A stretch of 63,448 nt of DNA, the filler included, from Asterionella formosa (lineage: Eukaryota), in the NCBI GenBank assembly GCA_002256025.1. It is 10 parts of 10 records of this genome, joined end to end, with 100 filler letters (N's around TTAATTAATTAA, not from the genome) between each part and the next. Parts side by side here need not be neighbours in the genome. Positions count along the whole stretch, not along the records: positions 1 to 18,242 come from NKIB01004138.1; positions 18,343 to 36,570 come from NKIB01004143.1; positions 36,671 to 37,800 come from NKIB01004145.1; positions 37,901 to 39,029 come from NKIB01004146.1; positions 39,130 to 40,258 come from NKIB01004147.1; positions 40,359 to 41,487 come from NKIB01004148.1; positions 41,588 to 59,764 come from NKIB01004149.1; positions 59,865 to 60,992 come from NKIB01004150.1; 2 more parts are not named here. The stretch is one strand, 5' to 3'. The translations under genes were made by a program, and so were the position numbers. Positions 1-63,448 of the stretch are shown here, piece after piece. The notes under the pieces were generated by a model. It did not search any database, had not been told where the DNA came from, and saw only the letters and a list, made by a program, of their open reading frames with translations. Within the stretch, counting starts at the first letter, position 1. Each line of letters opens with the position of its first letter.

Positions 1-2715
1 GGGGTTGCTCCCCCGCTATTAAAAGGAGTGGCACCACCGGCCATTGCTGAATTTTGTGAGGGTGCTTGGGTCCTTGTTGGATCTTCAGTAGAACCAAACT
101 TGTCCCCAGCAACGGCAACACGTTCACGGACAACCATGATCTTCTTGAGACGCGAGTGTAATTCGACTTGAACATGTGTTGCAGTTGCATCTGCAACGGT
201 CCCAAGGTAACCTTTCCACTGACCAGCTTGGATTCGAACAGTCTTTCCAATCAATGCATCGTCACGCTTCCCTCCAGCCCCAGCTCCACCAGCTCCGCTG
301 TGCTGACTCTTCGGTGTGCTGAATGGACTGGCCCCAACATCGCTGGCACCTCCTCGATTTTGGGAACGAGATCCAGAGAGAAGGCAACTTCTGCTTCGAA
401 CAACAAATATACCTGCATTTTCGGTTCGTGTTTGAGAAAACAAAAAGAGTTGGGTTCGACTCATACGCTTGATCGTTGCCTGTTTTCCCTTGTGAGGTCC
501 TTCGGTGACGCTGACCAGGTCTCCCACTCTAATTTGGTTTCCTTGCACATCGACGGCGAGAGCTCGGTTCGAACCAGCATTACGCTTTCCTCGCAGTTCC
601 TCAGGTCTTATTTCACGAACAATACCATGATTGTTTACAACAGTGAAGTCCTCCCGACCCACGCGGACAATGACTCCAACTTCATTAGTGGATCCTCCTC
701 CGCTGAGTACAACGAGATCGTACAACTCGTAACCTGCAAGTTTGTCTTGACCAGAAGCAACTTCAGCTGATTCGCGTACTTGCGAGGTTCTCACTGATAT
801 TTCTCGGTTGGTGAGATCTGTCAATACAACAGCAGTCCAATCTGTTTCTCCGTCCATCTGCTCAACTGCAACCACTGTTCCTGTTTCGTTGGCATATCTA
901 CCATCAGTGACCTTAACGTGCGCACCCACAGCAATGTACTTCCGAACTTGGTTTGCAAGAAATTCCACTTCCTCCATTCCACCTAAGTCTACGCTGTTGT
1001 TCGTTGGTTTGACTTTAACCGTGGTCCCATCCAGACCAAGAATTTTCCCTCGCAGACCAATCAAATCGCCTTCCACCACTTCAATGGTGTCTCCAATCAA
1101 TAGTCCAGCTCCAGCGCCCTGCTTTGTCTTGGAAAGGCTAGTTTCTCCTTGCAGTTGCGACAATTCATCCAGCAGCGATGCCGCCATTTTAGAACCTTCA
1201 TTTTCGCCTTGGTCGCCTTCATCGAATGTAGAGTCTTTTGACTTCTGTCCTTGACGGAATTTTTGCAACTCCTCCAACGCAGGTGGGTCTTCCTCCGATG
1301 TTGGCTTGACCATGGAACCAACAGTCATTTCCTTCAAGAGATAACCATCGTGATAGTAGTTGCCCTCGTAGTAATCACAGAAAATATCTAACCCCGGAAA
1401 GCGTTGACGGGTCGCCGACAACTTGCCCATGGCAGCAATCTCTTGTGCATTAAAGAATTTTTGTGGGGGTCGAACAGTACGACGTCGGATTCTGGCTTCC
1501 TCTGGGGGAAGATCAGCGAGCGTCAAGTCAATACGAGGCACACACTGGACAATGCACTTCAGGCCAGAATCACGAACAGATTTGACCAACGCGAGATCAC
1601 CTTTGTAATGGCCTCGAGTCATTCGAACCCAGTCGTTCGGCTTGACTGGCTTCTTCTTCGGAGTCACATTCATAACAGTTGTCATGTCCTGAATAGGAAT
1701 CAAGCGCATAGAGTAAATCATGAGTCCACGGACTCCCTGGATGGCTTCCAACACTGCAGGTTCGCTGTATGACTCGACATAGATTCGTCCCTTGCTCTGC
1801 GCAGCAATCACGCTTGTAATTCCGAGAGGACGCCCTTGGCGAGCAAGGGCAATGCATTTATTCATAATTTGATACACCAGCTCCTCTTCCTTTCCAGTCA
1901 AACAGGAAACCATCCACAAACTGGGATCCGACACGGAAGGTACCAGACTTTGTTGGGAAACTGCAGTGTATGGTGCATCCACTGGTCCGCCTTCGTCTTC
2001 TCCCACATCCTCCACAGTAGCCGATGGTCCACGATCTAAAATTGACCTATCCACGGTTCGACGCTGCATACGATGACGATCTTCAATCTCCCTGGCCAAT
2101 TCTGCAACCGACTTGTCGCCAGATCCAAATCTCCCTGCCTGTGCACGACGACGATCCTGGAGACGAATTAATTCTTGGGCTTCCTCGTCCATTTGCTCTC
2201 GGCGAATATCTTCTTCTGTGTAGTGTTTCTTAACCACATCGTGAGGATCCTTGTGAGTTCCGTACGCTTCATCTTCGTCATCGTCATCATCGTCTTCCGA
2301 GGCTTCCGCTTCTTCATCAAAGAAGGAGCTCGTCTTTGGCCGCTTCTTGGATGCACCACCTCCAGAAGACTTGCGCTTTTTTGTTTCCACCTCTTCTTCC
2401 TCCTCTTCTTCTTCGTCGTCGTCCTCCTCTTCTTCCTCATCGTCGTCATCGGAAGAGAGATCGGCGTTCGAAGCTGACTTTGTCTTGGGCTTGGGGACAG
2501 CAACTTCTTCCTCGTCTGAATCCTCTTCTTCTTCCGAGTCCGAATCGTCGTTATCTCCGTGCTGATCAGGGCGAAAAAACTTGCCATTTCCTGGGCGAAA
2601 GTACTTTCCACCTCGTACTCCACTGTGTGTGATGTAACGCGAGAGAATCGAAAAGTTAAATTAAACAAATGAGAATATCTGGGTGAATGCGGACCGTTGG
2701 CGAAACTTACGACAT
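1..2715 (-). CDS. SPT5: Transcription elongation factor SPT5 (3' end cut off by contig end)
   Basis: Coding exon 1 is ATGTC (2715-2711), then an intron GTAAGT...CACAG (2710-2623), then exon 2 reading from 2622 to the edge. Translation: MSGVRGGKYF..., an acidic N-terminus, an NGN-like region, KOW motifs (GDTIEVVEGDLIGLRGKI, GAHVKVTDGRYANETGTV, GKTVRIQAGQWKGYLGTV) and the start of GGATP C-terminal repeats. Probably absent from the ORF track because no stop falls inside the window. Confidence 0.93.
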
Positions 2716-4046
2716 GATTACGATGACAAGAGTTCGATCTTTTGCTGAATGGTGCTAGCTTTTCGAGAGTTGACGTTTGAGCAATGGCGAATGGAAGCAA
2801 TATGTGTTGTATTTTAGGTCTCTTGCCTGTATCGTTGTCGTATGGTCCATTAACAGATGAGCATCATCATCATGAGGAGCATTCGGTACCCGTAAATTCA
2901 CCATGTCATCATAGCATGTGTTGGCTGATGGAAAAAGACTTACCGGTAGTACATACGACTTTTCAAGTACCAGTACATTCATAAAAATACTAAAGATGTA
3001 CAAACCGTAGCTAACAGCAAAGGACGAGGCATCGATGCATCAGGGAAAGTCTACAATGACGTCATCCATATAAAAATAGTGATAGCTGCGTGGACTACCG
3101 GTATGTATGAATGTGTGTATTGCAGATAAACTTAGATATTGCCTCAAAAAAAGAGTAACAATAATTCATACAGCTGTTGGTAAACATTCTCTTCCTGTTT
3201 GTGCTTCTTACCATGACAGAATCTTATTCTCAGGTCTCCAATCTTATAGGATTGGGGTGTTTGAAATTGGGGGAATTAGTTTCACCCTAAATTGATCTAC
3301 TGGTAGCCAAATTGAGTTCCAGCAGAAAAGGATTGAAAATGATCATGCCATGAACCATTATGGCCAATGTACGCATTTGAGTAGTGGATTGGCAGGTATG
3401 AATATCCAACTTGTCCAAATCATCATATCAGCAAATTTACTGCAACTTGCAGGTACCTGGTACCAGGAGGAGGGGTACCAGCTACTCCTAGGTACTGATC
3501 AACTCATTGTTACCACCCTCATGTCTGCTCTTGCTTTGCTACTGCCACCATCAGCAATTTGTTTTGGAAATCTGGGATTCCTCATTTCACTGAACAACTA
3601 TACAGGTTCCTTATCCAATATGCCTAGACTGAGAATACCAGTAGACTACCAATATGGTTCACATGCATTTGCTCATTACACAGCCAGTAGCTTGATTTGA
3701 ACTTCGAATGGGACAAGTTAACTTTAACAGACTAAGATTGTGGCATGACAGTGATGTTTGTTTTCCCAAAAAACACTTTTCCGCCCTCCATACTGGTACA
3801 GTAGATTTCTGTCAATTCTCAGTGCCACATCCTGTTACTTAAATTAGTAGGGGTTTTCTACTTTTCTTGTATGGCACTTGCATGTATTCCTTCAAGAACC
3901 ACAATGTCATTTCCTATTTTTTGAAAATCTTTGCAGCGAATTATTGAAGCTACATTATGGTTGAGGTCAGCAGTCACAGCTGCGACATTTGATTTTGTCA
4001 TTTATTGGCCTAAGAGGCTGTTATTTCATTGCTTCCGCATCATCAC

Positions 4047-4433
4047 CTATTCCTTCTGGATCAAAACATTCCACTCTTCGATACTATGCCCAGTCACAAT
4101 ACCTCCACTCACATAGGGATCCTTCTCCACAAACATTTCAGCAGTTGCCAAGTCGGTAAAAATGAAGAGTGCTCCAGTTGGCACTTGCATGTTGGGTGGT
4201 CCAGTCGGTCCACCACTCAAACACTTTCCTTCCGCAGCCAACTGTTTGGCCAAGCCAAGGTGGCCTTCACGAAATGGACCTCTCTTTTCAAGTACATCTG
4301 GAATGTATTCATAACGAAGCAGGTAATTTGTTGCCGCCAGAGTTGTGGAGGATGTAAATGTGCGTGCCGCTTGCCGATTACTGGAAACGAAAGCCATGAC
4401 TGAGATCTTTCCCAAATGAGCTGCTCCCCACAT
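4047..4433 (-). CDS. YciI/YCII-related domain protein with N-terminal organelle-targeting-like extension
   Basis: YLLRYEYIPDVLEKRGPFREGHL...GGP...GALFIF...AEMFVEKDPYV..GIVTGHSIEEW matches the YciI pattern (R..H, DPY). The Ser/Thr/Arg-rich leader follows ...VMAF. Start codon uncertain. Confidence 0.8.
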   Translation of the reverse strand: MWGAAHLGKISVMAFVSSNRQAARTFTSSTTLAATNYLLRYEYIPDVLEKRGPFREGHLGLAKQLAAEGKCLSGGPTGPPNMQVPTGALFIFTDLATAEMFVEKDPYVSGGIVTGHSIEEWNVLIQKE

Positions 4434-5352
4434 GAAATAATATTTACTCTCTTGCTGAGGGGAGTGGATATAATGGAATGGAAGTACCAGGTACCGCCGG
4501 TATCACGGTGTGATGGTGGCGACTGATACACAATCCGAGTACCGGTACAGTGTACCGGGTATGTACGTATGATGGTGATCGAAAGAGGCAGGATGATGAT
4601 GGGCAACATTTTCTGCACGCGTTGAATGAAAAATGCTGACGGAGGATTCTTGTCAGTACTACGCACCGGTGCATATGTACAGCAGTAAAAAACAAAATCG
4701 GTATCTACTACTACCAACGTAGAAATGATCTGAAAGACCATGTAATCAATCCTAAGCTAATATATCCTCAAGTAAATAGAAGGGAGCATCTGGTACCAAG
4801 TACCAGGTACCCTATAAGATATTGCTTTGTCTGTGGATCATAAGGACAGACTATAAATAGTGGTGCATGCATCCTCATCCATGTGTGCTGGCTGGCTGTC
4901 CTGTCGGGAAAAGTTTGTATCCAGTACATATGTATCTATGGGTAAACACGTGCAGCCAAGGCAGTCCTCTCGTGACAGATGGAAAATTTGCCCCAGTATT
5001 TCGTCTACGGGAACGTCATGTAGGCCAATGGTTACTTAAGGAATTTTTAAATTCAATTTCTTCACTTTCTTCTATAGTCGAATAATTTAACTTCTCACAA
5101 CCCATCCCTTGATGACAGAACCTCTATAGTCGGTGGTACCATCATGGTGACTTGTGAGCCAGTTTGTTGCCACAACTTGATAGGTCCATCATGGTGGTTG
5201 CTCTTGCTAATGATAACAATACTGCTACTGTTGTGAATCAAGGAGCAGTAGATGCATTGATTAACACTAGAAAGTCTATGTTTGTTAATTCAATTTCTTC
5301 AATATTTTCTCCTCGTCCTAACAAATTGTGACATCGGAAGATTCTTGGATAC

Positions 5353-5522
5353 TCTGGCTGGACACCCAATAGGACCACAGCAGGCACATTCTCTTCCAAG
5401 AGTATCAAACTGCAACTAACAACCTCCTTCCCATTGCGTATCTGGCTGGACACCTAATAGGACCACAGCAGGCACATTCTCTTCCAAGAGTATCAAACTG
5501 CAACTAACAACCTCCTTCCCAT
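5353..5522. repeat. Tandem duplication, two near-identical 82-bp copies (period 88 bp)
   Basis: TCTGGCTGGACACC.AATAGGACCACAGCAGG...CCTCCTTCCCAT at 5353-5434 and 5441-5522. Confidence 0.9.
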
Positions 5523-7570
5523 GAAGCAATCTCAAATCGCTCCAACCCCCAAGATACACCCAAGACTCCATTGCCATAATTTTTCCTCATCACACATAAG
5601 GCACTTGCCATTATGGATAGGATTGGATGCCAGGGCAGTAACATCATAAAAGTTGACATAAATAACTAAATATGGCTCAATAAATGTTTTCTCTGCTACT
5701 CCATCATGCTAAGTGAAAATCACCCCTCAGTACTGGCCAATTGCAACATTTTTAATTTCTGAAACATGACATAAATGGTAGCTGTTCCTGGAAATTGTGG
5801 TTCATGTGAGTCAGACCTCATGTAGCCAATGTTGGGCATATCTGCAATGACCTTTAAAGAATTTCAGCAGAGAAATGATGACGAAAATGGAAGTGACAAT
5901 GTCAAGAGAAACAACGATGTGCCATGTATTTCATTGCATTTATCATTGACTGCTGTTTAAGAGGATAAAGAAATAAAAAGTTATTAAGTAAATTTTATAG
6001 TACACTATTGTTAAAGAACTCGACAATTGTCATGAAAATTGGTAGTCTCATCCGTAGGAATATTATAGTAATTAATTATAATGAAAATCGTCAACACTCA
6101 ATGCTCCATTGTTGTCGTTGCTGTTGTTGTAAGGTCGTGATCGGCATTCACATCGGCCTATATCCTTTCTCCTCTCCCACCACCAGTATCTCCCTACCAT
6201 CACAATGACGACTCAGAGGTCTTTTCATTCTTTTTCGCTTAACAGACTATCGAATACTATATCATCAGTATATGTGATGACAATTATATATTGTTTCCGC
6301 CATTCTGATTGGTGGAGACAATCTTCATTTGCCCGAATATTAATCTTTGGGAAACAAAGATTGTTCAAGAAAATACGAAGATTGGGTCAATATCAGGGAT
6401 GACTCTCGAAATATTCGGGCGAACGAAGATTAATCTTTGTAATCGGGGGGGATTTGCGAGTTTTTTAGTCCGTGAGGGACGAAAATACGAAGATTAAACA
6501 CCCAACAGGTTATCCAGTCAACTCAATCTTCGTAATTGGGGCACCATAAGACAGGGCCTAAGCTAGTGCTATTCCCCAGGATAAAGAAATATATTATCAT
6601 GGATTTATTAATTTTATGTAGGAATTTACTATTGCCCAATGCTCCAATCATGAAGTATGCAAAATGATTTCTGGAATACAACTTCATCAAAAATTTTGAC
6701 TCAGTGGTAAGCATTTTCATGGATCAATCTTGTAATGTTAGTTACAGCCAGGGAAGGGGCTCAAGAAATGCTTAGCATGAATTCTATATTTTTCAAATGC
6801 ACAAGCAGAATTACAATTTGACTATACCTGGTACCCTCAAATTCTGCCTTGATGGAGTCAAAATCAGGAGAAAATAGAGATAAGCATACAATATTTTACT
6901 CTGCAGGGTACAACATGTTGTAAGTGTCCTGGCATGATGCTCTACATTCCGGCATGTGAAATGTATGCAGCAACACACTTATACGCAACAAGTACCTGGG
7001 ATAACTGGTACTTAACGGTGCCTGGCACCTGGTACCATGTCCAAGTTGCCTACCCAGCACGATGCGACATTCCGGAGAATATGGCATGGCTACTCCGAGT
7101 CATCAATGCTCCTCCTGGTGGACAAGCCAGGTCGCGTCAGCATTGCAGTACCTGTTACCGGTATATACCGCTCTTTGAGGCTGTATGTTATTATTATTAC
7201 ATCCAGGACACCGGCCGCGCTTAATCTTGGCAGGAAGGTCGACAGAATGGTCGTGAACCTGATGAGGAGAAGGGAACGCATGTTCGTCGAGCCAGTGCTC
7301 CAACGAACACTTGTACTAAACCACAGGTAGAAAATTTCCTTGGGTCGGCCCGACTCGTGTGATCTTCGAGGGTTTAAGCACGGCGACAAGGTAATGCAGC
7401 TGCCAAACATATTGTTTGAAAGGCCACTTTGCTGCGATCTACATATGCTGCCAACAAACTAGTTTGCGACGAAGCCTTTTCTCCTTACATTTTGATACAT
7501 CGTGCAGAATTCTTTGATTTGTGAAAGCACCCAGTATATTCAGCTGTCTTCAGATCGTATATAGTAAATC

Positions 7571-9292
7571 ATGTTTGGTGGGAATCGACCAGGAAGAGGT
7601 CGGGCTGCATTTGGCCCGGTGCCGATTCCTCGAGGGGAAAAAGTGCAGTTGCTTCCTTTACCTAGTGCAGCCCATGAGGCTCAAGATCGCTTCGCCGTGC
7701 AATCACTCCTGAGCTTGCCGAGTGTGGTGTCGACTTCGTCTTATACTGCTATTGCTTCTCTAGATGAAAATTCAAACAATGTAGCCGCGACTCGTTCCGA
7801 AACAAACCGACACCTTCAGCTGGACACGGTATGCAACTCCAGCTCATCGCTTTTCTCAGCACAAGCTAGACATGCGCAGCAGCATGTAAACGGATCCATT
7901 TTAGGTATGGAACCAGAAGACTCGACTTTGGTCGCAGACCCCGAGAATGCTATAGATACAAAGGACGTGTCGAAGGACATCCACAAGGTATCAAGTGATC
8001 CAAGCACCATTATTACGGAGGTAGAGCGTGTCGCACTATTCGGACAACCACTGGAGTATGCGTGTGGAGAAGCTCTGCGAAAGAATGTGCTGGAACCAGT
8101 GATCGCAGAATACAATTCAATGGACGAAGACGTCCTCACTGAGGCTCCTCGCTTACTAAGTTTAATCAGCAAGGGACACCTCCTTTTTATGCAACATCGG
8201 GATAAAGTTAGTTGCGGTTCCGTTGAGCGAATATGCAATACAGATGGAGGGAGCCTTGTCATGTGGTACGACTCTGGAGATAAATATTTGTCGTACGTCG
8301 ACGAAGTGTGGGCCGGGTGGTGGGTGAGAAGGTGTCACACGTTTGATCAGGGATGTGAGATGCACAAACTCTGTGATTTGGACGGAAAGAAACTGGGGGT
8401 CGTCTATATTGAGCGAAACTTATTGGACCGACATTTTATTGGGGAGGATAGAAGAGTGAGGGTAACACTCATCCGCGGTATTCGAATTGTGCCTCAAATC
8501 AACAGAGAAGTCAAAATGCGACGGGACCTCCTCGACAACTTACCTACTGAAGAAATGGAATATAATGGGGTTGCCACCTTGATTTTTTGTCACGTCATCT
8601 TTCTTTCAATGCGATACGGTGCCGAAGCAATAGCCGTGCACCCTCCAAAGAGTGAACGAGCGGAAAAATTTTACGAGTCGTTAATGGGGCCGGCACTGCT
8701 TGTTGAGGAAGACGACGGGCGAAGGTACTATCGTCTCGATGGCTCAAACAAATGGAATATTTTGCAAAATTGTTTCCGTTACCAACTCAATCTTTTTATT
8801 AGATATCGAGATGAGGAAGCTCTTCGAGCTGAAGACGAGGAAAAAGCTGCGATAATTGCGATTGAGAACGAAGATGAGCGACTCAAAACGGAAGCAACAG
8901 ACGCAGCGAAGTCTGAGCTGGCTGGAAGGCTCCAAGCCGAGGACGACGCTCGTATCGAGGAAATTGAGGCCGAAGAAAGCTTGCAGAGACTAAACGTTAT
9001 TTATGCTGCACACGGTGGAGCAGTTGGACAATCGGAAACAACAGGTGCCGATAATGAATATACAGGTGGGATAGAATTGGATAGTGAGCCATCAGATACA
9101 GATTTGGGGGATACAGTGATCGGCCTATCTGCGGGACTCACAGGAGATACTAACCACAAGAATGCAAGGATGTCGAATGGTTATGGAACCATAGCATCAA
9201 AGCGGCCACTGGATGCTGTTAATTCAGACGACGCAAGTAACCTTGTGGGAAGCAAAAAGCAAAAGTACTGCAATGATTTGACATCTGTTTAG
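7571..9292 (+). CDS. 573-aa protein with central GNAT-like acetyltransferase fold and acidic coiled-coil tail
   Basis: Long intact ORF. YNGVATLIFCHVIFLSMRYG...AIAVHPPKSERAEKFYESLMG resembles GNAT motifs A and B. Basic KRP/KKQK patches at the C-terminus look like an NLS. An upstream exon near 7230-7330 is possible. Confidence 0.6.
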   Translation: MFGGNRPGRGRAAFGPVPIPRGEKVQLLPLPSAAHEAQDRFAVQSLLSLPSVVSTSSYTAIASLDENSNNVAATRSETNRHLQLDTVCNSSSSLFSAQARHAQQHVNGSILGMEPEDSTLVADPENAIDTKDVSKDIHKVSSDPSTIITEVERVALFGQPLEYACGEALRKNVLEPVIAEYNSMDEDVLTEAPRLLSLISKGHLLFMQHRDKVSCGSVERICNTDGGSLVMWYDSGDKYLSYVDEVWAGWWVRRCHTFDQGCEMHKLCDLDGKKLGVVYIERNLLDRHFIGEDRRVRVTLIRGIRIVPQINREVKMRRDLLDNLPTEEMEYNGVATLIFCHVIFLSMRYGAEAIAVHPPKSERAEKFYESLMGPALLVEEDDGRRYYRLDGSNKWNILQNCFRYQLNLFIRYRDEEALRAEDEEKAAIIAIENEDERLKTEATDAAKSELAGRLQAEDDARIEEIEAEESLQRLNVIYAAHGGAVGQSETTGADNEYTGGIELDSEPSDTDLGDTVIGLSAGLTGDTNHKNARMSNGYGTIASKRPLDAVNSDDASNLVGSKKQKYCNDLTSV

Positions 9293-10557
9293 GTATGGGG
9301 CGAAATAAATGTAATGTGAACAAGTTCAGCATGGGAATAGGGATTCTCAGTTACAAGGACGGAAGGTGCAATCGACTGGATGTGAGAGATCATCATTGTT
9401 TTTATTTCAATCTGGGCGACAAAGTGTATATGTGTATATGGTAAATGTAGACTACCACTGGCTAATGCGATTTACGATTGTTCAAGGTATAGCTAGATAA
9501 GTCAACTCAAAATTCTGTTGTATCGTGCGCAAATAGTCTCTTCTCTGGCCACATGTCATTTCAACTGCGTTTTGCTGGAGGTAAAAAATGCAAACAATGA
9601 TGATGATACCAACCATTATGGACTTCCAAAGGGCAGTTCCAAGCAGTGACACGGACTTCCAACAACGCATTGAATGGACAATACTGGAGGCCTCACAGCA
9701 AAAGACTGCAGTGTGAACATTTCTGGAATTAGCTAGCATACTGGAAGGGGAAGACAATATTCAATGAGATCAACTTTCATCTTCAATGGCAAGCAAATGC
9801 GTACCTTCTAAAACTGGTAGCATCACCACAGATGTTGGTATACATGTTGAAAACTGCTGATAGAATTGGAGCCTGGGACTGTAATGACAGAGTTCCGTCC
9901 TTCCTTATCCTTGATTGACTTACTGCTCCTCCAATAAATCGATGCACCTGCAACCAATGTTGTATCTGGATTGAGATGATGTTTGGCACATCATACTGGT
10001 AAGTCAGTGACAGCCTTGAACAAAATGGGCTTGTTCGAGAGAAACTTCTCACCAGCAAGGAATAGAGTGAGCTGTGCCAGTTTTTCTTTTGACATGGATG
10101 ATATTGTTGATCAAATGTCTTAAGCATGGGATGAGGATAATAATCCCTTGCCCAATTCGCCACAAGCCGACAAGCCGTACAGCATAGAGCTGGCTGTTGC
10201 CAATCAAGCTTGGGTTACATTGAATAATAACTTGCTTGCTGCTCGATCCAGCATTACAAATCCGAGCCCCCAACATGCATGCCTCCAGCTGAATAGAAAG
10301 AAGCAATAATAAAAAATGACAACATTAGTTGGTGGTCTACCTTTGCAAACAACAAAACAATTGTTACTTTCCAGATAAAATGAAACCAAGATTCGAGTTG
10401 ACACTCCTGTGCGTGGCACCAGATGTCATGAAAGCAAAATATAACATCATTTCTCATGCTACTCCTGACATTATATAGTTCACATTTTACGTCAACTGCT
10501 AGCAACATTTGTGACAAAGATGATCAACTCAACATATGTTATAACACCTTTTTCAGC

Positions 10558-10615
10558 GGGGGGGGGGGGGGGGGGAGGGGGGAGGGGATTTTAANNNNNN
10601 NNNNCCCCCACCCCG

Positions 10616-10673
<58 letters not shown>

Positions 10674-10676
10674 CCC
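10558..10676. other. Poly-G / 10-N gap / poly-C scaffold junction (probable sequencing or assembly artefact)
   Basis: G-run, then exactly 10 N (10595-10604), then a C-run. Typical of homopolymer read artefacts bridged by a scaffolder. Confidence 0.8.
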
Positions 10677-12446
10677 ACTCAAGAGAAAGGCATTTTAATA
10701 CAAATCTCTTCATTTCTTGGTGTGCTTACTAACCAGTGATTTCATTCGTGATTTGCACAGTTGCAACATGATGATAAATTATTTTTGTCAGTTTTCCTCT
10801 TGGATAACCATGCCGAACATGTTAAGTGTTTTTTGAACTTTCTTGGAAAATTTCAGTCAGCAGCCATACCGCACCCAGCGTAGTTAGTCTATGTTGTCAT
10901 GGTGGCTAATGGAGCCTTGATTGCACAGAATGTGCTGTGTGTGTCGTCAAGAGTTTGTCATTGTTTGTTTTGAATGATTTGTTAGTTATTCGCTGATTCT
11001 CTGATCTTGAGTTTACCAGGCGGTTATGACAAGGCCTGCTTTGCCTCCTTCTATTATTGCAGGAGTTGTTGTGGAATCTTTTTCGGATTCTCACAGCATC
11101 AAATGGTGTTGCGATTGGAGTTGCGTAGTTTGTAATCATGTCCACTTCCAACACTTTTGTCTTGGTAGGCCCGTTGACTGCATTGTTTCCAAATAATGTA
11201 TTTTTAGTTAATTTGAAATCGGCAACTACATTTCAAAAACGTTTTTGGGCTTTTTCGATATTCACTTATAGCCATCTCGAGCAAAATGCAGATACATGAG
11301 GAGGGATTTTTCTTCGGACCATCTAATCCCTACATACATAATACAATGTAGGATATAACAGTACTAGAACAACAATTTATTTAGATGTTAATAACTTAAT
11401 TAGCTAGTAGTGATTGCGAGTTTACACTCATGTCTAAATAACTTTAAATTCTTCGAGTAAGCAAGCCAACCCTCACGTAGAAAAATGGTATATTTTCTAA
11501 ATAATCTGTCCTAAAAATAAGCTTCATAAGATTCTTGGCACTGGAGTCACTGCAAATTGACGCAATTGGTGTTCTCACCCAGAGGGAGTTGCTGGTTTCA
11601 CAAAAAGGGTCAGCATGGCAGGTGGGAAAAGCTCAGCCATTCTTCTCTTGTTGTATGTAAACAGACTGAATTAGCCAAGCCTGATCAAGTGCTTGCTTAT
11701 CAACAATGCAGACCAAGGTTCAAAAATTTACAGTTTCGAGAGGGTTGACCTTCAGAGGCAATCAGTAATGAGAGCTTTTAGATTCTTAGAAGATCACTTT
11801 ATCCAGTAGCTAACTGGCTGGTGGTGGTACTAGTAGCCTAGTAAGTTTCATCATGGTTTCCCAGTGTCCGCTTATATCCTGTTAAGCCCATTTGTTCTAG
11901 GCATTGAATCATGTGGTCATGGTCTACTTGTGACTCATGCATGTTTCTAGTCCTGCTGAACCACTCAACCCCATTAGGTTTGTTTGCACCACTCATAATG
12001 CATGCCCTCTGTAATTTTTTGAGTTCCCTACTTTCGAGCTCCCCAGAAGTTGTAAACCCTCTCGATCCTTCTTTGCTCTCGCTACCCTGGTACTTTACCA
12101 CATGATACGACACCACGCAGCATGCGAGGGGCACAATTCCAGCAACATTTTTCTTTGGGGAAATTTGATAAAACAATACTGGACAGAGACCCCTAATGCT
12201 GCGTATGTACTTATTGTTTTAGCTTGAAACGAAATGATGGTGTGGAAACAGAAACGAACCATGACGATAGCGATATAGACGAGGACTGCATACAAGAAGA
12301 GACGAGCATTCTATCAATCTGATCGTCGCTCTCCATACGACGGACGAACATCTTATTATACAATTTCAACAACGGACAAATCCTTGAAATTGAGCTGTGT
12401 TGGTGCATTGATTTCCTCGGACTTCGTTTCGCGTATTTGTCCCACC

Positions 12447-13106
12447 ATGTCGTCGTTCCCTCCACCAAAGAAATCCATGTCACTATTGAAGCACCTTGAA
12501 TTGACGAGAAAAAGAAAGAGTAAGAAGCACCATCCCAAGTTGGAAAAGGAAGTCGCTACTGATAATGCCCATTCAGAAACGGAACTCCAACCTCCAAAAC
12601 AAAGGGCCAAACCAAATCACAACCAGCCGCGAATGTTGAAGGAGGAAAAACAAGCCTCGAAGAAACGGCCACTAAGTCATTATCCTTTTGAATCTAATCC
12701 AAAACAACGATGGACTGAACTGACTGCCGTGGGGCATGTACTTGCTGATGAAGTTCATAGCTATCTTCATGACGACAAGAAGTCAGCGGATGACAAGCTC
12801 TCATGTGGAGAACAGCGGCAATTGATCACATGGAGTGCTGCCGTAGAAAAAAACATTTACCGTCAGAGCAGTTTGGTGCTGGAGAATGTCAATCTGACAA
12901 CTGAGCTTCGACAAACTCAGTCATCCGTTCAAGGGCTACGAGATGATCTACTGGTACTGCGAACGCAAACCAGGAGACTTGAGCACGAGAGCCAGGACCT
13001 AGAGGAGCAGATGGTTCAAGCTCGAAAAGATGAGAAGGCTTTGCAGGGGGCAAGCAGTTTTCTTTCTGCTCTCCAGAGTTTATGCCATGCCAGTAATGAG
13101 GACTGA
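12447..13106 (+). CDS. Basic N-terminus plus C-terminal coiled-coil protein, possibly CENP-U/Ame1-like
   Basis: ATG at 12447 in a CCACCATG context. NLS-like RKRKSKK and a heptad region ENVNLTTELRQTQSSVQGLRDDLLVLRTQTRRLEHE. The gene is likely; the family is tentative. Confidence 0.6.
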   Translation: MSSFPPPKKSMSLLKHLELTRKRKSKKHHPKLEKEVATDNAHSETELQPPKQRAKPNHNQPRMLKEEKQASKKRPLSHYPFESNPKQRWTELTAVGHVLADEVHSYLHDDKKSADDKLSCGEQRQLITWSAAVEKNIYRQSSLVLENVNLTTELRQTQSSVQGLRDDLLVLRTQTRRLEHESQDLEEQMVQARKDEKALQGASSFLSALQSLCHASNED

Positions 13107-13626
13107 ATCTTGATGAAAGCCTAGGTGTATCAGAGTGCTCTGTGATCTGGAATATATAACTATTAAGTATTAGGTTACCAACATTACAAGGATTGAGGTA
13201 GTTGACTCGGTCATACTAACCTAGAATCTTGGTTTTGATTGTTTGATTGGCTTGCATAACGTTGCAAAAGGATATATTGAGTACCGGAACTGGTATCGGA
13301 TCTACTGGAGGTGAAGAAGGGCAGCTGTCAAGTTACAATTGATTTATCGACAAAGAACTACCGGTATGCAAGAGTTCGTACCGGCGGTAGTTTCATCGAA
13401 TCTCCCGTTTTAAAACACCAATGCAATCATGATCGGGAAATCGAAACACGTGGAAGGTGGAGAAATATCTCGGTACAGAAATGCTAAATACGTACATGAG
13501 ATGGACAGGCGAACGTAGCAAAAATGACAAACCCTTTGGACAAGGGGAGTAGAGAGACCAAAGAAGAGATAGAGATACGGTAGGCAATTGGAAGCAAAGT
13601 AACTAGTTCGCACCCATTCATGAAAA

Positions 13627-16114
13627 ATGAGGGAGTCAGGAAAGACTTTGGTGGTCCTAACAGGCGTGTTGGCTCTCCTTTTATCCAGTTGTCAAGGTCG
13701 GGCAAGACCATTGACGGCTGGAATATTTGGGTTTGGCAAAGACGAACGGAACGACGATAGACCACCACCGCCGCCTGGTGGAATGGTTCGGCCGCCTATG
13801 AATCGGCTACCTCCAGCTGATCCAAGGTACGATCCATCGAACAGATCAACAACGCCATCATCTCGAGAGGCACAGAGAAAGCTACCACCGCCGCCTCCGC
13901 CGCTTCCTGAATTAAAAACAGACAAATCCGACGCACAGCAACATTCGGAACAAGGTGAAAATAGACAAGACCAATTGAATGAACTTCCCCCACCACAGTT
14001 CTGGGGTGGTTTCAACCCGTACTCATACGGCGGGCCTGGCTGGATGCCACCACCAGACCCTGCATGGACACCACCGCCACAAGATTGGCATCAGCAACAA
14101 TCATTTTATCCCCAAGAGGGCGAGGACATTGATGATTTTCAGCGTTTACAACGTGGATTAGACGAGGCATTGACCAGAGAATCCGAGCTCCTTGGTCATG
14201 TGCAAAATCTTACGTCAGCTATAGCCACCTTTCAACAAAGAGAGGATTTGCACGTACGGCAGCTCGACGTCTTGACTGAACGAGTCATGGACGTCGAAGC
14301 TCAAACAGCGTCGGAACAAAATGCTTTACTGGAGTATCAAGCGAATTGCACTGAGTTGGGGCATGCACTTGCTGTACTTCAAGACGAAATAAAAGAGTGG
14401 GAGAATAAATGTGCAAATCTGACTGCTAGGCATTTATCGGATGAGGCAAAACTCACGGAAATGATGGCTCAAGTAAAGGCCAGAAATGCTGAAGTAGAGC
14501 AGTTTGCCACGATTGTTGAGAAATCTCGACTTGCCGATGAGCGAGATCGATATGTGGCTGAAAGAATGAGAAAGAAGAAGCAACGTGGGTTTTTTGCATG
14601 GTTGTTCGGAATTGGTGACGGTGTTGATGGCGAGGAAGAGCGCCTACAGGTAAGTTGAAGGGATTTGGAATGTTATGCACGGCTACTGTACGGTCTAAAG
14701 ATTTTTGAACTAAATCAACAACGCGTCACAGGAACTTGCGAGATCCACGTTGTTGAGGGCCTTGCAGACGGAGCGAGATAATGTCCATGAACTCGAAGCC
14801 ATTTTATCCATTCTGCAGCAGAACAACTCAGCTATATCGGAAATGGTAGAGTCTCGAGATGAGCTCATAGATGAACTCAATGATCGTGTGGCTGTATTTG
14901 AGGAGGATAAATTGGTTCTTAAGGCAGCATTAAGGCAGCTACAGAAAGAAATGGCAGATGAAGCTCCAAAGACGCAGAAATTGATTGACGATTTACGAAG
15001 TGCTCGTGAGCACGTCAACGCACTAAAGGATGAAGTGAATTCGTTGATAAAAACGCACCAGAAGGAAGTCTCGCTATTGAAGGAAGTAATATCGAAAAAG
15101 CAACTGGCCATTAATGAGACCGAATCCAATCTCACAATGATTGGAACGTATGTTGACAAGCTTGAAGAGCGCCTGGCGTCCTTCGCTATTGCTCGTCGGG
15201 ACATTGAAATCCGAGAACAAATGTGCAATTCAATCAAGCAGCAATCAGTTGAAGTGCAAAACGAATGCGAAATTCTTCGAAAACAGGCCGCTGAATATGC
15301 TGCTGAACATGATGAACTCAAGAAACTGCTTGAGGAATTGGTCACTGAACGAAGTGCCATACAAAGCGACAAAGCGCAACTTCAAATCGAGAGAGACAAT
15401 TTGATTATTCAAAGCGACATGTTACGGTCAAAAATAGTTTCTCTGGAAGACGACGTTGGTGGACTGCATGATGTCATTGAAGAATGGAAGTACAAGGCAT
15501 CTGAACTTGAATCCACCGTGAGCGAACAACGTCAATATCTTGACGAATATGCTTGGAAGGAAGCTGGACGAGAACGTCTCGAAAACGAGGCTTTGGAACA
15601 GATCCGGCTAGCACAAGAAATTTTTCATGTTGAGAAGCAAGCCGAGCGTTTATCTGAACACGAGACGACCAGAGAAGTAGGAGCACTAGATGCAGTCGAA
15701 GTGAGCATGGAAGTACCGGTAGAATTCATCAACGAATATACCGTGCCTCCGGTTTTGGAAGCACTCGACATGCTAGCATCGCCGGGCAACTGTGTCAACA
15801 TTGACGACGAAAACGAATCAGTCAATTGCGAAACGGAGAAGGAAAGCACACTGATGCCGCCTGAGGAATTCATTGATTCCGAACCTATTCTGCCTCCTAC
15901 TTTCAACGACACGATTGTGGCCAACAAACCGCAGCCCCCAATAAAAGGGCCTCCGAGATCTGAGGGAAGTAATCCACCGCACCGCCGCAATGTTCCTCTC
16001 CGAAGAATTCGAAAGGCTTTCTCGAAAGCAACGGGAATCCACGGGGTGTTCACTAGTCCGTCCCGCCGACCCCCTCCTCTAGTAAGGCCATCGGATCCGC
16101 GAAAGGGATCATAA
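13627..16114 (+). CDS. About 800-aa long coiled-coil protein with signal peptide and Pro-rich termini (2 exons)
   Basis: Exon 13627-14649, intron GTAAGT...CACAG 14650-14731, exon 14732-16114 joined in frame (ERLQ|ELARSTLLRAL). Hydrophobic N-terminus and extended heptads. Confidence 0.85.
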
Positions 16115-16236
16115 ACGCAGTACATGTATGTGGCCGTGAAATGGCCCAGGGTCACTCCGGAATGCTTTTCTAAGTGTCTTACAATACATTAAGATCTTTT
16201 TTTCTTGAAAACTCGTCACACAACAAGTGATTTATT

Positions 16237-16789
16237 TTACATAGCGTAAGCGCCGCCAAGGCTCTTTCCCTGAGGCTTGTTACTGGGTAGGTCACCCCCT
16301 TGTGCCTTGACACGTTTGCATGCTTCAGCGCGGGCAGTACTGCCACTCTGACCATACTTGCACAATCCTTCATCTTGAGTTAGTTTTGGAAAACACTTTG
16401 GATCAAGCTTTGGGTTGCAATTCTTTGAATCGCTTTCGAGCTGAAACAGGATGGTAGTAGTGGGGTGAGACAAGACGGACAGTGGTTCCGATGGTGAAGG
16501 AATGGTTATTGTGATTTGACTGTCAAGTTTCGCAGTCACAGAAGTAACGTACCTGACTGTTAGCAAATGCATCCATATCCAGAGCACGCGCCGCAGGGAC
16601 ACCGGTAATAATACCGAACGCTCCTCCCAGCAGAGAGTGAAGGGCCTTGCGACGGCCAAAGTGAGGGGGGACGCCCAATTCTGCCTTCAGCGCAGTGTTG
16701 GTACGATGCGACGCCGGGAGGTTGCAGTAGGCGTCGGAGGGGCTTGCGAAGGAAAGCGCAAGTATTTGGCAAAGGCTAGTGGATCTCAT
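16237..16789 (-). CDS. Small plastid thylakoid-lumen protein (signal peptide, transit peptide, twin-arginine peptide) with 4 Cys in the mature part; 146 aa, 2 exons
   Basis: Exon 16789-16553, intron GTACGT...TTTCAG 16552-16441, exon 16440-16237 in frame. GRRKAL is followed by a hydrophobic stretch and AxA (ARA|LDMDAF). Mature part ...KNCNPKLDPKC...LCKYGQSG...EACKRVK...GKSLGGAYAM. Confidence 0.8.
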
Positions 16790-17785
16790 GGTGAATTCGA
16801 AGTTAGGGTATCAGGTAGTCTACGATAAATGTTATCAGTTCAATGAGAAATGCAAAGGCTTTGTATGGTGTGAAAAGGAAGGAAAACACCGGTATATAAA
16901 AAGAAAAAGAAATAACTTCGTTTTTAAGGTAAACATCAACGTAGGCTCGTCCACAGTCTCCGTAAACATACGTCGGCTTTGGGTATCGCCCGTTTGATAA
17001 CGAGAGCAGCGAGCATCACATAAATGTACTACCTGGTACATGTAGCAGCTATACCTAGTCAGCACGTTCTTTCTGCACCAACCCGGAGTGTCGCAACGTT
17101 GTGGCCATGGTTGCATCGCTAGTCAGGGGCAAAGTTTACGTCACCATTTCCTATGAATGTATCATACTGACTGGTGAAACAACCATCGATCTGTTACGTC
17201 ATTTCAGCTGAATCTTTTCATGCAGCTGAAATGATATAAGCACACAAAATCTGGTGAGTAATTTTGTTCTTTAAAATAAATTAGCTTTAAGTAAATATAT
17301 TTCTGACGCAGGCCTCATGATTCCTCCTATCTAATTTTTGGGTAATTTTTATTTCACCCAAAACCTCTTTTCTCTATCAAAACTTAGATTTATTTAGATA
17401 GCAGCAGGACGAGCGAGTGATAGGAATCTCTCCTGTCAAATGCTTCCCTGTAGCAACGTGTACCTACCTACTTGCAGTGAATCTTCAATAGAAGTAAATG
17501 CACAACTAAATCTATTGTTTGCTCACAGCAGCCCTTCATCTTGTAATTGTATACCAGAAAAGCTCCTCTGATTTGAGATGAATTCTTCAAAGAAGAAGAA
17601 TCGCAATGAAGACAGTAGTAATGAAGAGTATGTGGTGAGTGAATTCTCATACGTTTCTACATCTTCATCCAATGATCATGGCAATGCCACTGTCAGTGTT
17701 GGTGGTGCACAGAAAATGAGACAAGAATCCTTTCGCATGCATTTCAATGCTGTAGCTTTTGGTTTTTCAATGAAAACACGGCATC

Positions 17786-18137
17786 AGGCACAACTCCAGT
17801 TGATGCCAAGAAAACCGGAACAACAACAGCAACAAGGAATGAAAAGGCGGGCACAGGTACAACTCCTGTCGATGCAGAAACGGGAGCAATGACAACAACA
17901 AAGAATGAAAATGCAGGCACACCAGGTACAACTCCAGTCGATGCCAAAACCGGAACAATGACAACAACAAAGAATGAAAAGGCGTGCACAGGTACAACTC
18001 CAGTCAATGCAGAAACAGGAACAACGACAGCAACAAGGAATGAAAAGGCGTACACAGGTACAACTCCAAGTGCTGCCAAAACCGGAACAACGACAGCAAC
18101 AAGAAATGAAATGGCGGGCACAGGTACAACTCCTGTC
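17786..18137 (+). repeat. 66/69-bp minisatellite (about 5.3 copies), translatable as Thr-rich 22-aa repeats
   Basis: GG(T/C)ACAACTCC anchors at 17787, 17856, 17925, 17991, 18057 and 18123. The unit encodes GTTPVDAETGTTTATRNEKAGT, and that frame stays open into the contig end. Confidence 0.9.
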
Positions 18138-18242
18138 TTGCTTGTGCTGTGTGGAAATGGAACAGTGGTCAGTCATGAACTTATTCTGCAAACCTTTTTC
18201 TTTTCCTACAGACAATCAAACTGTTTTTGGCAGGGCAGCCAG

Positions 18243-18342
18243 NNNNNNNNNNNNNNNNNNNNNNNNNNNNNNNNNNNNNNNNNNNNTTAATTAATTAANN
18301 NNNNNNNNNNNNNNNNNNNNNNNNNNNNNNNNNNNNNNNNNN
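18243..18342. other. Artificial contig linker (N44-TTAATTAATTAA-N44)
   Basis: Six-frame stop 12-mer flanked by 44 N on each side; the same design occurs at 9 sites. Confidence 0.97.
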
Positions 18343-18529
18343 ATACAGTGTAGAGATTTTGTAGCAAGAGAGGTCTGATTTGATTGCGCGGCTGTAAATA
18401 TACATCGCCCTCCATGGTGAGAGGGGGTGCTTACCAGTGCTAGTAGGATCGCTGTTATAGTACTAGCTTAGTTTCTTTTGTTTACATTTTGATGCTTTGA
18501 CAAAATTGTTTGATTACTCTAGTAGGAGT

Positions 18530-19230
18530 ACCATGTCGCCCACTCCACAGTCCATCACCACCCTTGACCTTGTTATCATTTCATACTACTTGTTCTTGAT
18601 ACGCCCAGGCAAATACACTGGTTTACCCCATCGTGATGTAAATCAGTGCCCCCTTTTTATTCTCCAGCCAAGATGCGCAATTATGGATCAGCCACCGCCG
18701 TTTAGCTATACTTCACTGCCCCCTGACGATCTCCTCCATGCTACCTTCGTCGCACTCACTGTGGCAAGGCCATTGGTCATCAATGCAGTGGACACCCATT
18801 TGCATGCCCTGTAATGGTGGTGTGCCACTGGCTCATCACCCGCCTCTGCCTTCACCACAAAAACCCCACTACAACCCCTCTTAACCGCATTTACCACTCA
18901 CATCCCAGTGGACATAGTATGTACTCTCCCAGCACATCATGGTCGCCCTCCAAGCATCATCAGCCACCATCATCAGCCCATCCCTAGATTTTCTCCCCAC
19001 CAGCCAACATCAGTGCTCGATCTCTACGCTGAGGTGGCATCATGACTATCCTCTGTGCCCACATTGATACAGACCACATTTGCCTCATCGGCTGCTGGCC
19101 CCCAATGAAATGCTCTGTTAGTATTTACACCTTCAAGCACAACCTGTCATGCATGATCTTGCACGCCAGATGCGTGTTGGTGGCAATTCTTCCTTGATCC
19201 CTGGACAGGACATCCCCAATGCACTCCTGA
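18530..19230 (+). mobile_element. Degenerate tyrosine-recombinase gene (DIRS/Ngaro-like retroelement or Crypton relic)
   Basis: Decayed catalytic motifs DLVIISYYLFLIRPGKYT (FFLLRPGEYT type), ISARSLR*GGIMTILCAHIDTDHICLIGCW (HSLRxGGA...GRW type) and EMLC-YLHLQAQPVMHDLARQM. Stops and frameshifts present. Confidence 0.75.
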
Positions 19231-19580
19231 ATCAATCCATCCCAATCATCCCTTCCAGGATCCCACCCCTCTTGCCTCTGGCCCATCATATGGTGGATAC
19301 ATGCATCATAGTCTATGGACAAATGAGATTCACTGTGGTGCAGGTCGAAACCCCTAGTAAATTCGCCTTATACCACCACCATCACTCAAGTATCCCTATA
19401 AGTCTAGTATGTTAGTTTCCACTTCAAGTTTGGAGCAGACGAGAGCAGAGGAGCCCTTGATCGCAAAGCGGCAGAGGCCGAGAACGTACCGGGTATTCCT
19501 ATTCGAGAAAAGATAAGGCATTTTATTAGTACGGTATTTGGATTACCGATAGATATATTCGCACATTATACATTAGGTTG

Positions 19581-19624
19581 TACCTGGTACCTGGTACCTG
19601 GTGCCTGGTACCTGGTACCTGGTA
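19581..19624. repeat. (TACCTGG)n heptamer tandem array
   Basis: About six near-perfect TACCTGG units about 130 bp upstream of the URC1-like start codon. Confidence 0.9.
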
Positions 19625-19753
19625 CGCTTGCTGTATCTATTGGACTGCGCGATCATTCCTGCTCGTCGTCAGCATTTAATTTATCATTTCAGATCAGGTT
19701 CATTGGCATTATTAATAGTCGTTGAAGAACCACACTCTATAACACTGCAAGAA

Positions 19754-21382
19754 ATGGATTCTCTCTCTCCTCTGGGTTCCGCAAAAACCCCATCGTCTAC
19801 CAAAAACAAGCGCAAGGATTCCAGTAAGTTAGTCAATTCCTGCAACAGCAGTGTCGAAATTGCCGCCAATCAAGCGGTTCCTTTTTCTCTCACACGTTTG
19901 TCAAACAACTTCGTAACCCATCACACCTTGTTCATATAAACTAGGCGATGGCGTCCCCGTTCCTGAATTTACGCAGCTCGATCATATCAACTTGACGTCT
20001 CACGCGGATGCCTTTGGAGTTGACCCAGTACCCATTTCTTGGGGACATCCGGACCCAAGTGTGCGCGGACCTGTCATTTGTACAGTCCGGCATTCGGCAC
20101 AGCGCAATGCCATTGGGGCGCACGCGGGATCGTATTCCATCTACACTGGTCTCGCCGTGGCGGCAGGAAAGCTAAACCCCGACTATGTTCCCAATCTCAA
20201 ACTCACATCGCCCGTCTTTAATATTGGCCCACACAAGTCCTGGTCAGACCCAAAAAAGGTGGGATGTTTGGATCCATTTGGGCACTTGACGACTGAATGT
20301 TATGGGGATTACTTGGATAAAGGATGGGACATTCGTCCCACTATTGCGGTCACCAAGGCGCATATTGATTTGCCTGAGTGCCGTGAAGCGATTACTGCTG
20401 GTCGTCTGGTTCCCGATGGGAAGATTCTCATGGAAACTGGACAGTCCATCGTGTCCAAGGCAGCCATTGAGCCTGTGTGGTACCTTCCAGAAATCGCACG
20501 ACGATTTGGATGTACGGAAGCCAATTTGCGGCAATCCATCTTTCGTATGACCAATGGCATGTATCCAGAATTAATCACCCGTCCTGACATTAAGATCTTT
20601 CTCCCTCCTATTGGTGGTTTGACTATTTACATTTGGGGAGATCCTGATACTATTCCTGATGAAGATATTGAATTGACCTGTCGAGTTCATGATGAATGCA
20701 ATGGAAGTGATGTATTTGGCAGTGATATATGTACCTGTCGACCATACTTGACACACGCTATTGAAGAGTGTATCAGAACGGCTCAGAAAGGTGGCTGTGG
20801 TATTGTGATTTATTACCGCAAGGTGAGTCGAATGGATGGATTCTGAAGTGCCCCGGAATTGGAATTCGAATTGTTTTGTGTTTCTTATCTGAACCCGTTC
20901 TCCATTGTTCTTTTTACCTTGTTTAGGAGGGTCGATCCCTCGGCGAAGTGACCAAGTATTTGGTCTACAACACTAGAAAGCGTCAAGAAGGTGGTGATTC
21001 CGCAGAAAATTACTTCAACTGCACAGAAGTTGTTGCTGGTGTCCAAGATACACGCTTTCAGGCCATGATGCCAGATCCATTGCATTTTTTGGGCGTTACC
21101 AAGATTCATAATTTTATCAGCATGAGTGACATGAAATACAACGCTATTGTACAGACTGGAATCAAGATTGTCAATCGTGTTGAGATTCCAAAGGAACTGA
21201 TTCCTGCCGATGCTAATGTCGAAATCACGGCCAAGGTATTTCATGGATACAATGCTGGAAAGGCATACGAAGGCATTAATGAGGAGGATCTCAAGAAGAC
21301 AAAGGGACGAGACTACAATTACAATGAGAAGGCGGGCAAAAAGGCCAAAACCGAAAATGGTGATGCAGTTGTGAAGGAGTAA
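19754..21382 (+). CDS. URC1/Urg1-type GTP cyclohydrolase II family protein (about 467 aa, 3 exons)
   Basis: Exons 19754-19823, 19945-20822 and 20927-21382 with GT-AG introns, in frame. N-domain PISWG...RGPVI...RNAIGAHAGSYSIY, zinc motif RVHDECNGSDVFGSDICTCRPYL, YYRKEGRSLGEVTKYLVYN and SMSDMKY. Confidence 0.9.
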
Positions 21383-21708
21383 GGGATTCCACCCGTAATG
21401 TAGAACGAACTACTTGATATGAATGCTCTACATCGTGGGGCACGACAAATGTACAAACGTATAAAGAATAATGCAAACATGGTTCCGACGGCAAATATCA
21501 TCTTTTAAGGGCAAGCGTCATATGCTGTCAGGCCGTTAAGACCATGCTACTAATCGATGGCAGCACCTGATTTTTACACAGATTCGAGATCACTCTCTAG
21601 TAATGTATATTTAGCTGATAGTACTGTCAAGAGTGATGCGTCCAATCTGAGCTCATTTGCAGTAGGTGCTGATTGAAGCGCTGTGTATACTTTCTTCTTC
21701 TATTTTCT

Positions 21709-22724
21709 TTAAAAGTAGAATCCTCCGGTCCATTCATTGACAATGTCAAGCATTGGCTTGCCTTCAATAGCAGTGGCAAAGATGAGAGTCATAAGTCCGA
21801 GCATAGCCATACGTCCGTTCAAGATTTCGGCTTCCTCCGTCAAACCAGTTTTGAAGGCAGGGAAGTATCCAAATGGCTCCTTTCCACGGGCCACGGCACG
21901 TGCGTATTGAGGAGAAGATGGGTCCAACAGAAGGGGATCCGAAAACGGCAAAGGGCAAATGGTAGCCAACAAGGAAACAGCGAAAAAGTGAGCGTTGGCA
22001 ATCAAGATAATGGCACGCTCGTGAGAAATGGTCTCCTTTCCAGAAATGGTGGCAAGGGTTCCCCACTCCTTCAAGTCGAGCGGCACATCGGCATCCGGGA
22101 TGAGTCCGTGGCCCTTGGCATAGGCTGTAGCACAGATAAAGACCCAGCCAAACATGGCATGACGTCCATTCCACTTTTCGGCTTGAACGGAAGGTCCCCA
22201 GCCCCACTTGGCAAATTGAGGCCATTGCTGTTCCCAGTCCTTGACCGCTTCATCGTACACGGTGCTCTGCATCACAGTGGCACTGTAGTTCAACGATGGA
22301 AAGAGAGCGTGTCAGAACCAAAACATTGAGACATGTACCGCATCGTGACTACAGTGAGTAACGATGGTTTCACGAGGGACTTCTTATACTGGCATGCTGA
22401 TGGAGCAAGAGCCGTCATTGACGCATCGTCACCGACGAAGATGGTCTGTCCCCCATGATGAAGTAGGTCGAGGGCGGAAAAAATTGGAACAAAAGTTGTT
22501 GCCTACGTCACAGCGGGCTGGAAGATGCAAACGGGTTGCGTATCTTTTGACCTCAACATACATCAAATTCCGATTGCCGACGACGAAAATGAGGGAGAAT
22601 GGATCGTTTTCAAAATTCTTTTTGCCTACCTGGGAAGAGCTACCTTGGTGGCAGGAGCGACAGGGGCGAAGCCAGAGGCAACACCAACAAGGGCAAGAGC
22701 GGCAACAGTCTTGAGGATAGCCAT
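21709..22724 (-). CDS. RedCAP: RedCAP (red-lineage chlorophyll a/b-binding-like, LHC superfamily) protein with bipartite plastid targeting
   Basis: Exon 1 from ATG 22724 (MAILKTVAALALVGVASG|FAP, ASAFAP-type motif). Last exon 22282-21709 has WGWGPSVQAEKWNGRHAMFGW and EEAEILNGRMAMLG. The simplest in-frame intron is 22629-22283. Confidence 0.88.
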
Positions 22725-25700
22725 GTTGGAATGTTATTATGAATGTGAAGAACAGCTTTTAAGGACTAGTACACAGACAAAAACAACAACACGTAGCGAC
22801 ATGTATGTCACACCATAGAAGCATACGATCGCGAGCAGGTCGTGCGAACAGGAACAGGACAAGATAACACAGCCAAAGGAATTGTATTTTTAGCACTGTA
22901 CTGTAGAGTACATATAATAACAACAGCACATAAATCTCTCCTCGCGTACATGTCTGGATGATACTACCGGTATGCTACGGTAACAACATTTACCTAGTAC
23001 CAGGTCCCGGTACCTGGAAGGTCTGGTGAATGAGATATTTAGCTGTATCTTTTTTGTTTTTGAAGTACCAAACTTGTTTTTGTGGACATTCTTCCTGGTA
23101 CGTTTATTTCAAGTTGCAATAAATGAGCACGAGGTAGTAGTAATGGGTACCTGGTACCAGGGTACCAGTACCTGCAAGTTGCAGTAATTCTACCGAAACT
23201 GGAACACGGCGCCAACAGGCACTCGAATTCGACTCCTCTGGTAAGAATATCATTAGATGATAGACATTCAGAAATTTCCAATGGTTTTGTGCTGGCCAAT
23301 AAATTTCAATATTATCAAAATCTAATTTTGAAGAATGATTTTCTGAGAAAACCAGTTTCCAAACCTTGCTACAATTGGGTTTTTTCCTCCCAATCACAAT
23401 TCTGACTGTCAAGATTCCTTATTCCAGAAATCTCCTCATTTATATGCATTTCATACTAGTACCAGTATGAATGAACAGAAATGCAAAAAGCTGCAGTACA
23501 TACCAGTTTGCATCATATGAACATACTGGTACACAACATGCATGATGTTCTATATACTGTACATACATAGATCATAATGATACAATTGCTCATCTCATGA
23601 ACTTGGGAAATTTCTCATTACTATGAAAACAGACCATGATAAAATGATTTTAATTTTCGATTTTCACAACTGGCTGCTTATCACTTTTATTAGTTTCTGA
23701 GATAGAATACACATGTCATTAGCAAGTAGCTAGTAAAAGAAATGTTCACTTAATAGCTTTTGATATTAATTACGAATTAGCTAGCTAAAATAGAAAATTG
23801 GCAAAAGCAAATGGTGCTCAACTGCAATGACAATAAATCCATGATTTCTTGCCAGATCAAAACCCGAGTAGTTTGTACACAACCATTGTACATCAAGTAG
23901 ACATATACTACAACATCAGTAGTAGTAGCTGAAAACAACAATTGATGTATAATTCGTGATTTATCTGTTTACAATAGACATATCATCATTGTCATGATGT
24001 TGCCACTACTACTATGACTGGTGGTATGGTACCAGCAAACGTCATTTTCCAAGAAAAAATACATGCTTGTAGAACACATAACAAAAAGCATGTTCTGTAT
24101 AGACATATATTGAATTGTACTCATCAGTTCAGAACACAGACAGTACGAGAGTACTATGAATAGTTGATATGTATGTATACAGGGATGGTGATGCAGGCAG
24201 AGAGTATGTATATTATACATATAGTTACCGCAATACTTATTCCAGAACATGTACACTCATCAGCAGGGGCCGCCAAACATATTCTTTGATCGCTCTGTGC
24301 GCGCATCTGACCCTGTCTGAATCTAGCTCTCTGGTAAACCCCCCAATTTTTTTGGATTGGTGGGTTTTCAATGGGGATGAGTTTGACCCTAAAATAGCTA
24401 GTTCCTGCCAAAACGAATTCTAGCACAATAGCATTCAAATTTTCATGCCACGAATGAAAGATAACAACCGTTATCAGAGTTACCCAGATTAAAAAATTTA
24501 GTATAAAGTGATTGATATAAATTTCTTTCATTTTATATCTTATCCATGACCTTCTTAATAATCATTCTGTAAATAAACATGCGTCTGCAAATAAAAAGTA
24601 TCTTGCTTATAGGATCAAGGGTATCTTAAGCTAAGGAGCACAGGATTTTCGTATATATGATAATTTTTGGATCAAAACTATGATCAAGGTATCCTATAAC
24701 TATGATGATTTATTAATATTTTTACCGACCTTGAAGTATAATGATAATAGGAACATTATCATCACACAATGTATATCAACTGATCAACAATATTTCTCAT
24801 CAACATCATAAACCTTCTCATATTATTTTCAATTCTCGTGATCGCTTAATGTAAATTATTACTACAACGCATCCTAAAATCAGCTCAACTCTATACTATC
24901 ATTTCAATTGTTTCATCGTAAATATATCGTAAACATGATCATAATTCTAATCACAAGCATTGTTAAAAATAGATTGAAATGGATCGTAATTCAACTATCC
25001 AGTTTAGCAATGCTATCTATTATTCTACATGCCAGCAACCCAATGTTTCTCTCTCTACTCGGGTCAATGTATATTGTTCCTGCCTCGCCCTTTTCTTCCT
25101 CTTTTCTGAATATTGTGCCAAACAATGCCTTACTAATGTTGCGTCTCTCTCCCTGCTGTTAGTGTCATTCTGAACTCGCCGACTATTCCGTTGTTTGATC
25201 GGTTTTATTTTCCTATACAGTTACAGTAACAATGAGAAGGAATGACTTGTTAGATAGACATGTTACACTGACACAACATCACGCCATTCCATTGTATCCT
25301 CTCACTTGCTTCACTTACCACAGCCAAATCAAAGCAAGTGATGTATAAGGCTGTAATAGTAAATTGTCAGTAAATTCTTGAATAAGTAAGTTTCAGGTTT
25401 CCAATGTTGCCGAATAAAACTTACCGGTTCATTTTCGTTAGCTTAACTTTGAGAGAAGGTAAAGTGGCATGTCCGTCAGTTATGTTCCATCAGAAGTGAA
25501 TAGGTCCAACGACAAGAGCACTTACCAATTTTGTTTTATTTTACATTGGTGCTCCCCAACAAGCGAAACGAGCTGTTGAATCAACTGAGAAAAAAAGAAC
25601 TGAAAAAAAAAGGAAATCTGCATTTAGTTTACAATTTGTTGTTGTCCTACCTCCCAACGATTTTCATCCAAGTACCACATGGATGGCTTCATTACCTTAA

Positions 25701-26333
25701 ACCTACTCCATCCTTCGAAGGCGCAATGTGTCGAGGCCACAATGTTTTTCATTATTGCGTAAACTTTCCTTTTTTTTCTTGTCATGTGCTTTACTACGAT
25801 ATTTCTTTTCATGAAGCAGGCATTGTTTGTTAACATGACAGAATGATTTCAAATGCATATATTTGCCATGTATATAGTTATAAAATTTGTAAATATATAA
25901 ATATATCAAGTGTTGTACCTTTATAAAAATCAAAGGCACTCTCAATATGGCATGTCTGGTAGCTATTGTTGAGATGATCATATTCGCATATAGATAATTC
26001 GAAAATATTCAATGCACAATATGTCCATTGTTTTCCACAACCTCGTGTACCGGTACTGTTTTTTAGAAATTTGTTTGCATCAATATTTTCTACGTCCGTT
26101 GGAACTTATTATTTAGACCATTCAATTGGTCGTGTACTAAGTCATAACCCATTTGTATCATTATTTATATGCAAGGATTTTGGTAGCAGATTGTTTAAGC
26201 CCCTTTTTTGGGCGGGAGTTCTTCATGTGAACCGGTACATCATACAACAATAACATTTTATCATATATATACAGAGTACCAGGTACCAGTAGCAGGTAGG
26301 AAGTGATATACTGGGGGTAGTCAGAGTACCAGG

Positions 26334-26337
<4 letters not shown>

Positions 26338-26367
<30 letters not shown>

Positions 26368-26685
26368 CAGAACACCATATGTTTATGACTGTTGCTACTG
26401 CAGTGGGACAGTAAATCATCATAGTTTCAGGATCGTATGATCATAAAATTGAAAAAGGATAGTCGGAGTAGAAAGCGAGCAACAGAGCACAATATGTTCA
26501 TGATAGCTGCTACTGCAGCGGGACTGTAAATCATCATAGTTTCAGGATCATATGATCGTATAATTGAAAGAGGGTGGTCGGAGTAGTAAGCGAGCAACAG
26601 AACATCATATGTTCATGACTGCTGCTACTGCAGCGTGACAGTAATTCATCATAGTTTCAGGATTGTATAATCGTATAATTGAAAA
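26338..26685. repeat. (GCAA)n microsatellite followed by a 115-bp tandem repeat (about 2.8 copies)
   Basis: GCAACAG unit starts at 26364, 26479 and 26594; shared core GCTACTGCAG...ATCATAGTTTCAGGAT. Confidence 0.9.
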
Positions 26686-27033
26686 CAAGATATGCTATTA
26701 CTCAAACTCGGTTCTGATTTTGTACATGATAATGTAAATAGCACTGTTGGTTTTATGGTATCAGATCTAGACAGTGTAAAATTTTATATGTAGTGGCTGA
26801 TGATTCATTTCATTGTAGCTAGCAACACCTGTTTTTAAGATCATCGAACTTTAAGGAAGCAAGACAACGACAACAGTTATCTAGTAGTACAAGCAATGTC
26901 TTCAAAAAACCATAAAGAGGTTCATGGAAACAAGCGACATGTGGCAAATACTGCCGCTATGTAACACAGAAGCAAGAACCAAAATGAGTTAACAAAGAAA
27001 AAGCGAATATGCGATTATCCAAAGCAACCCAAT

Positions 27034-27475
27034 TTGCGACAGGGAGTTAGTGGGGGTACTACCCCATCGTCAATGGGAGCACCATCAGCTACTAGTACAA
27101 AGGATCCCGTAATTGATACTGAAAGCGATGATGACATTTCTTTTTCAGTTGTTGATAAAAGAAAAATGGCTCCTTTCGATGATACCATTAATAGCTCCCG
27201 GATGCAGATGGACAACATGGTACCATATCATATATATTCTAATCGCACGGACCAACAAGTACATGAAAAACTGAAGGAAAAACATTTTGCACTTGCCAAA
27301 GGATATTATCAATTGGTCAATGAACTCAATCACTGCAAAGGTCGTAATTCGGTTCAAAACTCGTCCATACGAGGTTATCAAGACTCTTCAATTTCAGCAG
27401 CCTTATCAGAACGTCGTTCCTGATTACTGCTTAGCTAAAATTGAACCGATCCATCAATTGTCACAAAGGATGTGA
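27034..27475 (+). pseudogene. Frameshifted ORF relic inside the TIR element (unknown, probably TE accessory gene)
   Basis: Two overlapping protein-like ORFs with a disordered acidic N-terminus. No family recognised. Confidence 0.35.
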
Positions 27476-28449
27476 GTTTTATTTTCAAGACCAAGAAGTT
27501 TTGATGTGAACATGTAAGTTTGAGGTTATAGTTCGCGAATTTTCAGGTACTGTAAAACAGGTATCAATCTAATGTGCTTTTTTCTGGTCCCAAAAGAGAA
27601 TCAAACATCCCTCCCTATCTGGTCCAAGTAGTATGAAAGGCATTTCTAATCACAAACAGGACTGGTTTGCCCGATGTTGCCGAACTCGGCTATACACAGT
27701 GAAACCGGAGTTAGGCAAAGAATTGGAGAGTGACCCACGTCTGCAAATATAAACCATCATAATCCTATGATACATCATAGGATTGTTATGATCATCTGAT
27801 CATAACTTTTTGTTATATCATCTAATAATTTTGATAAATGCCCTCGTAATTTAAATAGTGGCCCTTTTGACTATGGAAATTTAATTATTATATGCATTGT
27901 TTCTTTTAGGTTCCTTTATTCAAATTTCTCGGTAGGATAATGTACCAGTTAAAGTAATGTGGTTTGGCTCATCATCCACGCCAGTCCTCACTCTGATTCT
28001 TGCAACAAGCAAGAACAAAGCAGCCATGTCGAGAGGAACGAGTGTTTGTGATAAAATATTCATTTGTCGTTCAAGTCATCATATGTCTTCGATGAATCAT
28101 CATCTACATTGCACAGTATGTTCAAATGCAATCCGTTAAGAGCTTGAAAAAAAATCCAATGAAAACGAAATGGCTCATCACACAAGACGATTATTTCCGG
28201 TCTGTCACTAGAGCATCAATCAGTGTTACAACCTCAATCATATCTAAACCGCAATCCATTATAGAACAGCACAATCTGCTTCTCTGTAGTAACATTGTCT
28301 CTCTAACAAGAATGTTATACATCTAGAATTGAAAAGCAGCATAGCAGGTGATATGAACAAAGAAGCATGAGACTGTCTATTTATAGTAACAAAGTGATTC
28401 TGGTTTCGTAATATTCATGTCTGATCAGATTTCCTTTTTCATGGTACTA

Positions 28450-29610
28450 GTTCCTTACCTTTGGAGACAGGAGCGTATTCTTTGATGTATCTGGAATATT
28501 TCAATGGATGGCAGCAGTTGGATTTAGACACAAACCTCGACAGATTTGTAGATGTTCATGAAAAATGAGACACTTTGGCCTATCAACCACCAGCCAGTCT
28601 ATACTGCAATAATGCAAGAAGCAGAAGTTGAATGCCCATTTATGGATTCAAGTTTCAGTAGTGCAACAATGTAAAATATTAGAAACCGGAACTCACATTT
28701 CATCTAATTACGGTTTTCATTAGTGATACTAGCTAGTATTGATTGAGAGGAAGCAAAGGTAGAATGGCTGCCAAACGGGCGGGCGGGGCAAACACAGAGA
28801 ATTCTACTAATTTTTCTCCCCAATGATCCCAGACTCTTCTTGAATGTCACTTGCAACAGAAAATTGTTGCTTGCTGTATGGCGCCACTGACCAAAACCTC
28901 CAGAAATCTCAATGAGTTGCTTGTTTCTTGACTTGAATGCAAAAGGGATCGAAACCAGTGGGAAAATGAATAGGGAACTAAAAATGCTCTGCAAACATCA
29001 GGACAATTGCGAAAGAGAAATGAAGGTTCTTGGGAGGAGAAGGAAAGGGATAATTGCTTCTGGTCTTGCGGGAACAAGAATGGATTGACCCAAACAATGT
29101 TGACAAATAGGTACCTATGGGAAAAGGAAGCAATGCTTTCGGCATCATCAATCTATACACAAGCCTGCGCCACCTGCCATCAATATAGCTACCTTGATTC
29201 CTTGCTTCTTCATCAATGAAGAAGACAATGAGTGGAGCATGTGAGGAAAATCGGGGTTGAGGTTTTCTTGACGCCAACTTGCTTGGCTGAACTTGCAGAT
29301 GAAGGCATTGAGTAGTAAGCTGGGCCTGTAAAGCCAAAGGATAAAGAAAAATCTACGACAAGGGTGGTGAGATAGTGTTTAGGTGGGGAGCAAAAGTTAT
29401 CATAGCTGAATGCATTCGAAACTCGTATAGAAAATAAATGGTGGCATACCATGGCTGCTTTTGGCTGACAGTTGCCAAGTCAAGTACAAACACAATGAGG
29501 GTGCACAAAAGACAGTCCAATTTTAATCGACTGTCTGATACTTAGTTGTGAGGCTCACCATTCTACAATGGGGTGGACTTTGATCATTGCTTCATTCGAA
29601 GCACAATCAA
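28450..29610 (+). pseudogene. Degenerate DDE (Tc1/IS630-like) transposase
   Basis: Remnant motifs WMAAVGFRHKP..FVDVHEK, TPTCLAELADEGIE-SWACK (compare TPKCHCELAGEGIEYSWGCAK at 41.7 kb) and C-terminal VDFDHCFI. Many stops and frameshifts. Confidence 0.7.
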
Positions 29611-30637
29611 TTCGAATGCTGTTCAGTGAAACAGCCAATGAAAAAAATTGTGGTGGCGAAAAAGCGCAGAACAGATGAAGAGATTTCATAGGAATTAAAA
29701 TAACAACAGCAGGGCATATATGATGCACTGCTCATGACTCCTACTGGTATATACAATGTGGAATTGATGACCACCAGACTACCAATCCTATAGGTCCTGT
29801 AGAATTATCAAAACATGGCTGCATATCTAATGAAAGGGCGGGAGGAGTCATCCATGCTGCACCTGTATTGTATGAAATATGGAAATGATCAAATATAGCT
29901 AGTCTACACAAGGGCGATAATTCTTACAAGAAATATAAAGTTGGTAGCTTGGGGGCTATCACTTCCATACTGTATACAGCGGGGGAAGGGGTTGAATGCA
30001 TGAGCAACTACTCCGGTAAAAACTATGATCTTTAATCAAAAAAATTTGATTTGTTTATCCTATGCCTTTGATCATAATATATTGATCATATGATAAACGG
30101 TGTCGTTGATGAGAAAATGAACGATCTAAATTTATTTTCAAGAATCAGGATTTCTTGATCTTAAAAATAAGATCAAATGATCCTAAACACATTAGCATTT
30201 TCAGTTTTCCGCTGCACTATTTTGGAAGTAATTTCCAGCAAGTATACAGTACTACCGGTAGGCCATATGAATTTTGGTCAATATGTCTATATACATAAAT
30301 GTATGATTTCGACCATTTGAAAAATTGGTGATGACTCCCGTTTATTAAGGGGCTTAATTAAATCAGCCACTGACTTGTAGGTACAAGAATTATCACAAAA
30401 AAATTGAAAAAATTCAACAGGTCATGGAAAACCATGAACTCATCATGCGTTGTATATATTTGAATTATGTATAATCAATGTATAATCAAAATTGATGTTA
30501 GTATACACAGAATGTGCCGTATAATGCTGAGCGTGTTTAAAACTATGCAAATGTTCAGCTATATATACATTTAAACTTAAAAATCTTTATGTAGATGTAT
30601 TCATGGCTGAAACATTTGAAATCATGTTTTCATGTTC

Positions 30638-30923
30638 CTTGTCATGCATACACTTTGCTCCTGAAATGAAGGATCATCACAAATGATGACGTGGAAAACG
30701 AAAGTGATAATACAGCACAATGATACTTGTGGCTTAGAAGAGAAGGGCGGAATCAATTGATGGTAAGCCAAGAGGAAATGCCTTTCATGTACCTTGTCAT
30801 GCATCCACTTCCTGAAATGAAGGATCTAAAGCAACACATGATGCGAAAAACTGAAGTGACAATACAGCACGATGATACACCATGCGACTAAGAATGAGTG
30901 AATATGATGGAGGGCGGAATCAA
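30638..30923. repeat. Diverged tandem duplication, period about 155 bp
   Basis: CTTGTCATGCAT...CCTGAAATGAAGGATC...AATACAGCAC.ATGATAC...AGGGCGGAATCAA occurs twice. Confidence 0.8.
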
Positions 30924-33922
30924 CAAGCTGTGCATAGCATCACGATTTGTCAAGAGCAAATGCCACGATGATCAATTGCTGGGATAAAAAATACAGAATG
31001 ACTTGTCTCCTTTCAGTGATTCAATAGCTCCTTTTCGATTTGGTGGCTGGCCAACCATCAATGTGGACAAAAGAAATCGGTAAGTGCTATCATCTTTGGA
31101 TCATGTGTTGCTTCTTTCAAGATAATGGTAGACAAACAGTATTTGTAAGTTACAAACAGCAGTGTTGGAGCCCATTTATTAATCGATACTTTCTCATTCA
31201 ATCTTCAACTGACACGCACATTATTTTACAGAAATATGCATCAGTTACTTCCTCAATTCGTGGTAAGTGAAGATAGAAGCGAAATGCATGTTGTTGTGTA
31301 GCAAAACATGAACAGCTAACAACGAATTGCTTCACTTTGTTAGTATGGCTGATTGGAACAACGAAACGGATTCAATAGTAATAGGAAAATGCGTGAATTC
31401 AAACTCAGATCCGTCAGGAGTAAATGGAACAAAGCAGGGGAACAACGGCAAGGGAACCAGTACTACTACAACAACCTTCAGAATTGGATTGGGGGGGATG
31501 TGGAAGTGAACGCTGAAGCACCAATCATTGCGATGAGAGCATTGTAGAACATTCTGTAGCCACTCAAGATATAGAAACATAAAACCATTCTTAAATATAG
31601 TTCTGAATTTCGATCAATTTCATCCTATTTTAGACAGTGATATCGATGAGAATTATGATCATGCTAAGATAGATATATGACAAAAGTATAAACATCATAT
31701 GACCATGTTTAACTAATTATATGATGCAATGGTATTAAAACTATGATAGCATCATCATACTTCAAGCTCGGTAAAAGTTTACTGCATGATCATAATTATA
31801 TGATACATTGATCATATTTTTGATCGAAAACCTATCATATATGTAAACATTCTGTGCCACTTAGCGTATGATACCCTTGATCCTATATTCATGATAGTTT
31901 TTATTTACAGAAGCAGAGCTTGCCGATTTCATATGGAATGGTTCTGATGCACTACTTCCGATGAATCAGACCATTGAATGTACCAACAAGAAGGCACATT
32001 TAGATTACATCAAATCAACATTTGGCGGCATGTGCATTAAAAAGTTGAGCGAGTGAATGTCAGAATGTATTGAATAATCAATTTAAAGGAGCGAATCTTA
32101 GGTAAGTTCTTGCAGGGCGGGAGATGCTCTGAAAGCATGATGTTTTGAGTTGGTGATTATATTCTTACCATCTATGTTTCAATTTCAAAATGCTAACATA
32201 ATTCATGACACACCAGCTGGTCTAACAGAATATAACTTCCAGACTATGGATATTGATGACTTTATTAGGTGGGCGTTCACGCTTTATCGTTTTGCGCCGT
32301 CAAAGGACATTGACAGGGGAAGCCAAGGATACCAAGTCTGGCGTGATGTTCTTGCTCCAGTGTATTTTATAGGCAGGACAAGCCGTGGAGAACCATTTTT
32401 AACAGGAGACAAATCTGGTGTGACAAAATTTCAACTAAGTCTTCGGGCACAATGTGAATTGCAATCAAAGTTTTGTTGGTTCGCTGATCAATGCCAGTAC
32501 AGAAGCCTTTTATTTCTTGGTACTGAAAGGAAAATTCCGATTGCAACATAAATATTTGGGCTTCAATCCAGATACGCATGAAATTTCAGAGAACGATATT
32601 TGTCATTCTAGTACTGATATTGTCGACATTGGTGGGAAACCACTTATCAAAAAAAGTGTGAGGGAAGAAAGGTCAGTTTCAAATGCCATAGTCTCACTGA
32701 TCAATTACTGATGATTTACTCGGTTATTATAAGGAAATCTACATGGACTTTCACAAAAGAATCGATCTGAATATGGAAGGAATCCTGGTGGAATTGCTAC
32801 TTCCACAACAAATATCATCTAGTACCCACACTCATACTTTTCATTTCCCAATGTAAGTGAAGAGGATATGCATCAATATGTTGAACACTTCAACCAAATG
32901 TTCCTGAGAAGAATATTGATTACAATGAACGCATTATTCAACGGGAAATTGATGACGATGTTGATTTTGAATGGATCTAATAGAATCCAATACATGCTTA
33001 GTACCGTAGTTACATAATAAATATAGTAAGTGTGAGACTTCTACAAAGCACAAACCATATCATAGATGTTAGGAAAACATTTATGCTGCTCCATACTACT
33101 AGTAGTGGCGCCCTACTGCATGTAGCGGTATACCTCCATTTTTACTATTACTATGGTGGAGTGATAATTTCACGACTCTGTATTGTCTGAGTTCTTCTTC
33201 ATTATCAGTGATTTCAGGATAATGAGGAGCAAAATACGACACTGGATGGAACCGTGACTCTGTAGGAATAGAGTCTCATTCCGCAAAGAACAACTGTTTG
33301 GGTTTCCTCTTCGAAAGCAATCTTTCCTTCTTTTCAATCTCCTCTGCCACTATTGTATTGGCATACTTCATTATTTTTTCTGGAGTATTAAATTTAAAAA
33401 ATGAAAACATACATCATTGGATAAAATCAAATAAAGTATTGGTAATATAGATGATATTCTAATGTAGATGTACAATAGAACAAGGGTGTTTGAAATATTC
33501 AAACATATAACTACAACTACATATACAGTTGGCTAAATTTTATTGGGACTCGTGGGTACATCTTCATTCTCATGCACGCTAAATGAAATGAATAAATAAC
33601 ACACAGATAAACAGTTTATAACCGCTACTGATCAATTTACCTGCTCCAGATTTGTTGAAGTATCCCGGTCTGGTAAAATCATCACGCCAGCCACACTGTT
33701 CTAATATTTATTAATATTGACTCATAAATATAACCGCAAGTAATCGTATAAATACAGTAATTGAGTACCAACAACTCAAGTCAAGCTCATCACTTCTCTT
33801 TGAATTTCAATTGCTCTTCTCATGATCACGAAATACTTATTGTATTTACAACACCATCGTCGATTTACGTTAGTTACATCCTATGTTGTGTATTTGTTTT
33901 CTGATAATTTTCGGATTGTTAT

Positions 33923-34598
33923 GATTCCAAGAGGGATAACAGCCCCTTATCTCCAGAAATGAGGTCCTAAGCATATTTGAAAATAGATCATACCCCTAAG
34001 ACGAGCAATGACTGTATCTAAGCATATGCAAAGGGGTCATGTTGGTGAAAGCTACTTTTTCCTTTAACTATTTTAATAAGTTGTACATACTGTGTAGATT
34101 GAAGAACATCGTAAAATATGTTGAAAAAACAGAGCTCGCGATGGGTAACTGCGGGGCTGCAACCGTAATTCAAAAATTTAAATGGACACTCAAATCATGG
34201 TAATGAATAGTAGAAAACTCCCTGTTCAATGCCATTTTTACAACCCTAGCGACATTTTCTCCAAACTAGGGTTAAGACGGGGCCACAACCTTGAGCACCA
34301 AACGTTTATTTGCTTTCAACTTGATCACCAAACGCTTGTTTACTTTGAACTTAAGGTTGCGGCCCCACAGTTACACATCACTATGTCTGTTTTTTCCAAA
34401 ATAATTTTATTATGTACTTCAATCCACACAGTACGAGCAACGAAATAAAATAGTTAAAGGTAAAATTAGCTTTCACCAATATGACCGCTTTGCATATGCT
34501 TAGATACAGTCATGGGTCAACAAAGGGGTATGATCTATAAACAGATATGGTAAGGACCTCATTTCTGGAGAGAAGTGGCAGTTATCTCTCTTGGAATC
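33923..34598. repeat. Long imperfect inverted repeat (arms about 240 bp: 33923-34164 and 34355-34598)
   Basis: GATTCCAAGAG...CTCCAGAAATGAGGTCCT...ATGACTGTATCTAAGCATATGCAAAG...GGGGCTGCAACC is mirrored on the other arm. Confidence 0.88.
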
Positions 34599-35307
34599 GT
34601 AACTATCCAAAAAATAGTCAAAAAAGGGGGCCATCAAGCTTTTAAAAAATCCACGAGCGATAACTGCCGCTTCTCTGCAGAAGTTAACTCCTGACGTTAT
34701 ACAGAGTACATGGCTATCTGTTTCATTCTTCATGAAACCCCGTAGGTGTAGAGCAATCCTCCTCTAAAGAGTCGACCCGATCGGCTTTTTCAACGGTCGC
34801 CAAAATATTGGAATCAGAATTTGTACGTGCAAAAACGTTTACGTCACCAATAATATTGTTTACTACTGATACCTGGTGCTCCGAGTACCGAAATACCGTT
34901 ACTCTGGGACTCCGGTACCAGGTACCAGGGTACTGATTTACATACCGGTACCTGGTATTTACCTTTGTGCGTGTAGGGATATTGAAACTACAAACAGTAA
35001 CGTAGATTCATTATCAACGTATAAACAAGAGGCATGAGCATAGATGTTGGCATACTCCTAATTTATATGTGTGTTTTGGCGTTGAGCAAAATTATGTCTA
35101 CATACAGCAACGTAGAAAAAGGATAAACGTTTAAATATCATATTTAAAAAAAGGAACTCTATCAATCTGGTCCCGATTCCTATTAATTCGAATATTCAAA
35201 TGGACACTCGAATCATGAGAATTCATAGTAGGAAACTCCCTGTTCCACACCGTTTTTACAACCCTAGCGATATTTTCCCCGAACTATGTTAAGCCGGGGC
35301 CGCAACC
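34355..35307 (+). mobile_element. Non-autonomous TIR element, possibly Kolobok-like (12-bp TIR GGTTGCGGCCCC, preceded by TTAA)
   Basis: TTAA|GGTTGCGGCCCC at 34355 and GGGGCCGCAACC ending at 35307. The right-end block (35186-35307) is repeated at about 34167-34290. Confidence 0.55.
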
Positions 35308-36570
35308 ACCAAACGCTTATTCACTTTTGGTTTAGCAAGGGTCAAGAGCACAAACCCAGCCACCACGGAAGCGTGCCAGCCCTTGCAAGACGCGCTCTCT
35401 CATACCGGTACGAAGTTCTTTATGATTAGAAAAAAGTATTAATTCCCCAATATAATTGCCGTTTGACGTTTTTAGCACCCTTTCCCGTATGTCTCAGGTA
35501 TGACTGCTAATCCCACTGCTGATGGCTGTTGTTCTTTACCTGGTGTAGTACTGTACTACAGGGGTGGAGGTGGTGGGCGCGCCTCCTCCTCTGCCTGCAA
35601 TGACAGGCTGGGTGCGGTAACTTCCCTGACTGGTGTCGTTGCAATGCTGCTGTCCATTCTTGTTTGCTGTTATGCTTCTTTATGATACGTGAACTTACGG
35701 CATGCTGGCATGCTGCTTGATCTTGGCGCGTGTTTCTGTCTGTGGCGCGTCCAATTCGCTCGACTTCAGTGCTCAACTGAACCCCGTTTTTATTCCTGCT
35801 TTGCAATATGGGAATCTCGTATCTTGAACATCGAGACTCCATAAAATTTCGGAAGATAAGCTCCATTTCACAAATTTTGTGCACAATTCCCGGTGCTTAA
35901 CTTCCGGTATTTACGGTAAAAAGTGATATACCGGTAGTATAGAGTGGTAAGAGTATTCATTCTTCATAACAACTGTCCGTACGTTTTATATTTACTTGGA
36001 AATTCCGGTAAAACAAGATTTTAATGAGTATGAAAGTGTTCCAGATGTGCACATAGCTCGTTGTAAAGTCTGAAACTTGGAGATGGCATTAAATCTAATC
36101 CTTCTTTCACACTTGGCTGTTGCACCTGAAAAAGCCTATAAATTCAACACAAGCATCATTTATTGCATCACCATAATCCTAAATGTCACGTTTTTAGTAA
36201 TGTGATTTCAATTGTGATGAGTGAATGATTACTCTGAATCAATATTTTTCTGTAAATGATCCTAGTTTGAACTAGGGGATAAAATATCCTAGTATGAACT
36301 AGGGGATAAAATGCAGCAAGCATCCTTCTAACTAGCTGGTAGCCTATGGTGAGTCAATATGCATATATATTAATTTCAACTTTAAAAGGGTTAGACCCCA
36401 TCAGGTTGTGTTGAACGTCACCAAAAGATCAAGGTTGTTGCTGAGATGAATGTTTGGATTCTGGCATAATTGTCTACCTGCCTTATTCAACCTCGAGTAT
36501 TGTGTGATATTGTTTTTGGTAGATCCTAGACTGCTGCCAAAAAAACCCAAGAAGTTGTCAACCTGAACAT

Positions 36571-36670
36571 NNNNNNNNNNNNNNNNNNNNNNNNNNNNNN
36601 NNNNNNNNNNNNNNTTAATTAATTAANNNNNNNNNNNNNNNNNNNNNNNNNNNNNNNNNNNNNNNNNNNN
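36571..36670. other. Artificial contig linker
   Basis: N44-TTAATTAATTAA-N44. Confidence 0.97.
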
Positions 36671-37800
36671 GAAATACTTCACATAATTATTTGAAATACT
36701 TCACATAATTATTTGAAATACTTCAATTAATTCTGTAATTCAGTTCACATTGCCTTAAATTTTTGTTCACGTAATTCTATAATATAGTTCACGTAATTTA
36801 TTAAATTTTTTTACGTAATTTAAAAGTACTATCAAATAATGTTGATTACTAATTCAACAACCGGTATTTCACATTACATGGGAAACAAATCTCGATATGC
36901 AATCAAACAAAGCTGTTCTATCAGAATGGAATCTTCAGTCTTGAGAAGGCAGGCATTATGAGACATCTGTAAGGACATTGCAAGACAAGGAGAAGCCATT
37001 CATTCAGAAGGGGGAAATTATTCACTCTTGAACAGGCATCATTCTACGAAGTTGCAACATGAATGCATCCTCACACACTGATTTCCTTCTTGTACTTGAA
37101 ATGACTTCTTCATTGACCTGCAGAGATTTTCATAACAACAGTGTGTCAGTAATGTATATGATAGAACTAGCAACAGCAGAAAGCAACACACAGTTCATTC
37201 CGGACCTCATTGTCCCTGCCTGTTTTCAACAACAATGCGTGAGCTGACAAGCCATACTACTAGCATTTAGGTACACAACAAGAACACACTCACCATTCAA
37301 CTGTATTGCAGAGTTCTTTTATTTGAGTCGAGGATTCAATTGACATTGCAGCAATCTATGCAGTTACAGAAACAATGAGAAGGAATGACTTGTTAGCTAG
37401 TAGTCATGTTACATTGAAACAACGACACGCAATTCCATCTCCTAGCCCAATCACAGAGGGTCCAATTACATCTGATTCTCCAGTGATTTCGCCTATTGGC
37501 CGACCAACAGTTGCTACACTTCCTCCTGATGCACCCCCAGATTCATCTGCATCTCCAGTCGGTTCATCCTCTGCAAATGCATTGTTTCATAGATACGAAA
37601 TTAGTTATCATTTACTAACAGCTAGGTATATGTGTTACGGTTAGATCTCTTCCATTTCTCCTTCAAACTGCATCATATTTCTCCGAACACTACTACCCGT
37701 AGTAAGGTAATGTTCATAAGGTAGATGAACATTTTCTTCTCTTGCAGCAGCATATCTTCTGTTCAGCTCCTCAGTATGGCAAGCTCGTTCCCTTATATTG

Positions 37801-37900
37801 NNNNNNNNNNNNNNNNNNNNNNNNNNNNNNNNNNNNNNNNNNNNTTAATTAATTAANNNNNNNNNNNNNNNNNNNNNNNNNNNNNNNNNNNNNNNNNNNN
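37801..37900. other. Artificial contig linker
   Basis: N44-TTAATTAATTAA-N44. Confidence 0.97.
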
Positions 37901-38695
37901 GCCTGATGGCTGTGAGGGTTTCTTACGTATGAGGTATACCGTAGTATTTAGCAATACTATAATTATAATTATAGTATAGTACAAAGATGAGAAGAAATCT
38001 TTATTTCTACTGTATGTGATACTACCTAGTCTACCGGTAGGTAAGAAATAGCTAGCAGGTGCTAGCACCACTGCCTGGAAAAGTATTTGTCAATGTGAAT
38101 ACGGTATTGTTTTATTTTTACATGCCATAAAAACATACGACTTGCCTTTCATTTTCCTCAACTCTACTGCTGTGGTCTCCCTGAATATACCGGTACACAC
38201 CAAGGTACCTGGTACCTGGTACCAGGCAGTCCATCTCAGTATGTAAGGTAATTAACGGTACGGTGTTGCTCTTCTATTTGTTAAATACCGGTATGATGAA
38301 GTCTCATCCGTCTGTCCCAGGTACCAGGTTACTGTTCCTGGTACTGATACCGGTTCATGATTTATTGGATGGATATCATGCTACCTGGTACCAGGTACGA
38401 GGTAGTAATCATAAGCAACAATAAATATTACGGGTACCTGGTACCTGGTAGCAGGTACCTGGTAGACATGATATTCTATCATGAACCAACATGATTTACA
38501 ATTGTTGGCTCTGTGAACTTCCCGTCAGGCCACCCACCAGAACCCCCTTTTAGCTCGATGAGCCGGGCATGCTGAAGTTTTTTATTTTCGACCAGCAGTC
38601 CGCTTTCTACATATCGGTATACCTGATAAGTATCTGCTGTACTATCATTGACAAGCAAGCCTTTTTTGAAAGAATAAAATATATGATTATATGAT

Positions 38696-39029
38696 ATGGA
38701 GTCTGAAAATGATACTCGCGACGAAGATTTCGAACACAATGACCAAAAGCGAATCATGACAATTGGCTGTCCCGAGGCCAAACGACTCAAGTGGGAAGCC
38801 AAACAGACTAGAAAGGAAGCAGAGTTATTAAAGAATCATGAAAGAGAACAATGGTTTGCAAGAAACTCGTCCTTTTGTACGCGGTTGACTTTGCGAGACA
38901 TAGAGCAGGTGAAAAAAGAGAATTCAGAGCAGCGTCTTGCCAAATTTCTCGCTCCATTTATCAATCTGAAAGATGGGTCCAAAAATATCGTCGAAGGAGA
39001 GAATCTTTTCATAGCAGAAGGAACAGATA
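38696..39029 (+). CDS. SpoU/TrmH-family RNA methyltransferase, N-terminal part (truncated by contig end)
   Basis: LAPFINLKD...ENLFIAEGT matches the substrate-binding N-domain signature of TrmH-like methyltransferases. The catalytic domain is not in the window. Confidence 0.55.
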
Positions 39030-39129
39030 NNNNNNNNNNNNNNNNNNNNNNNNNNNNNNNNNNNNNNNNNNNNTTAATTAATTAANNNNNNNNNNNNNNN
39101 NNNNNNNNNNNNNNNNNNNNNNNNNNNNN
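39030..39129. other. Artificial contig linker
   Basis: N44-TTAATTAATTAA-N44. Confidence 0.97.
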
Positions 39130-40258
39130 GATGATCACTGAGTGTGTAAACGGTGCTACTTGATTGCTAGTGCACTAGCTGTCACTATGTACGGGTATAA
39201 TTTTCTGTCCAACGACAAAATATACCGGGACCAGATAGCTATAACTATATACTCCAAATATGTACATAACATACCGATAATAATACATCATAAATGTACA
39301 AGATGTAAAAGAGAGGTGAGGGTTGATTATTTTAACACGTTCTGACGCGTCGTTTGAATATAATAATAACCTTATTAAAGGAGCATGATACAGGTACATG
39401 CACACATACCGGCCGCCGTTACCTCGTGGTACCAGGTACCAGGGTACCAGGTAGTCTCCATTTCAATGGCAGAAGACAGCCAGCGATGATGGAGCAGAGA
39501 AAGTTGCGGAAAATAGGAAATTGAGCTTTGTTTTCCTCTCGGTAAAAACCGTCTTATACGGCAACTCCCAGGGTAGCCTAGTACCAGTACCGTTATGTAG
39601 TTAGATATGTTGTACGACTGCAATTGATGAAGCATCATTTGTATCATGAGGCGATGGCTGATCACGGCATGTGCCGATATGGATATCTACCGGTAATGAG
39701 TTTAGTTGCCTTTGGGAACATACACATATATATATCATTCCCGTATGTGGAGTATTATGTAGCCCCTAACTTTTATTTTAAATACCAGTACCACACAGCA
39801 TATTATGAATAGTTCGAGCTATTACTGATACCTGGTACCGTTACGGGCATGGAGACAACGGTATTAGCTCTTAACTTTTATTTTAAAAACCAGCACCACA
39901 CAGCACATTGTGAATTGTTCGAGCTGTTACTCTAGGCAGTACTGATACCAGGTACCAGGTACCTTCATGTTTAAATATGTTTGAATCATATATACATACT
40001 GAACATTGCTATGCATAACATACCGGTATGATGATACGCAGTTACTTTCAGTCCAGACGTCTATACTTTACCCGGAAGTACCAGGTACCTGTTCGACCCC
40101 GATCCTCTGCCTACTCGTAATACCGGTATATATAGAATTGTACGGTAGTAGCCCGCTAAAATTGTTATGACTTTTTCATTTTTGTGCTTGCAGTTTGTTG
40201 TTCGGCTGCTGCCGGCAAGTCATTTTTTCATTTCTATCATCGTCCTGCTGGTTGATTA

Positions 40259-40358
40259 NNNNNNNNNNNNNNNNNNNNNNNNNNNNNNNNNNNNNNNNNN
40301 NNTTAATTAATTAANNNNNNNNNNNNNNNNNNNNNNNNNNNNNNNNNNNNNNNNNNNN
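40259..40358. other. Artificial contig linker
   Basis: N44-TTAATTAATTAA-N44. Confidence 0.97.
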
Positions 40359-40385
40359 TCCCTGAAGATACTACAAGCAAGGCAA

Positions 40386-41477
40386 ATGGAACCGCATAGT
40401 ATGGAACCAGTCACACAAACGCAAACAGCAACTGTTGATGTGGAGACCACTGTATGTCAAGATCGACCCACCACCTTCAACGATAGTACAATGCAGTCTC
40501 TTGCTACAGATACTGAAGTCGATCGATTTGTTGACTCCCTCATACTTCCTGATGACTTTGTGCTTGATAGTGAAAGGACAAAGGTGATTTTCATCAAAGG
40601 TGTTGCAATGAAGCAGATCTCGGTCAAGGTTCTCCGAAAAATTTGCGTCAGATACAAAGTTTCTGGAAACAAAAATGCGAAGAAGGCTTTCACTGTTGCT
40701 TTGATTGCTCGACTTTTGAAGAGAGAAAGCTTGTCACAGAGGATATACCCTAGATCTTTCATTGTCAATGAATCAGACATTGAATTGGATATTGATAATG
40801 ATAATCACAAAGATTCATCAATTAATGATGAGGAATTCAAAGTCGATGAAGATTGCGAAGATGATAATGATGAAAGGAACGAAAAAGTTCAAGAGGCAAC
40901 AGCAGTGCAGCCACATGAGTCTTTGGTCGATCCTCAGTTTGAACAAGAGGAAGTGAACCCTCCTGTGAAAAAGGCGAAAAAGAATAAGGCACAGGCAAAG
41001 TCAACCCCTCCAGATGCTGTGACCTGTATAAACACATACTTACCACTGTTACCAAAATATGCCTTCCGTGAGAGTATAGACATTGACGATACTGCCACCA
41101 CATTGTCATCAAAATCAAAATCTTCAAGCAATTTCAGTGTTAGAAAGAAGGGAAGACATGCAATCTTGACGCAAAAACCTACATCATCTTCTCAAAATCT
41201 TGCAATTGCATTGGAATCATTTGAGAAGTCAAATGTTGCAAAACTCAGACTGCTAGAGTCTACAACTGCACCACGCAGAGAAAATGATCTACTGGATGTC
41301 TTGGATAAGTATAAGGTCCGACTAAGAGTTGCGCGGGAGGAACTGGAAGAACTCGAAAATAAAGATTATGACTCTTCAAGTTCTGACATTGTCCAAGCTC
41401 GTTTAGAAATTGCATTGTGTAAAAGAAAGCGTGATCAGGTCTTTAATCTCTTGTCTCAAGGTGACACATTGAAATGA
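40386..41477 (+). CDS. 363-aa protein with SAP/Rho_N-like helical motif, acidic linker and C-terminal coiled coil; probably a transposon accessory DNA-binding protein
   Basis: Intact ORF filling a 1129-bp contig. ISVKVLRKICVRYKVSGNKNAKKAFTVALI is helix-extension-helix-like, and PPVKKAKK is NLS-like. Confidence 0.55.
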   Translation: MEPHSMEPVTQTQTATVDVETTVCQDRPTTFNDSTMQSLATDTEVDRFVDSLILPDDFVLDSERTKVIFIKGVAMKQISVKVLRKICVRYKVSGNKNAKKAFTVALIARLLKRESLSQRIYPRSFIVNESDIELDIDNDNHKDSSINDEEFKVDEDCEDDNDERNEKVQEATAVQPHESLVDPQFEQEEVNPPVKKAKKNKAQAKSTPPDAVTCINTYLPLLPKYAFRESIDIDDTATTLSSKSKSSSNFSVRKKGRHAILTQKPTSSSQNLAIALESFEKSNVAKLRLLESTTAPRRENDLLDVLDKYKVRLRVAREELEELENKDYDSSSSDIVQARLEIALCKRKRDQVFNLLSQGDTLK

Positions 41478-41487
41478 ATATTTTTTT

Positions 41488-41587
41488 NNNNNNNNNNNNN
41501 NNNNNNNNNNNNNNNNNNNNNNNNNNNNNNNTTAATTAATTAANNNNNNNNNNNNNNNNNNNNNNNNNNNNNNNNNNNNNNNNNNNN
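41488..41587. other. Artificial contig linker
   Basis: N44-TTAATTAATTAA-N44. Confidence 0.97.
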
Positions 41588-43120
41588 CTCTCTCGCACCA
41601 CAGACCTGAAGTCCTCTTTACCCTTTTTCCTCTTCAGAGAAACCCGACAGTAAAAATTCTTGGCGCAACCCCAAGAATACTCGATTCCCTCTCCTGCAAG
41701 TTCACAGTGACATTTCGGCGTTCGGTCAACAAGTACTCCCATTTCCCTTCCCATTGACTGCAATAGTATCTCCTCTTCCTCGAAATCAAGACAGTTTCCC
41801 TTCAGCAACTTCAAAGAAAAGTCTTTCTGCACAAATCTAAATGCATCCTGCTTTCCATTCAACGTGTAGGTCTCCAATCTCAATTCGTCAATAAATCCAT
41901 GCTCCCAAAGTACCTGCAACAGACCCTTTGGTTTATTTTCCCATCCTTCAATAACTTTTGCTTTAGTCTCTTCAATTGGTAAGTTGTGTTCTTGAGCCTT
42001 AGAGGACTGTATTGCTTGCTTCTTACCCTTTGCTAACATTCCTCTTTGCCTTAGTTGTTTAAGGAGCTCATCCTTTGTGTATTGTCTTGTGATTGTTTGT
42101 CCTTCCAGTACCAAGTCATGGCGCTTTTGATCTCGTTCAACTTGAGTCATCCAGAATGGTCCGGTGTCATCTATTCTGAATAACATTGATTGCATTGATT
42201 GCGTTCGTCCTGGTTCCAGCTTAGGTAAGCGAGGTCCCTGGTAACCATGTATTTGCCATATTTCTCAACCGTTTTGGGCACCTCCATAGGACTAAGTCAT
42301 TCATTCCACATTTAAGCCATATTCTTTCTGACAGTTGTGCCTACAGGAGTGATCAAAAAGAAACAAGAAATCGAATTGAGGGTAGAGTACTTTGAGAACA
42401 TTAACGCAATCTTCGAGCTGCAATACCATGTGCTGATAGGACCAGTAGCCTTCTGAGTTTGCCCCATATTCGAACTCTCTAACAAATGATGTTCTGATGA
42501 TTCATCACTCCCCCCTAGCAATAATAGTCTACTAGTTGCTTCTTTCCCTTCTTCTTCTACTCCTTCTTGTTCTTGTTCACTTGTCCTTTTCCTTGAATTT
42601 AATTCATCTCCTAGACCAGGCATAGTAATTTTACTATTTGAATCAAAGGCTGTATGTAGAGTCACTTCTTTCTCTAATAGTTGAGGTGAATTACTACTAC
42701 CACTACTAGATGAATTTACGTGGTGACCATCACGAAAATTTTGACCATCTAACCCCAGCTTCCATTTCTTAGTAGCCTCTTCAATGGAACACATTTGTCT
42801 TCCCATTCAGATGAATTATCATATTCAGGAAGCTTAGGAACCTCTGATACTGACTTTCCTGTAACGTAAATAAATCTTTGCCTTCTTTTGACTTTCGTTT
42901 GATACTCATGTCGAAATACCATCACCTTCTTGCCTGTGGAAATTGTGACCTCGTTTGACTCCAAAGATTGATTTGGAAAAACCTTATTGAGATACCTTAT
43001 CAATCTATTAGTATTAAATTGTATGTTATCGCCAAAAGAGTACTTTTCGTGAAGATATTCCCTGAATTGATCGACCGGCAACCAAACATCATGAATGGCA
43101 GGGTCACTGATGGCGTCCAT
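41588..43120 (-). mobile_element. Tc1/IS630-like DDE transposase pseudogene (diatom type), 3' truncated
   Basis: EFEYGANSEGYWSYQHMVLQLEDCVNVLKVLYPQFDFLFLFDHS (about 42350-42480), GWENKPKGLLQVLWEHG and DRTPKCHCELAGEGIEYSWGCAKNFY. The N-terminal piece is 42749-43120. Frameshifts and stops present. Confidence 0.85.
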
Positions 43121-43654
43121 AACAGATATTGCTATAACTTTTTAAATATCATGTGAAAAGTGATTCCCCAAAAGCATTTCACTCATGACTATACAAACGA
43201 AAATAAAAGCCTTCGGGGAATCACTTTTGCACAGGAAACGGCGGCGATGATGAGCAACATGGTGAGCCGATCGAAGCAAACAAATCGGCGCGATATTCCT
43301 TCCTACGGTAGGGATAAGGATAATATTTTGTACCAGCGCTACGTGGGCTACTATAATTGATGCGACCAGCCTTACCGTAGGGTATTAACTACCGGTAGGC
43401 AATTCACGAACTATGTATCGGCGCGCTTTTCGCAACTACCGGTGCATTGTTGCCTTTTCTGTCAACATTGAGTTGCTTACCGGACACTTTGACATTTACG
43501 TAGGTCAGATATGAACAGGCTACATACAATATATTCCACACACGAGTGTACCACAGGGCGGAATCCAGAATCCGTTCATATGCCATACCGGTACTTGATG
43601 TCGAAATCAACAGTACGACATCATAAATATTATTTATTATTTTTATCATTTGCA

Positions 43655-45164
43655 TATATATAGGAAAAAGATATTTCGTCCCCCTTTTTCGATATTTCGT
43701 CCTTCTCTTTTTGATCAACCCTTAAACCCTAGCCTACACCAGTACATCACCAATATTTTTTGCTATACGAAATCAGTTGGCTCGATGACACTATGTACCG
43801 TGACGGCTGCTAGTCATACACATGCACATCATTGCGTTCGAATTGACTCTGATGGCCTCAACCAAAGCTGTCAGTGCCTATTGAGGACAATACGGAGGAG
43901 GGACTGGACGACCCTGTACAGGCGTTCTACGGCGCTGTAATTCGACGATAAAGAGCGCATTTGCGCACTTGAACGATCACTCATCAACCCTCAGCATACA
44001 TGATGTCAAGGCGAGATTATTGTGAACCTCATCATCCTCGCTGGCTTCCATAAAAACGGATCTATTAGCGATGCAGAAAGCGAAGGAGAATTTGACTGCG
44101 ATTCTGACGATGGAGAAGTTGACCATGATGCTGAAATGAATGAATTGGTGTCTTTTGAAAACAAGGTTCTGGATTTTATAGATCCCAAAGGCCCGAGATT
44201 CACTATACTTAAAGGAGTTGAAGCCGTTGCATGGTTGAAGAAAAATATGAGGGACACGAGAACATTTAGGAAAATGTTGGTCATGACAAACTGACTCAAC
44301 GAAGCTTGTACTGACAGGGACATTTACAAGTTCGATGGGATCTTATCGATGAAAGTAACTAATGAAGTTGACAGGGACTTCAAAGGTGAAAGTGATAGTG
44401 ATGAAGATGAAGATGACAGTGACGACTATAGCTTGGACAGTTCCTCATCATTCCATGATGCCATGACTAATGACATTGTGTACCTTCAAGATTCATCCTC
44501 ATGCTGGGTCCTTCCAGATGCTACTTACTTCACAGTTGACTAAGCTCAACCATGGAAGGGATATGTTATATACACGGAAGTTCGAAGAATAACTGCTTGA
44601 CACTCTGTCAAGTGAGGAGGAGTAGAACAACGACAATTTTATAGAATAGAAAATTCATCGCTGTGGCAATTCGAAATGTTAAATAATGTAGGGGAGGGAT
44701 AAATAAGTGCTGCTGTTAAAATTTTCTCTTGAATTCCTCAATCAAGCAGAAGATGTATTGAATGAACATGAACGTGACAGTTACCCCACATTCCTATCAC
44801 CAGGCACACGTGCCCCTGGCATGATACCATACGTATCAGCTACCCCTTTGTCTCCTTGGCCTGTCCTGATCGCTGTTCATAGTCTTCCTACAGCTTACAA
44901 AGAACAATCTATCCACAAAAGATGCCGAAAATGTGTAAATCGTTGGAAGGGCAAGCTTTCCCGTGGTTGGAAAGTATTTCTGCTGCCAGTTCCATCATGA
45001 TTGCAAGTGTCATCAAGCCAACTGAGTTCCGTCTGGCAAAAAAATATTGGTGATAAGAACGACCCTTATATGAAGGCTATTATGTAAGATAGGCTACATA
45101 CATACCAGTAGGGTTTAAGGGTTGATCAAAAAGAGGGAGACGAAATATCTTTTTCCTATATATA
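43655..45164 (+). mobile_element. 1.5-kb non-autonomous TIR element in a TATATATA context carrying a pseudogenised acidic ORF
   Basis: Left end TATATATAGGAAAAAGATATTTCGTC...CTCTTTTTGATCAACCCTTAAACCCTA; right end TAGGGTTTAAGGGTTGATCAAAAAGAGGGAGACGAAATATCTTTTTCCTATATATA. The internal frame 44022-44543 is interrupted by one stop. Confidence 0.8.
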
Positions 45165-45188
45165 ATATACCGGTATTAGGTTCAAGCA

Positions 45189-46975
45189 ATTCCCGCTCCA
45201 GCTATCGTCTTGCCATTCGGATACTTCTAAGTAATTTTTAGTCTCTAAGTAATTTCTTAAGTAATTTTTATTTAAGGGCAATATGGGGCACAACGAATTT
45301 TTCCGCAATAAAATTGCCGATTTTAGCATGACAACCAAAATAACGGTAATATAAATAGAGATGGTACAACAAGCGTAAAACACACGAGAATGATTGTAAC
45401 ATGCAACATCAACGAAAATTGAACATGATGTTTGGAGCAACCAAAGTATGAAATGCGATATAATAAGTAGCATCAATGAGAAATAGAAAAAATTGTTTTG
45501 GGTTAGAAATGAAATAAAAAATAAGAGTTCCAATGGAGACGTATGCATTGTGAATCATTGTAGTACTTACACACCGCCAGGCAACATTGACTTTCCATCA
45601 CCACACAATCGAAGACCGAAATAACAAGGGAAAAGCTGAACCCAATCTTGAACTACATCGTTATGTAGCGTAAATGGTCTGGTTTCTGCAACCATGCGCA
45701 TCGCTGTAGTAGCCTGACACCAGTAGCAGTATTTCCGCAACAGTCATTCCTCTCCGCCCACCACCAAACAGGCAAACCTGATCATTCCATTCTGAGCAAG
45801 CATGATCGCCACGCTGCTCCAGCACTATTGACTCTCTCTAGCTACTAAGTATTCATGTAGCTTCTGATACGAACTCGTAGTAGAAATGTAGCAAAGCGCG
45901 TTAGTACAAGAAAAGCATTGCTTGGCGGCAATATTGACATCATTGCTTGTCAACGACTATACAAATCAACAAATACGATCAACAACGGCACAATACCACA
46001 TCTTCAATGAGTAGTCATTGATAAATGCATTGGTTCTTATGTAGATATATACAGTCGAAACAAAACGACAGTGCGGAACGACAAACAACGACGGAAGCGA
46101 TCAAAACAAACCACGGAAGCAATCAAATCGGAAAGTCGATAAATACGATCTACAATCCACATTCAGTATTTCACTGTTGTACTCACCGATCCGCTTCAAC
46201 TAGCATAACAAGCAGCAGAAGATGGGATAAATGAAAGACGAACGTTGCCTATTGCAAGCCCGAATAGAGCAAAGGCAGGCAAGATAGAGTGAGAACTATA
46301 TTTGTGAGGACGAAATCGGGCATACGGTACGTAAAATCAACGAATATGTGAACGATATAATTCAACATTTCAGGTCTCGTAAAAATAATACCGAGTCTAC
46401 AGAAACAATATTATAACGTGTTCAAAGTAAGCGTTAAAGCATAGCTTAAACCATGCATGGTTGTTTTTAGTACCACGTACGTATGTAGACTAGATGACTG
46501 CCGGTACCGGTAGAATATCCCTTAAGCATCACTACATACATGACCGGAGCAAAAACTTGAATATAAATTATTGGAATCTGTATAGTATATAAAATGGTTT
46601 CCTTAAGTAGACCCCTTGCCGATTTCGGCAATCCCAGGGCTGGAAAACCGAGGGGCAATTGGCGTCTGTTGTCTTGCCAAAATGCGAACATATGAAATAT
46701 AGAAAATATATTTTAATGATGGGCAATATCGGACCTTTGGGAATTTTCGAGGTGAAGATAGGAAATATACAAAATATATTTTATATGATGGGCAATAGTA
46801 GGCTAAAATTGACATTTATGCTAAATTTGTGGGCAGTAGGTGAGCGAATGACGCGACGATAGCTGGAGCGGGAATGGCCTCAACAATACCCTTCTCGGCG
46901 GCTACTTGCCTTCTCGTAAACATGTGTACTCGCAGGCAAGAGACCACCTCGGGCGTGTATTGCCTTCAGGAGCAT
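45189..46975 (-). mobile_element. Repeat family C copy with internal exon-like cargo
   Basis: 46325-46970 is a near-identical inverted copy of 58820-59764 apart from two indels. ATTCCCGCTCCAGCTATCGTC occurs in inverted orientation near both ends (about 45190 and 46855-46875). Confidence 0.65.
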
Positions 46976-47554
46976 GGTGATATGGTACATTACCTGTAAC
47001 CTGGTACCATGGTACCCAGGTACCAGGTGTATACCAGGGGCAACTCACCACGAAGTACTAGGCGATAGAATACGAAAATGATCACCTTACTACGAAATAT
47101 AGCTGTGCAATTGATGCTTTTGCTTTGGCTGTTACTATCACTCCAGCATGTAATGGGCGATAGAATACGAAAATGATCACGTGACTACGACAAATACCGC
47201 CCTTTGCAATTACTTTACCAGGAGGTACTAGTACCTGGTACCTGGTTCCTGCATCCACATGCTGATATACTGGGTAGTAGATCAACTGGTACATACATGG
47301 AGCATCGTTGGAAACACTGCAGCTTTGGTTTCATTACCAGAAGTTTCAGATTTTAAAAACGTAGGGGGAGAGGAAGAGAATCATGCAAGTAACATGGGTA
47401 GACCACATAAGGACTTCCCACAAATGCTCATACCACTGGACATCAATGTCCTTGACTCTGCCCGTTGACCACCCACCATTTACACAAATAGAACCTGATG
47501 AAGTTCCCCCATAAAAGTAGCAGCCCCCCTTCCTTATGAGTCAGAATAGAGGAA

Positions 47555-48072
47555 GGAAAGCGCAAGACAGGAACAATATATATTGAGCCGATTAGAGAGA
47601 GGAACGTTGGGTCACTGGCATGTTGAATAATAGATAGCATTGCAAAATTTGATAGTTAAATTATGATCCATTTCAATCTATTTTGAACAATGCTTGTGAT
47701 TAGAATCATGATCATGTTTACGATAGATTTACGATGAAACAATTTATATGATAGCGTAGAGTTGAGCTGATTTTAGGATGCATTGTAGTAATAATTTACA
47801 TTGGGCAATCACGAGAATTGAAAATAATATGAGAAGGTTTATGATGATGATGAGTAATGGCTGTGGTTGATCAGTTGATATACATTGTGTGATGATAATG
47901 TTCTTATTATCATTACACTTCAAGGTCAGTAAAATATTAATAAATCATCGTAGTTATAGGATACCTTGATCATAATTTTTGATCCAAAAATTATCATATA
48001 TACGAAAATCCTGTGCCACTTAGCGTACAATACCCTTGATCCTATATGCATGATAATTTTTATTTGCAGACG
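47555..48072 (-). repeat. Inverted copy of the 24582-25100 transposon end
   Basis: About 500 bp of clearly colinear reverse-complement similarity, ending TTTTTATTTGCAGACG|TA. Confidence 0.85.
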
Positions 48073-48869
48073 TAATTTAAATTCAAATTTTCCAAAAGGA
48101 ATGGCAACATTGCAGGGAGGTTCAGGCACTTAAAATTGCATCAAAGGTCAGTTGTTGATTGTTGAATTATCATGTATGGGGAAGAACCAGTGGTAGCAAC
48201 ACAAGAAAAATACAAGCAAGAACAGTGGGAAACCCTGCCACCATTAGCTAATGGAGAGCAAAGATTGAAGAAAGGGGCAAGCAAAGCAACTGACTCCATG
48301 ATACCAAATATGCCCAAACACTGAACTGCTGAAGTCGCCAAGTCTGCTTGATCAACATCACATGTGCTCATGGACTAAGCAAGTGGAATTGATTTGATTG
48401 CTCTTGTATCCAGACAGCAATGAATCCTCCCTAAGCAACACATATGAAGCAACCTTCCTGTGCACTGTTCATTGTTGCAGTTCAGCTGAATGCTGGAGAC
48501 GCCTTCTTGCATTGAAAAACCGCTTGAGTGATGGAAACATAGCCGATGACAGCAGAGCATACATAAAAATCACATAATCACAAGCACCATATCAAAACAT
48601 TATCATGCTTGTTGTTCTGCATTCTTTGACTCAACAGACTCAATTATAGTCTTGTCGTTATGGAAATGGCAGATTCTTCAACCCATGAGGCCTCGTTTTG
48701 CAATCTCTCCATCGAAAGTACTCCACAACGAGCCCTGCTATCGATGGTGAGAAGCGCGCCAATTGGAATTGCTGGTCAGGACAACCAATAAATGAAGCAA
48801 TTTTTCTTGTTGATTTTTTTAGTCGCGGAAAACGTCGAACAATTCCTTGATACATGGGGGCTGGGCAAT

Positions 48870-49035
48870 CTATATTTGATATGCTCCGTTTTTGGACTGC
48901 CAAACTACCTTCAATATTTTCAATAGCCCCTAGATTTGCCTGCCGAAAAGGACTACCGGTTTTTAGGAAATGGATTACTGACATCTATTGCCCCCCTATG
49001 GACTACCGTTTACTTAAGGAAAATGGACTGCCGAA
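48870..49035 (+). repeat. Family C subterminal block
   Basis: TTTTGGACTGCCAAACTA...CAATAGCCCCTAGATTTGCCTGCCG...GGACTACCGTTTACTTAAGGAAA is shared with about 55900-56045 and 57770-57910. Confidence 0.8.
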
Positions 49036-49392
49036 AATGGAAGGGAGTATAGTGCTCACGGATGTCGCGAAATCAGGTATTTTCTTGGTTGACCGAAAAT
49101 CCGGAAACTGTTTGAATTTCATCACGATAAATCTCGTGTTATCAAAATGACAATGTCGATCGCCGTTCTCTTCCTAGATAATTTTAATTCATTATCCCCT
49201 TTTTCGGATATGCTCAATCATATCATTGCTTAGAGCGTGAGCTATTGTAATGGCTGGTAGACGACTTGTGTGTAGTGAAATCCATAATTTTATATATTTA
49301 GCGTAATGACTCGATTCGGTTGAGTCAAAGCACGAGAAAACTACTAGGGAAATGTATCGGAAATATACAGATTAAAAAAAGAATACCGTATA

Positions 49393-49474
49393 CTTCATTG
49401 TCCTGGACCCCCAATGTACACTGCCGTGACTGAATTTGACTGATTTTACTTAAGGGGGGCCCAGGACAATGAAG
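49393..49474. repeat. 82-bp hairpin / mini-MITE with 20-bp arms (19/20 match)
   Basis: CTTCATTGTCCTGGACCCCC ... GGGGGCCCAGGACAATGAAG. Confidence 0.85.
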
Positions 49475-50341
49475 AGATTTCCCTTATAATGGACCTAAGT
49501 AAATTGCATTTCCATAATTGTTAACATTATGTTGCCATTGCAATAATGTCAAGACAACACCATACTGTGCATATTTACCTTCTTCTTGTTTACCATTATT
49601 GGAAAACAAGCTTTCCCCATGACTGCAAGTTCTGTCATTTGCATATTGGACATGAATGCTACAAGTTGATTCAGCACCAGCATTCGAATTTTGGTAAACA
49701 ATAGATTGTCTTGGTTCCAAATGTCGAATTCACAAGCAATTACTTGAAGGCAGTTGTTCCATGATGCGTCGAAAATTGCAGCATTGTCACTTGTTTTTGC
49801 ATTGAAACTGTTGATTGCCAATGTAAGAACTACATGAAGTCTTTTATGTTGACGAGTCCATTTTGAACCAAAGATTCGTACTCCACTGGTAGCAAGGGAT
49901 GCAAAATTAAGATCCCGTTGTGCACACCATGGTGCCCATCCAACAACTGCCAATAATCAACAATATATCCAACCAGGAACTCTCCAAATGCAGTAAGAAT
50001 TGATAGCTGCTCAGCACTCCACCACCGGACGAAATATTTCTGATGGTTGGCAATTGCTGTATCGAAGATCGCCCCTAGTGATATTCGACTAACATTTTAT
50101 TCTATAGAATTATGCGAAAAGTTCATCGATTTCTGGTAAGTGAAGCATGATAAAATGGGACTGCAGTGTTGAGGTATAACGAAAACATGGCTAACAAGCG
50201 AATAATTCCTTCTCGTTGTTAGTATGATTACGAAATCAAAATGGATAAATCAGGACCGGAATAGCGTACTTGAATTCAGAATCGGATCAAAAGGAAATGG
50301 GATTTGCAGCAAGTAGTCAGACAAGTTTCAGAATTAGAGTG

Positions 50342-50485
50342 GAAGGGAGGCGGAAGGTATGCATCCTCAAGAGCATTGAAGGGAAGCGGGAGTCATGCAT
50401 CAAGAGAATTGAAGGGAGGCGGGGGGAGGCGTGCATCCTCAAGAGCGTTGCAAGGAGGCGGTAGGCATGCATTGTCAAGAGCATT
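50342..50485. repeat. Four-copy 33-39-bp minisatellite
   Basis: Units of the GAAGGGAGGCGG...TGCATCCTCAAGAGCATT type, of 36, 33, 39 and 36 bp. Confidence 0.85.
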
Positions 50486-50529
50486 GAGACATTAGAAAAG
50501 GGGAACATTGGCTGTTAAAACTCACAAAG

Positions 50530-50846
50530 TGTAGAAACATAAAAATTATTTCATGATATAACAGGAAAAATAACAATCCATTTCAACCGATTTTTAACAG
50601 TTTTTTAAATTAGAGTTACCATCATGTAAGGATAGATATATGATGAAAGAATGTACATCATAAAATAATGTTTTGATACTAATTATATGGTGTTTTGATC
50701 ATTATAAGTATGCTTAACCTGTTCACTTTCATAGTATGCATTTATCATGCATATAACGAAATATGTATCATGCAGAGAAAAATTCTGTGCCAGTTATTGT
50801 CTGATACCCTTGATCTTACAAGTAAGATACTTTTTATTCGCAGACA
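50530..50846 (-). repeat. Diverged copy of the CGTCTGCAAATAAAAA transposon end
   Basis: TTCTGTGCCAGTT...GATACCCTTGATCTTA...GATACTTTTTATTCGCAGAC; the upstream part resembles 31570-31900. Confidence 0.7.
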
Positions 50847-51299
50847 TCGGAATTGGATCTCGACTCCTGCAGTTGGATTGAATGAACCAATGGCAGTGAA
50901 TGGCAACCATATGACACTTGATTTCAACAACAAGAATGCCCTTTCTGTACCACTTTCTCTGTCATGGATCAACCCACCAGTTATAACATTTTATACAACT
51001 CTTATTACCTTCCTACCAATACTGACAGCCACAACATCTCCCATACCTCCAGCTTAGATCACCAATCCACCATTGACCCTGTCAGCCTGGCTTGGCGAAA
51101 GACTCTCCAAAGCTCCACCCAACTAACAATGAGATTACCCAATGTATTCGGACCAGACAAGCGCATTTGATTCATTAGCACCTCTGGGCACCGGTGTTTA
51201 CTGACACCCTATTCAATGAAGTTACGAGTGTCAGGGCAATACATGCGCCCAGCTCTTTGTCTCTGAAAAACGCCAAGCCAGAATTTTTCCCATTTCTAT

Positions 51300-51813
51300 T
51301 GGTGATCCAAATTGTAGATGTTTCCACCCATGATCAGCTGGCAGATATTTTGATGAAGCTACTTCCATTATAGGCAGCTTTGTTCCAAAAGCATGGTATG
51401 AAATTGCAAATATGGTGATTTGTTGGGCCACTGTGAGAATATGTATTATTCGAGAATATTCGAACATAAGAAAACATGATGCATTGTGACATCACAAAAT
51501 ACTGGGATTCACTGCACAGAAGTCTTGGGATTCACTACAGAGCATTGCGATTCACAGCACAACGTTGTGATGTGAATCATTGACTGATCAGTTCAGAGTG
51601 CTCATAATAAATAAAATAGATCAGAATCTATTTGCTGACAATGTACAGCTATTATCAAAATTCAACTTAGCCTCAATTAGCTAAGGTTGATTCCCACAAA
51701 CTCACTCTTTTATAATTTCACCTTTTATAGACTTTACCTTGTTACGCTTTCACCGATTAAACAATAATCCCTTGTCCTTTTCATTTGTCATCTCTTTCAG
51801 CAAGATCACAACA
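51300..51813 (+). mobile_element. Ty1/Copia relic: end of RNase H plus putative 3' LTR
   Basis: IVDVSTHDQLADILMKLLP (ADIFTKPL type) followed by a stop, then a TG...CA-bounded segment at about 51442-51813 containing AATAAA. Confidence 0.55.
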
Positions 51814-52475
51814 TGTATACATGAAAAATCCTTTGACTCAACCATGGCAGGGTTTCAAATTAAGAAATGATTGAAGGTCCTCAGAGCACAAATCGGTTTT
51901 TTATTAGGGAATGGCCAGCAGCCAATATCAAGTCTACCTTGTTGCATGGGCCATGGGGCATAATGTTGACAACAAAAAATGTTCCTCTACATTCTAGTAG
52001 TAGAGATAAGGGATGAGAAGTTGCAATAAACGCCAGACATGACGGCCATGACTAGATCAACCACAACGGAAGCAATATGTTGTAGGTGAAAGGTGGCAGA
52101 ATTAAACTATCCACACTCTCACCATTTGCAGCTTCGTATAGCGTGGTGCAACAGCCACAGGAAAATATTTGATATCTAATAACATTCTTCAGAAAGTTTG
52201 TTTTGTTCGTTTACTCACGACTATTTGTCGATAAGGGACTTCGACCCAGGAAACGTCTTCATTGAGTTTTCATCAGTTTCAATCTAGATGTCTCACTGCT
52301 GTGTTGATCCTTCTTGCTTCTGGCATATGGAATCAGCAGTGTACAATACAAAGCAAACGAGTATACACCAACGCATGAACCCTTTAACAATGCCAGCACT
52401 ATATAGGAGCGTACTGCAAACATCTGAACAAAATGTGGCAGCATGGTTGTGCTAATTTCTTTTCCCTAATCCAAA

Positions 52476-54468
52476 CTATGTCAACGATGCTGTTGGTCTC
52501 AATGTCAGCTCTTCATCACCATGAGGAATGCGTCGCTCCTTTAGAGATTGGAATGACCCACTGTCACTTCGGCTCAAGCTCCGACTTACACTTCCTGATT
52601 CCATCGGCACTGACGTGGAATGCTCGCTGTCACGGGTTGGGATTGACATCAAGTGCAATCGGGATCTCCCCTGAGACCCGCCAGCCTCATTTATGTTGGC
52701 GTCGCGTTTACGCTTTCTTTGCAAATACAAAAAGGCTGAAAACAGTAAGAGAGGGGAAATTCCAATCAAAATGACATATGCATAAATTGGAAGTTTGCTT
52801 GCAGTGGGTTGCTCAGTCGGTTGCACAGTTCCTGGAATTGGTGTACTTGTTGGTTTCTCTCCAGGTATTTGCGTTGGGTTCATGGCTGTGGATGGGCTGT
52901 CTGTTGGACTTTCTGTGGGTGCTATTGCAGATCCGTTGATGTAAACAACATTCACAACTCCTTGCACAGAATCTTCCAAGTCACTACTATTTAGGTATGC
53001 TTCAATTTCTGCCAATGCTGTTGACTCAAGCTCATCTGTATTGTTGTAACCATTTTTCAAAAAGAGAGTGATTCCACCTTCAATTAGGGCACAGACATTT
53101 GTTGAACTGTTCAGGCCTCCTGAGCAAGTCTCTGTTGATGACATACATGAGATGGTAAGATAAATGACGCATCATAACCTTCACAAATTGTAGAACAACA
53201 CTCTCACCTGGAACCACTGTATCATTTGGCTGGGAGCTAAAACCCACAACGCCAAATTTATTTTGTAGCCAGCGTTGTCTAATTGCGTAAACCTGAATTT
53301 GCCTTTCTTGTGCTGTATCACACTCACTTTCAAACAGCCCCTTTAGCAGTCCCTTAGCTGTAGTTGTTTCAACAAGAAAAATCATACCTCTTTGAGTTGG
53401 GTCAAAAATGGATGGGTCATATTCAATTTCGTAGTAATATACTACCACCACCTCAATATTTGTCGTTACTCCGGTGTCTCCATTTTGGTCTAGTGTACAT
53501 AACCCAGGTGAGGATATTGGTGACAAAGCAGGCATTGACGTTGGCTCCCTCGTGGCCTTCAATGGCAAAGTTGGACTTTGCGATGGAAACAGTGTGTAGT
53601 TTACTTCTGGTGGAGCCATTGACGAGGGCTTTGATGTGGGACCAATGCTTGGTACAATAACACCAGATTCGGAAGGAATCTGAGATGGGAATGATGTGTA
53701 GTTCGTTTTTGGAGGTGCAATTCCTTGAGAAGGCATTTGTGTGGGACCATTTGGGAAACTACTAGGAGAAGCAGTGGGAGATGACGAAGAAGGAAAGGAA
53801 GTAATGATGGCGTTTGGTGATGATGTGCTCGGTGGGGATGAAGGTATAAGTGATGTTTGGCCAATTGACGGCTCTAGTGTACCTCCTTGAGAGGGAGGTG
53901 ATGATGTGCTCGATGGGGATGAAGATGCAATTAGTGTCGGGCCAAGTGTCGGTTCTACTGCAATTCCTTGAGAAGGAAGATATAATGGAGCTGACGGCAT
54001 CACGGACGGGGATAAATTGTGGGGCTGTGAAGGCATTTGCGAAGGAATCCCTGAATTCGCTGCTATTTTGGAGGGACTGCTGCTTGCTCCTCTCGATGGG
54101 CCCTCTGAAGGCGACGCGGGACTCCGCGACGGCATGAGCATGTATGACGGACTATCTTGTGATGCTGTTGGGGCTACTGGCATTCTCGTTACATCTGTTG
54201 GGTGTATTGGCATCGAAGCATTGATTCCTCTCCATAGAATTTCTTTTTCTATTGGGTCACTTTCGTGTCTGCAGGTTGGATCATTGGGGTTCTCTTGACA
54301 ATAACTCATCCATTGTCGCCATTGTGGCATGTTATCTGAAATCCCGTACCGCCATGAATACATTGATTTGTGTCTTGACATTCGATCTTCGTGCCTCCGC
54401 TCTGTCGCAAGCGCCGGCTCTGATGCTATTGAGACGGCAAATGAAACAGCAAACAGAGATCGCCTCAT
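52476..54468 (-). CDS. Type I membrane protein, about 638 aa, with signal peptide, Pro/Ser/Thr-rich (mucin-like) stalk, Cys-containing ectodomain and TM helix (2 exons)
   Basis: Exon 54468-53208, intron GTGAGA...AACAG 53207-53132, exon 53131-52476 in frame (VVPE-TCSGG). PS/PT repeats, and TM LPIYAYVILIGISPLLLFSAFLYL followed by QRKRKR. Confidence 0.85.
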
Positions 54469-55519
54469 CTTTTGATGTTGTTATGGATGTTGTGGTTGGT
54501 GCATGCCAAAATACCAACGATGGTTGTAATTCCGGTTTTGAGTGATGCTACTGTATTAGTCGATTCTTCACCTTTGCTTACCCTGAAATCAGGTCGAAAC
54601 CTGCAGATTTCGTGGGACTATTGAGACTAGAAACTAATATCAAGTACCTAAACATATCTATACCGAAGTCGTGTGAGCGACGACACTAAGATCGTTCGTG
54701 TAATTGTGTTATGAAATAAGTCAACAAAATTTCAAATTTTGTGTTCATACATGTTATCTTTATTTAAGAGTAGAATTTTTTCAACCGACTTGCTATTTAT
54801 CACTCGGGCGCTGCTGGGTTCAACTGCCGGTACCGGTATAACGATTGCAAGTACCGGTACTGTTATTGTCATTCAGGTATGATGCCTACCGGTAGTATTT
54901 TGTATGTATATATATGTATGGACGTACCCGAATATTTTCATAACTGGTAAATGCAAAGCCGGACCCTAATCGATGTGAATCACGGTTTATATATAAGGCA
55001 ATTTCCGGCGAACGATGTCCTGGAACCTGCTATTGCGTATACAGATACCTGCAGTTGATATTGCATATACCGGTAGTAATTACCAGGTACACCTGGTACC
55101 AGGTACTCGAGTTCTAACATTTTGATACCGGGCGAAAGAATAACAAGAATGTGTATACATTGGGCGGCGTTGAGAAGCTTTTTCAATGATGCATGAAATA
55201 TTTAGGACGGCACAGTCATTTGTTGGGCATATGTGAGAACATTGCTCCATCGCCTGAAAGAAGCCAGAGCGACAATTTTATCCTCCTGATAACGGTTTGA
55301 GATAAAGTTTTAAACATACAGCTGTACGTTTTATACCGACGAAAAGGTGATGTTCGTGAATCCATTTCTAAAAACGCCATGTGTAACTGCATGACACTCG
55401 TTGTGCAATCCTTCCTAGTTACCGGTGAGTCGAGGCACAAAGCGTCAATTTACAGATCAATACCTGTTACTCTGTATGGTACCGAGGGTACCACCTGGTA
55501 CCATGGTACCATAGTACTA

Positions 55520-56045
55520 TTGAAGGTAAGAAGACATGACCGAGGGTGGAGACTCTGCCGGCGAGTATTCTTGTGTTCGCGGCTTGAGGGCGCCACTCAT
55601 TTGGTCAACCTTCTTGCGCCTCCCAACTTGTACAGAAGATTATGAGTATCATATGCAGACTTCTCCCAAGTAGGATCTTAATTAGGCAATTCACAACCAG
55701 GCTATCAGCGCGCTTTTCGCCACTAAATTGCCCTTTCAGTTAAAATTGAAAACCTATTTTAGATAATTTGTATGTTGGATGCGAACTAGCCAAATGCCTT
55801 TCATATAAACAGATACTGTATATTTCATATGTTCAGTTATTGGATTACTCAATCCTGCAATGCCCTTCATATAAAACATATTCGGTGTATTTCATCTGCA
55901 CCGTCTTTGGACTGCCAAACTACCTTCAATGTTTTCAATAACCACTAGATTTGCCTGCTGCCAAACCAAAATGGACTCCCTTTTATGTAAGGGAAATAGA
56001 TTACTAATATCTGTTGCTTGCCCCCCCCACCTTGGACTACTGTTT
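55520..56045 (+). repeat. Diverged family C end (GC-rich head plus subterminal block)
   Basis: GGGCGCCACTCATTTGGTCAACCT compares with GGGCGCCACTCGTATGGTCAACCT at about 58870, followed by TTGCCCTTCATATAAAACATAT and GGACTGCCAAACTACC blocks. Confidence 0.7.
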
Positions 56046-56601
56046 ATTATATAAATTCAAATCGATTGGCTATTTTGCATTGATAAGAAACCTGCCTTTA
56101 GTATACACGCATCATGTATAGTTAATTTTCAGATGAATGGATCAAACGGCACGCTTCTGGTCAATAAAGCACTCTTATTCTTACTATAAATTAATTTTTC
56201 GATTTACGATCTAAAGAAAGAAATCGTTTGCTAAAGAAAGAAATCGTTTGATCAAATCAATTATTCATTGATCTAACTTTGGAATGCTGTGATCAAATTG
56301 TATTTAAGTTTTCGATCTAATGTTTAATTCTACTGATTTAACGAATTCCTGCTATTATCATGTTCGATCAATAATGAACACAAATCAAATCAATGGACTG
56401 CTATTTATTACTCTTTATTATACTTCTGGTAACACATACTTTCCACTGTGCATAATCTAACCAAATGACCACACTATCGTCTTCAATACCTTAATTTCAC
56501 TTCCGGTAGCGATGTTTGTTTAGATCATTGCTTATTTAAAATGAAATGAGAGAGTATGAAGCGAAATTGATGACGCTCTATTTAAAATTCTACCATTGAT
56601 T

Positions 56602-57030
56602 ATGGCAGCAAGTCAGCCACATTCTCCAAGGCTATTGTATCATTTCCTTTAGGAGATAATAACAATGTTAGCAAAAGTGTTGCATCATGTAAGCCATCTT
56701 CACATATGTGAAACGAAACAATCGCATGAACAATCAAAATAATTCCGCGCTCTAATTGACATATGAGCAGGCAATGTGCAAATAACTTACCTCTGCTCTC
56801 ATGGTTGATTGTTGCTACCATTAAGGATGGCAGCAAGTCACATTCTCCAATGTTCCTGTATCATTTTGAGGAGATAATAACAATGTTGGCAAAAGTGTTG
56901 CAATGACTAAAGCATCTCCAGCTACATTATGTGCAACGAAATGATGACCTAAACAATCCAAATAACTTTGCGTTCCAAGAGACATGATGAGCAATAAATG
57001 AGCATACAGTATAGTAACTTACCTCTGCTC
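56602..57030. repeat. Diverged tandem duplication, period about 225 bp, each unit with a minus-strand GTAAGT donor
   Basis: ATGGCAGCAAGTCA...CATTCTCCAA...GGAGATAATAACAATGTT.GCAAAAGTGTTGCA and AACTTACCTCTGCTCTCA each occur twice. Confidence 0.8.
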
Positions 57031-57689
57031 TCACTGTTGTCTGATAGGTGACAGGTTATCGTTGTTAATTCTCACATCTGCATGTATGGAAGAGAAAGAT
57101 TTTATTAATGTCGAAATCCTAATGAATGCAAACGGACCTTACAAACCCTCTGCAGCATTGCTGTGTATTAACATTTCAAGAGCGGTTTCTTACCTTGTAT
57201 CGATTGCCTGTGTGCAAATAGAAAGAGAATAGACAAATTCTACCGGTAATACATGAAATACATCATATCATGTAGAGCATTCAAATCGGAATGGCGACAA
57301 GGAACGCACCGTTGCACAGAATTCATTCTGAAACCATCTGGTACAAGTTTTACATACACGTAAGGTGATCTGTGTAAAGTCAAAACTTTCGATAGAAATT
57401 CAATTGATCAAAGTGCAGAATTTGTTGATCAATCAAAAATTCAATCAATATAACAAAATTTTTGCTTAATCAATAAGTTTTGGAACATACGATAAACAAG
57501 TTTTTATTTATGCATAACCTGACGTGAGTAGTAAGATTATAACCTGAGATACAAATTTAATTGATCACACAGAAACGGTTGTTGATTTATCAAATTTATT
57601 ATTAAAATAACAAAAATTTCGTTTAATCAATGACTTTTTTGACATATACTGAGTAAAACGTTTGATCTAATGGAAAATTTATTCTCAGA

Positions 57690-58815
57690 GGATATGTTCA
57701 GATTTTGGATTACTCAATCCTGAAATTGCCCTTCAGATAAAACATATTTTGTGTATTTCATAGGCTACGTTTTGGACTGCCAAACTAAGTTCAAAATGTT
57801 CAATTCAATAGCCCCTAGATTTGCCTGCCGAAATGGACTGCTGTTTATTTAAAGGAAATGGATTACTGACATCTATTGACCCCCTATGGACTGCCGTTTA
57901 CTTAAGGAAAATCGACAGCCGAAATTGGAAGAGAGTAGGATGAGCTACGTGAAGGCACGAAATGATGTCTTCTGTAATGTGTCGATGGCGATTCCAGTAT
58001 TTACATCCCTGCTGTCTTGGTGTAGCAGACTCCGATCTATGCAAACTCTGATCATTTATTTCTCAAGTACAAACTCTTCAACAAATGGATGTGGCTGGTT
58101 GTTGGATGATTCGACTCTTGGTGACACTTGCTTCTTTGCGCCGCAGTGGCGCCAAAAGTTAGGTTTTTTCGTCAGATATGACCAGCCATTAAATTTTAAC
58201 AACAATGCTTTGGTAAATTCTCTACGTGTCCTACAATATCTCAAATCAGATCTCGGCAGCAAGTTTTAGTGCTTAATTGCTGGCTACTTTCACAGTTGTT
58301 GTGATGGACAACAATCTGAGAAAACTTCTTCTTTGGAGTTTTAGTTTTAGCTCATAACAGGTGAAGTGTGAAATCTGTTTTCAACTTCAGTTTGGAGTTT
58401 TAAAATGGAAGACAAGTCAAGTTATCACCAAAGCTAGCAATACAAATAGTTGGATGAGTAAGCTTGCAGCTATTAATGTAAATTGGAAAGTACTTTAACA
58501 AGAAACTTCATCTCAAATCTTTCGATGCTTATTTCAATCATTCTTGTGTGATCATTTTTCATGCATATACCGGTATTTTGTGGTCCACCATGCATTTTTG
58601 ATGTGGCATCTATTGCTTGATTTTTATCAAAGCTTTTTCCCATGAAAATTCAACTCCTGACGTTGCTCGATGATCCCTGCTCACACCTAAAATTGGACTG
58701 CCGAAAAAACTGTGCCCCTTCATTGCCCCTAAAAATAAATTACTTAGATATATCAAAAATAACTTAGACACCCACAGTTCTCATCGAAAATGAAGACGAT
58801 TTAGCTAGGGTAGGG
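57690..58815 (+). mobile_element. Family C copy (subterminal block, internal segment, opposite end)
   Basis: 57700-57910 matches the family C block. 58690-58750 resembles the reverse complement of 45255-45310. Confidence 0.5.
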
Positions 58816-58816
58816 A

Positions 58817-59764
58817 TTGCTGAAGGCAATACACGCCCGAGGTGGTCTCTTGCCTTCTCGCAGCGCCAGGGGCGCCACTCGTATGGTCAACCTACTCACG
58901 CCGCCCAGCCTCGAACACATGTATACGAGAAGGCAAGTAGCCGCCGAGAAGGGTATTGTTGAGGCCATTCCCGCTCCAGCTATCGTCGCGTCATTCGCTC
59001 ACCTACTGCCCACAAATTTAGCATAAATGTCAATTTTAGCCTACTATTGCCCATCATATAAAATATATTTTGTATATTTCCTATCTTCACCTCGAAAATT
59101 CCCAAAGGTCCGATATTGCCCATCATTTAAATATATTTTCTATATTTCATATGTTCGCATTTTGGCAAGACAACAGACGCCAATTGCCCCTCGGTTTTCC
59201 AGCCCTGGGATTGCCGAAATCGGCAAGGGGTCTACTTAAGGAAACCATTTTATATACTATACAGATTCTAATAATGTATATCTAGAATTCACCTCGTTTT
59301 TGTTCGTCTCCTGAAAAGTGGACTCCGGCAATTCACCTTTCACCATGCCAATCGTCGTCCATCATGACCGGTTTGAAGCGAAATCAGTTCTGCGATGACG
59401 CCAGTAGCGATTCTTTGCCTAACGGATGCGTTTGATTGTTGGATTGCTTGTCTTCTCGAGGTATTCATGTAGTCGCATCGTCCATATTTCGTCGGACGAA
59501 CGATGATATCGATACATCTGATGTTGGTGGTAAGTTTTTGCTCTGGTCATGTATGTAATGATGCATAACGGATATTCTACCAGTACCGGCAGTCATCTAG
59601 TCTACATACGTACGTGGTACTAAAAACAACCATGCATGGTTTAAGCTATGCTTTAACGCTTACTTTGAACACGTTATAATATTATCTCTGTAGACTCGGT
59701 ATTATTTTTACGAGACCTGAAATGTTGAATTATATCGTTCACATATTCATTGATTTTACGTACC
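58817..59764 (+). mobile_element. Family C copy (recent; truncated by contig end)
   Basis: Near-identical to the reverse complement of 46325-46970, with an extra ~55 bp in the GC-rich head and an extra ~250 bp at about 59281-59531. Confidence 0.8.
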
Positions 59765-59864
59765 NNNNNNNNNNNNNNNNNNNNNNNNNNNNNNNNNNNN
59801 NNNNNNNNTTAATTAATTAANNNNNNNNNNNNNNNNNNNNNNNNNNNNNNNNNNNNNNNNNNNN
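59765..59864. other. Artificial contig linker
   Basis: N44-TTAATTAATTAA-N44. Confidence 0.97.
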
Positions 59865-60064
59865 ACAGCAACGCACTGATGCTGTTGATGAAATGCCAAT
59901 GGCTGCGATTACCGGTATACAGAAATAGTATCGAATGGATTCCATTCGTCGCCATTTTGATGGTGCTCGTTTGCTAGCTATGTAGTAATCAGGATTGACA
60001 TGAAACGTGATACCAATAGTATATAAATAATTTGATGATTACCTTTATGGTATCCGCCGATTCA

Positions 60065-60135
60065 GCACTAATGGTGTAGTGGTAACATAAACGCCTTCCA
60101 AGCGTTTGCCCTGGGTTCGATTCCCGGTTGGTGCA
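60065..60135 (+). tRNA. tRNA-Gly (anticodon TCC)
   Basis: 71-nt cloverleaf: acceptor GCACTAA/TTGGTGC, D-arm with TGG, anticodon stem AACGC-CTTCCAA-GCGTT and T-loop GGTTCGATTCC. No encoded CCA; a T5 run lies about 10 nt downstream (Pol III terminator). Confidence 0.96.
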
Positions 60136-60992
60136 ACATAAAATTTTTGCCATTTTCTGCCGGCGTGTTGGTTGGCTCAATGTTATTGCTATTTATTTGT
60201 TTACAACTAATGTGGCTAGGACTTGTTATTTTGCGAAAAAATTTAGCTAATAGTAAATCTGATGGACTGCTACTTGTGTTCTTTTCTCCTGTTTCACTTG
60301 TTGTCCTTGCTATCACATCTTCCTATGGTTTTTTTGAAATAATTGTCATGAATTCATCCACTGCCTAGCCTTCTTTGAACAAGCAATCCTACTTCTGCTG
60401 CTCTCTTCTTTTATTGCACTGGTTGCTGCACTGCTAGCTTGTTCATTGCCATTTCTACCTCCTAGTAGCACATTCCATTTTTTGCCCTTGCTTTTTTCAT
60501 TTTTCATAGTGAGTGTCCGGTATAGTATTTTTATGGTACCTGGTACCAGCTACCAGGTAGTATGTCGTATGTGTAGAGTCCTTTGGGTGTTTGGAACTCG
60601 CCGTGTTTGAGCACCTGTACGTATGTTCAACTGCCTCTACCGGTATATTCATTATGTACCATCTGTACCAAACCAAGGCGGCCCCAAAATTCTGTCATTG
60701 ATATCATTATCATTTGATCATTTCATCCAATCGCTTCGCTTTTGTTTGTGGCTGTTGCTTCCTTGTTTGTTTCTATTGTCTCTTCCTTTCAAAATCACCC
60801 GCCATTCTAGCATGACAATCACAAGCACCAAAGTGAATGCCACAGCAGATGCTGCAGATGAAGCTGGAGGAGAATCTATTTACTGTAGTGATGGATTACC
60901 ACCATTGCCTTGTCCTCCTGTGCCTGCCTCGGTCGCACGAATGGATAACGAGGAGCTCTTGTTGGATTCAACAACGACGAATGATAGTGCTA

Positions 60993-61092
60993 NNNNNNNN
61001 NNNNNNNNNNNNNNNNNNNNNNNNNNNNNNNNNNNNTTAATTAATTAANNNNNNNNNNNNNNNNNNNNNNNNNNNNNNNNNNNNNNNNNNNN
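60993..61092. other. Artificial contig linker
   Basis: N44-TTAATTAATTAA-N44. Confidence 0.97.
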
Positions 61093-61962
61093 TCATGCCT
61101 CTGGCAGCATTGATCCATTCTTTCCATCACTGCTGTAAAAGAAAAGGTTCTTTGTCTGCTTTCGTGACAACAGCAAGCAGCAATTCTTATTCAGGTATCG
61201 AATGGTGCTGAATCGTCAACTACAGTGAGGCACTCGGTGTCTTCCTTTAGCTCAACAAGAAGTGATTTTCTTGTCCAACACAAGAATGATGAAAGCCAAT
61301 GATGGCGAAGGAAAATTGAGGCATGATGGGCCGAAATGTCTCGGCTACTACATTTATGAACGTAGGAGAATTGCATCCCTTCGTCCGTCATCATGTGTCC
61401 ACATGGTCATGCTCCTCCAGATGCGCATGCCTGATGATAACGGGACCTTGTCCTGTACTGTACAGTACCAGCAAGTTGCGGTATTTTTGCAGGACAGGCG
61501 ATCAAAATTATTAAATAGAGAACGTCATCAATCGACAGGATCATGACTTGTTAGTGATGTAAATAATTATTTCGTATAAACGCAGAAAAGTCAAAACGAG
61601 GCACATTGCTTGAAAAAGAAAATGACAATGACCGGGGCAATAGAGGGGCCGCCCAAGGCAAGTAAGCAAAAGTACCGGAAGCAAAGTAAAAAAAGTGAGC
61701 AATAATTGCTTACTTTGCTTACCTTATCCTCTCCAAACTGAAAGTCGTTCTCCTTTGTTAAATTGTCTACCGGTAGTTGAAATATCACAGATCTTACTTT
61801 TAAGATCTCTAAAGCTGAAAACGTATTTTCACTTTACACTTTGTAATATTGTGAGCTTTCTGTTAATAGTCTATCTAGTCTTGTTCTTGCCTGATTACTC
61901 ATGTAATCCCGAACAAGACTTCTCACACTTTCCTTGATCCCGTCAAAATGATCTTGCTTACT

Positions 61963-62140
61963 TTGACAATAAGTAAGCATATTCATTTGACAATAAGTGA
62001 GCAGCACTTATTCTTTTGACAATAAGTGAGCATCTGATTCACTTGTCAATAAGTAACATCTCCAGTCATTTGTCAATAAGTAAACATCTCCAGTCCAGTC
62101 ATTTGTCAATAAGTAAACATCTCCAGTCATTTGTCAATAA
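61963..62140. repeat. Short array of TTG(A/T)CAATAA(GT) motifs, 7 copies, spaced about 25-31 bp
   Basis: Three TTGACAATAAGT followed by four TTGTCAATAA; the later units share ACATCTCCAGTC. Confidence 0.85.
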
Positions 62141-62220
62141 ATGACGAGATGTTTTTGGGTCTTGGTTTCTAATCACTACTAAGAATATTGATTCTCGATT
62201 CGTTGGATTCCATATATTTT

Positions 62221-62320
62221 NNNNNNNNNNNNNNNNNNNNNNNNNNNNNNNNNNNNNNNNNNNNTTAATTAATTAANNNNNNNNNNNNNNNNNNNNNNNN
62301 NNNNNNNNNNNNNNNNNNNN
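62221..62320. other. Artificial contig linker
   Basis: N44-TTAATTAATTAA-N44. Confidence 0.97.
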
Positions 62321-63448
62321 AAGAGTAAGTTCGGCTTGAACTAGTAGTTGGTCCCACAAGTGGAGAGGAAAGTGTTTGTCGACACTGCATAGACCGGCAA
62401 TGAAATGATTTTGAAAGGTGCGAATTGCACGTTCAGCGGCATTGCGATGATGGACAGCCGGCGGGACCAACTGAAAGTCAATAGCTTCGGCGTCCAAGAA
62501 GTCTTTGAGGAGTGTAGAACACTCATTGTCAAGGCGTTGAAGTTTGGGACATAGGCCAGCTTTGCACAAACGTTGATGTAATGCTTTATATGCTGCAAGG
62601 AGGCAGGAAGCGGTTCGGTTATGGAAGGGCTGAACGAAAATGTAGTTGCTGTCATAATCATATAAAATCATAATGTAGTTGTTTCCAGTGCTGGAGGGGA
62701 GTATGAATTTTCCGGTTTGATCAGTGTAAATTTGGCCTGTGGGTGCAATAATGGACGCAAAACACATATGGGTAGGGGTTGCAAGACACTCAGGGTGGAA
62801 ATCAGCATCACCCAGCACATTGGTAGTAGGAATGGATGCAAGTTCAGGCTCAATAATAGTTGGGGGCACACGTGTGGATCGTACGTTTTGACGTGTTTGA
62901 TCGAGGTGGCCTTTGATGGTTGCGATGGAATGAGGGGGATGTTTGCGTAGTGTAGCTAAGGTCAGACCTGGAAAATTGACAAGATACCCATGGAGTAATG
63001 CGCTTTCCAAAGTGGAGAGAACAGGAGAAAAGAGGGCCGCATGGGCAAAAGCAACAAGTGCTGGTGCATTGGGACTGCCAATGGCGGCAGCAGCGTAGTG
63101 GGTAGGGGTAGGCAATGGTGGATCAATTGAGGTGGTGGTGACATGCCATAATCGAGTGGTGGTGGAGCGATGGCCCTGAAGGATGCAATGACCATCGGAT
63201 AAGACAGACATGTGTAGTTTGGTGAAGAGTACCTCGTAGCCAGAATCACATAGTTGTCCAATGCTCAATAAAGAGCAATTGTGTAGACCAGGGACAATGT
63301 GTACATGACGAGCAGCAGGTAAGAGCATAGGTAAAGATAATTCGGCCTCATGTGTAGATTTAACATGGTTGCCGTTAGGAAGTTGAATGGTGATAGGGTT
63401 GGTGGTAGGTCGTTTGTTGATGACAGGTAAATCAACAGTGGCGTAATT
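62321..63448 (-). mobile_element. Ty1/Copia (CoDi-type) retrotransposon pol fragment: protease end, zinc-binding region and integrase core
   Basis: Uninterrupted frame with SLLSIGQLCDSG, FAHAALFSP...KGHLDQTRQN, GQIYTDQTGKF...GNNYIMILYDYDSN, LQRLDNE and HHRNAAERAIRTFQNHFIAGL. Confidence 0.93.

Follow-up and report, generated by a model that had tools for sequence, protein, structure and literature searches.

The question raised by this locus is why a palindromic octamer, TACCGGTA, and a nine-letter relative, TACCWGGTA, recur in the non-coding DNA of a diatom, and whether the two words have a common cause. The window is the whole 63,448-nucleotide stretch of Asterionella formosa DNA that was analysed, consisting of 10 contig pieces with linkers of the form N-TTAATTAATTAA-N. 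About 30 exact octamers and a similar number of TACCWGGTA words had been reported in the original prediction, and counting gave 31 of each in 62.6 kb, the octamers running from 2941 to 61768 and the group placed at 54830-54890 resolving into sites at 54831, 54852, and 54887. In dinucleotide shuffles, the octamer averaged 0.37 (maximum 2; 0 of 100 shuffles reached 31) and the nonamer 0.23 (maximum 3). The excess persisted against Markov backgrounds, the kind of correction that had been proposed: in the 47,955 bases outside 13 long ORFs, on which the models were fitted, 30 octamers were found versus 0.62, 0.26, 0.61, and 2.89 expected at orders 0-3, and 31 nonamers versus 0.37, 0.27, 0.61, and 1.25, an approximately 10- to 100-fold enrichment (orders 4-5 absorb the motif itself). 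Among all 8-mers, TACCGGTA ranked second, below G8 alone, whose rank is a poly-G/poly-C artefact next to a 10-N gap; among palindromic 8-mers it ranked first, the runner-up TGGTACCA having 15 sites. Motifs were present on seven of the 10 pieces, in line with their described occurrence on most contigs, and the octamers alone amounted to about 0.6 per kb of non-coding DNA (roughly one site per 1.6 kb), or 0.5 per kb overall. The description of non-coding DNA as saturated was an overstatement, as three long AT-rich, repeat-rich stretches (26286-30252, 30261-34915, and 47241-54830) are free of the motif. Six public runs contain no less than half of the sampled words of the stretch 50000-59700, and the best-matching of them may be the source sample itself; part of this stretch is present in 20 of 24 rows among the matches listed, from 13 studies, and DNA contigs from two runs of different studies gave depth in 30 of 30 bins of 41588-59764. 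The sites are as follows.

2941..2948: TACCGGTA, upstream of minus-strand SPT5, about 351 bp from its provisional start
3096..3103: TACCGGTA, farther upstream of SPT5, about 506 bp from its provisional start
3454..3462: TACCTGGTA within GGTACCTGGTACC
4485..4547: TACCAGGTACC and TACCGGTA, 52 and 107 bp upstream of the likely YCII-domain gene start (minus strand)
4801..4809: GGTACCaagTACCAGGTACC, 368 bp upstream of the YCII gene
6825..6833: TACCTGGTA
7156..7163: TACCGGTA, 415 bp upstream of ATG 7571 (573-aa ORF, plus strand)
13359..13366: TACCGGTA, 268 bp upstream of ATG 13627
15714..15721: TACCGGTA, sole octamer in a confirmed exon, encoding V-P-V where the protein is poorly conserved
17030..17038: TACCTGGTA
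19580..19625: seven-base array GTACCTG, 6.6 copies, with four TACCTGGTA, 310-345 bp upstream of the GTP cyclohydrolase start
22965..22972: TACCGGTA
23148..23156: TACCTGGTA in a GGTACC chain
26048..26055: TACCGGTA
26277..26285: TACCAGGTA
30253..30260: TACCGGTA
34916..34957: mixed cluster GGTACCAGGTACC ... TACCGGTACCTGGTA
35403..35410: TACCGGTA
35929..35936: TACCGGTA
38032..38039: TACCGGTA
38188..38223: TACCGGTA followed by GGTACCTGGTACCTGGTACC
38286..38293: TACCGGTA
38382..38464: five TACCWGGTA in two seven-base arrays
39428..39453: seven-base array GGTACCA, 3.6 copies
39688..39695: TACCGGTA
39829..39837: TACCTGGTACC, adjoining copy 1 of a 105-bp tandem duplication
39946..39961: TACCAGGTACCAGGTACC, adjoining copy 2 of the same duplication, with the central letter flipped and one extra unit relative to copy 1
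40021..40128: two TACCGGTA and one TACCAGGTACC
43390..43397: TACCGGTA
43586..43593: TACCGGTA, flanking a candidate mobile element, about 70-105 bp beyond its left inverted repeat
45168..45175: TACCGGTA, on the other side of that candidate element, 6 bp past its right inverted repeat
46505..46512: TACCGGTA in a repeat of high copy number, with TACTGGTA (CpG transition) in the inverted copy at 59578
47232..47240: TACCTGGTA
54831..54894: three TACCGGTA, 363-419 bp upstream of ATG 54468 (minus-strand gene)
55068..55105: TACCGGTA and two TACCAGGTA, about 600 bp upstream of ATG 54468
57241..57248: TACCGGTA
58568..58575: TACCGGTA
59910..59917: TACCGGTA
60537..60559: GGTACCTGGTACCagcTACCAGGTA
60638..60645: TACCGGTA
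61768..61775: TACCGGTA

Gene positions were taken from 11 provisional gene models. Near-absence from exons, with the one exception at 15714, had been predicted and was observed: only one of the 62 motifs lies in the approximately 14.7 kb of provisional coding DNA, and the long ORFs, 14.6 kb in all, contain one octamer and no nonamers. The 600-bp zones upstream of genes contain nine motif clusters in 5.2 kb (1.73 per kb), whereas downstream DNA contains one in 3.0 kb (0.33 per kb) and gene interiors one in 14.7 kb. Nine genes have some 260 bp or more of sequence ahead of them, and in six of these a motif is present in the 600 bp upstream; the octamers lie mostly 270-420 bp from the start codons of the provisional models. 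The position beside gene starts agrees with the proposal that the motifs cluster next to genes, but the contrast of upstream with downstream DNA in these models is not significant (binomial P = 0.07), and 30 of the 41 clusters lie in unannotated DNA, repeat-rich stretches included. Poly-A RNA contigs from two studies extend over the transcript of the ATG-54468 gene as far as 54720 and 54691, and the three-octamer cluster begins 110 bp farther on.

The distribution between coding and non-coding DNA bears on the suggested analogy with HIP1 (GCGATCGC), the cyanobacterial palindrome, which is likewise a dispersed exact octamer at roughly one per kb. In a HIP1-like process, cytosine methylation of CCGG and CCWGG, which are classic targets of bacterial-type cytosine methyltransferases, would be combined with biased mismatch repair that restores or creates palindromes genome-wide. 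At 0.5 per kb, the octamers fall within the density range of HIP1, and the CpG transition is the commonest decay product (15 sites, and one repeat pair of TACCGGTA versus TACTGGTA), which would fit a methylated central CpG. However, HIP1-type palindromes are prokaryotic and occur in coding and non-coding DNA alike, and a substitution or repair bias should also affect coding DNA; since only one of 62 motifs is found there, such a genome-wide bias is unlikely. Frequent decay of the CpG also speaks against protective repair, CCGG is not enriched outside the TA context (55 of 115 CCGG sites have no TA flanks; overall CpG observed/expected, 0.73), and the outer T and A are specified too, although they lie outside any CCGG or CCWGG enzyme site. 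No methyltransferase family match was obtained among the 62 ORFs scanned in the window, although 62 kb can reveal little of a complete genome. On the supporting side, HIPs are described as linked to orphan methyltransferases (PMC4390886). HIP1 itself is linked to methyltransferases for its sub-sequences. The analogy is weak, and a HIP1-like origin is very improbable; of the three candidate processes originally put forward, the one with most support is a dimeric binding protein.

The octamer and TACCWGGTA are not one family, and their original treatment as inverted TACC half-sites with a 0- or 1-bp spacer is doubtful. Nonamer ends carry a GG flank in 39 of 62 cases and G at -1 in 50 of 62, giving GGTACC-W-GGTACC, in other words a seven-base tandem repeat, as opposed to 3 of 62 and 13 of 62 octamer ends, at which A is the commonest letter at -1 (23 of 62). 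The GG flank is present even at the outer ends of single units, and the nonamer, originally described as often chained through GGTACC, is nearly always part of (GGTACCW)n. Period-7 arrays were detected by Tandem Repeats Finder at 19580-19625, 38204-38223, 38433-38464, and 39428-39453, and the central letter is uniform in six of eight nonamer arrays, as slippage predicts. A precedent for one factor that reads half-sites at two spacings, differing by a central base pair, is given by bZIP dimers (7- versus 8-bp sites). The differing flanks of the two words are not predicted by a single dimer with flexible spacing. The identical seven-base array occurs in at least 110 bacterial contigs, including, among the matches listed, Acidimicrobiia, Gemmatimonadaceae, Planctomycetota, Chitinophaga, Xanthomonas, Streptomyces, and an Omnitrophota genome. 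These heptanucleotide simple-sequence repeats resemble the diatom arrays in their GGTACCW unit, tandem arrangement, and location between genes, but they often run into other seven-base units, and the octamer is at chance level around them (16 in 1,028,158 bases, or 1.03 Mb, at 80 examined loci). Because the array is found in many bacteria without octamer enrichment, the seven-base repeat needs no diatom-specific cause.

These arrays could also point to a neutral by-product, whereby slippage-prone (GGTACCW)n and (CCGGTA)n arise, break, and leave functionless fragments in loosely constrained intergenic DNA, and the six of 20 nonamer loci that lie within 60 bp of an octamer are consistent with this. 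Such a process accounts for the nonamers but not for the octamers, which differ in their flanks and are mostly isolated in unrelated surroundings, with no TACCGGTACCGGTA run seen in the window; moreover, broken repeats would not yield a 31-to-5 excess of the exact word over each of its variants. We consider a purely neutral origin distinctly unlikely.

Another possibility is scarring by the excision of a TA-targeting cut-and-paste transposon of the Tc1/mariner type with ends CC...GG, each visit leaving TA + CCGG or CCWGG + TA and revisits at a new TA building chains. Every motif can be parsed as TA-CC(W)GG-TA, chains share TA (e.g., TACCGGTACCTGGTA at 34943), and two-letter spacers are mostly CCWGG plus one extra letter. 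New 6-7 bp insertions would not persist in coding DNA, in agreement with the one of 62 motifs found there, and decayed copies suit steady birth and decay. An analogous Tc1 scar, taCATGta, which also places a few letters between two TAs, is described in C. elegans (PMC3520976). However, such footprints are rare and accompany resident elements, whereas dozens are present in 62 kb here, a number that would be unprecedented, and no parent element was found in the data examined. A scan of the window and 115 metagenome loci for TA-CC...GG-TA ends (16-nt inverted repeats, up to three mismatches, 40-6000 bp apart) returned 74 pairs; the window accounted for 20 of them, 19 built from motif arrays and one consisting of octamers 38032 and 38293 with three mismatches. 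No transposase family was matched by any of the 62 scanned ORFs, and the 21 TACCAGG sites (of 52) that lack a following TA have no common extension. The GG flanks at outer nonamer ends and the uniform central letters also fit tandem repeats and slippage rather than independent scars, and this origin appears quite improbable.

The octamer itself is sharply defined. Its 12 one-letter variant classes have 0-5 sites each, except for the CpG-transition class (TACTGGTA/TACCAGTA), with 15 sites versus 1.4-2.7 expected. TA is found on at least one side of 60 of 115 CCGG and 63 of 113 CCWGG sites, the share in 15 control four-letter cores ranging from 1/69 to 36/124. One-mismatch copies number 50 versus 10.6-16.2 expected, and the approximately 35 decayed copies above background suggest turnover, not strong conservation. 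Mutual matches among the 100-bp flanks of the 31 octamers were of three kinds only, namely overlapping windows, 15-23 bp of the motif or its immediate left flank, and one 31-bp inverted-repeat pair; the flanks being otherwise unrelated, the octamers are not copies of one transposon, as had been argued originally. Site 46505 is an exception in that it belongs to a repeat, of which the second copy reads TACTGGTA. The octamer has its six central letters, ACCGGT, in common with the Grainyhead/CP2 site, AACCGGTT. The outer letters differ, being T and A here, with 31 sites versus five for the AACCGGTA/TACCGGTT class, which has the Grainyhead-like letter at one end only. We know of no Grainyhead- or bZIP-like factor for this site in diatoms.

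TACCGGTA has already been published as an oomycete promoter motif. In the portions of the literature available, the 103 stage-linked promoter motifs of P. infestans include five palindromes, of which one, M94, is TACCGGTA (PMC3597505); ATACCGGTAT (streme-5 of Plasmopara halstedii) lies upstream of 206 Plasmopara genes and was equated with motif-9, GTACCGGTA (PMC10031896); and motif-9, found ahead of 1,284 genes across several Phytophthora genomes, is an inverted repeat that its authors interpret as the site of a homodimer (PMC3520976). The identical octamer, over-represented upstream of genes, and the preference for A at -1 are shared with the diatom. The oomycete motif marks gene subsets with infection-stage expression, whereas six of nine testable genes carry a motif here; the diatom octamer is also far denser, and seven-base arrays accompany it, which are not mentioned in the accessible parts of the oomycete accounts. 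A related palindrome, TACATGTA (M93/motif-1/AM-20), shares the outer TAC..GTA and is abundant in promoters, with 4,150 occurrences in those of P. infestans, but differs in its two central letters. In these sources it is the sole member of the word class with an experimentally shown protein partner, PsMyb37 of Phytophthora sojae, which binds it in yeast one-hybrid and gel-shift assays (PMC11134190).

A protein-binding promoter element common to stramenopiles and unusually dense here, accompanied by seven-base repeats that grow by slippage, is the reading we favour, at roughly even odds (a probability of about 0.5). TACCGGTA in promoter-side intergenic DNA would be a sequence-specific site, likely the counterpart of the oomycete inverted-repeat motif, present singly or in small clusters upstream of start codons; a dimeric factor would read both of its inverted TACC half-sites and could thereby affect transcription. 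By analogy with PsMyb37, the factor may be MYB-related. TACCWGGTA would represent units of a (GGTACCW)n microsatellite expanding by replication slippage in octamer-bearing regions, and the arrays, with overlapping inverted TACC half-sites one base wider, may or may not bind the same factor. Several observations count against this reading: TACATGTA is not enriched in the window (two sites versus about 2.3 expected), the scarcity of tolerated octamer variants makes the motif sharper than most binding sites, and the high density relative to oomycetes, the decayed copies, the differing flanks of the two words, and the non-significant upstream contrast described above also weigh against it. A protein could instead bind for a purpose other than transcriptional activation, for example at chromatin boundaries, to exclude nucleosomes, or at replication origins or recombination hotspots, in the manner of yeast general regulatory factors. 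A density nearing one cluster per intergenic region and the presence of this palindrome in repeat-rich DNA would fit such a role, but the experimental precedents for the word class, in the sources as available, are promoter motifs only, and we regard it as unlikely. If the promoter-element reading is true, the octamers mark sites for a gene-regulating protein already suspected in the distantly related water moulds. An unrelated metagenome contig shows the same word grammar ahead of three ORF starts, which would favour this reading, but the contig was chosen because it carries the motif, and its nearest Atlas clusters are giant-virus proteins with a weak score of 0.90.

Enrichment of the palindromic octamer TACCGGTA and of the nonamer TACCWGGTA in the window was confirmed and is striking: each occurs 31 times in 62.6 kb, compared with dinucleotide-shuffle means of 0.37 and 0.23, respectively, and a shuffle maximum of 3. 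The positions and counts of the original prediction proved correct, and the proposed excess over a Markov background was borne out outside the 13 long open reading frames (ORFs), where 48.0 kb contain 30 octamers versus 0.26–2.9 expected and 31 nonamers versus 0.27–1.25 expected (Markov orders 0–3; orders above 3 absorb the motif itself). When all 8-mers were ranked, only G8 stood above the octamer, and the score of G8 is a poly-G/poly-C artefact at 10558-10676, where about 30 G, a 10-N gap and about 72 C follow one another, apparently through an error of sequencing or scaffolding. Among palindromic 8-mers, the octamer ranks first with 31 sites, followed by TGGTACCA with 15, which itself belongs to the repeat family. 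The motif is present on seven of the ten window pieces, and sequence shared among the 31 octamers' 100-bp flanks is limited to overlapping windows, to 15–23 bp of the motif words or their immediate flank, and to one 31-bp inverted-repeat pair; as had been claimed, the mostly unrelated flanks show that the sites are not copies of one transposon.

The word is sharply bounded, since the 12 classes of its one-letter variants hold 0–5 sites each, except for the CpG transition TACTGGTA/TACCAGTA with 15. One-mismatch sites total 50, compared with 10.6–16.2 expected, and therefore about 35 decayed copies lie beside the 31 intact octamers; one third of the octamer decay is CpG loss. The only paralogous pair covering a site involves the octamer at 46505, which lies inside a repeat and whose inverted copy reads TACTGGTA, a C-to-T change without an indel. 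The inverted pair 46326-46927 / 58915-59764 of a high-copy repeat shows 97–99% identity and a 248-bp indel, and its differences include two CpG transitions; the overall CpG observed/expected ratio of the window is 0.73. TA is found on at least one side of 60 of 115 CCGG cores and 63 of 113 CCWGG cores, and 15 control cores range from 1 of 69 to 36 of 124. The enrichment thus belongs to the TACC/GGTA half-sites rather than to the CCGG core. Three octamers (46495-46512, 54821-54838 and 60628-60645) have a common left flank, (A)ACTGCC(GG/TC), before TACCGGTA and may represent a small sub-family or an extended form of the motif.

The RFX X-box consensus demands G at −2 and T at −1; an X-box reading of the octamer was rejected because these are the rarest letters at those positions (4 of 62 and 5 of 62, respectively). 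TAGCTA (27 sites versus 9 expected) and GTAGTA are also over-represented in the window, and GTA/TAC words are generally plentiful in its gene-near intergenic DNA. Inspection by eye of the distances between neighbouring sites, which are few, revealed nothing convincing at helical or nucleosome length.

Inverted TACC half-sites in the window by spacer length
Spacer of 0 bp: 31 sites
Spacer of 1 bp: 33 sites (31 with A or T, 2 with G, 0 with C)
Spacer of 2 bp: 7 sites
Spacers of 3 to 7 bp: 1–5 sites each

Nonamer ends carry a GG flank in 39 of 62 cases and G at −1 in 50 of 62, so that the typical context is GGTACC-W-GGTACC. In contrast, octamer ends carry a GG flank in 3 of 62 cases and G at −1 in 13 of 62, with A or C preferred at −1. 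The 31 nonamers fall into 20 loci, the central letter is uniform in six of the eight loci with more than one nonamer, and an octamer lies within 60 bp of 6 of the 20 nonamer loci. Tandem Repeats Finder detected the following arrays, four stretches in which 7-bp units are joined head to tail as in heptanucleotide simple sequence repeats.

Period-7 arrays in the window
19580-19625: period-7 array, 6.6 copies
38204-38223: period-7 array
38433-38464: period-7 array
39428-39453: period-7 array

Based on the differing flanks and the tandem arrays, the nonamers are taken to be (GGTACCW)n microsatellite units, and the octamer is taken to be a separate, mostly isolated word. A scan of prokaryote genomes for the array GGTACCWGGTACCWGGTACC returned at least 110 stretches on real bacterial contigs, the hosts of which include Acidimicrobiia, Gemmatimonadaceae, Planctomycetota, Chitinophaga, Xanthomonas, Streptomyces, Cellulomonas and one Omnitrophota genome. 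In 80 of these loci, the arrays often continue as other seven-base units, and the octamer occurs at chance level (16 in 1.03 Mb). Since the arrays are widespread in bacteria with octamers at chance, the seven-base repeat is a general slippage product for which no diatom-specific cause is needed. A broader proposal, in which all of the motifs are neutral slippage or repeat debris, accounts for the nonamers but fails for the isolated, sharply defined octamers, and is considered improbable. The bacterial arrays (L236–L315) are 20–48 bp long, with several per genome in some cases; among the matches listed, a single Acidimicrobiia bin contributes seven array loci and a single Planctomycetota bin contributes five. 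The viral contigs gave zero matches to the seven-base array. A search of them with an octamer-pair pattern gave 120 stretches, which look like chance pairs; the 80 of these loci that have flanks contain additional octamers at 0.079 per kb.

The window consists of ten unlinked contig pieces, six of them about 1.13 kb each, joined by N44-TTAATTAATTAA-N44 linkers at 18243-18342 and eight further places, and contains one 10-N scaffold gap besides the linkers. The best named relatives of a GTP cyclohydrolase gene at about 19926-21340 come from the diatoms Nitzschia, Fragilariopsis, Thalassiosira oceanica and Fragilaria (79–85% identity), and unnamed metagenome proteins are 93–95% identical to it. 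The stretch 50000-59700 is partly present in 20 of the 24 listed public runs, most of them labelled as freshwater or lake metagenomes, and at least half of its sampled words are present in six runs, the best of which may be the source sample. Because these runs come from 13 studies, the sequence is not confined to a single data set, and the gene relatives and run labels together identify the source as a freshwater diatom. Across much of 41588-51283 and 55526-59764, summed read depth reaches 100–2000 times that of the unique part 51284-55525, indicating that much of contig 41588-59764 is high-copy repeat. A 66-bp tandem repeat at 17769-18137 (5.5 copies, 82% matches) lies inside an ORF at a contig end.

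Eleven provisional gene models were assembled from long ORFs, Pfam hits, protein-to-DNA alignments and 5′-end translations; the Pfam scan of 62 window ORFs gave SPT5, YCII and GTP cyclohydrolase domains and one weak match only.

Motif clusters by position relative to the provisional gene models
Genes: 14.7 kb, 1 cluster, 0.07 per kb
600 bp upstream: 5.2 kb, 9 clusters, 1.73 per kb
600 bp downstream: 3.0 kb, 1 cluster, 0.33 per kb
Unannotated: 39.8 kb, 30 clusters, 0.75 per kb

The excess of clusters upstream over downstream is suggestive only (P = 0.07, dependent on the 11 provisional models). Six of the nine genes with enough upstream sequence have a motif within 600 bp upstream, at 52–600 bp and mostly 270–420 bp from the start, and motifs are sparser in AT-rich repeat stretches. 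For the minus-strand gene with its ATG at 54468, poly-A RNA contigs from two studies reach 54720 and 54691, and the three-octamer cluster upstream of it begins at 54831. The bin 54920-55525, which holds a second motif cluster, has zero cover in either RNA run; these data are contigs, and hence the zero is no sign of silence. The long ORFs (14.6 kb) contain one octamer and no nonamer. That single exon octamer, at 15714, lies in a real, expressed-type gene with a 99%-identical 662-aa protein in a public collection, in a protein region that is unconserved and poorly aligned among homologues, as seen when it was considered as a possible 6-bp insertion.

This distribution bears on the comparison with cyanobacterial HIP1 made in the original prediction, which is supported only in part: the window does contain a dispersed palindromic octamer at a density in the HIP1 range (31 in 62.6 kb and 30 in the 48.0 kb outside long ORFs). 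HIP1 occurs in coding and non-coding DNA alike, whereas coding DNA here is nearly free of the motifs and CpG is not protected. A methylation-linked substitution process of the HIP1 type, with palindromes made by methylation-directed repair, should mark the long ORFs too and should protect CpG, yet the CpG transition with its 15 sites is the commonest variant class; such a process is very unlikely to be the source of the motifs. No methyltransferase family was matched by the Pfam scan of the 62 window ORFs.

The near absence from exons, together with the TA...TA frame and the chains of motifs, would be accounted for if octamers and nonamers were excision scars of Tc1/mariner-type elements. However, no credible TA-flanked parent element with CC...GG ends was found among the 74 inverted-repeat pairs obtained from the 62.6 kb and 115 metagenome loci scanned for such ends, the Pfam scan matched no transposase family among the 62 window ORFs, and the GG flanks of single nonamers and the uniform central letter within arrays suit slippage better, so that excision scars appear a doubtful origin. 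In the window, TACCAGG has no shared extension beyond the word. A more general and still unlikely possibility, which would make the motifs a eukaryotic equivalent of highly iterated palindromes, is an active generator in this diatom lineage, for example an insertion-type process driven by a TA-targeting transposase or an end-joining pathway, which keeps writing exact TA-CC(W)GG-TA into non-coding DNA, where the copies then decay. If so, the copies, numbering tens of thousands, would be scars at the molecular level and not binding sites kept by selection, similar words in unrelated metagenome contigs would reflect a widespread process, and scars of an insertion process would amount to a novel type of genome-wide mutational signature for a eukaryote. 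At 43664-45161 lies a candidate mobile element some 1.5 kb long, with inverted repeats of at least 41 bp by repeat finder (93% complementary) or about 55 bp by eye, and one TACCGGTA lies just beyond either end at unequal distances.

The same octamer has a precedent in oomycetes. TACCGGTA is the Phytophthora infestans motif M94, one of five palindromic words in a set of 103 promoter motifs and rated "high-confidence", and it is over-represented in the promoters of several effector families of that species (PMC3597505). In Plasmopara halstedii, ATACCGGTAT is found upstream of 206 genes and was equated with motif-9, GTACCGGTA (PMC10031896), an inverted-repeat word preceding 1,284 Phytophthora genes according to a study that considered and then rejected a Tc1-footprint origin of the sister palindrome TACATGTA (PMC3520976). 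The MYB-related protein PsMyb37 binds TACATGTA in yeast one-hybrid and gel-shift assays (PMC11134190), and the main text of a binding-array survey of P. infestans factors contains no CCGGT, GGTAC or TACATGTA (PMC11267843). The window shares the exact inverted-repeat octamer of M94/motif-9 at 31 sites but shows no enrichment of the sister motif. Searches of the full-text literature, partly judged by titles, found no diatom promoter-motif study of TACCGGTA, and the octamer and the word "diatom" occurred together in the Phytophthora study alone.

Location, exclusion from genes, palindromic form and the oomycete precedent all fit a promoter-side element, and the octamer may therefore be a protein-binding promoter element, a reading to which we give a probability of about one half. 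It does not explain why the word is so extremely dense, so sharply defined and accompanied by so many decayed copies. A protein-binding site with a non-transcriptional role is a minor possibility. The feature is best filed as an unusually dense case of the stramenopile TACCGGTA promoter palindrome, with a seven-base microsatellite of ordinary type alongside it. Should the octamer prove to be a binding site, no promoter-side element so far noticed in a diatom would be more common, and its occurrence in both oomycetes and a diatom would point to an old stramenopile regulatory factor. It could then provide a handle for a general promoter factor, help to predict promoters in diatom genomes with poor annotation and aid the construction of compact synthetic promoters for these algae, which are of ecological and industrial importance.

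Metagenome contigs were scanned for triplets of octamers with neighbours no more than 30 bp apart, which returned at least 115 stretches; all are motif-selected and give no measure of octamer frequency elsewhere. Many are regular tandem arrays of unrelated organisms with spacings such as 11-11-11-27, 21, 30 and 37, and blastn identified no window-like locus among the metagenome matches listed. These loci show only that a similar local grammar exists in other genomes. Eight of them (L122, L142, L144, L157, L173, L188, L214 and L223), from one lake-type study and an intron-bearing eukaryote, hold 40 octamers in 8.4 kb, a density that reflects their selection by motif, along with further words centred on CCGG, among them ATCCGGAT and GGAGCCGG; the octamers of L157 are placed between two exon-like ORFs. 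Pfam scans of exon-like ORFs from L157, L142 and L122 gave no match that would name the host. L186, L194, L200 and about 15 similar loci carry inverted TACCGGTA arrays spaced 11-11-11-27 bp and about 600 bp apart, which resemble the termini of a small mobile element from another host.

In another metagenome locus, L199 (6.1 kb), GTA-rich stretches 130–400 bp upstream of three ORF starts contain 6 octamers, 3 nonamers and 10 GGTACC. The nearest Atlas clusters of one of its ORFs are giant-virus RING proteins (weak score, 0.90), and another ORF has ankyrin repeats. A second palindrome, GTTCACCGGTGGTGAAC, was observed in L199 at 3570-3590, 4461-4490 and 5521-5545, no more than about 250 bp ahead of ORF starts; it adjoins TACCGGTA clusters, and at least one neighbouring ORF is RING-like. 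The window shows a mild enrichment of CACCGGTG, with 4 both-strand counts (2 sites) versus about 0.7 counts expected.
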